Source: Candidatus Electronema halotolerans
Lineage (GTDB): Bacteria; Desulfobacterota; Desulfobulbia; Desulfobulbales; Desulfobulbaceae
Length of the DNA stretch: 32,000 bases
NCBI GenBank assembly: GCA_942493095.1
Contig: OW818675.1
Location: 150,001 to 182,000, forward strand
Reading direction: 5' to 3'
Shown: positions 1-32,000 of the stretch, piece by piece
Numbering within the stretch: the first letter of the stretch is position 1
Layout of the letters: each line of letters begins with the position of its first letter
Program-made: the position numbers and the translations under genes
The notes under the pieces: model-generated
Database searches by the model: none
The model's input: the letters and a program-made list of their open reading frames with translations, nothing else
What the model was told of the DNA's origin: nothing

Positions 1-321
1 CCGAGGACTGATTATGCTGAAAATATCTATTGGGTTTATGGAGTGGTGCTAAAAGAAGATATTTTCTGCAATGCAGCGGAAATCATAACTCATCTTGGCA
101 ATGAGGGAATAGGCACGCGTCCTTTTTTTTACCCAATGCATCAACAGCCTGTTTTTCAAAAAATGGGTTTGTTTAACAAGGAATGTCATCCTGTGGCGGA
201 ACGTTTGGCTGAAAGGGGATTCTATCTGCCCAGTGGTCTTGCTTTGGAGGAAAAACAAATTAGACATGCGGCAGAGATCACAAAGTGTTCTTTGAAAAAG
301 ATAATTCAAAATATTAAATAA
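1..321 (+). CDS. DegT/DnrJ/EryC1/StrS-family PLP-dependent sugar aminotransferase, C-terminal part (5' end outside window)
   Basis: Frame 1 is open from base 1 (PRTDYAENIYWVYGVVLKED...), so the Met at 43 in the ORF track is internal. The C-terminal motifs GIGTRPFFYPMHQQPVF and ERGFYLPSG are typical of this family. Stop TAA 319-321. Confidence 0.85.
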   Translation, partial: PRTDYAENIYWVYGVVLKEDIFCNAAEIITHLGNEGIGTRPFFYPMHQQPVFQKMGLFNKECHPVAERLAERGFYLPSGLALEEKQIRHAAEITKCSLKKIIQNIK

Positions 322-322
322 G

Positions 323-469
323 ATGAAAACGCAACAGGATTTATCAGGGTTAATTCCAGTCTTTACAAAAAAGTTTGGAGAATTGAACAGAGATAAAATT
401 TTTTATGTAATACGGCAGCCTGAACAGAATCGAGGTTTGTTTTCTTTATTTCGTGGATTCAAGTTGTAA
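323..469 (+). pseudogene. 48-codon 5' remnant of an unidentified gene, apparently cut by the IS30-family insertion
   Basis: ATG lies 2 nt after the upstream stop (operon-like spacing). It reads MKTQQDLSGLIPVFTKKFGELNRDKIFYVIRQPEQNRGLFSLFRGFKL* and stops where IS-like sequence starts. Too short for a complete protein, below the ORF-track cutoff, and no family recognised. Confidence 0.35.
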
Positions 470-1457
470 GTGCAACTTTTGCTGGTTTGAAAAAAGAGTG
501 AGTTGTGGTAGTATGATGGCTCATTTCTCACCACCAAGCAAGAGGAGCGCGCATGCACAGCTACACACAACTCACCGAATCAGAACGTAACCAAATTTAT
601 GCTTTGAAGCAAGCAGGATTTAAACCATCCGCCATAGCCTTGCAGCTTAGTCGGCATCCGTCAACCATCTATAGAGAATTACGACGCAATCGTGGTCTTC
701 GTGGATATCGTCCCCGACAGGCGCAGCAGATGGCTGACAATCGCCGCCGTGAAAAGGTGAAGCCGAAAATTCCTGAAGAGGTTTGGTGTATTGTCAATGA
801 TCTCATAGAGAAAGACTGGAGTCCCGAACAAATCAGCGGCTGGCTGGCTGCTGAGAAAAATATGCGGATCAGCCATGAGCGCATTTATCAACACATCGCC
901 CGCGACAGGAAGCAAGGAGGAAACTTGCATCTTCACTTACGCTGCCGAAAGAAAAGAAAAAAACGTTATGGAAGCACTGACCGGCGGGGTCAGATCAGAA
1001 ATCGTGTGTCGATAGACAATCGGCCTGATATTGTTGAAGAACGATCCAGAATTGGTGATTGGGAGGCAGATACGATCATCGGTCGTCGCGGCGGGGCTGT
1101 CCTTGTCACGTTGGTTGAGCACAAATCCCGTTTCAGCGTTATTGCCCTTGCGCCGGACAAACGGGCGGACAGTGTCACACAGGCTCTTGCCGGAGCACTG
1201 CTCCCATATCAGGAACAAGTTCACACCATAACGTGCGATAACGGCAAGGAATTTTCTTTTCATGAGGAGTTCTCCGCCGCGCTTCAGGCTGAATGCTTCT
1301 TCGCTCACCCTTATCAGGCTTGGGAACGGGGACTTAATGAGAATACGAACGGACTTATACGCCAATATCTCCCAAAAGGAACTGATTTCGACATGTTGAG
1401 CCAGCAAGACATCAACTTGATCATGGATAATCTCAACAACAGGCCAAGAAAATCTCT
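455..1457 (+). mobile_element. IS30-family insertion sequence, right end missing (left boundary approximate)
   Basis: Contains the IS30-type transposase gene. The right side is cut precisely by the ISL3 left inverted repeat starting at 1458. The left end is inferred only from where the 323-469 ORF breaks down; no matching right IR remains to confirm it. Confidence 0.6.
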
Positions 1458-1470
1458 GGCTCTCCGATAA
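553..1470 (+). CDS. IS30-family DDE transposase, C-terminus truncated by ISL3 insertion at 1457/1458
   Basis: N-terminal HTH (LTESERNQIYALKQAGFKPSAIALQLSRHPSTIYRELRRN). DDE core signatures GDWEADTIIG, ITCDNGKEF and RGLNENTNGLIRQYLPKG. The last codons (..ALR*) are read from the ISL3 inverted repeat, so roughly 20-25 residues and the right IR are absent. Confidence 0.9.
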   Translation: MHSYTQLTESERNQIYALKQAGFKPSAIALQLSRHPSTIYRELRRNRGLRGYRPRQAQQMADNRRREKVKPKIPEEVWCIVNDLIEKDWSPEQISGWLAAEKNMRISHERIYQHIARDRKQGGNLHLHLRCRKKRKKRYGSTDRRGQIRNRVSIDNRPDIVEERSRIGDWEADTIIGRRGGAVLVTLVEHKSRFSVIALAPDKRADSVTQALAGALLPYQEQVHTITCDNGKEFSFHEEFSAALQAECFFAHPYQAWERGLNENTNGLIRQYLPKGTDFDMLSQQDINLIMDNLNNRPRKSLALR

Positions 1471-1548
1471 TTTCCGGGGTTGTAATTCCAGTGCTTTTAA
1501 TGGATAATACGTTACCTATCCTTGTAACAAAATTGTTAGCAGAATCTC

Positions 1549-1997
1549 ATGGGAATTGAGTTAGATTTAGAATTACCTGACGTTGAAGTTTTAAGAAGTT
1601 TTCGTGACAACAAAGGAAATTATGTCATTGAGCTTCAAAGCACAAAGAAAAGCGGCATCTGCCGAAAATGCGGTAAAAAGATACGAAACTTCAAAGGGTA
1701 TGGTGAATGGATTATGATCCGACATTTACCTATCCTTGGAAGGGAAGTTTATCTGAAAATCCGACCACGCCGTTATCAATGTTTAGAGTGTGACAATGAA
1801 CCGACAACAACAGAAGAATTTTCATGGCGTTCACCAGGAAAATCTTACACAAGGGCATATCAAGACCATGTCTTGCGATGTTTAATAAACAGCAGCGTGA
1901 AAGATGTCTGTTCAAAGGAAAATTTAGGGGAAAAGCATCTGGAAGCAATGTTGTCAGAGTCCTGTTTTGGTGAAAATCCGCTTGATCATATTTCATA
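1549..1997 (+). pseudogene. ISL3 transposase fragment 1 of 3 (N-terminal zinc-finger/HTH part)
   Basis: CRKCG...CLEC zinc-finger spacing and the ISL3-type N-terminus. The reading frame is broken at 1997/1998 by a 125-bp insertion, and the ORF-track tail 1998-2175 is read-through of that insert. Confidence 0.85.
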
Positions 1998-2122
1998 TAG
2001 CAGTTACGAGTTGGACAGTTACCAAATATCCTTGCCTTGTCAAAAGTTTTATCTATTTAAATTCAACTTATTACGTGCTTATCGGCATGTTGAACTGATC
2101 GCCATTTCGCGTGTAACCGCTA
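1998..2122. mobile_element. 125-bp MITE-like insertion with TA target duplication
   Basis: Termini are TAGCAGTTAC (1998-2007) and GTAACCGCTA (2113-2122), 9/10 inverted match. It is flanked by TA at 1996-1997 and 2123-2124 and has no ORF. Deleting 1998-2124 (127 nt) joins ..LDHISY to IGTLGLDEIALKKGH in frame. Confidence 0.75.
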
Positions 2123-2124
2123 TA

Positions 2125-2818
2125 CATTGGAACCTTGGGCTTGGACGAAATTGCATTGAAGAAAGGCCATCGTGACTTTGTCGTTATTGTCAGTTCACGA
2201 CATGAGGGGCGGACTCAATTGCTCCACGTTCTTCCTGATCGTAAAAAAGAGACTGTTTGTGAGTTTCTCAAGCTCATCCCGGATGCACTCAAAACCACAA
2301 TTCATGACGTTGCGACAGATATGTATGAAGGATATTTGAATGCAGCCAAAGAGACTCTTGGTGAATCCGTTGAAATTGTTGTCGATAGATTTCATGTTGC
2401 CCAGTCTTACCGAAACAGTGCTGATTCCATCAGAAAACAAGAACAAAAACGGCTTAAAAAAGAGCTGTCTGAAAAAGATTATAAACAGCTTAAAGGATTA
2501 TTATGGGCTTTTAGAAAGAACCCTGGCAAACTGACGGAAACAGAAAAATGTATTCTTGAAACAGCATTTGGATATAGTCCAGATTTGAAAGAGGCCTATC
2601 AACTCAGAAATGATTTGACTGATATTTTTGATAAAGCTTATACAAAACAGGAAGCTGTCGCAGAATTCAAGAAATGGGAAGAAAATGTCATTGAAAGTGG
2701 TTTAAATTGTTATGATTCCTTTATAAAAACTCTAAACTTGTTTCAATCGCAGATTGCTAATTATTTTAATAACCGTTCAAACAGTGGCTTTGTTGAGGGG
2801 TTTAACAATAAAATCAAA
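2125..2818 (+). pseudogene. ISL3 transposase fragment 2 of 3 (DDE catalytic region)
   Basis: LGLDEIALKKGHRDFVVIV, ATDMYEGY, VVDRFHV and GFVEGFNNKIK are classic DDE_Tnp_ISL3 signatures. Interrupted after ..NNKIK at 2818. Confidence 0.88.
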
Positions 2819-3017
2819 GTAACTACTCAGCCACTAAATAGCGACACATAGAACCGTTTAAACCACAACATATTGTGTTTTTATCTGAAAAACACGAAGA
2901 AATCAGGTGAAAAACAGGACTTCCAAGCTACCAGAAAACAAGCTTATTTTGCATAAAAATACAACATGCAGTGGTTTCAGTCGTAAATAAATCTACATCC
3001 GGTGGCTGAGTAGTTAC
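2819..3017. mobile_element. 199-bp non-autonomous element with IS66-type GTAA termini
   Basis: Perfect 16-bp terminal inverted repeat: GTAACTACTCAGCCAC at 2819-2834 and its reverse complement at 3002-3017. No ORF. The first 12-14 nt match the termini of the adjacent IS66-family element. AAATCAAA at 2811-2818 recurs at 4628-4635 as the 8-bp target duplication. Confidence 0.75.
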
Positions 3018-3051
3018 AAATCAGTAACTACTCAGGCATCCGCCAAGCCTC

Positions 3052-4560
3052 TTGACAAAATCAACAGGTAAAGATTATGCTGCCGTTATGAATTTCAGTG
3101 TTCCTAGTGAAAAAGAAGTCCGTGCTGCATACGCAGAAGGCGAAGAAGCGGTCGTCGCCCTGTTTAGCAGTATAACTGCGCAGGTTGAAAACCTCGCCGC
3201 TCAGTCAGCCAAGCAGTCCGAGATATTGAAGGATTTGCAGGCCCGGCTGTCGAAAAACAGTCGGAACAGCGGGAAACCGCCTTCGAGCGATGGATACGGT
3301 AAAGCGAAGCGAACGGAAAGTCTGAGAGAGTCCGGCAGGAAGCCGAACGGCGGCCAGCCAGGTCATCAAGGGCATACTCTTGAGCGGTCTGCGGCGCCGG
3401 ATTCTACGGAGAGGTATAAATCCGAGGAATGCGCGGCTTGCAAAATGTCGCTTGCGGATGTCGTCGCTGTCGGAGAGGAGGAACGGCAGGTTTATGATAT
3501 TCCGGCGATTCGGATTGAAGTGACCTCGCATCGAGCGGAAATAAAAATCTGTCCCGGCTGCGGCACGGAAAACAGAGGCAAATTCCCGGAAAACGTCGGA
3601 CAGGGCATCCGTTACGGCACGGGGGTGAAAACTTGGGCGGCATATTTCGCGAACCAGCATCATATTCCGCTTGAACGGGCTGCGCAGATTATCGAAGACC
3701 TGACCGGGCATTCCGTCTCCGAGGGTTCGCTGCTGAAGGCATCGGAAGAGCTTTGCGGATGCGTGCGTCCTTCAACGGAAGCAGTCGAAAAACTGCTCAT
3801 GAATACCGATGTGTTACATGCCGATGAAAGCGGAGTCCGCGTGAAAGGGAAGCTGCACTGGCTGCATGTCGCTTCGACGAACTGCCTCACCCATTATTCG
3901 GTGCATGAAAAACGGGGAAAAGAGGCGATGGACGCAGCGGGAATCCTTGGAAAGTTCACAGGAACAGCGACGCATGATCATTGGAAATCGTACTTCAGCT
4001 ATGAAAACTGCGGTCATGCGCTGTGCAATGCGCATCATCTCCGGGAACTCAAGTTCATAGAAAAACAGTACGGACAAGTTTGGGCCGGCGAGATGGCCGA
4101 GCTGCTGCTTGAAATAAAAGGCGCGGCTGAAAAGCTGAAGCCGGATCGGGACGGCTTCACGCCGGAGAAGATCGAAGAATTTGAGCGGCGGTATGATGAA
4201 ATCGTCCGACGGGGTTTTGCCGACAATCCGTTCACTCCGCCTAAGGAGAAAAAACGAGGACGGGTGAAGAAGACTCCGCCGCTCAATTTGCTGACACGGA
4301 TGCGTGATTACAGGGCGGAGACCCTCGCATTCATGTATGATTTCCGGGTTCCGTTCGACAACAACGCGGCGGAAAGAGATGTGCGGATGATCAAGGTCAA
4401 GCAGAAGGTTTCCGGCTGCTTCCGAACACTTGAGGGGGCAGAACGATTCGCCTGTATCCGGGGATATATCTCCACGGTCCGTAAAAATTCAAGAAACATT
4501 TTTGAAGCGATCAAAGATGCTTTCCTTGGAAGTCCTTTTATCCCCGATTCCGCAGTATAA
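3052..4560 (+). CDS. IS66-family transposase (TnpC-like)
   Basis: Coiled-coil N-terminus followed by SKNSRNSGKPPSSDG, the zinc-finger CxxC...CPGCG, and a DDE region (LHADESGVRV, THDHWKSY, NNAAERDVR). The track start is TTG 3052; ATG 3088 (MNFSVPSEKE...) is the more likely start. Confidence 0.92.
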   Translation: MTKSTGKDYAAVMNFSVPSEKEVRAAYAEGEEAVVALFSSITAQVENLAAQSAKQSEILKDLQARLSKNSRNSGKPPSSDGYGKAKRTESLRESGRKPNGGQPGHQGHTLERSAAPDSTERYKSEECAACKMSLADVVAVGEEERQVYDIPAIRIEVTSHRAEIKICPGCGTENRGKFPENVGQGIRYGTGVKTWAAYFANQHHIPLERAAQIIEDLTGHSVSEGSLLKASEELCGCVRPSTEAVEKLLMNTDVLHADESGVRVKGKLHWLHVASTNCLTHYSVHEKRGKEAMDAAGILGKFTGTATHDHWKSYFSYENCGHALCNAHHLRELKFIEKQYGQVWAGEMAELLLEIKGAAEKLKPDRDGFTPEKIEEFERRYDEIVRRGFADNPFTPPKEKKRGRVKKTPPLNLLTRMRDYRAETLAFMYDFRVPFDNNAAERDVRMIKVKQKVSGCFRTLEGAERFACIRGYISTVRKNSRNIFEAIKDAFLGSPFIPDSAV

Positions 4561-4569
4561 AAAACGAGT

Positions 4570-4606
4570 AAGGCCGTCTTCAGCACTTCTGAAAACGGCC
4601 TTTTTT
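4570..4606 (+). terminator. Rho-independent terminator just inside the IS66 right end
   Basis: AAGGCCGT (4570-4577) pairs with ACGGCCTT (4595-4602). An inner TTCAG/CTGAA extension adds to the stem, and a T-run continues to 4606. Begins 10 nt after the transposase stop. Confidence 0.8.
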
Positions 4607-4635
4607 GTCAGGCTGAGTAGTTACTACAAATCAAA

Positions 4636-4734
4636 GTTATCAAACGAAGATGCTATGGAATTTTCAATATTAAACACCTGAGACAACGAATTCTATTGGA
4701 TACTTTAGGGCCGACGCTCTTATTCACAGAATAA
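4636..4734 (+). pseudogene. ISL3 transposase fragment 3 of 3 (C-terminus)
   Basis: Reads VIKRRCYGIFNIKHLRQRILLDTLGPTLLFTE*, continuing ..NNKIK from 2818 in frame. The pieces 449 + 694 + 99 nt sum to 1242 nt, i.e. 413 codons plus stop, a normal ISL3 transposase length. Confidence 0.85.
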
Positions 4735-4774
4735 CGATTTTGTCAACCACAGAAAAACTCGGAGAGCCTAAATT

Positions 4775-6199
4775 GTGAGCAGTAATTTTTTCCGCAGGAG
4801 AAAGCTGTGACCGCCCCGTTCCATTGTGAAAATTTTGAGATAAGCGAGGAAGACCTTGCCGCTACACCTCCTGCGGTGCGGAAGCTGCTGTCTTTTTTGA
4901 TCGCTGAGGTAACGCGGCTGAGAAAACGGGTCGAAGAGCTTGAGGCGAAACTCGGCGAAGATTCCTCGAACTCGAACAGGCCGCCTTCTTCCGACTCTCC
5001 GTTTACAGAAAAACGGCAGAGAGATCAGGCGCGGAAGCCTCGGAAAAAACGGCGTGGATATCGTCAGGAACTGATGCCGCCGATAGAAACGCAAAAAATG
5101 TATCCTTCCGCCTGCTCGTGCGGTTGCGGCAAATTCAAAAACATACGGTCATATTATACGCATCAGCATATTGAACTGCCGGAAATCGTGATGCAGGTCA
5201 CGCATTTTACTCTTTATAAAGGGGAATGCGCCGCCTGCGGCAAAACCGTCAGAGGCCGAGTTCCCGATGAATTCAGAACCGGTTTCGGGGCGCGGTTCAC
5301 CGCGCTGACCGCCGAACTGAGCGGCATGGACGGCAGCAGCCGGGGAACTGTGCGGAAGTTCATCCGTTCGGTGCTCGGCGTTCCTATCAGCACCGGTGCG
5401 GTGCAGAAGATCATTGACCAAGCTCCGGCGGCTGTCGCGCCGCACTATGAGGCCATTTGGGCTGCCGTCACAAGCGGGGATGTCGGGCATATTGATGAAA
5501 CGACGTGGAAAACTGGCGGCAGACTGCGCTGGTTATGGGTTATGGCGAACCGGCAGGCCGCGTTCTTCATGATTCATCCGAAACGCTCCAAGGAAGCGTT
5601 TGAAGAACTGATCGGCGCTTGGAACGGCATTCTCATCAGCGACGGATACAACGTGTACCAAAAATGGGTCGGCAAGCGGCAAACTTGCCTCGCGCACCTG
5701 ATCCGCCGTGCCGACGGCCTTGCGGAACGCGCTGACCCTGAACTCGCCGCCTGCGGAAAATGGGCCGCTGCGGAACTGCGGCGGCTCTGCCGCATGGCGA
5801 AAGACCCGCCGACTGAAGGCGAACAGTCCGCATTTTATGCCCGGCTCTGCCGACTTATCCTACGCTGGCGCGATTGCGACAGTGATGCGGGGAGGTTTGT
5901 CCGTCATATTGACAAGGAAATGGAGGCGTTGTTCACTTTCTTGCTCGAAGAAGGCGTAGCGCCGACAAATAATCCAGCGGAACGGATGCTCCGCTTCGGC
6001 GTACTGTGGCGCAAACGGAGTCAGGGCACTGACAGCGACAAGGAAAACCGCTGGGTTGAACGAATCCTTTCCCTCCGGCAGACATGCCTGCTTCGGGGAA
6101 AATCCACTTTCGAGGTGCTCACCGAGGCCATGCGCTGCTATTTCAGAGGACAGATGCCGGATTTAAGCTGGGTCTGAGCGGTACCCTGTGATCGCTTAC
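4775..6199 (+). mobile_element. Second, sequence-unrelated IS66-family insertion sequence (single ORF)
   Basis: The right end ..CCCTGTGATCGCTTAC stops at 6199 (reverse complement GTAAGCGATCACAGGG, a GTAA terminus). The proposed left end GTGAGCAGTAATTTTTTCCGC at 4775 is only a loose match, so the left boundary is tentative. Flanks do not repeat, so there is no target duplication. Confidence 0.65.
4807..6177 (+). CDS. IS66-family transposase (TnpC-like), GTG start
   Basis: Leucine-zipper-like N-terminus (LRKRVEELEAKLGEDSSNSNRPPSSDSPF), a zinc-finger region (CSCGCG...CAACG), and DDE signatures (GHIDETTWK, LISDGYNVY, TNNPAERMLR). Confidence 0.9.
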   Translation: MTAPFHCENFEISEEDLAATPPAVRKLLSFLIAEVTRLRKRVEELEAKLGEDSSNSNRPPSSDSPFTEKRQRDQARKPRKKRRGYRQELMPPIETQKMYPSACSCGCGKFKNIRSYYTHQHIELPEIVMQVTHFTLYKGECAACGKTVRGRVPDEFRTGFGARFTALTAELSGMDGSSRGTVRKFIRSVLGVPISTGAVQKIIDQAPAAVAPHYEAIWAAVTSGDVGHIDETTWKTGGRLRWLWVMANRQAAFFMIHPKRSKEAFEELIGAWNGILISDGYNVYQKWVGKRQTCLAHLIRRADGLAERADPELAACGKWAAAELRRLCRMAKDPPTEGEQSAFYARLCRLILRWRDCDSDAGRFVRHIDKEMEALFTFLLEEGVAPTNNPAERMLRFGVLWRKRSQGTDSDKENRWVERILSLRQTCLLRGKSTFEVLTEAMRCYFRGQMPDLSWV

Positions 6200-6721
6200 G
6201 ATACAACGTGTACCAAAAATGGGTCGGCAAGCGGCAGACCTGCCTCGCACATCTGATCCGCCGGGCCGACGGCCTTGCGGAACGCGCTGATCCCGAACTC
6301 GCCGCCTGCGGAAAATGGGCCGCTGCGGAACTGCGGCGGCTATGCCAGATGGCCAAGGCTCCGCCGACCAAAGGCGAATGGTCCGCATTTTATGCCCGGC
6401 TCTGCCGACTTATCCTGCGCTGGCGCGACTGCGACAGTGATGCGGGGAGGTTTGTCCGCCATATTGAGAAGGAGATGGATGCGTTGTTCACTTTCCTGCT
6501 TGAGGAAGGCGTGGAGCCGACAAATAATCTGGCGGAACGGATGATCCGCTTCGGCGTTCTCTGGCGGAAACGGAGTCAGGGCACGAACAGCGGCAAGGGA
6601 AACCGCTGGGTCGAACGCATCCTTTCGCTCCGGCAGACATGCCTGCTCCGGGGAAAATCCACTTTCGAGACGCTCACCGAGGCCGTGCGCTGCTATTTCA
6701 GAGGACAGATGCCGGATTTAA
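6200..6721 (+). pseudogene. 3' fragment of a diverged second copy of the 4775-6199 IS66-family element
   Basis: Collinear with 5645-6166 of the complete copy. I counted about 14 amino-acid substitutions in ~170 aligned residues. It begins directly after the right terminus of the complete copy and is cut at 6721/6722 by an IS5-family element. ORF 6208-6855 is this fragment reading into the IS5 end. Confidence 0.85.
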
Positions 6722-6784
6722 GGGTTCCTCGAAAAATACAACATCCATTCTGCTGCATTTGTTTTGTTATTTTTTATTTTAATA

Positions 6785-6812
6785 TTGAAATTTCAGTCTA
6801 TTATGTTATAAT
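6785..6812 (+). promoter_or_regulatory. Candidate sigma70 promoter of the IS5 transposase
   Basis: TTGAAA (6785-6790), 16-nt spacer, TATAAT (6807-6812), about 40 nt upstream of ATG 6852. Confidence 0.5.
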
Positions 6813-6851
6813 TTCGGCATCAATTCAACTCATGCTGCCGGAGATGCACAG

Positions 6852-7865
6852 ATGAACCAACTTGGATTTTTTGATTTTTATATTCGTCTTTCCCGAATTG
6901 ACAAAGCAGGTGATCCTTTAGTTAAGATCAACAAGGCTATTGACTGGGAAATATTTCGGCCAATTCTTGAAGAAGCAAAAAGAAAGTCTGTGAAATCAAA
7001 TGCTGGAGCTAAAGGTTATGATTCAGTCATGATGTTCAAAATTTTAATTTTGCAATCATTATACAATCTTTCTGATAAAGGGATGGAATATCAAATTCTT
7101 GACAGATATTCGTTTTCCAGATTCCTTGGACTTCGGGCGGCTGACAAAGTTCCAGATGCGACAACGATATGGCTTTTTCGTGAAACTTTGACCAAAGCAG
7201 GAAAAATCGAGGAACTGTTTTCTGTTTTTGACGAATTTCTTGATGAAAATGGATATCAAGCCAGAAAAGGGCAGATAGTCGACGCTTCCATAGTCAACGC
7301 CCCGATCCAGCGTAACAGCCGCAAGGAAAACAAGCAGATCAAGAATGGTGAACAGCCTGAAGGATGGAGTGAGAATAAGCAGGCGCAGAAGGATACTGAT
7401 GCCCGTTGGACCAAAAAGAACGGCAGAAGCTTTTTTGGTTATAAAAATCATATATCTGTTGATGTGAAGCATAAATTCATCCGAAAATATGCGGTGACCA
7501 GCGCCGAGGTTCATGACAGCAATATTTTTGAGGAGCTGCTTGACCCTGACAACACCAGTCGGGATATCTATGCGGATTCGGCATACATATCTGAAAAAAA
7601 GCTCAACTGGTTGAACGAGAATGGATACAGAGAGCATCTGAACCGCAAAGGAACACGAAGCCGGAAACTGACCGAATGGGAGAAGCAGGGAAATCGGACA
7701 AGATCAAAAATTCGCTCCCGGATTGAACACGTCTTCGGCATCCAGGCGCAACGTGCTGGCAATATGATTCTCCGAGGAACAGGTTTCATTCGCGCTGCTG
7801 CGAAAATAGGCTTGAGAAACTTGACGTTCAATATTGACAGGTACGGAACTCTTAATAAAATTTAA
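6852..7865 (+). CDS. IS5-family (IS4/IS5 superfamily DDE) transposase
   Basis: The N-terminus MNQLGFFDF...DPLVKINKAIDWEIFRPILEEA and MMFKILILQSLYNLSD are typical of the IS5 group. DDE region: IVDASIV, YADSAY, RSRIEHVFG. Confidence 0.9.
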   Translation: MNQLGFFDFYIRLSRIDKAGDPLVKINKAIDWEIFRPILEEAKRKSVKSNAGAKGYDSVMMFKILILQSLYNLSDKGMEYQILDRYSFSRFLGLRAADKVPDATTIWLFRETLTKAGKIEELFSVFDEFLDENGYQARKGQIVDASIVNAPIQRNSRKENKQIKNGEQPEGWSENKQAQKDTDARWTKKNGRSFFGYKNHISVDVKHKFIRKYAVTSAEVHDSNIFEELLDPDNTSRDIYADSAYISEKKLNWLNENGYREHLNRKGTRSRKLTEWEKQGNRTRSKIRSRIEHVFGIQAQRAGNMILRGTGFIRAAAKIGLRNLTFNIDRYGTLNKI

Positions 7866-8026
7866 GATTTAAAAAAAAGAAACGCATTCAGGAACATATT
7901 TCAACGGAAGTTTGCTCAAAATAAATAAAAAACAGGAAATAACAATTTATGTATTTGAAATTTTCAACTGTCAAAGACACTATTGATAAGCTGAAAAAAC
8001 TTTATCTCGAATTTTTCGAGGTTCCC

Positions 8027-8063
8027 TTAAGCTGGGTCTGAGCGGCACCCTGTGATCGCTTAC
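8027..8063 (+). repeat. Displaced right terminus of the partial IS66-family copy
   Basis: TTAAGCTGGGTCTGAGCGGCACCCTGTGATCGCTTAC matches 6166-6199 of the complete copy with one mismatch seen. It ends 23 nt before the ATG of the first glycan gene. Confidence 0.85.
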
Positions 8064-8086
8064 GAGATAACAGAAAAGAGTTGATT

Positions 8087-8866
8087 ATGCCATTTGAAAT
8101 TTTTGATAGTTATGCCCGTTATTATGATTTGCTGAATCGCGACAAGAATTACGCTAAGGAAGCCAATTATATTCATCAACTGATTCGGAAAAGTGTACCG
8201 AATGCAAAAGAATTGTTGGACTTTGGCTGCGGCACAGGACTCCATGCTGCCGAATTGGCAAAATTCGGCTATAATGTCCACGGAATAGATCAAAGCGAAG
8301 CAATGCTTTCCTTGGCTGAATCCCGTCGTTTAAATTTGCCGCAAGAACAAAAAAAACAGCTATCCTTCTCTCAAGCGGACATCCGTCAACTCAAGTTAAA
8401 CAAAAAATTTGATGGAATTATTGCGCTGTTCCATGTTGTCAGTTATTTGACTGCCAATACGGATTTGCTCTCCGCTTTTCGCACAGTCCGTGATCATTTG
8501 CAACCAGAAGGTATTTTTATCTTTGACTGCTGGTACGGACCTGGTGTTTTAACCGACCGTCCCGCAATCCGAGTGCGGGAATGGGAGGATGATGCAAGCA
8601 CCATTATTCGTATAGCCGATCCAAAACTTTATCCAAATGAGAATATTGTCAATGTAACCTATCGAATTAATATTCACGATAAGGCAAGCGGCAGAATGAA
8701 CAAATTTTCCGAGGTGCATCGAATGCGATATTTATTTCTTCCAGAACTACAGATGATGCTGGAGACTGCTGGAATGAAAATATGTGCTTATCATGAGTGG
8801 GATAATACAAAAAAAGTTAATTTTGATTCGTGGACATTAACTGTATCAGCAGCGGTTACCACATAA
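8087..8866 (+). CDS. Class I SAM-dependent methyltransferase, TylM1/DesVI-like architecture (possible amino-sugar N-methyltransferase)
   Basis: YARYYDLL..KNYAKEANYI precedes the SAM motif LLDFGCGTGLH. The C-terminal beta-rich extension is laid out as in sugar N,N-dimethyltransferases. ATG 8087 is preferred over TTG 8081. Confidence 0.8.
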   Translation: MPFEIFDSYARYYDLLNRDKNYAKEANYIHQLIRKSVPNAKELLDFGCGTGLHAAELAKFGYNVHGIDQSEAMLSLAESRRLNLPQEQKKQLSFSQADIRQLKLNKKFDGIIALFHVVSYLTANTDLLSAFRTVRDHLQPEGIFIFDCWYGPGVLTDRPAIRVREWEDDASTIIRIADPKLYPNENIVNVTYRINIHDKASGRMNKFSEVHRMRYLFLPELQMMLETAGMKICAYHEWDNTKKVNFDSWTLTVSAAVTT

Positions 8867-8890
8867 TATAAAAAATGACCTGAGAACTTT

Positions 8891-10096
8891 ATGCGTGTTG
8901 GTGTATTCGTTTCTATAGCTGATAAAACTATTGGCGGTAGCTATACTTTTCAGCATAGCATTGCTTCATCATTAGATAAAATAAAAACAAAACATGATTT
9001 TGTTATTTTTAATGCCGCAAAAAGAGACGACAACTTACAGACATCAGTTGCTCAGTATAGTCTCAAGTCATTATATGCCCATAAAAAAAATAATATTTTT
9101 GATCGTTCGTTTACAAAAAAAATATTATATTTTTTATATGAAAAAGCAAGACGTAATTTTTATAAAAAATTCTGTTTGGAAAATTACGCTATAACTGTAG
9201 CTGATGATTTCAACTTAGATATTGCATGGTATCTTTTGCCAATAGATTACCAGCTATCAATTCCATATATCATAACAGTCTGGGATTTACAACATAGAAT
9301 GCAACCTTATTTTCCAGAAGTTAGCATTAAAGGATGGACTTGGGAGGATAGAGAAAAATTTTATCGTAGAATGATTCCTAAAGCAGCATTGGTTGTAACA
9401 GGAACTAATGTTGGAAAAGAAGAAATTATTCATTTTTATGCTCCAAATCCTGCAAATGTTAGAGTAGTTCCATTTCCTACGCCAGAATATATACATAAAA
9501 ATTATTCATATTCAGATCAAGATATATTAAAAAAATTTGGATTATTACCAGGTTATTTATTTTATCCTGCTCAATTTTGGCCTCATAAGAATCATATCAA
9601 TTTATTAAAAGCTATAGCTATTTTAAGAGATCAATATAATTTGGAATTAGAAGTTGTATTTGTTGGTTCAGATGAAGGAAGCGAAGAGTATGTTCGTGCA
9701 ACAGCGAACGAATTAAAAATAAAAGCACACATACTTGGTTTTGTTCCTGTTGAAGCTATGGCTTCTCTGTATCGTCAAGCAATGGCACTTATCTTTCCAA
9801 CTTTTTTTGGTCCAGACAATCTTCCTCCTTTGGAAGCATTTGCTTTAGGCTGTCCCGTAGCGGCATCGAGAATTCCAGGAGCGGAAGAGCAGCTTGGGGA
9901 TGCAGCAATTTTATTTAATCCAGCAGATCCTCAGAAAATTGCTAATGCTGTATTCATTATAAATGAAAATAAGGAATATCGATCAGAGTTAATCAAAAGA
10001 GGCTATTTGAAAAATACAATCAATTCAATCGAATATACAGAAAATATATGTAGATTTCTTGATGAATTTGAAAATATACGATATTGCTGGAAATAG
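8891..10096 (+). CDS. Glycosyltransferase, GT4 (GT-B, Glycos_transf_1) family
   Basis: YLFYPAQFWPHKNHINLLKA..VFVGSD..FPTFFGPDNLPPLEAFALGCPVAAS..GAEEQLGDAAILFNP is the typical C-terminal GT4 domain with the E-x7-E region. Confidence 0.88.
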   Translation: MRVGVFVSIADKTIGGSYTFQHSIASSLDKIKTKHDFVIFNAAKRDDNLQTSVAQYSLKSLYAHKKNNIFDRSFTKKILYFLYEKARRNFYKKFCLENYAITVADDFNLDIAWYLLPIDYQLSIPYIITVWDLQHRMQPYFPEVSIKGWTWEDREKFYRRMIPKAALVVTGTNVGKEEIIHFYAPNPANVRVVPFPTPEYIHKNYSYSDQDILKKFGLLPGYLFYPAQFWPHKNHINLLKAIAILRDQYNLELEVVFVGSDEGSEEYVRATANELKIKAHILGFVPVEAMASLYRQAMALIFPTFFGPDNLPPLEAFALGCPVAASRIPGAEEQLGDAAILFNPADPQKIANAVFIINENKEYRSELIKRGYLKNTINSIEYTENICRFLDEFENIRYCWK

Positions 10097-10101
10097 AGAA
10101 G

Positions 10102-10980
10102 ATGCAAAATACAAAAGAAAAAATTACTGTAATTACTGTTGTGTTAAACGATGCCTCCAATGTAGAAAAAACTTTTTTTAGCGTTGCGAATCAATCTTAC
10201 TCTGAAATAGAGCATGTCATCATTGATGGAGGATCAGTTGATGAGACAGTTGATATAATTAAAGACTATATAAAAAAGAATCAAGAAAGGAATATCCTGT
10301 TTCTTAGTGAAAAAGATGACGGTATATATGACGCTATGAATAAGGGTATATATTTGGCTACAGGAAAATATATTGTATTTATGAACTGCGGGGATATATT
10401 TTTTGACGATACAGTGATTGAGAAGTTTGCCAGTGAACAACATCAAGATGACTTTGTGTTTGGCAATACAATATTAAGGAAACAAGATGAGAAAGAAATT
10501 ATCTGTAAAGCAGAAATAGAAAATATCTTGAAAAAAATGCCTTTTGTTCATCAGTCATGCTTTGTTAGAGCAACGTTACAAAAGCGACTTAAATTTGATA
10601 CTTCATTTAGAATCTCAGCAGATTATGATTTTCTTTTAAGAGCATATAAAAAAGGATGCACTTTTAAAAAATTAGATCGTTTTATTGCTATACATAAGAC
10701 GGATGGAATATCAAATTCTTCTGTTTTTCAAGTGTCAATAGAATCTCTGCATGCTCTGTTGAACTATGATTCTATGGCTAATATTCGAGAAACTGCATAT
10801 TTTGCAGATATTATAATTAAAGAAATTCTTGAAGTAAACAAGCCTCGCTTTTTATCAATTTTGATTCAAAACACAAGAAAATTAAAATCGATTTCTTGGA
10901 AAAGGCACCCATTGAAGAAAGCTTTGTCTCTTCTCACTTTATTACGTAGTTTTAAAAATTTTCACGAGACCTTAAGATGA
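10102..10980 (+). CDS. Glycosyltransferase family 2 (WcaE-like small GT2)
   Basis: ITVITVVLND..NQSY..EHVIIDGGSVDET..DDGIYDAMNKGI..GKYIVFMNCGD shows the GT-A fold with a DxD-like region. ATG 10102 is preferred over TTG 10084, which overlaps the previous gene. Confidence 0.85.
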   Translation: MQNTKEKITVITVVLNDASNVEKTFFSVANQSYSEIEHVIIDGGSVDETVDIIKDYIKKNQERNILFLSEKDDGIYDAMNKGIYLATGKYIVFMNCGDIFFDDTVIEKFASEQHQDDFVFGNTILRKQDEKEIICKAEIENILKKMPFVHQSCFVRATLQKRLKFDTSFRISADYDFLLRAYKKGCTFKKLDRFIAIHKTDGISNSSVFQVSIESLHALLNYDSMANIRETAYFADIIIKEILEVNKPRFLSILIQNTRKLKSISWKRHPLKKALSLLTLLRSFKNFHETLR

Positions 10981-12230
10981 ATATTCTTCACATCAACACA
11001 TTTGATAACAAAGGTGGTGCTGCAAGAGCAGCTTATAGAATACATTCTTCCTTGAAAGAAATAGGTGTTTCATCTGAGATGTTGGTAGCTAAAAAAAAAG
11101 GAGTTTATGATGATAAAAGCATAAAGGAATTTCATATACCTTTTTTGAAGAGCAAAAAGTGGCTTGCGAGTAAAATATTATCATTTCATAAAAAACAAAA
11201 TGTCAGCTACATATCCTATAATTTATTTTATTCAGGGATACATAAAATAATCAATCAGTCAAAGGCGGATATTGTACATCTTCATTGGATTGGCAACGAG
11301 ATGATAAGTATATCTGAAATACGAAGAATAAAAAAGAAGATTGTTTGGACACTGCATGATATGTGGGCTTTCTCCGGTACTGAACATTATGATGATATAA
11401 ATTATCCGGGGAGGTACCGCTTTGTATATAGCAAAGAAAATAGAGCAGATGAGTATAATGGAATTATAGATATTGATGCTTGGATATGGCGAAAAAAGAA
11501 AAAATACTGGCGTGATGTTTGTTTTAATTTTGTTACGCCAAGTAAATGGCTTGCAAAATGTTTAAGCGAAAGTTCATTGTTTTTTGGACAAGAAGCAGTT
11601 GTTATTCCAAACTGTCTCGATATTGATATATTTAAACCGGCAAAAAACAACTATGTTCAAGAAAAAGAAAATTATTACTCAAGAAAAAAATTGATATTAT
11701 TTGGAGCCGTCCGGGGAAAGGATAATGAATTAAAAGGTTTTCTTCTTTTGAAAAAAGCTCTTGTGAATATTTCATCTAATGCTTCAGTTAAAAATTTAGA
11801 ATGTATTATTTTTGGTGGAGAAAAAAAAGATGCTTTTGAAGTTATTAACGGAATAAATATAAGAGATGTTGGACAGATAAATGATGACAAAAAGTTAGCA
11901 GCTCTCTATAGCTCTGCTGATGTTTTTGTAACACCATCTTTATTGGAGGCTTTTGGGCAGACAGCATCTGAAGCGCATGCATGTGGCACACCTGTAGTAG
12001 CTTTTAATAACAGTGGATTGTCAGACATTATTGAACATAAAAAAACAGGCTATTTGGCTGAAGCATTTAGTTCAGAAGATCTGGCCGCAGGTATTGCTTG
12101 GGTGCTTGCTGATGAGGAAAGATTGATTGAATTAGGAATACAGGCTAGAAAAAAAGCTGAATTAGCTTACAATTATGAAACTGTTGGTCGGCAGTATAAA
12201 GAATTATATAATAAAGTCTTGAGTTCATAA
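10977..12230 (+). CDS. Glycosyltransferase, GT4 family
   Basis: MNILHINTFDNKGGAARAAYRIH (N-terminus), then VFVTPSLLEAFGQTASEAHACGTPVVAFNNSGLSDIIEHKKTGYLA (C-terminus). The ATGA start/stop overlap with the upstream gene suggests translational coupling. Confidence 0.88.
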   Translation: MNILHINTFDNKGGAARAAYRIHSSLKEIGVSSEMLVAKKKGVYDDKSIKEFHIPFLKSKKWLASKILSFHKKQNVSYISYNLFYSGIHKIINQSKADIVHLHWIGNEMISISEIRRIKKKIVWTLHDMWAFSGTEHYDDINYPGRYRFVYSKENRADEYNGIIDIDAWIWRKKKKYWRDVCFNFVTPSKWLAKCLSESSLFFGQEAVVIPNCLDIDIFKPAKNNYVQEKENYYSRKKLILFGAVRGKDNELKGFLLLKKALVNISSNASVKNLECIIFGGEKKDAFEVINGINIRDVGQINDDKKLAALYSSADVFVTPSLLEAFGQTASEAHACGTPVVAFNNSGLSDIIEHKKTGYLAEAFSSEDLAAGIAWVLADEERLIELGIQARKKAELAYNYETVGRQYKELYNKVLSS

Positions 12231-12273
12231 ACTACAGCCTCAGCTTTTTTTCAGAACAATTGCTTGGGAAATT

Positions 12274-12966
12274 ATGAAGATATTGTCTGTTATTCCCGCC
12301 CGTGGCGGCTCCAAAGGGATACCAAAAAAGAATATCCAGAAACTGTGCGGCAAGCCCTTGCTTGCTTATTCTATTGAAGCGGCATTGCAGACTGAACTGG
12401 TCAATCGGGTTGCTGTTTCCACAGACGATCAAAAAATAGCTGATGTTGCATTTGAATATGGCGCAGAAATTATCCGTCGTCCCGCAGAACTGGCAGGCGA
12501 TGTTGTTTCTTCTGAAGCAGCTTTGCTTCATGTTTTGGAGACATTGCATAAAAATGAAGGGTATTATTCTGATATTTTAGTTTTTCTGCAATGCACCTCG
12601 CCTTTGATGTTGTCTGCTGATATTGACGGAACCATCCAAGCCTTGCTGGATCAGCAAGCAGACACTGCCTTTGCTGCGGCACCGTTTCATTATTTTATCT
12701 GGTCAAGAAATGCTGACGGCAGCATGATTGGTGTGAATCATGACAAGCAAAAAAGACTGATGCGGCAGCAGCGGCAGAATCAGTTTATCGAAGCAGGGGC
12801 TGTTTATGTTATGCGTGTGCCCGGATTCATGGAGTACAGACACAGATTTTTCGGCAAAACAGTGATGTATGAAATGCCTGAAGAACGATGCTTTGAAATA
12901 GATGAACCAGTTGATTTGCTGATTGCGGAAAAACTGATTGAACATCAGAGAACTGTGCAAGCATGA
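12274..12966 (+). CDS. Acylneuraminate (nonulosonic acid) cytidylyltransferase, NeuA-like (CTP_transf_3)
   Basis: The canonical N-terminus is MKILSVIPARGGSKGIPKKNI..LCGKPLLAYSI. The size (230 aa) fits stand-alone CMP-NulO synthetases. Confidence 0.88.
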   Translation: MKILSVIPARGGSKGIPKKNIQKLCGKPLLAYSIEAALQTELVNRVAVSTDDQKIADVAFEYGAEIIRRPAELAGDVVSSEAALLHVLETLHKNEGYYSDILVFLQCTSPLMLSADIDGTIQALLDQQADTAFAAAPFHYFIWSRNADGSMIGVNHDKQKRLMRQQRQNQFIEAGAVYVMRVPGFMEYRHRFFGKTVMYEMPEERCFEIDEPVDLLIAEKLIEHQRTVQA

Positions 12967-15215
12967 TCATCGACCGCAGCATCAAAAAATATCTCATTTT
13001 TGATGAGGAGCCGATTTATCGGGCCTTTGAGAAGATCAACGCCAATCACCTGCGGATTATTTTTGTCGTTGATCAATATGGTGTCTTGGAAGGTGTTGTT
13101 ACTGATGGTGATCTGCGCCGCTGGATTCTCAATCAAAGCAAAATAGATATTCAGCAGCCTGTGTCTGCTGCTGCCAACACGGATTTCACCCATTGCCGCG
13201 AGAATGAAGCACCGGAGAAGATCGCGGAGCGATTTTCCCGCAAAGTTGAATTTGTTCCTCTTGTTGATGAGCGAATGCGCCTGACTGCGGTTGCCAGTCA
13301 GCGTAAAGTTGATTTTGCCATAGGCAATCGGATAATATCTGATGATGCGCCTATTTTTGTCATTGCAGAAATAGGCAACAATCATAACGGCGATCTTGCC
13401 TTGGCCAAGGAGCTAGTTGAGCAGGCGGTCTGGGCTGGTGCTGACTGCGTCAAGTTTCAGATGCGGGACATGGACTCCTTGTATCGCAATGCCGGAGATG
13501 CTGACGATATTAGTGAAGACCTTGGTTCGCAGTATGTGATGGACCTGCTTTCCCGTTTTCAGCTGAAGCGGGACGAGTTGGCGGCAATGTTTGATTACTG
13601 CCGTGAACGCGGCGCGATTCCGCTCTGCACGCCTTGGGATGCGGAGAGTGTTGCGTTTCTTGAACAGTACGGAGTTGCTGCCTATAAAGTTGCGTCCGCT
13701 GATCTGACCAACCATGATCTGCTGCGGCAAATTGCTGCCACTGGCAAGCCCATGCTCTGTTCAACTGGCATGTCTTCAGAACAGGAAATCAAAGCAGCGG
13801 CCAATCTGCTTCTGCGCAAGGGGGCGCAAGTTATTCTGCTTCATTGCAATTCCGCCTATCCTGCCCCGTTCAAGGACATTAATCTCCGTTACATGCGGCG
13901 GCTCCAAGAAATAAGCACCTATCCGGTCGGCTATTCCGGGCATGAGCGCGGTTGTCATATTGCTTTGGCGGCAGTCGCGCTGGGAGCCAAAGTCATTGAA
14001 AAGCATTTCACTCTTGACCGTTCGTTAGAGGGCAATGATCACAAGATCAGCCTGCTGCCGGAAGAGTTCCGCAGCATGGTTGAGGGAATCCGAGAAGTTG
14101 AAGCGGCCTTGGGCAACGGCGGCGGACGCGCTTTGTCGCAAGGAGAGCTGATCAACCGGGAATGTCTCGCCAAAAGCATTGTCATCAATCAGCCTCTGAA
14201 AAAAGGGGAGATGATCACCGCCGCAATGCTGGAGGTCAAAAGTCCGGGCAAGGGCCTGCCGCCGTACAAGAAAGACAAACTGATTGGTCAGCCTGCGCGG
14301 CGGGATTTGTCGGCAGGTGATTTTTTCTATGAAGAAGATTTGTCAGATGCCGCTGCCGCACCCCGGCGGTATCATTTTGTTCATCCTTATGGGGTTCCGG
14401 TCCGCTATCACGACCTGCATCAGATTGCCGCTGCCTGTCCCTTGGACCTGCTCGAAATTCACTTGAGCTATAAGGATTTGGACCTTGATCCACATCGTTT
14501 TTTCACACAGCCGCTGCCGCATCGGCTGGTGGTTCACAGCCCGGAGTTGTTCAGCGGCGATCATATTCTTGATCTTTGCGCCGACGATGCCGCCTACCGG
14601 CAGCATTCCATAGCCGAGCTGGGCCGGGTGATCGCAGTGACACGGGAGCTGAAGCCGTATTTTTCTACCAGCGAGCGTCCGCTGATTGTGGTCAATGTCG
14701 GCGGCTTCAGTGCTGACCGTTTTATTGCTCCAGAAGAAAAAGAGGCGAAATATGCTTTGCTGCGCGACAGTCTGGCGCAGATTGATCAAACTGGAATTGA
14801 ACTGATTCCACAGACCATGCCGCCTTTTCCGTGGCATTTTGGCGGCCAGCGCTGTCATAATCTTTTTGTGACAGTGGACGAAATACTGGCATTTTGCCGG
14901 GAAAACGGGTATAGAGTATGTCTGGATGTGTCGCATTCCAAGCTGGCCTGCAATCATTGCCGGGAATCCTTTTTTCAATTTATTGAACAGGTTGCGCCAG
15001 TGACAGCCCATCTGCATATTGCAGATGCCCGCAGCGTGGATGGCGAGGGGCTGCAAATCGGCGAGGGTGAGATTGATTTCAAGATGCTGATGCGGAACTT
15101 GGCAGAGCTGATGCCGGATATTTCTTTTATTCCAGAAGTATGGCAGGGACATAAAAATAATGGGCAGGGATTCTGGACTGCGTTAGAGCGGCTGGAAGGC
15201 TCTTTTTTGAAATAA
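12963..15215 (+). CDS. Fusion protein: CBS pair + NeuB-type nonulosonic acid synthase + SAF domain + xylose-isomerase-like TIM barrel
   Basis: One uninterrupted 750-codon ORF. aa ~1-115 form a CBS pair (VLEGVVTDGDLRRWIL; FVPLVDERMRLTAV). aa ~125-395 are NeuB-like (FVIAEIGNNHNGDLALAKELV..AGADCVKFQ; GYSGHE; IEKHFTLDR). aa ~395-455 are SAF-like (KSIVINQPLKKGEMIT..LEVKSPGKGL). aa ~470-750 look like AP_endonuc_2/xylose isomerase (LVVHSPE.., VVNVGG, IELIPQTMPP, CLDVSH, HLHIADA). ATGA overlap with the cytidylyltransferase gene. Confidence 0.85.
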   Translation: MIIDRSIKKYLIFDEEPIYRAFEKINANHLRIIFVVDQYGVLEGVVTDGDLRRWILNQSKIDIQQPVSAAANTDFTHCRENEAPEKIAERFSRKVEFVPLVDERMRLTAVASQRKVDFAIGNRIISDDAPIFVIAEIGNNHNGDLALAKELVEQAVWAGADCVKFQMRDMDSLYRNAGDADDISEDLGSQYVMDLLSRFQLKRDELAAMFDYCRERGAIPLCTPWDAESVAFLEQYGVAAYKVASADLTNHDLLRQIAATGKPMLCSTGMSSEQEIKAAANLLLRKGAQVILLHCNSAYPAPFKDINLRYMRRLQEISTYPVGYSGHERGCHIALAAVALGAKVIEKHFTLDRSLEGNDHKISLLPEEFRSMVEGIREVEAALGNGGGRALSQGELINRECLAKSIVINQPLKKGEMITAAMLEVKSPGKGLPPYKKDKLIGQPARRDLSAGDFFYEEDLSDAAAAPRRYHFVHPYGVPVRYHDLHQIAAACPLDLLEIHLSYKDLDLDPHRFFTQPLPHRLVVHSPELFSGDHILDLCADDAAYRQHSIAELGRVIAVTRELKPYFSTSERPLIVVNVGGFSADRFIAPEEKEAKYALLRDSLAQIDQTGIELIPQTMPPFPWHFGGQRCHNLFVTVDEILAFCRENGYRVCLDVSHSKLACNHCRESFFQFIEQVAPVTAHLHIADARSVDGEGLQIGEGEIDFKMLMRNLAELMPDISFIPEVWQGHKNNGQGFWTALERLEGSFLK

Positions 15216-15222
15216 CAAGAAA

Positions 15223-16926
15223 ATGGAACAACAGAAATATATTCTTGGCTTAAATTATATCGGCCATGATGCGAGCGCATCCCTGCTGCGCAATGGCGAG
15301 GTGCTTGCCTCTGTCATGGAGGAGCGTTTCTCCAGACAGAAGCATGACCGCTCTTTTCCAATGCAGGCAATTCAATACTGTCTCAAACATGCTGGCATCA
15401 GTGTGAGCGATCTTGAAGCGGTCTGCTATTACATGGAGCCGGAAGAGCATTTCAATCAGCGGGTGATTCATCATCTGGGTCGATATTATCCGCGATCTGC
15501 ACCACTTTTTTCTGACATGCTCGCCCGTGCTCTGAAAGTGAACAATGTTGAACGGGAAATTCGGGAGCGGTTGAATTATCTTGGCAAAATTTATTATGCC
15601 GATCATCATAAATCGCATATAGCAAGTGCATTTTTTCTGTCTCCGTATCAGGAGGCAGCAGTCATTTCTATTGACGGACTGGGAGAAATCACTTCAACTG
15701 CTGTTGCGGATGTCTGTGGAACAGAAATCAAGATTCTGAAACGGATCAATTTTCCTCATTCCTTGGGAATGCTTTACAACGCAGTAACCCATTATCTCGG
15801 CTTCAATGCGGTCAGCGACGCTGGAAAAGTCATGGGCTTGACTTCCTATGGTGACCGCAGCGTCTATCTTGACGAGTTTCGCCAAACAGTCTGTCTGCTG
15901 GATGACGGTGGCTATGAGCTGGACCTTGATTATTTTGAATTTCCTTTTCAGCGTGACCTGTGGGTCAGCGACAAATTTATCAAACTCTTTGGGCCGAAAC
16001 GAGAAAAGAACGGACCGCTGGAAAAAAGGCATCAGGATATTGCGGCGGCTCTTCAAGCCTGGCTGGAGGAAGTGTATATTCATCTTGCCCGTTATGCCAA
16101 ACAGGCCACTGGGCGCGAGCATCTCTGCCTCTCCGGCGGGGTGACGCTCAACAGTGTTGCCAATGGCAAGCTGCTCCAAGAAGAATTGTTCACAGATATT
16201 TTTGTGCCCCCACCAACCGGCGATGACGGCACCTCAATCGGCAGCGCGCTGCTGTACAACTATGAGGTGCTGGGCAACAGGCAACGCTGTCCTCTGCAAA
16301 ACGGTTTTCTTGGCCCTGCCTACTCAGATGAAGAGATTGCAGCTGCCTTGCAACGCTTCAATCTTGCCTATTATAAATCTGCGGATGTCTGCAAGGAAGC
16401 AGCGGCCATGCTTGCAGAGGGCAAAATCGTTGGCTGGTTTCAAGGGCGGATGGAAGCGGGGCCAAGGGCACTCGGCAACCGGAGTATTTTAGCCAATCCT
16501 GCTCTTGAGCATATTAAGGACACACTGAATGCGCGAGTAAAATTTCGGGAACCTTTCCGGCCTTTTGCACCCAGCATTCTTGCCGAGGATGTCGGTGCAT
16601 GGTTTGAATACGACCATGAGGCCCCATACATGCTTTTTGTTTTTGACGTGAAAAAGGAGAAACGCAGTCGAGTTCCCGGCATAACCCATGTGGACGGCAG
16701 CGGTCGCCTGCAAAGCGTGGACCGCGAACGCAATCCCAAGTATCATCGGCTGATCAGCGAATTCAAAAAGCTGACTGGGATTCCGATGGTCATCAACACC
16801 TCGTTTAATATCAAAGGTGAGCCTATTGTCAACACGCCGGCAGATGCAATCCGCTGCTTTCTGGGTAATGGGATGGACTGTTTGGTGCTGGGTGATTTTC
16901 TTATTAAGAAGCAATCAGAATGCTGA
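15223..16926 (+). CDS. Carbamoyltransferase, NodU/CmcH family
   Basis: ILGLNYIGHDASASLLRNGEVLASVMEERFSRQKHD (N-domain), GGVTLNSVANG, and FREPFRPFAPS..ITHVDGSGRLQSV..VINTSFNIKGEPIV (C-domain) are hallmark motifs. Confidence 0.9.
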   Translation: MEQQKYILGLNYIGHDASASLLRNGEVLASVMEERFSRQKHDRSFPMQAIQYCLKHAGISVSDLEAVCYYMEPEEHFNQRVIHHLGRYYPRSAPLFSDMLARALKVNNVEREIRERLNYLGKIYYADHHKSHIASAFFLSPYQEAAVISIDGLGEITSTAVADVCGTEIKILKRINFPHSLGMLYNAVTHYLGFNAVSDAGKVMGLTSYGDRSVYLDEFRQTVCLLDDGGYELDLDYFEFPFQRDLWVSDKFIKLFGPKREKNGPLEKRHQDIAAALQAWLEEVYIHLARYAKQATGREHLCLSGGVTLNSVANGKLLQEELFTDIFVPPPTGDDGTSIGSALLYNYEVLGNRQRCPLQNGFLGPAYSDEEIAAALQRFNLAYYKSADVCKEAAAMLAEGKIVGWFQGRMEAGPRALGNRSILANPALEHIKDTLNARVKFREPFRPFAPSILAEDVGAWFEYDHEAPYMLFVFDVKKEKRSRVPGITHVDGSGRLQSVDRERNPKYHRLISEFKKLTGIPMVINTSFNIKGEPIVNTPADAIRCFLGNGMDCLVLGDFLIKKQSEC

Positions 16927-16954
16927 TTGTATTAGATTATGTTAATAATATATT

Positions 16955-17881
16955 ATGGATGATTTCGAAGGAAACAAAAAGAAATTTGAAGCAGACACTC
17001 GCCAACTTTTTCATAAACTTCACAGTGCTCAAGCAGATAGTGAATATATTTTTTACCGGCTGACTTCATTGCTTTCAACAGATTATCTAAAGGTCCCAGA
17101 AAATTTTTTTCAAGGCAAGATATGTTTAGATGCAGGTTGCGGTTCAAACGCAAATGCTGTCTATGCCATGCTTCAGATGCAAGCAGAAAAAGTCTATGCC
17201 TTTGATCTTGATGCCAGTATATATGAAACAGCACCGCAAATGTTGAAGGAATTTCCTGAAAGCCGCTATGACTTGCGTACTGGCAATGTTCTCAACATAT
17301 CTTTTACTGACAGTACCTTTGACTTTGTCCATTGCGGCGGTGTCCTGCATCATTCTGCTGATGTGCTGCAAGGTCTGCGGGAACTCGGCAGGGTGACTAA
17401 GCCTGGAGGCCTTCTCTATATTCACACCTACGGAGCAGGTGGACTTGTTCGTGAAATGACCTCTTTCTTTCGAGAAAAATATAATCATGATGAAGTCTTC
17501 AAAGGGCTGATCGACAATTTGACTGCGCAAAAATTGCAGCAGGGTCTCTTTGATATTTTTTTCGCTATGGATCGGTATGGAGACTCGTTTGGAACGAATA
17601 TTCCTGTCAATATTGTCAAAGAGCTTGTTGATGATGATTTGGTGCTCACTGTCCAAGATCGTATAGCTGCTCCAGCATATCATGAACATACTGAAGAGCA
17701 GTTACGGGCCTGTTTGGAAGAAGAAGGGTTCAGTCAAATAGAGCGGCTTGCTCGCTATCCGTATTTGAAAAATATACGACGTTTTCTGAGTCCTCTTTAT
17801 TATGAATACAGCTCTGAAATAGCTAAATTCTGTTACGGAAGTGGATTAATTCAGCTAAGAGCTGTAAAAAAAGCTGCTTAG
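16955..17881 (+). CDS. Class I SAM-dependent methyltransferase
   Basis: SAM-binding motif ICLDAGCGSNANA, then FDFVHCGGVLHH and VTKPGGLLYI. The substrate cannot be inferred. Confidence 0.8.
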   Translation: MDDFEGNKKKFEADTRQLFHKLHSAQADSEYIFYRLTSLLSTDYLKVPENFFQGKICLDAGCGSNANAVYAMLQMQAEKVYAFDLDASIYETAPQMLKEFPESRYDLRTGNVLNISFTDSTFDFVHCGGVLHHSADVLQGLRELGRVTKPGGLLYIHTYGAGGLVREMTSFFREKYNHDEVFKGLIDNLTAQKLQQGLFDIFFAMDRYGDSFGTNIPVNIVKELVDDDLVLTVQDRIAAPAYHEHTEEQLRACLEEEGFSQIERLARYPYLKNIRRFLSPLYYEYSSEIAKFCYGSGLIQLRAVKKAA

Positions 17882-17882
17882 A

Positions 17883-18629
17883 GTGAACAAGTCCTTGTAT
17901 TCAATCATCACTGTTTGCTTGAATAATGAACAGGGAATTGCAAGAACTTCTCAATCCATTCAAGCGCAAACATATAAAAATTTTGAATGGATTGTCATTG
18001 ATGGAAATTCTAAAGACAGCTCTGTTGCTGTTGCCAGACAGAATCCCTCGCTTACGCATCTGCTTTCTGAACCTGATGATAGCATTTATCATGCAATGAA
18101 CAAAGGAATTGCTTTAGCTCAAGGAAAATATTATCTTTTCCTCAATTCAGGAGATTGGTTATATACTGATACTGTTTTGGCAGAGGCTGCAACGCAATTG
18201 AAAGGAGATTTGGTTGCAGGCTGGTTGACGGTTATTTATCCTGACCGATTTAATAAAACGCCAAAACTCAGGCGGCTTGACCTTCAAGACGTGAGAAAGA
18301 AATTTCTCTATCACAGAACATTGCATCATCAAGCAACTTTCATCAAAAGTAACCTTTTTCAAAGGTATGGAGTATATGACCAAGGGTATAAAATATATGG
18401 TGATTGGGATTTCTTTTTAAGAGTAATTAACAAGGGAGCAAGTTTGGAGTTTGTAAAAATTTGCATTGCAAATTATACTTTTGACGGGATCAGTTCTACG
18501 CTGTTAGGAACAGAATTAAGCAGAAAAGAAATTAAAAAGATCAGGAAAAAGCATTTCTCTTTCTTCTACCGTTTAAAAAGATCAATTATTGATTCAATAG
18601 AAGCTATATTGAACAAAAGAGGTTTTTAA
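17883..18629 (+). CDS. Glycosyltransferase family 2 (paralog of 10102-10980)
   Basis: YSIITVCLNN..QTYKNFEWIVIDGNSKDSS..DDSIYHAMNKGI..GKYYLFLNSGD is the same motif order as the 10102 gene. GTG start 1 nt after the upstream stop. Confidence 0.85.
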   Translation: MNKSLYSIITVCLNNEQGIARTSQSIQAQTYKNFEWIVIDGNSKDSSVAVARQNPSLTHLLSEPDDSIYHAMNKGIALAQGKYYLFLNSGDWLYTDTVLAEAATQLKGDLVAGWLTVIYPDRFNKTPKLRRLDLQDVRKKFLYHRTLHHQATFIKSNLFQRYGVYDQGYKIYGDWDFFLRVINKGASLEFVKICIANYTFDGISSTLLGTELSRKEIKKIRKKHFSFFYRLKRSIIDSIEAILNKRGF

Positions 18630-18636
18630 TTTTACA

Positions 18637-19491
18637 GTGCCAAAGATTAGTGTCGTTATACCATGTTATAATCATGGCAAATATATTGATAGAGCTGTTG
18701 ACTCCATACTTGGTCAAACATTTGCCGATGTAGAAATTATAGTTGTCAATGATGGGTCAACAGATCAGTTTACTGTAAAAAAATTAAATAACTATAAAAA
18801 AGCAAAAACCAAAATTCTGCATACAGTCAATCAGGGGCCGTCAGCAGCTCGGAATATTGGGATAAGTCAGGCAAAAGGAGAATATATTCTTGTTTTAGAT
18901 GCAGATGATCATTATCATTCAACCTTTTTAGAGAAAGGAATTGCTATTTTTGAGCAAGACCATAAAATTGGCATAGTAGCCTGCGGCATTCAAAATTTTG
19001 GTCTTGACTCAGGAAAAAAAATGCCGAAGGGAGGGGATGTGCGTGCATTTCTGGCTCCTTCTGGACTCACGGGCAGTGCTTTGCTGCGTAAAGTGTGCTG
19101 GGAGCAAGCAGGAGGTTACGATGAAAGCATGAAGACATCAGGTTATGAAGATTGGAATTTTTGGATTGATGTGACAAAAAGAGGCTGGCTGGTTCATATC
19201 ATTGAAGAATATCTCTTCTATTATAATTGGCAGGATGATTCAAGAAGAACAATGCTGAACAGTCAACGTGCAGCATCGCTCAGTCATGTCGTCAGAAATC
19301 ATCGGGATGTATTTGGTCAATATGTTGATCTTGTTGTTTTGAATAAAGATAAAGAAGTGATGGCTATGAAAGGACAGCGTGATGCCTTGGCATCTTCTTT
19401 GGAATACAGGTTAGGCTGCCGTCTTCTTCAGTCGCTGCGGTTCTTTCAGAAATTTTTTGGCATGGATGCATCTGTACATGATAATGCTTGA
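18637..19491 (+). CDS. Glycosyltransferase family 2
   Basis: ISVVIPCYNHGKYIDRAVDSILGQTF.DVEIIVVNDGSTD..ARNIGI..GEYILVLDADD (GT-A, DxD); YEDWNFW. GTG start. Confidence 0.88.
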   Translation: MPKISVVIPCYNHGKYIDRAVDSILGQTFADVEIIVVNDGSTDQFTVKKLNNYKKAKTKILHTVNQGPSAARNIGISQAKGEYILVLDADDHYHSTFLEKGIAIFEQDHKIGIVACGIQNFGLDSGKKMPKGGDVRAFLAPSGLTGSALLRKVCWEQAGGYDESMKTSGYEDWNFWIDVTKRGWLVHIIEEYLFYYNWQDDSRRTMLNSQRAASLSHVVRNHRDVFGQYVDLVVLNKDKEVMAMKGQRDALASSLEYRLGCRLLQSLRFFQKFFGMDASVHDNA

Positions 19492-20662
19492 TTCAAAGCT
19501 ACAACGAAATCATTTCAAACCAAAAATTCTTTTTCTTCGTTCTTTTTCTCAAGTAACATTTGCCGCATTTATAGCTGGAGGTTTACATTACGCTCAGTTT
19601 GATTTCATGCAGTATCCTCCTCTTCCAGAGAACAGGCTGGGTAAGCTGGATAAGCTTTATGCTTCAACCGAAGCGAGGAATCATTTACAACGAAATGTCA
19701 TTACTGCAAGAAAAGAACTCAAAAAAAAGATAGAACAAGGTTTTTTTGATCTTATCCTCCTGCTTGATTACGATTCCAGCCTGTTTCGTTATACACAAAT
19801 GAGCTGGTTAAAAAAATTGAGGGACTTAGCGGGGCAAAGTAAATTTTTTTTCAGGAAAAAGTGGTCCGAGATTTTCAAAGAACTTGTTTGCATGCAGGGA
19901 GTGCCATTCATGCCTTCCGCACTTTCCTCCAACAGGACAGCACTTGCTGTAATTGATTTAGATGATTGGATATGCCTTCATAGTTCTGGACAAAAATTGC
20001 TGCAAGCCTGTTCCTCTTATTACAAACGAGAACTGCCCTATAACCGTTTTTTTCTGTACTATCAGCAGCGTCCTGCACCTTGGCGGCTTTGGCGTGAAAA
20101 GCTTGCTCCAATCTGCACAAAAGTTCACAATATCCCTTTGGGAATAGAGGATGAAAAATACTCTGCTCTGAAAAAATTGCGTAAAAATGAACAGGATATT
20201 GATATTTTTTACTGTGGACAATCAACCAGCACAATCAGAATAACCGCTTTGAAGAATTTGAAAGAATTTGCTGCAACAACATCTTGGAATATTGTTATCA
20301 AAGATGACCTGTCTTTTTCAGAATATTGTGCTGCTGTTGCCAGAAGCAAAATTACTCTTTCTATTTCTGGGGGCGGATGGGATTGTTTTCGGCATTATGA
20401 GGCTGTTGCCTTGGGTTCTGTCCCTTTGATGGATGCGCCTACAGTTGATGCCTTCTGGTGGAACCAAGCACCCACAGAACTGTTTTTCACCGGTACATTC
20501 AAAGATTTCCAGCTAAAAATAGATAAACTTTTATCCAATGCCTGCTTACGAAGTAAATGTTTCATTCAATTAGAAAATCTTATAGAGTCACGCATGCTGC
20601 ATTCTAAAATTGTAAAATATATAGTGCATTCATCTTTTAATAAAAAATATGTGGCTTGTTAG
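19466..20662 (+). CDS. Uncharacterised protein, probable glycosyltransferase-like (exostosin/CgeB-type C-terminal region)
   Basis: The C-terminal pattern IDIFYCGQST..R...L......Y......SKITLSISGGGWDCFRHYEAVALGSVPLMD resembles Glyco_trans_1_2/exostosin-type domains. The N-terminal ~230 aa were not recognised. The start is uncertain (TTG 19457; ATG 19466, 19478 or 19484) and overlaps the upstream gene end. Confidence 0.6.
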   Translation: MHLYMIMLDSKLQRNHFKPKILFLRSFSQVTFAAFIAGGLHYAQFDFMQYPPLPENRLGKLDKLYASTEARNHLQRNVITARKELKKKIEQGFFDLILLLDYDSSLFRYTQMSWLKKLRDLAGQSKFFFRKKWSEIFKELVCMQGVPFMPSALSSNRTALAVIDLDDWICLHSSGQKLLQACSSYYKRELPYNRFFLYYQQRPAPWRLWREKLAPICTKVHNIPLGIEDEKYSALKKLRKNEQDIDIFYCGQSTSTIRITALKNLKEFAATTSWNIVIKDDLSFSEYCAAVARSKITLSISGGGWDCFRHYEAVALGSVPLMDAPTVDAFWWNQAPTELFFTGTFKDFQLKIDKLLSNACLRSKCFIQLENLIESRMLHSKIVKYIVHSSFNKKYVAC

Positions 20663-20667
20663 TTTTC

Positions 20668-21672
20668 ATGTTTGGTTATTATCGATTTATCCTTGCTGTA
20701 TTTGTGTTAATGTCACATTTAGACTTTAGTCTTCAAGGATTTAACATCGGGGTTGCGTCAGTTATTTCTTTTTACATGTTGGCTGGTTATGTGGTTTGCA
20801 ATCTGCTGACGAATGTCTTCGTGATAGACAAAACAGTATATGTTCGATTCTACTGCGAACGAATTCTCAGAATATATCCTCAGTATCTTTTTATTGTTTT
20901 GCTAACAATAATATTTGTAATCATTTCAGGAAATATTCTTTATCAAAAAGACATTTATATTCTTTTAAAGAACATTTTAATAGTACCAGTTAATTATTAC
21001 ATGTTTAATGACGTGTCATTTTTTCCGGAAAACAGGTATAGTATTGTGCCAATATCTTGGTCGCTTGGTTTAGAACTGCAAGCGTATATTTTGCTGCCAT
21101 TTATAGTTTTCTACAAAAAAATAAGGGTAGTGAGCACTGTTCTCTCTTTTTTTATATTTATATTGGCATGTTTTGGCTGGCTGAATACAAATTATTACGG
21201 TTACAAGCTTTTGCCAGGTGTTTTATTTATATTTAATACAGGAGTAATTTTGGCCATCAAAACTTACTCTCCAGATAAGCTCTCTGTATTTGATAAATAC
21301 TTTCCACCAATTCTTTATGGATCAGCAATATTGCTCGCAATAACTTTAGGTATTTTCAACAGAGTTCATATCCCGCACTCAATTCAAGTGATTATTGGAA
21401 TTCTTATTTCGATACCAATTATCAGTTATCTTGATTCTTTTGATAAAAAAATTATTTTCAATCGATTTATGGGCAATCTTTCCTATGGCATATTCTTATC
21501 GCATTATCTTTCGATATGGATAGTTAAATTCACATTTGAGATTGACCCACATAGCACTCCTTATTTATTTGCATTTCTTGTTTTTATTCTGTCATTCTTT
21601 ATCGCTGCTGCTGGATCGGCTGGGGTGGAAAGAGTATTTATAAACTGGCGGTACAGTTTGGCAAAAAAATAA
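20668..21672 (+). CDS. Integral-membrane acyltransferase family 3 (sugar O-acyl/acetyltransferase)
   Basis: YRFILAVFVLMSHL near the N-terminus, SWSLGLELQAYILLPF, and roughly 9-10 hydrophobic segments. ATG 20668 is preferred over TTG 20656. Confidence 0.85.
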   Translation: MFGYYRFILAVFVLMSHLDFSLQGFNIGVASVISFYMLAGYVVCNLLTNVFVIDKTVYVRFYCERILRIYPQYLFIVLLTIIFVIISGNILYQKDIYILLKNILIVPVNYYMFNDVSFFPENRYSIVPISWSLGLELQAYILLPFIVFYKKIRVVSTVLSFFIFILACFGWLNTNYYGYKLLPGVLFIFNTGVILAIKTYSPDKLSVFDKYFPPILYGSAILLAITLGIFNRVHIPHSIQVIIGILISIPIISYLDSFDKKIIFNRFMGNLSYGIFLSHYLSIWIVKFTFEIDPHSTPYLFAFLVFILSFFIAAAGSAGVERVFINWRYSLAKK

Positions 21673-21712
21673 AAAGTGTATTTTTAACCCCGTGATCAAT
21701 TACGATGGAACC

Positions 21713-23071
21713 ATGAAGACCAAACCACTGCTGATCATACCTGTGGAAACCAAGGTACGGGAGTTTGATGCTAAACTTTTACTTGCTGTTGTTGCCCTTC
21801 AGCGCGGTTTTGATGTGGTGCTTGGCGCATTATGGGAGCTGAAATTTTTCACCGAGTTGCTTGACCGGGGAATTTTTTTAGACAAGAGCATTGCCAAGAC
21901 CAAGGTGAAATGGTTCAGCCGCTGTCGGCAGCAGGGCCATCGCGTTGCCGCCTTGGATGAGGAAGGTTTGGTCTATTTTGACGCTAAGACCTATCGTCAG
22001 CTTCGCATTTATTCTCCTTCCTTGGAAGCAGCAGATTTATTTTTTGCCTGGGGTAAAAATCAGGCCGAAGTAATGTCTCCAGTAATTGACACATTGATGA
22101 AACGAATACGGCTTGTCGGCAATTCAAGATTTGATCTGCTTCGACCGGAGTTGCGCAAAATTTACAACAAAAATGTTGACGGACTGCGTAAAAAATATGG
22201 CAGATTCATCTTGTTCAACACGAATTTTTCCTTTGCCAACAGTGCCAATAATGACGCATCGTTATTACGGGCTTTTTCTCAGTGTCCTATTGAGACAGAA
22301 CAGCCCGGCTTTTTTGCAGGCTGGACAGAAGCCCAGCACAAGGTCCTGCAATCTTTTCAGGAAGTTCTGCCCTTAGTGCGGGAACGCTTTCCAGAACACA
22401 CGATCATCATTCGTCCGCACCCTTCGGAAGATTTGCAGTTCTGGCACGATGCTGCGCTTTCCCTGAAGCAGACCGTCGTGATCCGAGAAGGCAATGTTGT
22501 GCCGTGGCTGCTGGCTGCTGATGTGCTGGTGCATTGGAACTGCACCACTGCCATTGAAGCTCTTCTGCTCGGCAAACCTGCGATTGCTTATCGCAAAGAG
22601 CAGCCTGATTTTTATGAGCAGCCTCTGCCCAACGCATGCAGTTTTCATGCCGCCAGTTCTGATGAATTGCTGGACATGCTCGACCAAGCCATTGCAGGCC
22701 GCCTCACCGCCTCTCCTGAACAACTTGCCGAGCAGGGCAAAATTCTGGCGCATCATATCTCCTCCTTGCAGGGCAGTCTGGCAGCGGAAAAAATGGTTGA
22801 GGAACTGCTTCAGCTCAGTCAGACCTTTCCTCGCCAACGAAACATCTCTCAGCGGACTGTTCAGGTGATGAAACGTCTATGGCGGGCAGTGCTGGACCAG
22901 CTCGACCGCAGCAGACAGATTCGGGATTCTTATGTTGCGGGAAAATTTCCTGATACCACAGCAGATGAGGTGCAGAAGCGGGTGCAAGTTTTGTCGGAAT
23001 GTTTGGGTTATTCTATGGATATTACGGTTCGGGAAAAATGCCGTAACTGTTTTTCTCTGTCTGCGACATAG
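21713..23071 (+). CDS. Uncharacterised surface-carbohydrate biosynthesis protein; candidate CMP-nonulosonic acid transferase
   Basis: Contains ALDEEGL (DEEG at 21956-21967) and IIIRPHPSE (HP at 22418-22423), which fit the D/E-D/E-G and HP motifs described for bacterial sialyltransferases of CAZy GT38/52/80. The C-terminus reads ..VLVHWNCTTAIEALLLGKPAIAY, like a GT-B nucleotide-binding half. ATG 21713 is preferred over GTG 21692. Confidence 0.55.
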   Translation: MKTKPLLIIPVETKVREFDAKLLLAVVALQRGFDVVLGALWELKFFTELLDRGIFLDKSIAKTKVKWFSRCRQQGHRVAALDEEGLVYFDAKTYRQLRIYSPSLEAADLFFAWGKNQAEVMSPVIDTLMKRIRLVGNSRFDLLRPELRKIYNKNVDGLRKKYGRFILFNTNFSFANSANNDASLLRAFSQCPIETEQPGFFAGWTEAQHKVLQSFQEVLPLVRERFPEHTIIIRPHPSEDLQFWHDAALSLKQTVVIREGNVVPWLLAADVLVHWNCTTAIEALLLGKPAIAYRKEQPDFYEQPLPNACSFHAASSDELLDMLDQAIAGRLTASPEQLAEQGKILAHHISSLQGSLAAEKMVEELLQLSQTFPRQRNISQRTVQVMKRLWRAVLDQLDRSRQIRDSYVAGKFPDTTADEVQKRVQVLSECLGYSMDITVREKCRNCFSLSAT

Positions 23072-23080
23072 CCTTCATTC

Positions 23081-24040
23081 ATGCCTGAGCCGCAAATTGT
23101 TTTTCTTACCTATCTGAATCGGTCAGGTTCCACCTATCTTGCCGACAAATTGAGCCGCTACAAAGCGATAAAAATGGGCATTGAGGCCCGTTTTGTTGAC
23201 GGGTGGATCAGGCCAGGCTTTTTTGTCCGCACTTCGGACGAGTTGCGCTTGTATCTTGACAGGCTGTATCAGGATGCAAAATTTCAGGCATGGCAAATCG
23301 ACCGGGATGTATTGGCCAAGCATCTGGCCGCGCTCACTCTGCCGCTCCGCTTCAGTGATGTGCTGCTGACCGCTTTCTCGCTGTACCAAGGCAGTGCTCC
23401 AGAAAAACACATTTTGGTGCATAAATGCGGTGAATATTACCGTTGTGTGGAAACCATCCGGCAAGAACTGCCAAGGGCAAAATTCATTTTTATCAACCGC
23501 GACCCCCGTGCGGTCTTCAGTTCGCAGAGACGCAGTTTTGACAGTCAAACTGGGCAGCCGATGCAGGAAAATGTGCTTCATTTTCTCTTTGGGTATCTTG
23601 ACACCCTGCGGCGGCTTGAGCAGTTGCGGAACGATCCTGATTTTCTGACGGTCCAGTACGAGGAACTGCTTGCAGATGAAGAAAAAGTGATGGCTGAGAT
23701 AGAACACTTTCTTGGATTGTCCAGCCCAGCAAAACAGACAGACATATCCGGCGGCAGTTATTTTTCTTCAATCCCCAGAGAACAGCAGCATCTTCACGCC
23801 CATCTGCAGGATGGTCGGCCTTGCGCGGACAGGATCACCGGCTGGCAGCGGGAGCTGCCGGTTTCACATATTCTGCTCCTCCAGACTGTGCTTAAACGCT
23901 ATTTGCTTGATAGAGATTTTCCCTTGCACAGACCTGCAAAAACAGGGCTGTCTGCATTCTCGCATTTTGTTTTTCTTCTTTGTTCGTATTGGTACGAATC
24001 CAGCAAGCGGAAGTTTTTTCATATCGAGCATAAATATTGA
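23081..24040 (+). CDS. Sulfotransferase (Sulfotransfer_3-like)
   Basis: 5'-phosphosulfate-binding loop FLTYLNRSGSTYL (RSGST 23120-23134) and 3'-phosphate motif FINRDPRAVFSS (23498-23524). Confidence 0.8.
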   Translation: MPEPQIVFLTYLNRSGSTYLADKLSRYKAIKMGIEARFVDGWIRPGFFVRTSDELRLYLDRLYQDAKFQAWQIDRDVLAKHLAALTLPLRFSDVLLTAFSLYQGSAPEKHILVHKCGEYYRCVETIRQELPRAKFIFINRDPRAVFSSQRRSFDSQTGQPMQENVLHFLFGYLDTLRRLEQLRNDPDFLTVQYEELLADEEKVMAEIEHFLGLSSPAKQTDISGGSYFSSIPREQQHLHAHLQDGRPCADRITGWQRELPVSHILLLQTVLKRYLLDRDFPLHRPAKTGLSAFSHFVFLLCSYWYESSKRKFFHIEHKY

Positions 24041-24046
24041 GAAATT

Positions 24047-24856
24047 GTGAGCAAGTTCAGAGAAAAATATTACGCGCTGACTGCTGTATTTCGTCCTCTG
24101 CCAAACTTTATCATCATTGGAGCGCAAAAAGCAGGAACAACATCGTTGTTTCATTACATTTGTCAGCATCCGCAAGTTTTTGCCAACAACAGCAAGGAAA
24201 TTCATTTCTTTGACCGGCATCACCAATTGGGCGCAAATTGGTACAGTTCTCATTTTCCTCTTGCAGGCCGATTGCAGCCAGGCCGCCGCAGCCGCATGGG
24301 CGAAGCAACACCCTATTATCTCTGTCATCCCCATGCGCCGGGCCGAATTGCCGCATTGCTGCCAAAGGTGAAACTGATTGCCGTTCTGCGGCATCCTGTT
24401 GAACGAGCCATTTCCCATTATTTTCACGAAAAGAAAAAAGGGCGGGAGCATCTTCCCATCTTGGAGGCAATGCAGCGGGAGGAGGAACGCTGCGCCGGAG
24501 AATGGCAAAGAATGCTTGAGGACGCATCATATTTCAGTCAAACTCATCAGTCATTTTCTTATAAACAGCGGGGAATCTATATCGAACAGTTGCAGCGATA
24601 CTGGAAGTTTTTTTCAAAAGAGCAGATTTTTATTGTGGAAAGCAGCCGGTTATTTTCCAAGCCGCAGGCTGTGCTTAAACAAGTATTTAATTTTTTAGAA
24701 ATTGATTCCAGCATAGTTATTCAAGATGTTGCCGTGAAAAACGCCAATCCGACCAAGAAGGCAGCGGAGCCTGAAGTTTATGCGTATCTGAAGCAATTTT
24801 TTGCGCCGCATAATGAGATGCTGCAAAACGCTCTTGGCCAAGATTTCGGCTGGTAA
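24047..24856 (+). CDS. Sulfotransferase (Sulfotransfer_1-like, carbohydrate sulfotransferase type)
   Basis: PNFIIIGAQKAGTTSL (KAGTTS 24128-24145) and IAVLRHPVERAISHY (24389-24415) are the PAPS-binding PSB and PB motifs. GTG start. Not a close paralog of the preceding sulfotransferase. Confidence 0.85.
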   Translation: MSKFREKYYALTAVFRPLPNFIIIGAQKAGTTSLFHYICQHPQVFANNSKEIHFFDRHHQLGANWYSSHFPLAGRLQPGRRSRMGEATPYYLCHPHAPGRIAALLPKVKLIAVLRHPVERAISHYFHEKKKGREHLPILEAMQREEERCAGEWQRMLEDASYFSQTHQSFSYKQRGIYIEQLQRYWKFFSKEQIFIVESSRLFSKPQAVLKQVFNFLEIDSSIVIQDVAVKNANPTKKAAEPEVYAYLKQFFAPHNEMLQNALGQDFGW

Positions 24857-24859
24857 AAT

Positions 24860-26095
24860 ATGCGGATTTGCATGCTGACATACTATTATTGGCCTGTTCC
24901 GGCTGGAGGTGCGGAGAACCAATGCCGACGACTTGCCAAGGCCTTAGCAGCGCGTGAGCATCAATGTTTGATTTTGACCTGCCGCTACAGCAGCGCAGCG
25001 GCCCAGAAGGAGGAGGAAAACGGGGTTGCGATTGTCAGAATATTTTCTTTGGAACTATTTCTTCAGTTTCTCCAATCGTTGAGAGATAAAAAAAAAGCGT
25101 CGCAGGGAAAAGAACAAAGCAACGGCAGCTCGACAGCGGCAGATGATCAAACTGTATTGCGACAAAAAATATCAAAAAAAATAAATTTTTGTATCAGATT
25201 CTGCAATATTACCGCATTCTCTTTTACCGCGTTGTTTTTTCTCTTCAGGAAGCATCGTTCTTTTGATATCCTGCATGTCCACACCGCCGACTGGATTGCC
25301 GGATTAGCCGCTTTTGCCGGAAAGATATTCAAGCTGCCTGTGATCTGCAAAGGAGCAGACATGCCAGTTTTTCCGCCCCTTCAAGCCGTGCCGCTGGCTG
25401 CCTGCTGTGATAGGTGGCGAAGGATGCCGCATTTCATCGCCCTCACGCCAGCCATGAAAGATGATCTTGTACAGAACCATGTTCCTGAAAACAAGATCAC
25501 GATCATTCCCAACGGAGTGTCCATTCCCGCCCAGACAGCTCCTGTTGAAAAAAACAGTCATTTTTTATATATTGGCAATTTCAGCCAGACCGCAGCCCAT
25601 AAAGCCTTTGATGTGCTGCTGGAGGCGTGGACAGCGTTTCATCATCATCGGCCAGCTCCACGGCTGCTGCTTTTAGGTGGTGGTGATGCGGAGCCGTGGC
25701 AGGCATTGGCGCGGCAGCTCGGCTGTGCCGACTCGGTGGATTTTTTGGGCTATCAAACCTCGTTGACACCTTTTTTCACGCAGAGCTGCTGCCTCCTTCT
25801 GCCTTCCCGCAAAGAGGGAATTGCGAATGCCCTGCTCGAAGCGCAGAGCTGGGGCATTCCGGCCATTGTCTCTGATATTCCTGGCAATCGGGCTGTAGTT
25901 GCGCATCAAAAAAACGGCCTGATTGTTCCTGTCGGCGACAGCAAAGCACTTGCGGAAGCCATGCTGCATCTGCATGACTCGCCAGAGCTGCGCAAGGAAT
26001 ACAGTGCAGCAGCCCGGAAACGGATGGAGGACGTTTTCGCCTTGGACAAGGTGGCTGACCAGACTGTCGTGCTGTATCAGCAGCTTGCAGGATAA
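24860..26095 (+). CDS. Glycosyltransferase, GT4 family
   Basis: MRICMLTYYYWPVPAGGAENQCRRLAKAL (N-terminus); LLLPSRKEGIANALLEAQSWGIPAIVSDIPGNRAVVAHQKNGLIVP (C-terminus). Carries a Lys/Ser-rich plus hydrophobic insert around aa 75-130. Confidence 0.88.
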   Translation: MRICMLTYYYWPVPAGGAENQCRRLAKALAAREHQCLILTCRYSSAAAQKEEENGVAIVRIFSLELFLQFLQSLRDKKKASQGKEQSNGSSTAADDQTVLRQKISKKINFCIRFCNITAFSFTALFFLFRKHRSFDILHVHTADWIAGLAAFAGKIFKLPVICKGADMPVFPPLQAVPLAACCDRWRRMPHFIALTPAMKDDLVQNHVPENKITIIPNGVSIPAQTAPVEKNSHFLYIGNFSQTAAHKAFDVLLEAWTAFHHHRPAPRLLLLGGGDAEPWQALARQLGCADSVDFLGYQTSLTPFFTQSCCLLLPSRKEGIANALLEAQSWGIPAIVSDIPGNRAVVAHQKNGLIVPVGDSKALAEAMLHLHDSPELRKEYSAAARKRMEDVFALDKVADQTVVLYQQLAG

Positions 26096-26118
26096 TTTTC
26101 AATTTTGATCGGTGATTC

Positions 26119-28089
26119 ATGAAAAATTTATGGAATGAAACAGAAGCTGCAGACTGCGCAGATGATCTTACGCTGCGGGTTTATTCCTCCCGGCTGCTGG
26201 GCGGCGATCCTTCGTTGGTTCTGCATGGCGGCGGCAACACTTCAGTCAAAATTGTTGAAAAAAATCTGCTCGGCGAAGAAGAGGAGATTCTTTACATCAA
26301 GGGCAGCGGCTGGGATTTGGCGACCATTGAGGCCGCAGGTTTTGCTCCGGTCCGGCTCCGGCCTCTGCTCTGTCTGGCAAAGCTGAAGCAGCTCACTGAT
26401 CCGCAGATGGTCAATGGTCTGAAAACGCAGCTTGTCCGCGCTGATGCGCCCGCGCCTTCTGTGGAAACCATTCTTCATGCCATCCTGCCCTTCCGCTATG
26501 TCGATCACACCCATGCCGACGCAGTGGTGACCATCTGCAACACTCCGAATGGCCGCCAGCGCATTGAGGAATTGTACGGCGGGCTGGCCGTGATTGTCCC
26601 TTATGTCATGCCCGGATTTGATCTGGCCCGCGAGGCGGCGCGAATATTCTCTGAGCAGGCCGGATCAAACACCATTGGCATGATCTTGATCAATCACGGC
26701 CTTTTTTCCTTTGGCGACACGGCGCAGGAATCATACAAGCGCATGATTCATCTCGTGGAAATGGCGGAGAGCTGGCTGCGGGAACAGCAGGCATGGCATT
26801 TGGATGAGCCTGCGGCGCAGATGCCGCGCTTCAGCAGCCGCTGCGAGATTGCCGCCCTGCGGCAGGCGGTCTCTGCCAAGGCGGGCAGGCCGATGCTGCT
26901 CAATGTCACCGGCAGCCAGCAGGGACTGGCTTTTGCCCGCCGGGCTGATATCCGCCAGCTTGCCTGCGGCCCGGCCACGCCGGATCATGTCCTCCGAACC
27001 AAGGCCCTGCCGCTGCTTGGTCGGGATATTGACCAGTATGAGCAGGACTATCGCCGCTATTTTGCAACCCATGAGCCGGAAGCTCTGGAGCGCAAAACCA
27101 TGCTTGACCCGGCTCCACGGGTGATTCTTGACCCGGACTTAGGTCTGTGCTGCGCAGGTGCTTCAGCAGCGGAAGCAGGCATTGCCGCTGACATTTACGA
27201 GCATACAATGGAGTGCATCCTGCGGGCCGAGCGGCTGGGCGGCTGGCAGCCCCTGCCATTCAGCGATCTCTTTGCTGTGGAATACTGGGATTTGGAGCAG
27301 GCCAAACTGAAAAAAGGCGGCAAAGCCCCTGTCTTCGGCGGCGAAGTTGCCCTGATCACCGGCGCAGCTTCCGGTATCGGCAAAGCCTGTGTGGATTCCT
27401 TTCTTCAGCGGGGCGCGGCTGTTGTGGGACTGGATATTGATGCCAAGATTGCTGCGGTCTCGACTTCGCCCGCCTATCTTGGCCTGCGCTGCGACATTAC
27501 TGATGAAGCGCAAGTTGCAGCAGCCTTGGATCAGGCGGTTTTGCGCTTCGGCGGCCTTGACATATTGGTGCTGAACGCGGGCATCTTTCCGGCCAGCAAG
27601 GCAATTTCAGAGCTGTCCACCGAGGTGTGGCGGCAGGTGATGGCTGTTAATATTGATGCCAACCTGACCCTGCTGCGCGAAACCCATTCCCTGCTCAAGG
27701 CTGCGCCAAACAAAGGCCGGGCCGTGGTGATCGGCTCGAAAAACGTGCCTGCGCCTGGCCCCGGCGCGGCAGCCTATTCCGCCGCCAAGGCCGCTCTGAC
27801 CCAGCTTATGCGGGTTGCTGCCTTGGAATGGGGCAAGGAGGGCATCCGCATCAACGCGCTTCATCCAAACGCGGTTTTTGACACTGGTATTTGGACGGAA
27901 GAGGTCTTGCAGACACGGGCGGCGCATTACGGCCTGACCGTGGAGGAATATAAAACCAACAATCTGCTTGGCTTGGAGGTGCGCAGCCGCCATGTGGCTG
28001 AACTGGCAGCGGAACTCTGCGGCCCGCTCTTTGCCTGCACCACTGCCGCCCAAGTGCCGGTGGATGGCGGCAATGACCGGGTGATCTGA
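26119..28089 (+). CDS. Bifunctional class II aldolase/adducin-domain + short-chain dehydrogenase (RhaD/YuxG-like)
   Basis: The N-terminal half has LRVYSSRLLGGDPSLVLHGGGNTSVK. The C-terminal SDR has ALITGAASGIGKA (TGxxxGxG), LVLNAG and YSAAKAA (YxxxK). Confidence 0.88.
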   Translation: MKNLWNETEAADCADDLTLRVYSSRLLGGDPSLVLHGGGNTSVKIVEKNLLGEEEEILYIKGSGWDLATIEAAGFAPVRLRPLLCLAKLKQLTDPQMVNGLKTQLVRADAPAPSVETILHAILPFRYVDHTHADAVVTICNTPNGRQRIEELYGGLAVIVPYVMPGFDLAREAARIFSEQAGSNTIGMILINHGLFSFGDTAQESYKRMIHLVEMAESWLREQQAWHLDEPAAQMPRFSSRCEIAALRQAVSAKAGRPMLLNVTGSQQGLAFARRADIRQLACGPATPDHVLRTKALPLLGRDIDQYEQDYRRYFATHEPEALERKTMLDPAPRVILDPDLGLCCAGASAAEAGIAADIYEHTMECILRAERLGGWQPLPFSDLFAVEYWDLEQAKLKKGGKAPVFGGEVALITGAASGIGKACVDSFLQRGAAVVGLDIDAKIAAVSTSPAYLGLRCDITDEAQVAAALDQAVLRFGGLDILVLNAGIFPASKAISELSTEVWRQVMAVNIDANLTLLRETHSLLKAAPNKGRAVVIGSKNVPAPGPGAAAYSAAKAALTQLMRVAALEWGKEGIRINALHPNAVFDTGIWTEEVLQTRAAHYGLTVEEYKTNNLLGLEVRSRHVAELAAELCGPLFACTTAAQVPVDGGNDRVI

Positions 28090-28271
28090 GTCGTTGGGGC
28101 GATCTGCGCTGTTTTTAAAGAATCCGCTTGCTTTTTTCACAGCTCTTCTTTAGACTGAGAGCATCCTTTTATAAGGATGGCGGACAGGAGGTTCCAAACG
28201 GCTTCTTTTTCTATGCAACTGCCGGATGTTTTTGTTGAAAATATTTTTTTGCCGGAGTGCAAATTTTTGTA

Positions 28272-28300
28272 TTGCCATTCCGCATGATGGATGCTATAGT
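28272..28300 (+). promoter_or_regulatory. Candidate sigma70 promoter P1 upstream of the repeat-protein gene
   Basis: TTGCCA (28272-28277), 17-nt spacer, TATAGT (28295-28300). Confidence 0.4.
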
Positions 28301-28371
28301 GAAGAGGACTTGAAGGAGAGACGGTTTGCTTGACTCTTTCTCCGCTGTTTTTGCGGCAGTGCAATTGTTTG

Positions 28372-28400
28372 TTGACAATAGCTGCGGAGACAGCTTTAAT
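28372..28400 (+). promoter_or_regulatory. Candidate sigma70 promoter P2 upstream of the repeat-protein gene
   Basis: TTGACA (28372-28377), 17-nt spacer, TTTAAT (28395-28400), about 65 nt upstream of ATG 28466. Confidence 0.45.
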
Positions 28401-28465
28401 CGTTCCAAGGCAGCTTGCATGAAGACTTTTGTTGCAACAAAAAAACAAATGAAAGGAGGCAGGTG

Positions 28466-29659
28466 ATGAAGAAGGACAAGGTGGCTCTCGGAGCAGCGGC
28501 TTTTGTGATACTGATCGGCGGTGTCGCTCAAGCGGGCAGCCTCGATTTTGGCGGCGGCCCGGATCAGGGAGATTATGCCTATGAATCCGTTGGTCAGCAG
28601 GCTCAGATCGGTCAGGATCAGATGCTGTCCGGCCAGGTTCCCGGTGTTCCGGTCAACGCCCGTCCGGGCGAGTGCTACTCCCGTTGTATTGCCCCGGCCA
28701 GGTACAAAACCGTGACTGAGAAAGTCTTGGTGCGTCCGGCCACTGAGAAGATTGTGACCATTCCAGGCAAATACAGATGGGTGGAGAAACGGGTTGTCGC
28801 AAAAGAGGCATCCGAGAGAATTGAGACCATTCCGCCGCGTTTTGAGGATCGCACCGTGCGGGTGATGGTCAAGCCGCCCTCTGAGCGGCTGCGGGTCATC
28901 CCGGCTCGGTATGATACCAGGCAGGAGCAGGTGGTGATCAAACCTGCCTCCACCAGAAGCGTGACCACTCCTCCGGTTTTCAAGACCGTGAAGCAGCGGA
29001 TTCTGGTCCAGGCCGCCTCCACCAAGTGGATCAGAACAGCAGTTCCTTGTACGGTTGATGATGTGAAGCTGGGCCTGACCGACTGCGAGACACTCTGCTT
29101 GATCGAGACCCCGGCCATGTACAAGACTGTGATCAAAAAAGTGCTGGTCAATCCGGCATCCCAGAGAACCGTCACTATTCCGGCTGAATTCGAGACCATC
29201 ACTAAAACTGTTGTGGTTGAGCCAGCCAAAGTTGTGAAGGAGAACATCCCAGCTCAGTACAAAACCATCACCAAGACCGTTATGGTTGAGCCGGCCAAAA
29301 CCAGAAGAATGCCGATCCCGCCTGAGTTCAAGACCATCCGGGTTAAGCAGGTGGTGCAGGAGCCTGGCGAGCGGCGCGTTCCGGTCCCGGCCAAGTACGA
29401 GACCGTCCGCAAGCGGGTTAAAGTCAGCGACAGCAAGATCGTTTGGCGGGCCGTTGTCTGCCAGGATCAGATTCAGGACACCAAAGTCATTCAGGTGCAA
29501 AGAGCACTGGCGCAGGAAGGCTTTGATCCTGGTCCGGTTGACGGCAACTACAGCGAGCAAACCCAGCAGGCTCTGCGGGCTTATCAGCGGAGCAAAGGTC
29601 TGCCCGAAGGCGGCGGCATGACCATTGAGACGCTTGAGTCCATGGGCATCTATGAGTAA
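28466..29659 (+). CDS. Secreted protein with ten ~23-residue tandem repeats and a C-terminal peptidoglycan-binding (PG_binding_1) domain
   Basis: The strong RBS AAAGGAGG sits 7-14 nt before ATG 28466. Signal peptide MKKDKVALGAAAFVILIGGVAQA. Repeats follow the pattern IPaxYxTVtxxVlVxPAxxxxvt (~28688-29450). The C-terminus VIQVQRALAQEGFDPGPVDGNYSEQTQQALRAYQRSKGL is a classic PG_binding_1 sequence. The track start 28415 is upstream of the RBS and unlikely. Confidence 0.88.
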   Translation: MKKDKVALGAAAFVILIGGVAQAGSLDFGGGPDQGDYAYESVGQQAQIGQDQMLSGQVPGVPVNARPGECYSRCIAPARYKTVTEKVLVRPATEKIVTIPGKYRWVEKRVVAKEASERIETIPPRFEDRTVRVMVKPPSERLRVIPARYDTRQEQVVIKPASTRSVTTPPVFKTVKQRILVQAASTKWIRTAVPCTVDDVKLGLTDCETLCLIETPAMYKTVIKKVLVNPASQRTVTIPAEFETITKTVVVEPAKVVKENIPAQYKTITKTVMVEPAKTRRMPIPPEFKTIRVKQVVQEPGERRVPVPAKYETVRKRVKVSDSKIVWRAVVCQDQIQDTKVIQVQRALAQEGFDPGPVDGNYSEQTQQALRAYQRSKGLPEGGGMTIETLESMGIYE

Positions 29660-29693
29660 ATCAGCAGGGTTTCATCCACCTGTTTGAGTCTGG

Positions 29694-29727
29694 CAGCCGG
29701 AACATTTCGTGTTCCGGCTGTTTTTTT
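29694..29727 (+). terminator. Rho-independent terminator
   Basis: CAGCCGGAAC (29694-29703) pairs with GTTCCGGCTG (29711-29720) and is followed by T7 (29721-29727). Begins 35 nt after the stop at 29659. Confidence 0.85.
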
Positions 29728-29939
29728 ATTCAGTCCTGCCACCCGCATGCTCCTTCCTGTTTCACTTCGCATTTTCCTGTTTCTCCGCCTGTCTTGACTC
29801 ATGCCCATGCCAGCTCAGTTTGCTGCCATGCGCCAGCCTGTCTGATCTTTGCTTCCGTTTTGCCAGCTGTCCGTTTATAATTACGCCTGTTTGCAGGTAT
29901 GGCTGAAGCAGGATAAAATGACGCTGTCATCTGTCTCTC

Positions 29940-30012
29940 CCGTAGGGGCGGCCCGTGTTTCCCGGTTATTCCGGCGCGCTGCACGGGCAGGCACAGGGGC
30001 CTGCCCCTACGG
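29940..30012 (+). promoter_or_regulatory. GC-rich structured leader element upstream of the FG-GAP gene (function unknown)
   Basis: CCGTAGGGGC (29940-29949) pairs with GCCCCTACGG (30003-30012) and is extendable by GGCCC/GGGCC with one bulge. Inside, GCCCGTG (29951-57) pairs with CACGGGC (29982-88), which competes with that extension, and there is a small CCGG-ttatt-CCGG hairpin (29962-74). Confidence 0.4.
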
Positions 30013-30050
30013 CGGGCGGCAGAAAAGAAAAAGGATGACCGGAGTTCAAT

Positions 30051-31730
30051 ATGAAAAGAAATGCTGTTGTCCGGCTGGCTGTGCTGGTGCTGCTTGGAGC
30101 TGTGGCAGTGACGGCGGCTGTCAGCGGAACCCTCAAGGCCGGACAGGGGAAAATAGTTTTTCTGCCCTTCAGAGTCAGCACTGAAGAACCGCAGGAGCAT
30201 CTTCGGGCCGGGCTGACCAGCATTTTAGCCAGCCGCCTCAGTGAGCGCAGCGGGCTGGAGGCTGTCTATGGGGCGGATAAAACCGGCAAGCTGGAAGCCA
30301 TGCTCCAGAACGGCCAGCCGCAGGAGGCAAAAAAAATCCTCCACAATTTGCAGGGCAGTCAGCTTGTCCTTGGCAGCTTGGAGCAGCAGGGCCGCAGCTA
30401 CACCCTTTTTGTTCAGGTGTTGGGCGGCAGCCGGACAGCACCTGCCTCTTTCACCCGCATTGTCAGTTCGTTGGACAAAGTCATTCCGGTTCTAGATGAT
30501 CTGGCGGCTGAGATTGCCGCCGCAGTCTTCCACGCCAAGCCAGCAGTGGCCGCACCTCCTGCGGCAGAGCAGGAGGATATGGACGGCTTTCAGACCGCGC
30601 ACCCGGACAAAATCTGGCGGGATGAGCTACAGCAGGCCGCAGCTTCTGTCGTCCCAGCTTCTGCGGAAGAAACCGGGCTGTTTCGGGTCTTGTCCTCTCG
30701 GAGCAGCAGCGAGCTGTCCTCCTCGTTCCGGGCTATGGACGCAGGCGATGCGGACGGTGACGGCAGCGCAGAGTTTGTCTTATTGGAACAGGGGCGGCTG
30801 CTCCTGCTCCGGGCTGGCAATAATGATCACTTCCGAATTCTTGCCCAATATCCGCTGCCCGGCCATCTTGGTCTGCATGCAGTGCAGTTAGCTGATTTGG
30901 ATGGCAATGGCCGACAGGAAATCTACATCTCGGCCAGCAGCGGCGGCAGCCCCTCCTCGTTGGTGCTGGAATGGAACGGGGCGCAGTTCCATTCTCTGAA
31001 CTGGCAGGTGCCGTATTATCTCCGTCCGGGAAAGGATGCGGTAGGCAGGCCGGTGCTGCTCGGTCAGGCAGGCGGCAGCATCTATCGGCTTGTCCGCAGT
31101 CAGGACGGCAGACTGAACCGGGCCGAGGAACTTGCTGTGCCCGCAGGCTTTGGCCTCTATGATTTCATCCGCACCGATTTAAATCAGGACGGCAGACTGG
31201 AATTTGTCGGCCTGACCGAAGAAAATAAGATGCTGGTCTTGGATGAGAACGGCAGGCCGTTGTGGCAGAGCGAGGACATCTACGGAGCCAGCCGCAATGC
31301 TCTCGGCACCTTGGCCAGCAGGCGGCAGGCTGATCTTGACCGGCCTTATGATGAACGCCAGCGCACCTATCTGCATACCCGCATCATTGCCCAAGACCTG
31401 ACTGGCGACGGCAAGCCGGAGATTGTCATCAGCCGCAACCAAGTGACCAATGTCAGATTCTTCAAGCAGCTTCGTTATTTTGATGGCTCGTCCATTGTCG
31501 CTCTGAGCTGGGACGGCAGCCGGATGAACCGGCTCTGGGAAACCGCGCAAAATCCCGGCTACATTGTTGACTGCCAAGTGCGCAGCAATCCAGCCCAGCC
31601 GGGCCGCTTCCGTCTCTTCTGGGTGGAAAGTGACGACACCGGCAATCCTATGTATTTCTGGGCCAGAGAAAAGTCTGTGCTGAAAATGGAGGACTTGGCC
31701 CCGGCTGCCGCATCAGCGGGCAAACGATGA
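30051..31730 (+). CDS. Secreted FG-GAP/VCBS repeat (beta-propeller) protein with an N-terminal TolB-N/LpoB-like domain
   Basis: RBS GGAG lies 6 nt upstream. Signal peptide MKRNAVVRLAVLVLLGAVAVTAAVSG. Ca-binding-type repeats DADGDGSAEFVLL, DLDGNGRQEIYIS, DLNQDGRLEFVGL and DLTGDGKPEIVIS. Confidence 0.88.
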   Translation: MKRNAVVRLAVLVLLGAVAVTAAVSGTLKAGQGKIVFLPFRVSTEEPQEHLRAGLTSILASRLSERSGLEAVYGADKTGKLEAMLQNGQPQEAKKILHNLQGSQLVLGSLEQQGRSYTLFVQVLGGSRTAPASFTRIVSSLDKVIPVLDDLAAEIAAAVFHAKPAVAAPPAAEQEDMDGFQTAHPDKIWRDELQQAAASVVPASAEETGLFRVLSSRSSSELSSSFRAMDAGDADGDGSAEFVLLEQGRLLLLRAGNNDHFRILAQYPLPGHLGLHAVQLADLDGNGRQEIYISASSGGSPSSLVLEWNGAQFHSLNWQVPYYLRPGKDAVGRPVLLGQAGGSIYRLVRSQDGRLNRAEELAVPAGFGLYDFIRTDLNQDGRLEFVGLTEENKMLVLDENGRPLWQSEDIYGASRNALGTLASRRQADLDRPYDERQRTYLHTRIIAQDLTGDGKPEIVISRNQVTNVRFFKQLRYFDGSSIVALSWDGSRMNRLWETAQNPGYIVDCQVRSNPAQPGRFRLFWVESDDTGNPMYFWAREKSVLKMEDLAPAAASAGKR

Positions 31731-32000
31731 GCTTGGACAAGCTGCTTGAGTTTGGCTGCAATCCTGAGGTGCTGGCTGGAATTGCCTGCGCGTTCATGGC
31801 CATGCTGTGGCTTTTTATCGGCAGAAACCGGCAGCGCGGCCCAGCAGCCGCAGACCGTCTGGACGCAGTGCAGGTGATTTTTCTTCTCAGCCTGCTGGCC
31901 TTGCTTGCGCTGGCGGTGCTGATGTGGCATGACCGCGCCATTTCCATGCCGCTGCTCGGCAGCCTGCTGGGAAGCATCATCACTGGTCTGCCGCTCTTGC
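31727..32000 (+). CDS. Membrane protein, N-terminal part (3' end outside window)
   Basis: ATG 31727 overlaps the upstream TGA (ATGA). The frame is open to the window end: MSLDKLLEFGCNPEVLAGIACAFMAMLWLFIGRN...VIFLLSLLALLALAVLMW...LLGSLLGSIITGLPL, with at least three hydrophobic segments. Codon style matches its neighbours. Absent from the ORF track because it has no stop in the window. Confidence 0.5.
   Translation, partial: MSLDKLLEFGCNPEVLAGIACAFMAMLWLFIGRNRQRGPAAADRLDAVQVIFLLSLLALLALAVLMWHDRAISMPLLGSLLGSIITGLPLL

What the first reader, a model, noticed from the sequence alone, without database searches (positions are those of the whole stretch)
8087..26095. 20-kb glycan operon combining a nonulosonic-acid module with sulfo-, carbamoyl-, methyl- and acyl-transferases but no export or initiation genes
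Sixteen co-directional genes have gaps of 0-45 nt and several ATGA overlaps. They encode 3 GT4, 3 GT2, 1 exostosin/CgeB-like protein and 1 sialyltransferase-motif protein. They also encode a NeuA-like cytidylyltransferase, a NeuB-type fusion synthase, a NodU/CmcH carbamoyltransferase, two SAM methyltransferases, an acyltransferase-3 and two unrelated PAPS-type sulfotransferases. Sulfated bacterial glycans are uncommon; known cases include rhizobial Nod factor/LPS, mycobacterial sulfolipids and cyanobacterial sulfated exopolysaccharide. I do not recognise a described locus that pairs sulfation with a NulO sugar plus carbamoylation, methylation and acylation. The window has no Wzx/Wzy, Wzm/Wzt, initiating phosphoglycosyltransferase, NeuC-type epimerase or PAPS-synthesis genes. 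The acceptor (O-antigen, capsule, or protein such as flagellin, pilin or S-layer) and the export route are therefore open.
Basis: partly seen in the sequence, partly recalled or inferred. Interest (0 to 1): 0.75.

Follow-up and report, generated by a model that had tools for sequence, protein, structure and literature searches.

The report
Cable-bacterium sulfated surface-glycan gene cluster
This is a real 16-gene sugar-polymer operon from an electricity-conducting "cable bacterium"; it probably builds a heavily decorated (sulfated, carbamoylated, methylated, acylated) acidic surface polysaccharide, and the "missing" export genes are probably a window-edge and transposon-insertion effect, so it is an unusual variant of a known kind of locus, not a new system.

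Summary
The closest relatives are cable bacteria (Ca. Electronema sp. KV, 72-90% protein identity for g05-g19, with identical downstream neighbours). g05-g16 is syntenic in KV. Most of it, including the block g13 (putative ulosonic-acid transferase) + two sulfotransferases + GT4, is also kept in Ca. Electrothrix.

"No export genes" is literally true of the window but probably an edge effect. A 7.76-kb nest of IS elements splits a DegT-methyltransferase-GT4 cassette that is contiguous elsewhere. The KV cluster starts with Wzm/Wzt ABC-exporter genes. Only the acyltransferase-3 is a multi-pass membrane protein, which fits cytoplasmic assembly followed by ABC export.

The "nonulosonic-acid module" needs qualifying. 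The 750-aa CBS-NeuB-SAF-TIM-barrel fusion belongs to a widespread, uncharacterised NeuB subfamily. It misses the NeuB/PseI equivalog cut-offs, has Ser in place of the Arg314 of N. meningitidis NeuB, and has no NeuC/PseB-type partners. The sugar is therefore unknown.

Sulfated ABC-exported glycans and ulosonic-acid O-antigens are both known. I found no described locus with this combination. Verdict: new variant of a known kind, moderate interest.

The parts
1..321 (+). 3' end (106 codons) of a DegT/perosamine-synthetase-type aminotransferase. It is the upstream member of a DegT-MT-GT4 cassette, so the glycan locus continues beyond the window start.
   Evidence: Frame-1 translation. NCBIfam PseC/LegC/DesI C-terminal matches. 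Homologues are named perosamine synthetase by JGI. It directly precedes g01/g02 homologues in 38 metagenome loci and in L009.
322..8075 (+). Nested IS block inserted between DegT and g01. Contents: IS30-family tnp 553-1470; ISL3 tnp split into two ORFs 1549-2175 and 2135-2851; IS66-family tnp 3052-4560 and 4807-6177; a partial IS66 3' duplicate 6200-6717 plus 8031-8071, interrupted by a 1.3-kb IS4/5-type element 6718-8030 (tnp 6852-7865).
   Evidence: Pfam transposase domains. 27-nt inverted repeats 6718-6744/8004-8030, 300-nt and 45-nt direct repeats. Best sigma70-like match of the region at 7834-7861 (11/12), facing g01.
8081..8866 (+). g01, class I SAM methyltransferase (261 aa); cassette partner of DegT and g02.
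   Evidence: Methyltransf_25/11/12, E 1e-15 to 1e-17. 41-51% identical homologues lie between DegT and GT4 in metagenome loci. N-terminus aligned from residues 3-11, so it is not truncated by the IS.
8891..10096 (+). g02, GT4 glycosyltransferase (401 aa), GC 0.32.
   Evidence: Glycos_transf_1, 78 bits. Homologues at about 40-45% identity are widespread in metagenomes.
10084..10980 (+). g03, GT2 glycosyltransferase (298 aa), GC 0.30.
   Evidence: Glycos_transf_2, 82 bits.
10977..12230 (+). g04, GT4 glycosyltransferase (417 aa), GC 0.33. Only 47% identical to the KV gene at the same position.
   Evidence: Glycos_transf_1, 98 bits.
12274..12966 (+). g05, CMP-ulosonic-acid synthetase-like cytidylyltransferase (230 aa).
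   Evidence: CTP_transf_3, 94 bits. PseF 151 bits, below the 205.7 cut-off, plus weaker KdsB hits. Accompanies the NeuB fusion in 42 of 49 genome loci.
12963..15215 (+). g06, 750-aa fusion: CBS pair, NeuB-type PEP-aldose condensing domain, SAF domain, and a metal-dependent TIM barrel of the ketose-epimerase/sugar-isomerase type.
   Evidence: Pfam. PDB PseI/NeuB E 1e-48 to 1e-54 with catalytic His residues kept. Arg314-equivalent is Ser424 across the family. TIM domain model pLDDT 93.8; Foldseek hits to tagatose/ribulose 3-epimerases, UlaE and xylose isomerase, TM 0.6-0.72.
15223..16926 (+). g07, NodU/CmcH-family O-carbamoyltransferase (567 aa).
   Evidence: Carbam_trans_N 217 bits and Carbam_trans_C 251 bits. 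90% identical in KV and 83% in E. laxa, both next to the fusion.
16955..17881 (+). g08, class I SAM methyltransferase (308 aa).
   Evidence: Methyltransf_11, 66 bits.
17883..18629 (+). g09, GT2 glycosyltransferase (248 aa).
   Evidence: Glycos_transf_2, 65 bits.
18637..19491 (+). g10, GT2 glycosyltransferase (284 aa).
   Evidence: Glycos_transf_2, 109 bits. 77-78% identical in KV and E. laxa.
19457..20662 (+). g11, GT-B-like protein (401 aa) of uncertain activity. The start codon is uncertain (35-nt overlap with g10).
   Evidence: RXYLT1_C 31 bits (cut-off 27) and a weak Glyco_trans_1_2 hit. Conserved next to g10 in KV (70%) and E. laxa (58%).
20656..21672 (+). g12, acyltransferase-3 family membrane O-acyltransferase (338 aa).
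   Evidence: Acyl_transf_3, 54 bits. About 9 hydrophobic segments; it is the only multi-pass membrane protein in the cluster.
21692..23071 (+). g13, putative CMP-ulosonic-acid (sialyltransferase-like) glycosyltransferase (459 aa).
   Evidence: TIGR04396, 369 bits (cut-off 125). BFO_1060 glycosyltransferase domain model, 103 bits, below its cut-off. Invariant D89/E91/G92 and H243/P244. Weak Capsule_synth (KpsC/S) hit. Linked to ST3-ST1-GT4 in 5 of 6 related loci.
23081..24040 (+). g14, PAPS-type sulfotransferase (Sulfotransfer_3; 319 aa).
   Evidence: 74 bits. Motifs NRSGST (5'-PSB) and RDPRAVFSS (3'-PB). 65-85% identical orthologues in KV, E. laxa and L164.
24047..24856 (+). g15, PAPS-type carbohydrate sulfotransferase (Sulfotransfer_1; 269 aa).
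   Evidence: 70 bits. PDB heparan-sulfate 3-O-sulfotransferase E 6e-25. Motifs QKAGTT and RHPVERAIS. Orthologues in Electronema and Electrothrix at 66-85%.
24860..26095 (+). g16, GT4 glycosyltransferase (411 aa); always follows the two sulfotransferases.
   Evidence: Glyco_trans_1_4, 104 bits.
26119..28089 (+). g17, bifunctional class II aldolase / short-chain dehydrogenase (656 aa). It lies 23 nt after g16 and may be co-transcribed.
   Evidence: NF006196, 1041 bits. Follows GT4 in KV and L164, but is replaced by an AsnB-like gene in Electrothrix. GC 0.59, like the flanking core genes.

Best explanation
The region is the larger, 3' part of a cable-bacterium (Ca. Electronema-type, Desulfobulbaceae) surface-polysaccharide locus. 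It most likely works by the ABC-transporter-dependent route.

Proposed mechanism:
1. Soluble GT4, GT2 and GT-B-like enzymes (g02-g04, g09-g11, g16) build a lipid-linked glycan at the cytoplasmic face of the inner membrane.
2. g06, a NeuB-family condensing domain fused to a CBS pair and a sugar-isomerase/epimerase-like TIM barrel, makes a 3-deoxy-2-ulosonic acid of unknown identity from PEP and an aldose that the TIM domain probably supplies from a common ketose.
3. g05 activates this acid with CTP, and g13 transfers it to the glycan.
4. While the chain is still in the cytoplasm, where the donors are available, it is sulfated (g14, g15, from PAPS), carbamoylated (g07, from carbamoyl phosphate) and methylated (g01, g08, from SAM).
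5. The finished chain is exported by a Wzm/Wzt pump encoded upstream, beyond the IS nest and the window edge. It is O-acylated by the membrane AT3 enzyme (g12), and most probably ligated to lipid A-core as an O-antigen-like polyanion.

Shown here: the gene content, its conservation across cable-bacterium genera, the IS disruption, Wzm/Wzt in the KV orthologous cluster, and the distinct NeuB subfamily. Inferred: the sugar identity, the order of steps, the export pump for this particular genome, and the acceptor.
For: - Domain assignments.
- Tight co-directional packing with no internal terminator-like site in an intergenic gap.
- Synteny of g05-g16 plus g17-g19 with Ca. Electronema KV, and of most of g05-g16 with Ca. 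Electrothrix laxa and AU1_5.
- The KV cluster starts MarR-Wzm-Wzt(427 aa)-DegT.
- The NeuB fusion is linked to Wzt in 13 and Wzm in 10 of 49 genome loci (for example Wzm-Wzt-X-CMP synthetase-fusion in L004 and L009).
- The DegT-MT-GT4 cassette is contiguous elsewhere.
- Only AT3 is multi-pass, and no Wzx/Wzy-like protein occurs in the window or in about 43 kb of KV.
- ORF lengths match the KV orthologues, so the genes are not decaying.
- Precedents: Legionella serogroup 1 O-antigen locus (wzm/wzt, wecA, neuABC, lag-1, methyltransferase; PMC3766260); sulfated ABC-exported capsules (PMC11766843, PMC11641403); the cap-recognition model for WzmWzt (PMC9445017).
Against: - Wzm/Wzt were not seen for this genome; its upstream flank could not be recovered.
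- The window's 5' module (DegT, g01-g04) differs from KV's.
- Only 6 of 20 DegT-MT-GT4 cassette loci with enough flank have a Wzt-like gene.
- The KV Wzt C-terminal extension matches neither Pfam's Wzt_C model nor any PDB carbohydrate-binding domain.
- No PAPS-synthesis genes are in the locus, although they were proposed as a hallmark of sulfated-polysaccharide clusters (PMC11641403).
- In the closest relative (L164) the sulfotransferase block stands alone behind a 590-bp non-coding region, so sulfation may target another acceptor.
- The IS nest may have uncoupled g01-g16 from their native promoter.
- No chemistry exists for any cable-bacterium surface glycan.
Confidence: 0.6

Rival explanations
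1. Same biosynthetic logic but a different destination. The polymer is a capsule, sheath or surface-layer polysaccharide, or a periplasmic polyanion tied to the fibre sheath, and is not ligated to lipid A-core.
For: Cable bacteria have a putative surface layer outside the outer membrane (PMC11976967). Their fibre sheath rests on an 'acidic polysaccharide' basal layer (PMC8238962). Cyanobacterial loci with the same NeuB fusion carry polysialyltransferase-family and pyruvyl-transferase genes typical of capsular or extracellular polymers. No WaaL was seen in the regions held.
Against: No KpsE/KpsD/KpsC/KpsS-type capsule export or priming genes occur in about 43 kb of KV or about 37 kb of E. laxa. 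The authors attribute the basal layer to peptidoglycan. A more distant g15 relative lies next to LptF/G and an MsbA-like gene, which is an LPS context.
Confidence: 0.25
2. The 16 genes are two or more functionally independent units that merely abut. One is an ulosonic-acid glycan cluster (g01-g13). The other is a separate ST3-ST1-GT4(-aldolase/SDR) unit that modifies a different acceptor, such as LPS core, a glycolipid or a small molecule.
For: In L164, the closest relative (g17 and g18 about 90% identical), homology to the window starts 7 bp before the g14 start codon. The block there follows terD/lpxB genes and about 590 bp of non-coding DNA. Distant g15 homologues are orphans in non-glycan contexts. 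GC content steps between modules.
Against: g13-ST3-ST1-GT4 adjacency is kept in five loci spanning two genera plus a further relative (window, KV, E. laxa, AU1_5, L174). The g13/g14 gap is 9 nt with no terminator. L174 also keeps a CTP_transf_3 gene beside the block.
Confidence: 0.2
3. The cluster glycosylates a protein (pilin, S-layer or fibre protein) and does not make a free polysaccharide.
For: NeuB/CMP-transferase modules often serve flagellin, pilin or S-layer glycosylation. g13 gives a sub-threshold match to the NCBIfam BFO_1060-family glycosyltransferase domain model; from memory, that name derives from Tannerella, which O-glycosylates its S-layer. A putative surface layer exists.
Against: No oligosaccharyltransferase (PglB/PglL/TfpO) or Maf-type gene was seen. 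Eight or nine glycosyltransferases and the Wzm/Wzt linkage in relatives indicate a polymer.
Confidence: 0.1
4. In this genome the locus is on its way to inactivation: the IS nest has cut it off from its promoter and upstream genes.
For: 7.76 kb of nested IS elements sit inside the locus. One methyltransferase that relatives keep between AT3 and g13 is missing here.
Against: All 16 ORFs are full length compared with their orthologues. A strong outward-facing promoter-like site lies in the last IS.
Confidence: 0.1

Closest known systems
Legionella pneumophila serogroup 1 LPS O-antigen locus (wzm/wzt, wecA, neuA/B/C, lag-1, ORF8 methyltransferase; PMC3766260)
   Same: ABC-transporter-dependent glycan containing a CMP-activated NeuB-derived acid. 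An acyltransferase-3 enzyme (Lag-1) O-acylates the polymer, and a methyltransferase decorates the acid. The locus has conserved and variable regions.
   Different: Legionella has a canonical NeuB with the NeuC and bacillosamine-type precursor genes for legionaminic acid, and makes a homopolymer. It has no sulfotransferases and no carbamoyltransferase. Here the synthase is the CBS-NeuB-SAF-TIM fusion with no precursor genes, there are 8-9 glycosyltransferases (a heteropolymer), and Wzm/Wzt were seen only in the orthologous KV cluster.
Sulfated capsular polysaccharide clusters of marine Cobetia and Vibrio (PMC11766843, PMC11641403)
   Same: ABC-transporter-dependent, cytoplasmically sulfated acidic polysaccharides. 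Sulfotransferases sit among the glycosyltransferases. O-acyl groups are present, some Cobetia polymers combine Kdo with sulfate, and the clusters show mosaic GC and mobile elements.
   Different: Those clusters use Kps-type capsule export with KpsS/C priming and carry their own cysNDC/cysQ PAPS genes. They have no NeuB-type module and no carbamoyltransferase. The window has none of the Kps or PAPS genes.
Cap-dependent WzmWzt O-antigen systems (E. coli O9a WbdD, Aquifex aeolicus, Klebsiella O12 Kdo cap; PMC9445017, PMC3482155)
   Same: The long Wzt (427 aa in KV) with a C-terminal extension, plus methyltransferases and an ulosonic-acid transferase in the cluster, would fit termination by a non-reducing-end cap that certifies the chain for export.
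   Different: No recognisable Wzt carbohydrate-binding domain was detected in the KV extension. Whether the ulosonic acid, sulfate, methyl or carbamoyl group is terminal or internal is unknown.
Canonical sialic, legionaminic and pseudaminic acid synthases (NeuB, LegI, PseI)
   Same: Same fold and catalytic residues: metal histidines, EIGxNH, VKxQ, STGM, and a SAF/antifreeze-like domain. Paired with a CTP_transf_3 cytidylyltransferase.
   Different: Below the equivalog cut-offs. N-terminal CBS pair and C-terminal TIM barrel are fused on. The Arg314-equivalent is replaced by Ser/Cys/Gly in all 48 family members examined, while ordinary NeuB paralogues in the same loci keep Arg. No NeuC/PseB/LegB genes recur nearby.

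Membership tests
ABC-transporter-dependent (Wzm/Wzt) polysaccharide locus | Wzm permease and Wzt ATPase genes in the locus | tested here: inconclusive
   Absent from the window. Present at the head of the syntenic KV cluster (ABC2_membrane 68 bits; ABC_tran, TagH/Wzt-like 180-215 bits). The window's own upstream flank could not be retrieved. Only 6 of 20 DegT-MT-GT4 cassette loci have a Wzt-like gene nearby.
ABC-transporter-dependent (Wzm/Wzt) polysaccharide locus | No Wzx flippase or Wzy polymerase; glycosyltransferases and modifying enzymes are cytoplasmic | tested here: met
   Only g12 (AT3) has more than one hydrophobic segment. No other multi-pass ORF occurs in the window or in KV L002/L162.
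ABC-transporter-dependent (Wzm/Wzt) polysaccharide locus | Initiating phosphoglycosyltransferase (WecA-type) and WaaL ligase somewhere in the genome | not testable with these tools
Neither gene is in the held regions.
Neu5Ac / legionaminic / pseudaminic acid biosynthesis module | NeuB-family synthase with catalytic residues, and a CMP-transferase partner | tested here: met
   NeuB 294 bits, SAF 39 bits, CTP_transf_3 94 bits. Metal His residues and other motifs are conserved against 1xuu and 8h2c.
Neu5Ac / legionaminic / pseudaminic acid biosynthesis module | Equivalog-level match to NeuB/LegI, PseI or PseF | tested here: not met
   NeuB_NnaB 331 bits against 399.65. PseI 257 against 340. PseF 151 against 205.7.
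Neu5Ac / legionaminic / pseudaminic acid biosynthesis module | Substrate-site Arg of the SAF domain (N. meningitidis NeuB Arg314) | tested here: not met
   g06 has Ser424. All 48 fusion-type sequences covering the site have Ser (45), Cys (2) or Gly (1). Six ordinary NeuB paralogues in the same loci have Arg.
Neu5Ac / legionaminic / pseudaminic acid biosynthesis module | Precursor genes (NeuC hydrolysing epimerase, or PseB/C/H/G, LegB/C/H/G) | tested here: not met
   None in the window. In 49 genome loci with the fusion, no such family recurs: epimerase/dehydratase 13, DegT 13, PseB-like 4, and a single weak Epimerase_2 hit.
PAPS-dependent carbohydrate sulfotransferases | Sulfotransferase fold with 5'-PSB and 3'-PB PAPS-binding motifs | tested here: met
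   g14: Sulfotransfer_3 74 bits, NRSGST and RDPRAVFSS. g15: Sulfotransfer_1 70 bits, QKAGTT and RHPVERAIS, heparan-sulfate 3-OST E 6e-25.
Sulfated-polysaccharide gene cluster (as defined in PMC11641403) | PAPS synthesis genes (cysN/D/C, cysQ) in the cluster together with sulfotransferases | tested here: not met
   No such genes in the window, or in KV or E. laxa within the regions held. They may be encoded elsewhere.
NodU/CmcH O-carbamoyltransferases | Kae1-like N domain plus YrdC-like C domain | tested here: met
   Carbam_trans_N 217 bits and Carbam_trans_C 251 bits. The NodU equivalog is not met (174 against 1000), so it is a family member but not NodU itself.
Acyltransferase-3 surface-glycan O-acyltransferases (Lag-1/OafA type) | AT3 domain with about 10 membrane segments | tested here: met
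   Acyl_transf_3 54 bits, spanning residues 10-318. About 9 hydrophobic segments. No fused SGNH domain.
Bacterial sialyltransferase-like GT-B enzymes (GT38/52/80 type) | D/E-D/E-G and HP motifs; homology to a characterised family | tested here: inconclusive
   Motifs are present and invariant in 7 homologues, about 153 residues apart, the same spacing as in the PF07388-family genes beside the fusion in cyanobacteria. hhalign between the two families is not significant (probability 0.06). No PDB sequence match. The single-sequence model is unusable (pLDDT 38).

The most novel reading that the evidence does not exclude
Two linked possibilities. First, the CBS-NeuB-SAF-TIM fusion with its cytidylyltransferase is a self-contained two-gene route to a previously undescribed CMP-activated ulosonic acid, made directly from a central-metabolism ketose. 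Second, in cable bacteria this acid sits in a lineage-conserved, sulfated and carbamoylated polyanionic envelope glycan that forms or organises the acidic polysaccharide or surface layer associated with the conductive fibre sheath, for example by fixing charge, binding metal ions or carrying protons. The locus would then matter for the conduction machinery and would not be only a serotype determinant.
Probability: 0.12. Interest if true: 0.8.

Novelty: new variant of a known kind. Interest (0 to 1): 0.55.

Why it matters
Cable bacteria are studied intensively for centimetre-scale electron transport. Their envelope is known to contain an acidic polysaccharide layer and a putative surface layer, but I found no paper in the searched library on the genetics or chemistry of their surface glycans. 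This locus gives a concrete candidate that is conserved in both cable-bacterium genera, and it predicts a testable chemistry: sulfate, carbamoyl, methyl, acyl and an ulosonic acid.

Separately, the NeuB fusion marks an uncharacterised ulosonic-acid synthase subfamily. It is phylogenetically broad (cyanobacteria, Bacillaceae, proteobacteria, Leptospira relatives, candidate phyla) and current annotation calls it 'N-acetylneuraminate synthase', probably wrongly. Working out its product would correct many annotations and could add a sugar to the bacterial ulosonic-acid repertoire.

If instead the glycan turns out to be an ordinary O-antigen, the finding is a useful but unsurprising catalogue entry.

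Tried and rejected
1. Recovering the window's own upstream flank failed. The exact-protein look-up for g06 found only a 7,985-bp Logan contig. A homologue search with the 106-aa DegT fragment returned only short fragments, the best at 88%.
2. The single metagenome scan with g02 found no close relatives (at most about 45% identity over the full length). It did reveal the conserved DegT-MT-GT4 cassette.
3. I first took the cassette as evidence for Wzm/Wzt. A fairer recount gave only 6 of 20 loci, so I downgraded that argument.
4. I considered that the window's DegT was orthologous to the KV DegT and rejected it: no significant similarity, and the clusters diverge upstream of g05.
5. A stand-alone version of the TIM-barrel domain was rejected: P0312 is a decayed fusion lying next to a NeuB/SAF remnant.
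6. Homology of g13 to the polysialyltransferase-family genes of cyanobacterial loci is not significant by hhalign. There is no PDB sequence hit. The single-sequence AlphaFold model had pLDDT 38, so I ran no fold search on it.
7. The KV Wzt C-terminal extension has no Pfam or PDB match as a carbohydrate-binding domain.
8. The Rfam scan of the whole window found nothing.
9. Literature searches linking cable bacteria to sulfotransferases, sialic acid, PAPS or LPS returned nothing relevant. The cable-bacterium genome paper (PNAS 2019) is not held.
10. A defence-system reading of the GT4-conflict Pfam hits was rejected. They overlap the generic GT1 domain and the gene context is a glycan cluster.

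Full report
**What is in the sequence.** All substantial genes of the window lie on the + strand. From 8081 to 26095 there are 16 ORFs separated by -35 to +43 nt. Two junctions, g03/g04 and g05/g06, are 4-nt overlaps. No terminator-like site falls in any of the intergenic gaps.
- Three GT4 enzymes (g02, g04, g16) and three GT2 enzymes (g03, g09, g10).
- A GT-B-like protein, g11. RXYLT1_C only just passes its cut-off, so 'exostosin-like' is weak.
- g13, which has no Pfam family but scores 369 bits on NCBIfam TIGR04396 'surface carbohydrate biosynthesis protein'. It carries the D/E-D/E-G and HP motifs.
- A CTP_transf_3 cytidylyltransferase (g05) and a 750-aa CBS-NeuB-SAF-AP_endonuc_2 fusion (g06).
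- A two-domain NodU/CmcH carbamoyltransferase (g07) and two SAM methyltransferases (g01, g08).
- An acyltransferase-3 (g12).
- Two unrelated sulfotransferases (g14, g15). Both have recognisable 5'-PSB and 3'-PB PAPS-binding motifs. g15 matches heparan-sulfate 3-O-sulfotransferases at E 6e-25.

The span is 18.0 kb, not 20 kb.

**Where it comes from.** The NeuB fusion is 90% identical to a protein of Ca. Electronema sp. KV and 74% identical to one of Ca. Electrothrix laxa. Both are cable bacteria of the Desulfobulbaceae. In KV the genes g05-g16 are syntenic at 72-90% protein identity. The downstream neighbours are also the same: g17 aldolase/SDR, g18 peptidoglycan-binding protein, g19 FG-GAP protein, at 75-82%. 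The window is therefore the same chromosomal locus in a related Electronema-type organism. Its core genes have higher GC (0.56-0.59, against 0.47-0.49 in KV).

**The 'missing' export genes.** The first 321 bases of the window encode the C-terminus of a DegT/perosamine-synthetase-type aminotransferase. Next come 7.76 kb of transposase genes (IS30, a split ISL3, IS66 twice, and an IS66 fragment), with an IS4/5-type element nested in a duplicated IS66 end.

In 38 metagenome loci and one genome locus, homologues of this DegT, g01 and g02 lie side by side, and in most of them the DegT-methyltransferase gap is 6-45 bp. The N-terminus of g01 is intact. The IS nest therefore sits inside the locus, and the locus runs off the 5' end of the window.

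The KV cluster begins MarR-Wzm-Wzt(427 aa)-DegT-hexapeptide acetyltransferase-GT2-unknown-GT4, and then continues with the g05 and g06 orthologues.

Across 49 genomes that carry the fusion, a Wzt gene is nearby in 13 and a Wzm gene in 10. The order is often Wzm-Wzt-X-cytidylyltransferase-fusion.

Inside the window only the AT3 protein is multi-pass. No Wzx/Wzy-like protein occurs in the window or in about 43 kb of KV.

PAPS, SAM, carbamoyl phosphate and CMP-sugars are cytoplasmic donors. Completing the chain before export is therefore the natural mechanism, and that is what defines the ABC-transporter pathway (PMC9445017).

Two caveats apply. The window's 5' module is not orthologous to KV's. 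Only 6 of 20 cassette loci with sufficient flank show a Wzt-like gene. I put the ABC route at about 0.6 and do not treat it as established. Initiation by a WecA-type enzyme encoded outside the O-antigen region, and PAPS genes encoded elsewhere, would be unremarkable.

**The ulosonic-acid module is not a standard one.** The NeuB domain of g06 keeps the catalytic signature of sialic-acid synthases, including both metal histidines. However:
- It scores below the NeuB and PseI equivalog cut-offs, and g05 scores below the PseF cut-off.
- At the position of N. meningitidis NeuB Arg314, g06 has Ser. PDB entries 4ipi and 4ipj carry Ala and Lys there. From memory, this residue contacts the N-acetyl group of ManNAc and is essential.
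- All 48 fusion-type sequences covering the site have Ser, Cys or Gly. Six ordinary 342-353-aa NeuB paralogues that sit in some of the same loci all keep Arg.
- The C-terminal domain models confidently (pLDDT 93.8). Its best structural matches are metal-dependent ketose 3-epimerases, UlaE and xylose isomerases.
- That domain is essentially always fused. An apparent stand-alone copy is a decayed fusion. It defines 192 clusters at E <= 1e-30 in a 1.84-billion-protein library.
- The only constant neighbour is the cytidylyltransferase, present in 42 of 49 loci. No NeuC, PseB or LegB-type precursor genes recur.

My inference is that the fusion plus the cytidylyltransferase is a self-contained route. 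The TIM barrel probably converts a common ketose (phosphate) into the aldose that the NeuB domain condenses with PEP. The product would be a Kdn-like or other 3-deoxy-ulosonic acid without the usual N-acyl group. This is inference only, and the product is unknown. No paper in the searched library describes this architecture.

**Modularity.** The cluster is a mosaic of three parts.
- g01-g04 (GC 0.30-0.40) are specific to this genome's version. KV has other genes there.
- g05-g13 form a conserved core. The low GC of g08-g12 is shared with KV and so is old.
- g13-ST3-ST1-GT4 adjacency is kept in the window, KV, E. laxa, Electrothrix AU1_5 and a further relative, L174. L174 also has a CTP_transf_3 gene and a third sulfotransferase.

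In L164, the closest relative, homology to the window starts exactly 7 bp before g14. The ST3-ST1-GT4-aldolase/SDR block there stands behind about 590 bp of non-coding DNA and unrelated genes (lpxB, terD). More distant g15 homologues are orphans, or lie beside LptF/G and an MsbA-like gene. The sulfotransferase block is therefore evolutionarily separable. Its usual linkage to the putative ulosonic-acid transferase favours action on the same glycan but does not prove it. The window also lacks a 329-aa methyltransferase that the other four loci with this adjacency keep just upstream of their g13 homologue; in KV and E. laxa it lies between AT3 and g13.

**Comparison with known systems.** The closest characterised locus is the Legionella pneumophila serogroup 1 O-antigen region. 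It has wzm/wzt, wecA, neuA/B/C, the AT3 enzyme Lag-1 and an N-methyltransferase acting on a legionaminic-acid polymer (PMC3766260). It has no sulfation or carbamoylation and uses a canonical NeuB pathway.

Sulfated, ABC-exported capsules with sulfotransferases among the glycosyltransferases are described in Cobetia and Vibrio (PMC11766843, PMC11641403). Some Cobetia polymers combine Kdo and sulfate. Those clusters are Kps-type and carry their own PAPS genes.

The cap-recognition model for WzmWzt names methyl, phosphomethyl and Kdo caps (PMC9445017). That makes a terminal ulosonic acid or methyl/sulfate cap plausible here, but the KV Wzt extension matches no known carbohydrate-binding domain.

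The locus is thus a new variant of a known kind. The architecture and logic are familiar. What I did not find described is this set of decorations together with the fusion synthase.

**Context and significance.** Cable bacteria have a fibre sheath resting on a polysaccharide-rich layer that contains acidic sugars, which the authors attribute to peptidoglycan (PMC8238962). They also have a putative surface layer outside the outer membrane (PMC11976967). Nothing connects those structures to this locus. I raise the possibility only as the most novel reading not excluded by the evidence. From general knowledge, cable bacteria are thought to run a reversed dissimilatory sulfate-reduction pathway through APS, so a single APS kinase would give them PAPS. 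I could not check for that gene.

**Verdict.** The best explanation is an ABC-transporter-type, probably O-antigen-like, polyanionic surface glycan locus conserved in cable bacteria. It is interrupted here by an IS nest and contains an uncharacterised NeuB-fusion synthase. Confidence 0.6, interest 0.55.

Noticed in passing
window 322-8075: A nest of at least five IS elements from four families: IS30, a frameshifted ISL3, IS66 twice plus a partial tandem duplicate, and an IS4/5-type element with 27-nt inverted repeats at 6718-6744 and 8004-8030 inserted 45 nt from the IS66 end. All transposase genes run in the same direction as the glycan genes. The nest sits in what is normally a 6-45 bp DegT-methyltransferase spacer.
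   Followed up: partly
window 7834-7861: The best sigma70-like match of the scanned region (TTGACA-16-TAAAAT, 11/12). It lies at the 3' end of the IS4/5 transposase gene and faces g01, so it may be an IS-borne outward promoter that now drives the cluster.
   Followed up: no
window 12963-15215 (g06) and loci L002-L050: The CBS-NeuB-SAF-TIM fusion is a broad family found in cyanobacteria, Bacillaceae, Alpha-, Beta- and Gammaproteobacteria, Leptospira relatives, Actinomycetota and candidate phyla. It has a family-wide Arg-to-Ser/Cys/Gly change at the N. meningitidis NeuB Arg314 position. It is annotated in public sources as 'N-acetylneuraminate synthase' or 'TIM barrel protein'. Six loci hold both a normal NeuB and the fusion.
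   Followed up: yes
L004, L007, L010, L011, L039 (cyanobacterial loci): Next to the fusion these cyanobacteria carry a PF07388 (alpha-2,8-polysialyltransferase family) gene, polysaccharide pyruvyl transferases and Wzm/Wzt. This suggests an ABC-exported polymer of the fusion's product in cyanobacteria.
   Followed up: partly
L164 9001 / window 23074: In the closest relative, homology to the window begins 7 bp before the g14 start codon. Upstream lie about 590 bp of non-coding DNA, two terD genes and lpxB, in place of g01-g13. This is a sharp rearrangement breakpoint at the g13/g14 junction.
   Followed up: partly
window 21672-21692 (g12/g13 junction); L162 6681-7670, L165 6617-7603, L172 967-1962, L174 3438-4496: A roughly 330-aa Methyltransf_23 gene lies just upstream of the g13 homologue in KV, E. 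laxa, Electrothrix AU1_5 and L174 (in KV and E. laxa, between AT3 and g13). It is cleanly absent from the window, where the g12/g13 gap is 19 nt.
   Followed up: no
window 8891-12230 versus 26119-31730: Extreme GC contrast inside one co-directional gene array: g02-g04 are at 0.30-0.33 (GC3 0.18-0.25), while the flanking core genes are at 0.56-0.59 (GC3 0.65-0.67). This indicates recent import of the 5' variable module.
   Followed up: partly
window 26119-28089 (g17): A bifunctional class II aldolase / short-chain dehydrogenase (NF006196, 1041 bits) follows the last GT4 by 23 nt in the window, KV and L164. In Electrothrix that position is taken by an asparagine-synthase-like gene and further GT4s. 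Whether g17 belongs to the glycan pathway is unclear.
   Followed up: no
window 28272-28300 and 29692-29722: A promoter-like site with an extended -10 (TG) lies upstream of g18, the peptidoglycan-binding protein. A strong 14-bp-stem terminator follows g18. Together they mark g18 as its own transcription unit.
   Followed up: no
L003 1559-3547 (Ca. Electrothrix laxa): A 662-aa protein with about 11 hydrophobic segments and no Pfam match lies just after DegT in the E. laxa version of the locus, followed by a rhamnosyl O-methyltransferase (RMNT_CmcI, 332 bits). It could be a polymerase, ligase or GT-C-type enzyme.
   Followed up: no

Follow-up and report, generated by a model that had tools for sequence, protein, structure and literature searches.

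Our sequence comparisons indicate that the 750-aa synthase encoded in the window (the whole 32,000-nucleotide stretch of Candidatus Electronema halotolerans DNA analysed here) is an intact, well-conserved member of a known and widespread long-form family, and that for the window it is an ordinary gene. We observe that the long synthase and a PseF-like cytidylyltransferase form a conserved two-gene cassette, that no precursor-pathway gene lies near it in 40 of 78 loci, that sialyltransferase-like genes recur beside the synthase, that the nearest solved relatives of its C-terminal barrel are MJ1311 and endonuclease IV and not sugar isomerases, that Gln in the window protein takes the place of the first catalytic Glu of ketose 3-epimerases, and that this barrel is hardly ever met except in fusion with NeuB or as its neighbour; these observations are new here. 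Tentatively, and with somewhat less than even confidence, we propose that the cassette is a self-contained route to a CMP-nonulosonic acid, possibly a Kdn-like one, in which the barrel would dephosphorylate the product after condensation and the CBS pair would regulate the enzyme.

Domain architecture and integrity of the synthase

The synthase is encoded by one unbroken ORF (ATG at 12963, TAA at 15213–15215; Table 1). All four modules exceed their Pfam gathering scores: CBS (PF00571, residues 13–56, 35.9 bits, GA 24), NeuB (PF03102, residues 151–386, 294.1 bits, model positions 1–239 of 241), SAF (PF08666, residues 405–460, 38.6 bits) and AP_endonuc_2 (PF01261, residues 521–734, 65.1 bits, GA 31.1). 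The preliminary description had read these four modules in a single protein and named the same four Pfam families as the expected hits, and the scan bears it out on both points. The AF2 model of the full-length protein has a pTM of only 0.46, so that the substrate channelling suggested in the preliminary description is no more than a possibility.

Table 1. Features of the window discussed in the text (window coordinates).
Feature	Position	Strand	Evidence
CMP-sugar cytidylyltransferase, CTP_transf_3	12274..12966	+	Pfam, 94.1 bits; best match PseF
Long-form NeuB-type ulosonic/nonulosonic acid synthase (CBS pair, NeuB, SAF, metal-binding TIM barrel)	12963..15215	+	ORF, Pfam, homologues
N-terminal CBS pair (one clear and one degenerate motif), residues 1–118	12963..13316	+	PF00571, PDB CBS-pair matches, AF2 secondary structure
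NeuB catalytic PEP-condensing TIM barrel, residues 131–386	13353..14120	+	PF03102, motifs
SAF / antifreeze-like domain, residues 405–460	14175..14342	+	PF08666, alignment to 4ipi
C-terminal xylose-isomerase-fold metal barrel, residues 476–750	14388..15212	+	PF01261, AF2, Foldseek, profile vs PDB, ligand mapping
NodU/CmcH-type O-carbamoyltransferase	15223..16926	+	Carbam_trans_N and _C
SAM-dependent methyltransferase	16955..17881	+	Methyltransf_11; syntenic in loci L001 and L003
Two GT2 glycosyltransferases, RXYLT1-like protein, Acyl_transf_3 O-acyltransferase	17883..21672	+	Colinear with Ca. Electronema contig
TIGR04396 'surface carbohydrate biosynthesis protein' / BFO_1060-like	21692..23071	+	369 bits, above cutoff of 125
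Two tandem sulfotransferases	23081..24856	+	Sulfotransfer_3, Sulfotransfer_1

One could argue that an assembly error or a frameshift joined separate genes, which are biologically possible since split pairs of NeuB and barrel genes exist (loci L135 and L139), but nothing speaks for such an artefact and we give it practically no chance: homologues are colinear over residues 1–745 of 750 in numerous metagenome contigs and at least 80 genomes of independent origin, an independent contig, P0001, is 99% identical, and an alignment of 30 homologues is nearly gapless (758 columns for 750 residues). Complete chromosomes of Desulfopila, Crocosphaera, Leptothermofonsia and Electrothrix also carry the full-length colinear ORF. 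Because independent genomes encode colinear full-length homologues, a collapsed frameshift is excluded even without read data, and the single uninterrupted ORF of the preliminary description stands.

Distribution of the long-form family

The synthase has 7613 homologues, and the best 120 of these are all 710–763 aa long and carry the same Pfam set. Full-length colinear homologues occur in at least 80 species, with at least 595 relatives in the same scan; the full-length ones come from cyanobacteria, cable bacteria, Leptospira, Bacillaceae, Proteobacteria, Bacteroidota and Actinomycetota. Identity is 90% to a Ca. Electronema protein, 53–80% to the full-length homologues of 79 other species, and 59–65% over the whole protein across phyla. 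The barrel clade comprises 851 representatives at 50% clustering. Members of the family are found in hundreds of species of bacteria, and cyanobacteria and cable bacteria probably have this sialic-acid-type synthase more often than any other. The rarity of the architecture that had been implied does not survive these counts; the architecture is common. Databases already name such proteins 'sialic acid synthase SpsE/sugar phosphate isomerase/epimerase/CBS domain-containing protein'.

Nor had the fusion gone undescribed. A NeuB–barrel fusion was published in 2012 for L. interrogans (YP_002104 / NP_711794) and was there called 'unique' (Ricaldi et al. 2012; PMC3438082), whereas we find the family to be widespread. 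The L. interrogans protein belongs to the same family and has the same domain order as ours: it matches residues 1–745 at 56% identity, and its L. borgpetersenii counterpart matches over the same residues (55–56% for the two), the AP_endonuc_2 domain included. The CBS pair is not mentioned in those passages of the 2012 account that were searched. Like the window, the Leptospira cluster carries a carbamoyltransferase and a methyltransferase; it also has the complete set of genes for legionaminic acid, with an additional short NeuB, a NeuC/LegG, a DegT aminotransferase, an Fe-ADH and a radical-SAM enzyme, none of which is in the window.

How closely is the barrel tied to NeuB? Among the 80 metagenomic loci nearest to seemingly 'stand-alone' barrels, 69 turned out to be NeuB fusions and nine to be barrel-only ORFs, five of which abut a contig end. 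In L135 and L139, the barrel-only ORF lies directly downstream of a NeuB of 346–347 aa, and in L118 and L147 it is the first ORF called, near the contig start; two further loci (L152 and L160) have no called ORF labelled as a barrel.

The NeuB core and the probable CBS pair

A complete NeuB catalytic domain followed by SAF places the protein among the PF03102 and PF08666 synthases. The catalytic and metal motifs AEIGNNHNG, KFQ, GYSGHE and EKHFT are kept. No substitution occurs at E136, K164, H327 or H348 among 30 homologues, and these residues align with the motifs of N. meningitidis NeuB, with ligands as assigned in 1xuu. Canonical NeuB, PseI and LegI enzymes (1xuu, 8h2c) share the NeuB and SAF domains and these motifs, but they are only about 350 aa long, have neither a CBS pair nor a second barrel, and depend on hydrolases of the NeuC/PseG/LegG type, which are absent from the window.

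NeuB plus SAF aligns end to end with PseI (8h2c, 188 bits) and with N. meningitidis NeuB (168 bits), and the NeuB domain aligns with human NANS at 196 bits and 35% identity. Going by these scores, the domain appears no closer to the phosphosugar-using synthase NANS than to free-sugar enzymes such as PseI. The SAF-loop motif 'KGLPP' resembles 'KGYPP' of NANS. An invariant Ser427 in the SAF domain aligns with Arg314 of N. meningitidis NeuB (alignment to 4ipi), a residue which presumably caps the sugar site from the SAF loop and is essential there. The scores for N-acetylneuraminate synthase (TIGR03569, 330.9 bits, equivalog cutoff 399.65) and for pseudaminic acid synthase (TIGR03586, 256.8 bits, equivalog cutoff 340.25) both fall below their cutoffs; therefore the product cannot be named Neu5Ac or Pse.

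A single CBS motif lies above the Pfam threshold. Both the AF2 secondary structure and a PDB search point to a second, degenerate one; in that search the CBS-pair structures 3fhm, 3kpb and 4o9k align over residues 18–119 (E = 7e-5 to 6e-3). The N-terminus also matches the CBS domains of KpsF/GutQ (E = 0.006). By analogy with such proteins, and with 4o9k, which may contain CMP-Kdo, the CBS pair could be an allosteric nucleotide sensor that perhaps mediates CMP-sugar feedback.

A two-gene cassette

The stop codon of the cytidylyltransferase gene overlaps the start of the synthase gene (gcATGAtc), just as the preliminary description had it when it called the two genes translationally coupled. With the PseF model TIGR03584 the cytidylyltransferase scores 150.8 bits, below the cutoff of 205.7. 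In 62 of 78 loci with a long synthase such a gene is present, at a median distance of 0, and colinearity with the Ca. Electronema contig starts exactly at the cytidylyltransferase gene.

Precursor genes were counted within 10 kb on either side of the synthase in the same 78 loci. In 40 of them, the window included, there is no dehydratase, aminotransferase, acetyltransferase, NeuC, PseG or second NeuB. Here the cassette appears to be self-sufficient and to run without known precursor-supplying enzymes. Among the window ORFs scanned, neither an Epimerase_2 (NeuC-type) gene nor another hexosamine-pathway gene was found, which agrees with what had been noted before. NeuC, LegG and PseG are missing from 66 of the 78 loci, and in nine of the 12 loci that have such a hydrolase a separate short NeuB accompanies it. 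Thirty loci have a 4,6-dehydratase and/or a DegT aminotransferase in the neighbourhood, which could mean a precursor derived from an NDP-sugar and not from a hexose phosphate. In about 20 loci, dehydratase, DegT aminotransferase and PglD-like genes stand directly beside the long synthase, three times without a known hydrolase. Genes that flank the synthase across loci encode PF07388 polysialyltransferase-like, Maf/MptE-like, TIGR04396 and KpsC/S-type Capsule_synth proteins.

Relatives and active site of the C-terminal barrel

The barrel domain alone is modelled by AF2 with a pLDDT of 94.7 and a pTM of 0.93. A Foldseek search with this model gives 187 matches at E ≤ 0.001, and the best 50 of the 187 all belong to the xylose isomerase-like TIM barrel superfamily. 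The top two are MJ1311 and M. tuberculosis endonuclease IV. Fold similarity extends to the sugar enzymes: xylose isomerase, ketose 3-epimerases and UlaE are found at E = 1e-8 to 1e-10 with TM-scores of 0.6–0.67, and UlaE (0.67) and DPEase (0.61) superpose as well as endonuclease IV does. The profile search against the PDB ranks MJ1311 first (5e-12), followed by endonuclease IV (1e-6 to 3e-4), a sugar isomerase (9e-4) and UlaE (0.019). Identity to MJ1311 (3wqo) and endonuclease IV (Nfo; 1qtw, 5zhz) is 17–20%, and MJ1311 is itself annotated as a 'D-tagatose 3-epimerase-like protein' (3wqo).

In the clade of the window (clade A), the active site consists of H525, N578, Q617, D655, H658, H685, D688, E695, E725 and H730. 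The nine-residue trinuclear zinc site of endonuclease IV (H69, H109, E145, D179, H182, H216, D229, H231, E261) is incomplete in the window barrel, which has, in the same order, H525, N578, Q617, D655, H658, H685, D693, G696 and E725. Five of the nine positions are strictly kept in the clade (H69, D179, H182, H216 and E261), and the D693 column is variable. The two Zn1-specific ligands have become amides (H109 to N578, E145 to Q617), with Asn and Gln at these positions in all forms with an N-terminal CBS pair, and H231 is replaced by G696; therefore the trinuclear hydrolytic centre of endonuclease IV cannot form as such. The sister clade keeps seven of the nine positions, including the equivalents of H109 and E145.

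The Glu-Asp-His-Glu metal site of ketose 3-epimerases and UlaE is likewise absent from the window barrel, which reads Gln617-Asp655-His685-Glu725 where the sister clade begins with Glu. Both Glu residues of that site are catalytic bases. In an admittedly weak alignment, E155 of UlaE falls on Q617, which is Gln in all 45 long CBS forms. The core metal triad D655, H685 and E725 is invariant, as is H525, and in the sister clade position 578 is His too; positions 525 and 578 correspond to endonuclease-IV-type ligands that epimerases are not known to use. Apart from the two amide positions, at least 15 polar or aromatic residues do not vary in either clade. Among them are R481, E498, H500, D505, H525, W624, D655, H658, H685, D688, E695, E725, W727 and H730, a pattern that selection on an active site typically leaves.

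Possible functions of the barrel

Since the barrel always comes with NeuB, either in one protein or in a neighbouring gene, its context argues against a role in DNA repair, and unlike for endonuclease IV there is no indication of DNA binding. We lean towards a hydrolase because both profile and Foldseek searches favour MJ1311 and endonuclease IV and because the sister clade keeps seven of the nine ligands. Endonuclease IV also removes 3'-phosphates. A small-molecule phosphodiesterase of the same AP endonuclease 2 superfamily, CbiR, hydrolyses a phosphate ester with conserved His/Asp/Glu metal ligands (PMC7733943); it differs in clade, substrate and genomic context and is a precedent by description, not by sequence.

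In the route we favour, the NeuB/SAF core would condense PEP with one of the common hexose 6-phosphates of central metabolism; the simplest choice is mannose-6-P, which would give Kdn-9-P, and the alternative is ManNAc-6-P. The C-terminal metal barrel would hydrolyse the 9-phosphate, and the cytidylyltransferase would activate the freed ulosonic acid. A route from Man-6-P via Kdn-9-P to Kdn requires a phosphatase (PMC6200933). The proposed logic is that of human NANS/NANP and of the Kdn-9-P synthase and HAD phosphatase of B. thetaiotaomicron and Prymnesium, where NeuC is not needed either; there the phosphatases are separate HAD-fold proteins, whereas the candidate in the window is a fused xylose-isomerase-fold metal barrel. 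The phosphatase mechanism is essentially the proposal of Ricaldi et al. (2012), who interpret an 'endonuclease-like' C-terminal domain as a phosphatase (PMC3438082); we infer that it may extend to the whole family.

An isomerase, epimerase or dehydratase seems unlikely. Such a barrel would prepare the six-carbon aldose (e.g., from a ketose or by 2-epimerisation) or modify the nine-carbon product, as would befit PF01261, a fold common to xylose isomerase, ketose 3-epimerases and UlaE, the invariant metal triad, the lack of a NeuC-like gene in the window and most loci, and the JGI label 'sugar phosphate isomerase/epimerase'. Yet the sequence profile puts isomerases and epimerases below MJ1311 and endonuclease IV, Gln617 stands where the epimerase branch has its first metal-binding and catalytic Glu, and the invariant H525 and the sister-clade His578 stand at ligand positions of the endonuclease IV type. 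Acting on a phosphosugar, an isomerase would leave the cassette one step short, without a phosphatase; acting on a free sugar, it would need a free ketose or aldose, which is presumably no usual cytoplasmic metabolite. The broader idea of the preliminary description, an additional barrel that supplies a step otherwise absent from the pathway, is supported by the self-sufficient cassettes; its choice of an isomerase, epimerase or dehydratase preparing the substrate is weakened.

We consider it quite unlikely that the barrel is instead a phosphodiesterase or pyrophosphatase. Such an enzyme would cut a nucleotide sugar (GDP-mannose, UDP/GDP-HexNAc or a 6-deoxy-diamino derivative) and pass the freed hexose directly to NeuB, in the role that NeuC, LegG or PseG has for canonical synthases. 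Similarity to endonuclease IV and MJ1311 and the CbiR precedent for phosphodiester cleavage would suit this function, and the two cassette genes alone would complete the pathway. The absence of the usual hydrolases from most loci, their company with a separate short NeuB in most others, and the dehydratase, DegT and PglD-like genes beside the synthase, three times without a known hydrolase, would suit it too. However, the 40 loci without any NDP-sugar-modifying genes do not fit, and a route from UDP-GlcNAc needs an extra 2-epimerisation. The amides at the Zn1 site weaken this function and a phosphatase equally.

Finally, as all forms with CBS at the N-terminus have Asn and Gln in place of two sister-clade metal ligands, the window-clade barrel might be a dead or non-enzymatic module, an oligomerisation scaffold or a ligand-binding regulator kept from an active ancestor; this is very unlikely given the many residues invariant in both clades and the high identity of the whole protein across phyla.

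More broadly, we think it possible, though rather less than an even bet, that the barrel is a new non-HAD enzyme class specific to the making of ulosonic acids (a 9-phosphate phosphatase or NDP-sugar hydrolase on an endonuclease IV/MJ1311 scaffold). Starting from a nucleotide sugar or a hexose phosphate of central metabolism, the two-gene cassette would then lead directly to a Kdn-like sugar activated with CMP. For cyanobacteria, cable bacteria and many phyla from the environment it would be the main way to make sialic-acid-like sugars, regulated allosterically by a CBS pair that had been acquired twice, at opposite ends of the protein. The long-form family deserves the attention of biochemists, as it has an obligate second barrel whose function is only predicted. 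With the reaction settled, thousands of genes could be named properly that now go by 'N-acetylneuraminate synthase', 'N-acylneuraminate-9-phosphate synthase', 'TIM barrel protein' or 'CBS domain-containing protein', and it would be clear which acidic sugar caps these sulfated, carbamoylated environmental glycans.

Probable surface glycan genes downstream

In the cable bacterium, the cassette may supply a CMP-activated nonulosonic sugar, similar to sialic acid, that goes into a surface glycan bearing carbamoyl, methyl and sulfate groups. The O-carbamoyltransferase, which probably decorates the sugar or the glycan, is 90% identical to its Electronema orthologue, and such a gene follows the long synthase in eight loci, Leptospira included. 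The TIGR04396 protein is a candidate nonulosonate transferase; its gene occurs in 10 loci carrying the long synthase. Separately, sulfotransferase and PAPS synthase genes recur in the operons of a class of NeuB plus barrel proteins of about 630 aa.

Results

The long synthase gene encodes 750 codons in one uninterrupted frame, from an ATG at 12963 to a TAA ending at 15215, and a Pfam scan places all four modules expected of it above their gathering scores. As had been described, its start overlaps the stop of the cytidylyltransferase gene in an ATGA tetranucleotide. The proposed CBS pair stands only in part: one motif is clear, and the second is degenerate and implied by predicted secondary structure and by a PDB comparison, in which CBS-pair structures align across residues 18-119.

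Features of the window (nucleotide positions) and of the long synthase (residues)
Feature	Position	Strand	Remark
IS30 transposase	553-1470	+	
ISL3 transposase, two ORFs	1549-2175, 2135-2851	+	
IS66 transposase	3052-4560	+	
Second IS66 transposase	4807-6177, trailing fragment 6208-6855	+	
IS4-like DDE transposase	6852-7865	+	
Cytidylyltransferase	12274-12966	+	
Long synthase	12963-15215	+	
CBS	residues 13-56	+	Pfam 35.9 bits
NeuB	residues 151-386	+	Pfam 294.1 bits
SAF	residues 405-460	+	Pfam 38.6 bits
AP_endonuc_2 (xylose-isomerase-like TIM barrel)	residues 521-734	+	Pfam 65.1 bits
TIGR04396/BFO_1060-like "surface carbohydrate biosynthesis protein"	21692-23071	+	369 bits, cutoff 125
Sulfotransferase 1	23081-24040	+	inside colinear block
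Sulfotransferase 2	24047-24856	+	gene start is end of colinear block
Bifunctional class II aldolase/short-chain dehydrogenase	26119-28089		NF006196, 1041 bits, cutoff 831

The preliminary description allowed for an assembly error and implied that the architecture is rare. Neither idea holds. Among 5.8 billion clustered proteins we found 7613 homologues. The best 120 are all 710-763 aa long with an identical precomputed Pfam set, and some homologues carry the JGI name [quoted passage not shown]. Scanning one genome per species gave at least 595 relatives, and in the best 80 loci residues 1-745 of the 750 are covered at 53-90% identity. These 80 include cyanobacteria (Crocosphaera, Nodularia, Dolichospermum, Trichormus and others), Desulfobulbaceae, cable bacteria among them (Ca. 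Electronema 90%, Ca. Electrothrix 74%, Desulfopila 63%), Leptospira interrogans, L. borgpetersenii, Bacillaceae, Alpha-, Beta- and Gammaproteobacteria, Bacteroidota, Nitrospinota, Chloroflexota and Actinomycetota. Because the homologues are colinear and an alignment of 30 sequences has 758 columns for 750 residues (mean column identity 73%), a collapsed frameshift is excluded.

Compared between cyanobacteria, Alphaproteobacteria, Desulfobulbaceae and Actinomycetota, the long synthases in the homologue tables share 59-65% identity. Identity so unusually high between such distant phyla would imply that the gene has spread horizontally and is strongly constrained over all 750 residues. Longer ORFs of 945-1073 aa (loci L028, L051 and L072) are probably not extra fusions; Pfam finds only the same four domains plus an N-terminal extension without domains, most likely from over-called starts in high-GC DNA. 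A Magnetospirillum MAG (L059) encodes a 748-aa long form whose nearest relatives are cyanobacterial (65%). A link from the long form to the unassigned C10 CMP-ulosonic acids of Magnetospirillum gryphiswaldense (SugarBase preprint) is unsupported, and no M. gryphiswaldense protein is among the 120 best relatives of the L059 protein.

The barrel is dedicated to NeuB. With the C-terminal 286 residues as query, an exhaustive HMMER search recovered 851 representatives of clusters formed at 50% identity; for 568 the match had E <= 1e-10. Among the best 150, 45 are at least 700 aa long, 26 are 580-699 aa (NeuB, SAF and barrel without CBS) and 18 are 255-320 aa. Using an alignment of the short forms as query against metagenome contigs, we classified the nearest 80 loci: 62 carry a NeuB-barrel fusion of about 630 aa, another seven also have a CBS-like region, nine have barrel-only ORFs, five of which abut a contig end, and two (L152, L160) have no called ORF labelled as barrel. 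Of the other four barrel-only loci, L118 and L147 have the barrel as the first called ORF, 230-350 bp past the contig start with no view upstream, and L135 (1160-3041) and L139 (5955-7819) are genuinely split versions, with a 273-275-aa barrel directly 3' of a 346-347-aa NeuB gene. The apparent stand-alone barrels thus do not form an independent family; they are mostly contig-edge fragments or members of the ~630-aa class.

The CBS module is not always N-terminal. By Pfam, the order NeuB-SAF-barrel-CBS occurs in L142 (1404-3785), L145 (5606-8215) and L155 (505-3030), and by homology in L144 (5900-8200). Since both orders occur, comparison of these proteins puts CBS recruitment at no fewer than two independent events, at opposite protein ends.

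The NeuB part is nearest to N-acetylneuraminate synthase in NCBIfam (330.9 bits), followed by pseudaminic acid synthase (256.8 bits). Both scores lie below the equivalog cutoffs, so the product cannot be named by similarity. The SAF loop caps the sugar site of the adjacent subunit. Here it reads KSPGKGLPP, with an invariant Ser427 at the position of Arg314 in NmeNeuB, and resembles EPKGYPP in NANS. These features suggest that the sugar is recognised in another way than by the canonical free-sugar enzymes.

A model of the barrel alone is confident (AF2, pLDDT 94.7, pTM 0.93). The best Foldseek matches in the PDB are MJ1311 (3wqo, 2e-11) and Mycobacterium tuberculosis endonuclease IV (4e-11), and UlaE, Apn1, ketose 3-epimerases, Escherichia coli endonuclease IV, xylose isomerases and MbnB come next, all within three orders of magnitude and at similar TM scores of 0.57-0.68. 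Fold alone does not split hydrolases from epimerases, as TM scores of 0.60-0.68 are shared by endonuclease IV, UlaE, DPEase, xylose isomerase and MbnB. A profile of 36 diverse barrels separates the candidate relatives better: MJ1311 scores 5e-12, endonuclease IV chains 1e-6 to 3e-4, a putative sugar isomerase 9e-4 and UlaE 0.019. MJ1311 presumably conserves all nine endonuclease IV ligands.

We mapped the nine zinc ligands of E. coli endonuclease IV onto the family, using the Nfo sequence with ligand positions verified by motif.

Zinc ligands of endonuclease IV and their counterparts in the barrel family
Endonuclease IV	Long synthase	State in family
H69	H525	invariant
H109	residue 578 (window nt 14694-14696)	His or Asn by clade
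E145	residue 617 (window nt 14811-14813)	Glu or Gln by clade
D179	D655	invariant
H182	H658	invariant
H216	H685	invariant
D229	column 693	variable
H231	G696	Gly, adjoining invariant E695
E261	E725	invariant

Residues 578 and 617 covary and split the family into two clades. Clade B, in which CBS is absent or C-terminal, has His/Glu in 73 of 74 metagenomic members, and the barrels of permuted order belong to this subtype. Clade A, with N-terminal CBS and including the window protein, has Gln617 in 45/45 and Asn578 in 41/45 long representatives, and both in all four metagenomic members. Residue 617 also aligns, weakly, with E155 of UlaE (sequence motifs verified), which in the epimerase branch is the first of the Glu residues that bind metal and act in catalysis. 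With Asn and Gln at these positions, the window protein matches the active-site definition of neither endonuclease IV nor the ketose 3-epimerases. The family as a whole leans towards the metallo-phosphoesterase branch. Further invariant residues (R481, E498, H500, D505, E528, W624, D688, W727 and H730) indicate a pocket that is conserved and distinctive.

ORFs were called and clustered in 78 genomic loci with the fused gene, and recurrent clusters were annotated. The dominant partner is a cytidylyltransferase of about 229 aa (62/78 loci, median distance zero). Genes for the enzymes known to release precursors (NeuC/LegG Epimerase_2, PseG) occur in only 12 loci, in nine of which they lie beside a separate canonical NeuB of about 350 aa. 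Within 10 kb on either side, 40 of the 78 loci have no dehydratase, aminotransferase, N-acetyltransferase, NDP-sugar hydrolase or second NeuB; among loci with at least 15 kb of sequence it is 26 of 61, the window included. Hence the cassette of synthase and cytidylyltransferase looks self-sufficient and supplied by a common metabolite.

Several neighbours are candidate transferases for CMP-activated acidic sugars: a PF07388 polysialyltransferase-like gene directly downstream of the synthase in seven cyanobacterial loci, a recurrent Maf/MptE-like PF01973 gene, a TIGR04396 gene in 10 loci, and KpsC/KpsS-type Capsule_synth (PF05159) beside the synthase in the ~630-aa class. Frequent too are wzm/wzt ABC exporters (20 loci), methyltransferases (33) and carbamoyltransferases (8).

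In the window, a colinear block from 12274 to about 24190 is shared with a contig of a Ca. Electronema MAG, with 76-79% nucleotide identity and orthologous proteins 70-90% identical. The window thus comes from a cable bacterium that is related to that of the MAG but not the same. The genes of the block, all on one strand, run from the cytidylyltransferase and long synthase through a NodU-type carbamoyltransferase, a methyltransferase, two GT2 glycosyltransferases, an RXYLT1-like protein and an O-acyltransferase to a TIGR04396/BFO_1060-like candidate nonulosonate transferase and the sulfotransferases. The TIGR04396/BFO_1060-like family has been proposed to transfer pseudaminic or legionaminic acid derivatives in Tannerella. 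Colinearity starts exactly at the cytidylyltransferase gene and the glycosyltransferases upstream differ, which suggests that the upstream block was exchanged as a module. The same-strand cluster is also a GC mosaic, with 30-32% GC in glycosyltransferase genes at 9-12 kb and 47-53% in the long synthase and carbamoyltransferase at 13-17 kb. Five consecutive transposase genes occupy its left edge; at this place in the Ca. Electronema contig are wzm/wzt genes, among others. Just past the glycan genes, in a region of higher GC, lies the aldolase/dehydrogenase gene.

Discussion

The window gene joins a known, widely distributed and already noticed family, and as a genome-scan finding it is ordinary. 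Ricaldi et al. (PMC3438082) noticed the fusion and proposed that, as animals do, the pathway uses a phosphatase on a product phosphorylated at position 9; the family has been characterised only to that extent. Our literature search found no other paper on a NeuB-barrel fusion or a CBS-bearing NeuB, and the text of a large phylogeny of NulO synthases (PMC8208679) mentions neither domain fusions nor CBS. The fusion reported in the preliminary description is confirmed, and its interpretation is partly supported. Interest now centres on the barrel's reaction and on which acidic sugar cyanobacteria and cable bacteria make.

We tentatively favour the phosphatase function. NeuB would make a 9-phospho product, the barrel would remove the phosphate, and the free acid would pass to the cytidylyltransferase. 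Cytidylyltransferases act on the unphosphorylated acid, and since the conserved unit is synthase and cytidylyltransferase only, a phosphatase would complete the pathway. Endonuclease IV hydrolyses phosphate esters. CbiR, from the barrel's superfamily, does so on a small molecule (PMC7733943). The reaction is thus within the superfamily's repertoire. A precedent is the route from Man-6-P through Kdn-9-P and Kdn to CMP-Kdn in Bacteroides and Prymnesium, for which a separate phosphatase is needed (PMC6200933).

Two observations count against a phosphatase, and equally against a hydrolase freeing hexose from a nucleotide sugar. The window clade lacks two ligands, at the H109 and E145 positions, which in endonuclease IV belong to the site holding the nucleophilic hydroxide. 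Moreover, similarity of the NeuB domain to human NANS (35% identity, 196 bits) does not discriminate as a sign of a phosphosugar substrate, being no closer than that to PseI (188 bits; NmeNeuB, 168 bits).

The isomerase or epimerase of the preliminary description seems unlikely to us. It would leave a gap in the pathway, as a phosphatase would still be required for a phosphosugar substrate, and otherwise a source of free ketose or aldose. The nucleotide-sugar hydrolase, which would replace NeuC/LegG/PseG, is more doubtful still, even though it too would complete a pathway from a central metabolite with the cassette alone. A non-catalytic barrel is very improbable, and the remaining probability falls to some other chemistry. 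Channelling between modules could not be read from the full-length model (pTM 0.46), whose inter-domain geometry is unreliable.

The simplest reading of the CBS pair is as an allosteric nucleotide sensor. That it was recruited twice, independently, speaks for the importance of regulating this committed step. One idea, by analogy, is that the CMP-sugar may feed back on it: there is a weak match to the CBS pair of KpsF/GutQ, which presumably binds CMP-Kdo in 4o9k.

Sulfotransferase and PAPS-synthesis genes are frequent in the ~630-aa class. In operons of this class a fused ATP-sulfurylase/APS-kinase recurs with a sulfotransferase (e.g., L117, 42-3835), and the window has two tandem sulfotransferases. 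This suggests that ulosonic-acid and sulfate decoration are repeatedly associated, in agreement with sialylation and sulfation being reported to co-occur in environmental EPS (PMC10483923). A conserved sub-operon follows the long synthase in Leptospira (L. interrogans L052, L. borgpetersenii L054) and in L045 and L156. It comprises a DegT aminotransferase, a second cytidylyltransferase-like gene of about 209 aa, an Fe-dependent alcohol dehydrogenase, a radical-SAM/SPASM protein, a methyltransferase and a carbamoyltransferase, which suggests elaborate side-chain chemistry on the sugar of that lineage.

Follow-up and report, generated by a model that had tools for sequence, protein, structure and literature searches.

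A surface-glycan gene cluster of Candidatus Electronema halotolerans encodes a predicted synthase for a nonulosonic acid (NulO) and an enzyme resembling those that activate such sugars as CMP donors, raising the question of which protein would transfer the finished sugar. The cluster lies in a window of 32,000 nucleotides (contig OW818675.1), the whole stretch of DNA analysed, for which a preliminary description had proposed the protein encoded at 21713-23071 as the NulO transferase. Its family membership, its fold, the conservation of its residues, its homology to transferases of Tannerella forsythia and its linkage to NulO synthesis genes together make it probable that this protein is a CMP-NulO transferase, which would attach a nine-carbon sugar resembling sialic acid to a glycan of the cell surface. 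The genes concerned are the following.

8081..26095, forward strand: surface-glycan gene cluster holding the protein of interest (gene-by-gene domain calls)
12274..12966, forward strand: CMP-NulO synthetase-like gene (NeuA/PseF-like), presumed supplier of the activated donor (Pfam CTP_transf_3, E = 1.4e-26)
12963..15215, forward strand: 750-aa fusion of a CBS pair, NeuB, SAF and a xylose-isomerase-like TIM barrel, predicted NulO synthase (Pfam NeuB, E = 1e-87, plus CBS, SAF and AP_endonuc_2)
21713..23071, forward strand: TIGR04396-family GT-B protein, probable CMP-nonulosonic-acid glycosyltransferase (ORF, HMM and AlphaFold2)

The locus and the family of the candidate transferase

The cluster reads, in order, MTase, GT4, GT2, GT4, NeuA-like, NeuB fusion, carbamoyltransferase, MTase, GT2, GT2, RXYLT1_C-like, acyltransferase, the candidate transferase, two sulfotransferases and GT4. 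It is syntenic gene by gene, at 70-90% identity, with a locus of Ca. Electronema sp. KV (L001) and partially with loci of Ca. Electrothrix. The donor sugar is left undefined, since both synthesis genes score below their equivalog cutoffs and no upstream NulO pathway genes are recognisable in the window: the best NCBIfam match of the NeuA-like gene is PseF (150.8 bits, cutoff 205.7), and the NeuB fusion reaches 331 bits against NeuB_NnaB (cutoff 399.65). The same fusion adjoins members of the candidate's family in loci L007, L008, L010, L012 and L020.

The open reading frame at 21713-23071 encodes 452 amino acids and a stop from an ATG; the program-made listing starts it further upstream, at a GTG (21692), and homologues start at the ATG. 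The preliminary description gave the positions of this frame and of the two short motifs discussed below exactly. It also correctly set the protein outside the standard GT2 and GT4 patterns: no GT2 or GT4 domain is found with Pfam, where the sole match at E ≤ 10 is a sub-threshold one to Capsule_synth (PF05159, KpsC/KpsS; 14.6 bits, E = 0.024, aa 213-293, gathering cutoff 20), a model matched weakly by 6 of 74 relatives. At E ≤ 1, the full set of 74 relatives gives scattered weak matches to models of the GT-B clan, namely DUF354, LpxB, Capsule_synth, Epimerase_2 and Glyphos_transf. Nothing significant was found in the PDB by sequence, whether the query was the protein itself, the full profile or the profile of the C-domain, and none of the Pfam or PDB sequence models of known NulO, Kdo or sialyl-transferase families is matched at threshold.

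The label 'uncharacterised' or 'novel', in contrast, went too far. The protein clearly belongs to NCBIfam TIGR04396 ('surface carbohydrate biosynthesis protein'; 369.3 bits, E = 3.1e-110, curated cutoff 125) over its full length (residues 7-426 against model positions 1-425 of 427), and the model is matched by all 74 aligned relatives as well. Clustered at 50% identity, TIGR04396 still has ~9,000 representatives, and homologues occur in at least 590 species genomes. To our knowledge, it has neither a CAZy classification nor an assayed member. A genome paper placed one gene of this type beside neuABC and guessed at a role in Neu5Ac transfer; beyond that remark, our literature search for TIGR04396 and its family name found nothing.

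The protein is also homologous to the Pse/Leg-derivative transferases of T. forsythia (Tanf_01245, TFUB4_00887 and BFO_1060), for which a 2017 study noted the same two motifs, D/E-D/E-G and HP (PMC5420450). These enzymes use Pse5Am7Gra or a Leg derivative as donor, and their knockouts still contain CMP-NulO but no longer carry the terminal NulO on the O-glycan (PMC5420450). According to the same paper, much less is known about transferases for bacterial NulOs such as Pse and Leg than about the biosynthesis pathways. The corresponding model, NF046086 ('BFO_1060 family glycosyltransferase'), is matched by the candidate with 103.2 bits (E = 1.5e-29; residues 8-354 against model positions 3-350 of 365), below the cutoff of 200, and by 74/74 relatives at E ≤ 1e-3 (best 1.7e-36). 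Judged by sequence, the candidate is a clear homologue of NF046086 but, as a non-member, belongs to a sister family, TIGR04396. Homology spans the whole GT-B region, the T. forsythia proteins have a similar length (~445 aa), and CMP-NulO biosynthesis genes adjoin in both cases. They differ in that both motifs are assigned to the C-terminal half in T. forsythia (PMC5420450), whereas the Glu pair of the candidate lies in the N-domain. The evidence for the T. forsythia enzymes themselves is genetic. The assignment is a well-supported annotation within an already catalogued family, rather than a new kind of enzyme.

Predicted fold and conserved residues

The AlphaFold2 model (pLDDT 94.1, pTM 0.92) consists of two Rossmann-like domains, and with the whole model Foldseek matches GT-B proteins, with 216 matches at E ≤ 1e-3. 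The predicted fold is confidently GT-B, so the transferase proposal survives the first of the three findings held to refute it, a non-glycosyltransferase fold. No hydrophobic segment occurs outside the Rossmann core, for which reason a membrane-protein reading was rejected. The search did not single out sialyltransferases or KpsC/KpsS, as the preliminary description had envisaged. The best solved matches are UDP-GlcNAc 2-epimerases (WecB, MnaA and NeuC; E = 2e-9, TM 0.45-0.50 of the query), which make up almost all of the best 50 PDB matches, and no sialyltransferase is among the best 50 fold matches of either the whole model or the C-domain. A model of the C-domain alone (pLDDT 93) returned nothing at E ≤ 1e-3, and its matches are a non-discriminating mix of GT4, epimerase, KpsC and TagF/TarL structures. 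Assigning a function from the whole-model search was rejected, the best matches being 2-epimerases at TM ~0.5.

The sialyl- and polysialyltransferases of GT38, GT52 and GT80, such as N. meningitidis polyST and P. multocida PmST1, have the same GT-B architecture as the candidate and, just past the opening strand of the C-domain, the same (K/R)xHPxE pattern. Their acidic pair, on a loop that follows an N-domain strand, may have its counterpart in E83/E84. NmB-polyST has 'THLIDEG' and 'IFIKLHPKE' where the candidate has 'ALDEEG' and 'IIIRPHPSE'; the motifs are 125 aa apart by the polyST residue numbering and 153 aa apart in the candidate. Mutating these residues impairs or abolishes NmB-polyST activity, the motif His having a role in CMP-Neu5Ac binding and the motif Gly being essential (PMC2169525), whereas Ala or Ser takes the place of this Gly in 23% of the candidate's family. 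Unlike these enzymes, the candidate carries a conserved C-terminal helical extension of ~100 aa, and it has no Pfam or PDB sequence match that would place it in GT38, GT52 or GT80.

(K/R)xHP is a CMP-binding motif common to sialyl-, Kdo- and Pse-transferases, in which K/R and P bind cytosine; the candidate shares it with KpsC/KpsS (GT107), WbbB (GT99), the Pse transferase KpsS1 (GT118) and KrkA (GT140) (PMC12887879). KpsC shows the highest sequence identity among the C-domain fold matches (24-26%), at Foldseek E-values of 0.04-0.06, which are below significance. The RxHP segment of the profile aligns, non-significantly (E ~0.9), with residues 247-269 of PDB 5FA0, which we take to be WbbB. Retaining enzymes of the KpsC/KpsS type use an Asp nucleophile and a Glu base in a double displacement, and D141, E83 and E84 are candidates for such residues here. 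The 2-epimerases have the same GT-B architecture, at 12-16% identity and an rmsd of 6-8 Å to the candidate; they have H-R-R-E where the candidate has the CMP-type RxHPxE. The Maf flagellin transferases have the same proposed chemistry, namely transfer from CMP-Pse, CMP-Leg or CMP-Neu5Ac, but are unrelated in sequence (no Pfam match at E ≤ 10 and no NCBIfam match). Maf enzymes act on flagellin, whereas the candidate sits in a multi-GT glycan cluster in which no flagellar genes were seen.

Five conserved segments of the candidate stand out, all on the forward strand.

21746..21775, forward strand: E12-T-K-V-R16-E17-F-D-A-K21, conserved charged residues following the first N-domain strand (6-11), putatively binding the acceptor or the sugar carboxylate
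21956..21967, forward strand: D82-E83-E84-G85, following N-domain strand 77-81, putative counterpart of the D/E-D/E-G motif and putative catalytic base
22118..22135, forward strand: G136-N-S-R139-F-D141, invariant N-domain G/R/D loop by conservation, with D141 as an alternative catalytic candidate
22412..22429, forward strand: R234-P-H236-P237-S-E239, (K/R)xHP(xE) motif after the first C-domain strand (230-234), putatively binding CMP (cytosine and phosphate)
22541..22558, forward strand: C277-T-T-A-I-E282, start of a C-domain helix, a putative nucleotide-ribose contact by conservation

The preliminary description took the pair of motifs itself as the signature, cautioning that short motifs may arise by chance, and the caution was apt. 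The order [DE][DE]G then HP occurs in 10% of 618 unrelated ORFs of 350-600 aa and in 4% of shuffles of the candidate; a stricter pattern, with [DE][DE]G and [KR]xHP 100-200 aa apart, is found in 0.8% and 0.2%, respectively. A GT2 of the same window (10084-10980) also has DDG and KRHP. The observation goes beyond chance because of conservation in the family, not because of the bare pair. Among 263 homologues, E83 and E84 are each kept in 261 (with Asp in the other two at position 84), and the second motif, which contains the H-P letters at 22418-22423, is nearly invariant (R234 in 263, P235 in 260, H236 in 257, P237 in 261 and E239 in 261). Loss of the DEEG/HP residues among homologues, the second finding held to refute the proposal, is therefore not what is observed. 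The Glu pair is the part of the D/E-D/E-G signature that stands, since the flanking positions vary: position 82 holds mainly D (188 sequences) or C (71), and position 85 mainly G (202), A (44) or S (16). The second motif corresponds to (K/R)xHP(xE), the extended form of the signature that marks CMP-dependent transferases of the sialyl, Kdo and Pse types.

Conservation extends well beyond the two motifs. G136, R139 and D141 are each present in 263/263 sequences, as is R16, with E12 in 257, E17 in 260 and K21 in 257; in the C-domain, C277 is kept in 262, T278 in 251, T279 in 257 and E282 in 260. Along both Rossmann domains, some 20 additional positions hardly vary down to 26-33% identity, a pattern that is, as read from the alignment, that of an active site. 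In the Azospirillum member (26% identity) the motif residues were counted as kept, the first motif reading S-E-G, and the G136-D141 loop reads GTPRTD.

Genomic context and competing readings

Because 2-epimerases share the GT-B fold, a biosynthetic role had to be excluded by context rather than by fold. The counts cover 84 loci for the copy number of the family, 50 loci for co-occurrence with NeuC and 45 loci with full flanks for neighbouring NulO genes. A neuB- or neuA-like gene lies within 10 kb in 40 of the 45 full-flank loci (NeuB-like in 36, NeuA-like in 39), often adjacent and co-oriented, and in five no NulO gene is found within that range. The third finding held to refute the proposal was that homologues would be common where a NulO pathway is missing, and here too the proposal survives. 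A three-gene core of NeuA-like gene, NeuB fusion and family member is kept across phyla, and the other glycosyltransferases vary. Two to four copies of the family occur in 17/84 loci; loci with two NulO pathways have one copy of each matching clade, the clades following the NeuB architecture or synthase type, and six loci hold tandem pairs from two sister clades alongside a single pathway.

A GT-B transferase using another donor, either a CDP-polyol phosphate as in TagB/TagF-like enzymes or a UDP- or GDP-sugar, with the NulO added by a different enzyme, is an unlikely reading, albeit the strongest competitor. The glycan appears to need several transferases, as the window has seven further GT candidates, and relatives match DUF354 (15/74), LpxB (10/74), Glyphos_transf (3/74) and GT4 (3/74) weakly in Pfam. 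TagF, TarL and GT4 structures are among the C-domain fold matches, and a TagB-like domain has been reported for the T. forsythia transferases (PMC5420450). Yet across phyla only the NeuA-like and NeuB-like genes accompany the family as a pair, and copy number and clade track the number and type of NulO pathways. No gene for CDP-glycerol or CDP-ribitol synthesis was seen in the window, and its other GTs all lack a CMP-type motif placed in a GT-B protein.

Less likely still, and quite improbable, is that the protein is a NulO-pathway enzyme with a GT-B fold, either a NeuC/LegG-like hydrolysing 2-epimerase or a PseG-like hydrolase, which would feed a hexose to the NeuB fusion. Besides the fold matches, this reading could draw on a step that seems to be missing, as a NeuC-like gene is absent from the window and from the candidate's whole clade, and co-occurrence with neuB/neuA and the tracking of synthase type by clade would be expected under it too. 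However, a true Epimerase_2/NeuC gene already stands beside the family member in 18 of the 50 loci (e.g. L081 and L082), and in Azospirillum thermophilum the Leg operon is complete, with every step assigned and a genuine Epimerase_2 gene of its own, and a family member, WP_109334381.1, is still present. Both observations argue against a biosynthetic role, as do the tandem sister-clade pairs in loci with a single pathway and the CMP-type RxHPxE of the C-domain (PMC12887879). The T. forsythia homologues are dispensable for CMP-NulO synthesis (PMC5420450). The candidate itself does not match Epimerase_2 (PF02350) at E ≤ 10, and this model is matched marginally by 5/74 relatives (best 3e-4), against 74/74 for NF046086. 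That the motifs are coincidental, in a structural or regulatory GT-B-like protein lacking sugar-nucleotide-dependent activity, is very improbable and was rejected: the bare pair does arise by chance in 4-10% of similar-sized proteins, but chance would not keep these residues and their surroundings near-invariant in 263 sequences.

Proposed reaction and wider reading

For the CMP-NulO transferase, donor identity, acceptor, catalytic roles of residues and stereochemical outcome (inverting or retaining) are matters that we infer. A soluble, cytoplasmic GT-B enzyme would take the CMP-activated NulO made by the NeuB-fusion and NeuA-like enzymes and transfer it onto the growing surface glycan. If GT-B sialyltransferases are taken as a guide, CMP would sit in the C-terminal Rossmann domain, bound through R234-x-H236-P237, with Arg and Pro contacting cytosine and His the phosphate leaving group. 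E282 may contact the ribose, as is usual for such a C-domain site in GT-B enzymes, and E83/E84, on an N-domain loop predicted to face the cleft, could act as a base to activate the hydroxyl of the acceptor.

A broader reading is tentative, and rather doubtful as a whole. TIGR04396 might be a large family of CMP-NulO transferases in which the clade of the window is dedicated to an undescribed ulosonic acid that the CBS-NeuB-SAF-TIM-barrel fusion synthase would produce independently of a NeuC-, PseB- or LegB-type precursor pathway. This sugar would be part of an envelope glycan that cable bacteria have in common and that bears sulfate, carbamoyl, methyl and acyl groups. A literature search on NulO sugars or such an envelope glycan in cable bacteria found none; for these organisms the locus suggests that an acidic envelope glycan with many decorations is conserved. 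Should TIGR04396 proteins prove to be NulO transferases, ~9,000 clusters in at least 590 species genomes would gain a function, and NCBI could give the family a more precise label than 'surface carbohydrate biosynthesis protein'. Family members also occur in cultured hosts usable for biochemistry, namely Azospirillum thermophilum, Desulfopila sp. IMCC35008, Desulfogranum marinum DSM 2058 and Nitrosomonas sp. Nm34.

Family membership and motif conservation

The gene at 21713-23071 (+) probably encodes a transferase for CMP-activated nonulosonic acid (NulO). The ORF is real: a GTG start would give 21692-23071 (+), but homologues begin at ATG 21713, and the resulting 452-aa product carries both motifs from which the preliminary description had proposed this function:

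21956-21967 (+), D-E-E-G, aa 82-85
22418-22423 (+), H-P, inside R-P-H-P-S-E, aa 234-239

The protein indeed fits no standard GT2 or GT4 pattern, as Pfam finds neither domain in it; its sole Pfam match is Capsule_synth (KpsC/KpsS), sub-threshold at 14.6 bits (aa 213-293). The curated NCBIfam model TIGR04396 (‘surface carbohydrate biosynthesis protein’) matches it full-length (369 bits against a cutoff of 125, E 3e-110), while NF046086 (‘BFO_1060 family glycosyltransferase’) scores 103 bits (E 1.5e-29), below its cutoff of 200. By profile score it thus belongs to TIGR04396 and is related to NF046086 without belonging to it; each of the 74 aligned relatives also scores with both models. Pfam, NCBIfam and PDB sequence/profile searches gave no sequence membership in GT38/52/80, PF05159 (GT107/118), Maf or Epimerase_2. 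The family is large. A word-indexed search returned 1,094 matches, relatives occur in at least 590 species genomes, and an exhaustive search found 9,009 cluster representatives (50% identity) at E <= 1e-3, 3,392 of them at E <= 1e-30. Among the matches listed, the closest relatives (60-87% identity) are all Desulfobulbaceae, including Ca. Electronema and Ca. Electrothrix, so the window stems from a cable bacterium or a closely related organism.

The presence of the motif pair by itself proves nothing, and the earlier caution about chance motifs was well placed: of 618 unrelated 350-600-aa ORFs taken from related loci, 10% contain [DE][DE]G and then HP, as do 4% of 20,000 shuffled versions of the sequence. 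A stricter form ([DE][DE]G, 100-200 aa, [KR]xHP) occurs in 0.8% and 0.2%, respectively. The ordinary GT2 (GT-A) protein at 10084-10980 (+), in the same window, carries DDG78 and KRHP273, a chance occurrence of the pair.

Conservation is more informative. Across 74 homologues (33-79% identity), E83, E84, R234, P237 and E239 never vary, and H236 is kept in 73.

Motif residues in 263 homologues
D82: 188 Asp, 71 Cys
E83: kept in 261
E84: kept in 261 (+2 Asp)
G85: 202 Gly, 44 Ala, 16 Ser
R234: kept in 263
P235: kept in 260
H236: kept in 257
P237: kept in 261
E239: kept in 261

A member from Azospirillum thermophilum, 26% identical, keeps FLVRPHPFE, GTPRTD and SSTAIE and has Q-S-E-G in place of DEEG. 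From these counts and this member, the conserved core is E84(-G) for the first motif and R-x-H-P-x-E for the second; of the motifs first described, E83, E84, R234, H236 and P237 hold (at least 257/263), while D82 and G85 vary. Further invariant positions (R16, W113, G136, R139, D141, W265, C277, E282) lie along both Rossmann domains.

The D/E-D/E-G and HP motifs were defined in GT38, GT52 and GT80 by Freiberger et al. (PMC2169525). The Neisseria meningitidis polysialyltransferase loses its activity with E153A and with G154A. Its H278A and P279A mutants have a higher Km for CMP-Neu5Ac, and combining these two changes leaves no activity; in PmST1, a hydrogen bond joins His311 to the phosphate of CMP (PMC2169525). 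The polysialyltransferase segments, taken from translated mutagenic primers of that study, are TTHLIDEGTGTY and IKGKIFIKLHPKEMGNN; their counterparts here are VAALDEEGLVY and HTIIIRPHPSE. In both proteins each motif follows a hydrophobic run (here the predicted strands 77-81 and 230-234), and both second motifs read φφφ-(K/R)-x-H-P-x-E. According to a structural paper of 2026, (K/R)xHP is common to sialyltransferases (GT29, 38, 42, 52, 80) and to Kdo transferases of the retaining type (GT99, GT107), the basic residue bonding cytosine O2/N3 and the Pro packing against the ring (PMC12887879). By that definition, the second motif is a complete CMP-binding signature rather than an ‘HP’ alone.

The locus and linkage to NulO genes

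The glycan cluster runs in the order methyltransferase, GT4, GT2, GT4, NeuA-like (CMP-NulO synthetase), NeuB-like (synthase) fusion, carbamoyltransferase, methyltransferase, GT2, GT2, RXYLT1_C-like protein, acyltransferase_3, the TIGR04396 gene, two sulfotransferases, GT4 and bifunctional aldolase/SDR. Features in and around it are:

553-1470 (+), IS30-like transposase ORF
1549-2175 and 2135-2851 (+), ISL3 transposase, split into two ORFs
3052-4560, 4807-6177 and fragment 6208-6855 (+), three IS66-family ORFs
6852-7865 (+), IS4/IS5-like DDE transposase
12963-15215 (+), 750-aa fusion of CBS pair, NeuB, SAF and xylose-isomerase-like TIM barrel (AP_endonuc_2)
19457-20662 (+), 401-aa protein, weak RXYLT1_C match (E 2e-7, aa 283-326)
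23081-24040 and 24047-24856 (+), two adjacent sulfotransferases

The locus probably makes a CMP-NulO. Its NeuA-like product (best match PseF, 151 bits) and the fusion (331 bits with NeuB_NnaB; under both the NeuB and the PseI cutoff) fall short of equivalog cutoffs. The window holds no NeuC-, PseB/C- or LegB/C-type genes, and the donor would therefore be some NeuB-derived ulosonic acid. Fusions of 743-769 aa adjoin TIGR04396 genes in several phyla (loci L007, L008, L010, L012, L020), where NeuC-like genes are likewise lacking; a possible role of the fused TIM barrel is to provide the precursor for a ulosonic acid not yet described.

Linkage was counted in 45 loci with at least 9 kb of flank on each side. 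Within 10 kb, a NeuB-like gene occurs in 36 and a NeuA-like gene in 39; 35 loci have both and 40 have at least one of the two, often co-oriented and less than 100 bp away, which bears out the co-occurrence. With no more than a few NeuB homologues in several Mb of a genome, a random 21-kb window would be expected to hold one about 1% of the time. Some loci seemingly devoid of NulO genes are flank-limit artefacts. In cable-bacterium loci the distance upstream is 6.4-7.5 kb to the synthase and 8.7 kb to the NeuA-like gene. The sole neighbours that stay conserved across phyla (Desulfobulbus L007, Kiritimatiellia L008 and L010, Desulfopila L012) are the NeuA-like gene and the 750-aa fusion.

From the fusion onward, each gene of the cluster has its counterpart in Ca. 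Electronema sp. KV (L001) at 70-90% identity, and most of this stretch recurs in Ca. Electrothrix laxa and E. gigas. The part at 15223-26095 (+), common to cable-bacterium genomes (L001, L002, L004, L005), includes carbamoyltransferase, methyltransferase and acyltransferase_3 decoration genes. With the sulfotransferases, it suggests a sulfated, carbamoylated acidic envelope glycan, for which no literature was found in cable bacteria. A Sulfotransfer_3 gene also lies near a family member in Rhodospirillaceae (L084). The dense transposase run at 553-7865 (+) lies directly upstream, and that end of the cluster may be rearranged. The 401-aa protein, with no NCBIfam match and neither HP nor [DE][DE]G, adjoins the GT2 genes in cable-bacterium loci too (50-70% identity) and is a second unclassified glycosyltransferase-like candidate. 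Farther along, long ORFs overlap at 28211-29560 (-) and 28415-29659 (+); only the latter has a domain (PG_binding_1) and an L001 homologue, so the former is probably spurious.

Transferase or biosynthetic enzyme

The AlphaFold2 model (74-sequence alignment; pLDDT 94.1, pTM 0.92) has two Rossmann-like domains and a conserved helical C-terminal extension of ~100 aa, and Foldseek places it in the GT-B glycosyltransferase fold, as the reading in the preliminary description requires. Of 216 PDB matches at E <= 1e-3, UDP-GlcNAc 2-epimerases (12-16% identity) make up nearly all of the best 50, joined by LpxB and HepE; the top match is 1f6d (E 2e-9, TM 0.50 of query). A C-domain-only model (pLDDT 93.2) has no match at E <= 1e-3, its list mixing GT4 enzymes, epimerases, KpsC (top identity, 24-26%), TagF/TarL and NeuC. 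Given these neighbours, fold cannot settle function.

A serious rival is thus a NeuC/LegG/PseG-like biosynthetic enzyme, favoured by the 2-epimerase folds and by the window's lack of a NeuC-like gene. Against it, every one of the 74 relatives matches NF046086, the T. forsythia NulO-transferase model (best 1.7e-36), whereas just 5/74 match Epimerase_2, marginally. The RxHPxE motif is also of the CMP type; 2-epimerases have H-R-R-E in its place. A true Epimerase_2 gene accompanies NeuB, NeuA and a family member in 18/50 full-length loci, including L081 and Thermincola L082 (neuB-neuC-MTase-neuA...ABC exporter-family member). The A. thermophilum plasmid operon is annotated with LegB, LegC, neuC, acetyltransferase, nucleotidyltransferase, cytidylyltransferase and neuB, plus an amidotransferase/HisH/HisF-like set, so that all Leg steps are already assigned beside the family member. 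Genetics of T. forsythia homologues argues likewise: in ΔTanf_01245 and ΔTFUB4_00887 the O-glycan lacks its terminal Pse or Leg derivative although CMP-Pse5Am7Gra or the CMP-Leg derivative is retained, whereas ΔpseC and ΔlegC lack those CMP-sugars (PMC5420450).

Paralogues point the same way. Two to four copies occur in 17/84 loci (four in L062), and L037, L054 and L081 pair two copies with two NeuB and two NeuA genes. In a neighbour-joining tree of 101 copies, clades follow synthase architecture: one goes with ~350-aa NeuB plus NeuC, the window's with the 750-aa fusion without NeuC, and a third lies immediately beside a ~300-aa NeuB and a ~400-aa NeuA-phosphatase fusion. Where a locus has two pathways, it has one copy from each matching clade. 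Six single-pathway loci (L025, L034, L038, L051, L065, L077) have tandem pairs from two sister clades, and two enzymes sharing one donor are more easily explained by two linkages or acceptors than by a step of the pathway.

Transfer of NulO was already proposed, with both motifs noted, for the T. forsythia sister family (PMC5420450) and loosely suggested for a Herbaspirillum TIGR04396 gene beside neuABC (PMC6679464). The protein is thus a further case of a proposed kind from a catalogued family; transferase function remains likely, while its novelty had been overstated. What is new is that EE and RxHPxE are shown to be conserved throughout the family, together with figures for the linkage to NulO genes, the matching of transferase clade to synthase type, the case from redundancy against a role in biosynthesis, and the unusual partner synthase and decoration genes of the cable-bacterium lineage.

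As a transferase, the protein would be a cytoplasmic GT-B enzyme, acting by analogy much as bacterial GT-B sialyl- and NulO-transferases do; it has no signal peptide, and its sole hydrophobic stretch lies inside the Rossmann core. The C-domain would bind CMP-NulO (cytosine by R234 and P237, phosphate by H236, ribose by E282), and the N-domain the acceptor, through cleft-facing loops bearing E12/R16/E17/K21, E83/E84, W113 and R139/D141. On the model of GT38/GT80, E84 (or E83) may serve as base of an inverting displacement with H236 stabilising the departing CMP; a retaining double displacement as in GT99/107/118/140, with D141 or a Glu as nucleophile, is possible. Possible acceptors are lipid-linked oligosaccharides and protein-linked glycans.

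Two neighbourhood patterns deserve mention. In L014, L024, L078, L079, L054, L006 and L074, a ~300-aa SAF-less NeuB and a ~400-aa cytidylyltransferase directly adjoin the family member; the equivalent 398-aa gene of L081 fuses HAD-phosphatase domains (Pfam Hydrolase_3) to CTP_transf_3, and the module points to a route through a NulO-9-phosphate, Kdn-like or Neu5Ac-9-P-like. An ABC exporter with fused TMD and NBD (ABC_membrane and ABC_tran, ~560-600 aa), absent from the window, lies near the family member in L081, L082, L083 and L084 and in 23/50 full loci, hinting at ABC-dependent export of the NulO glycan.
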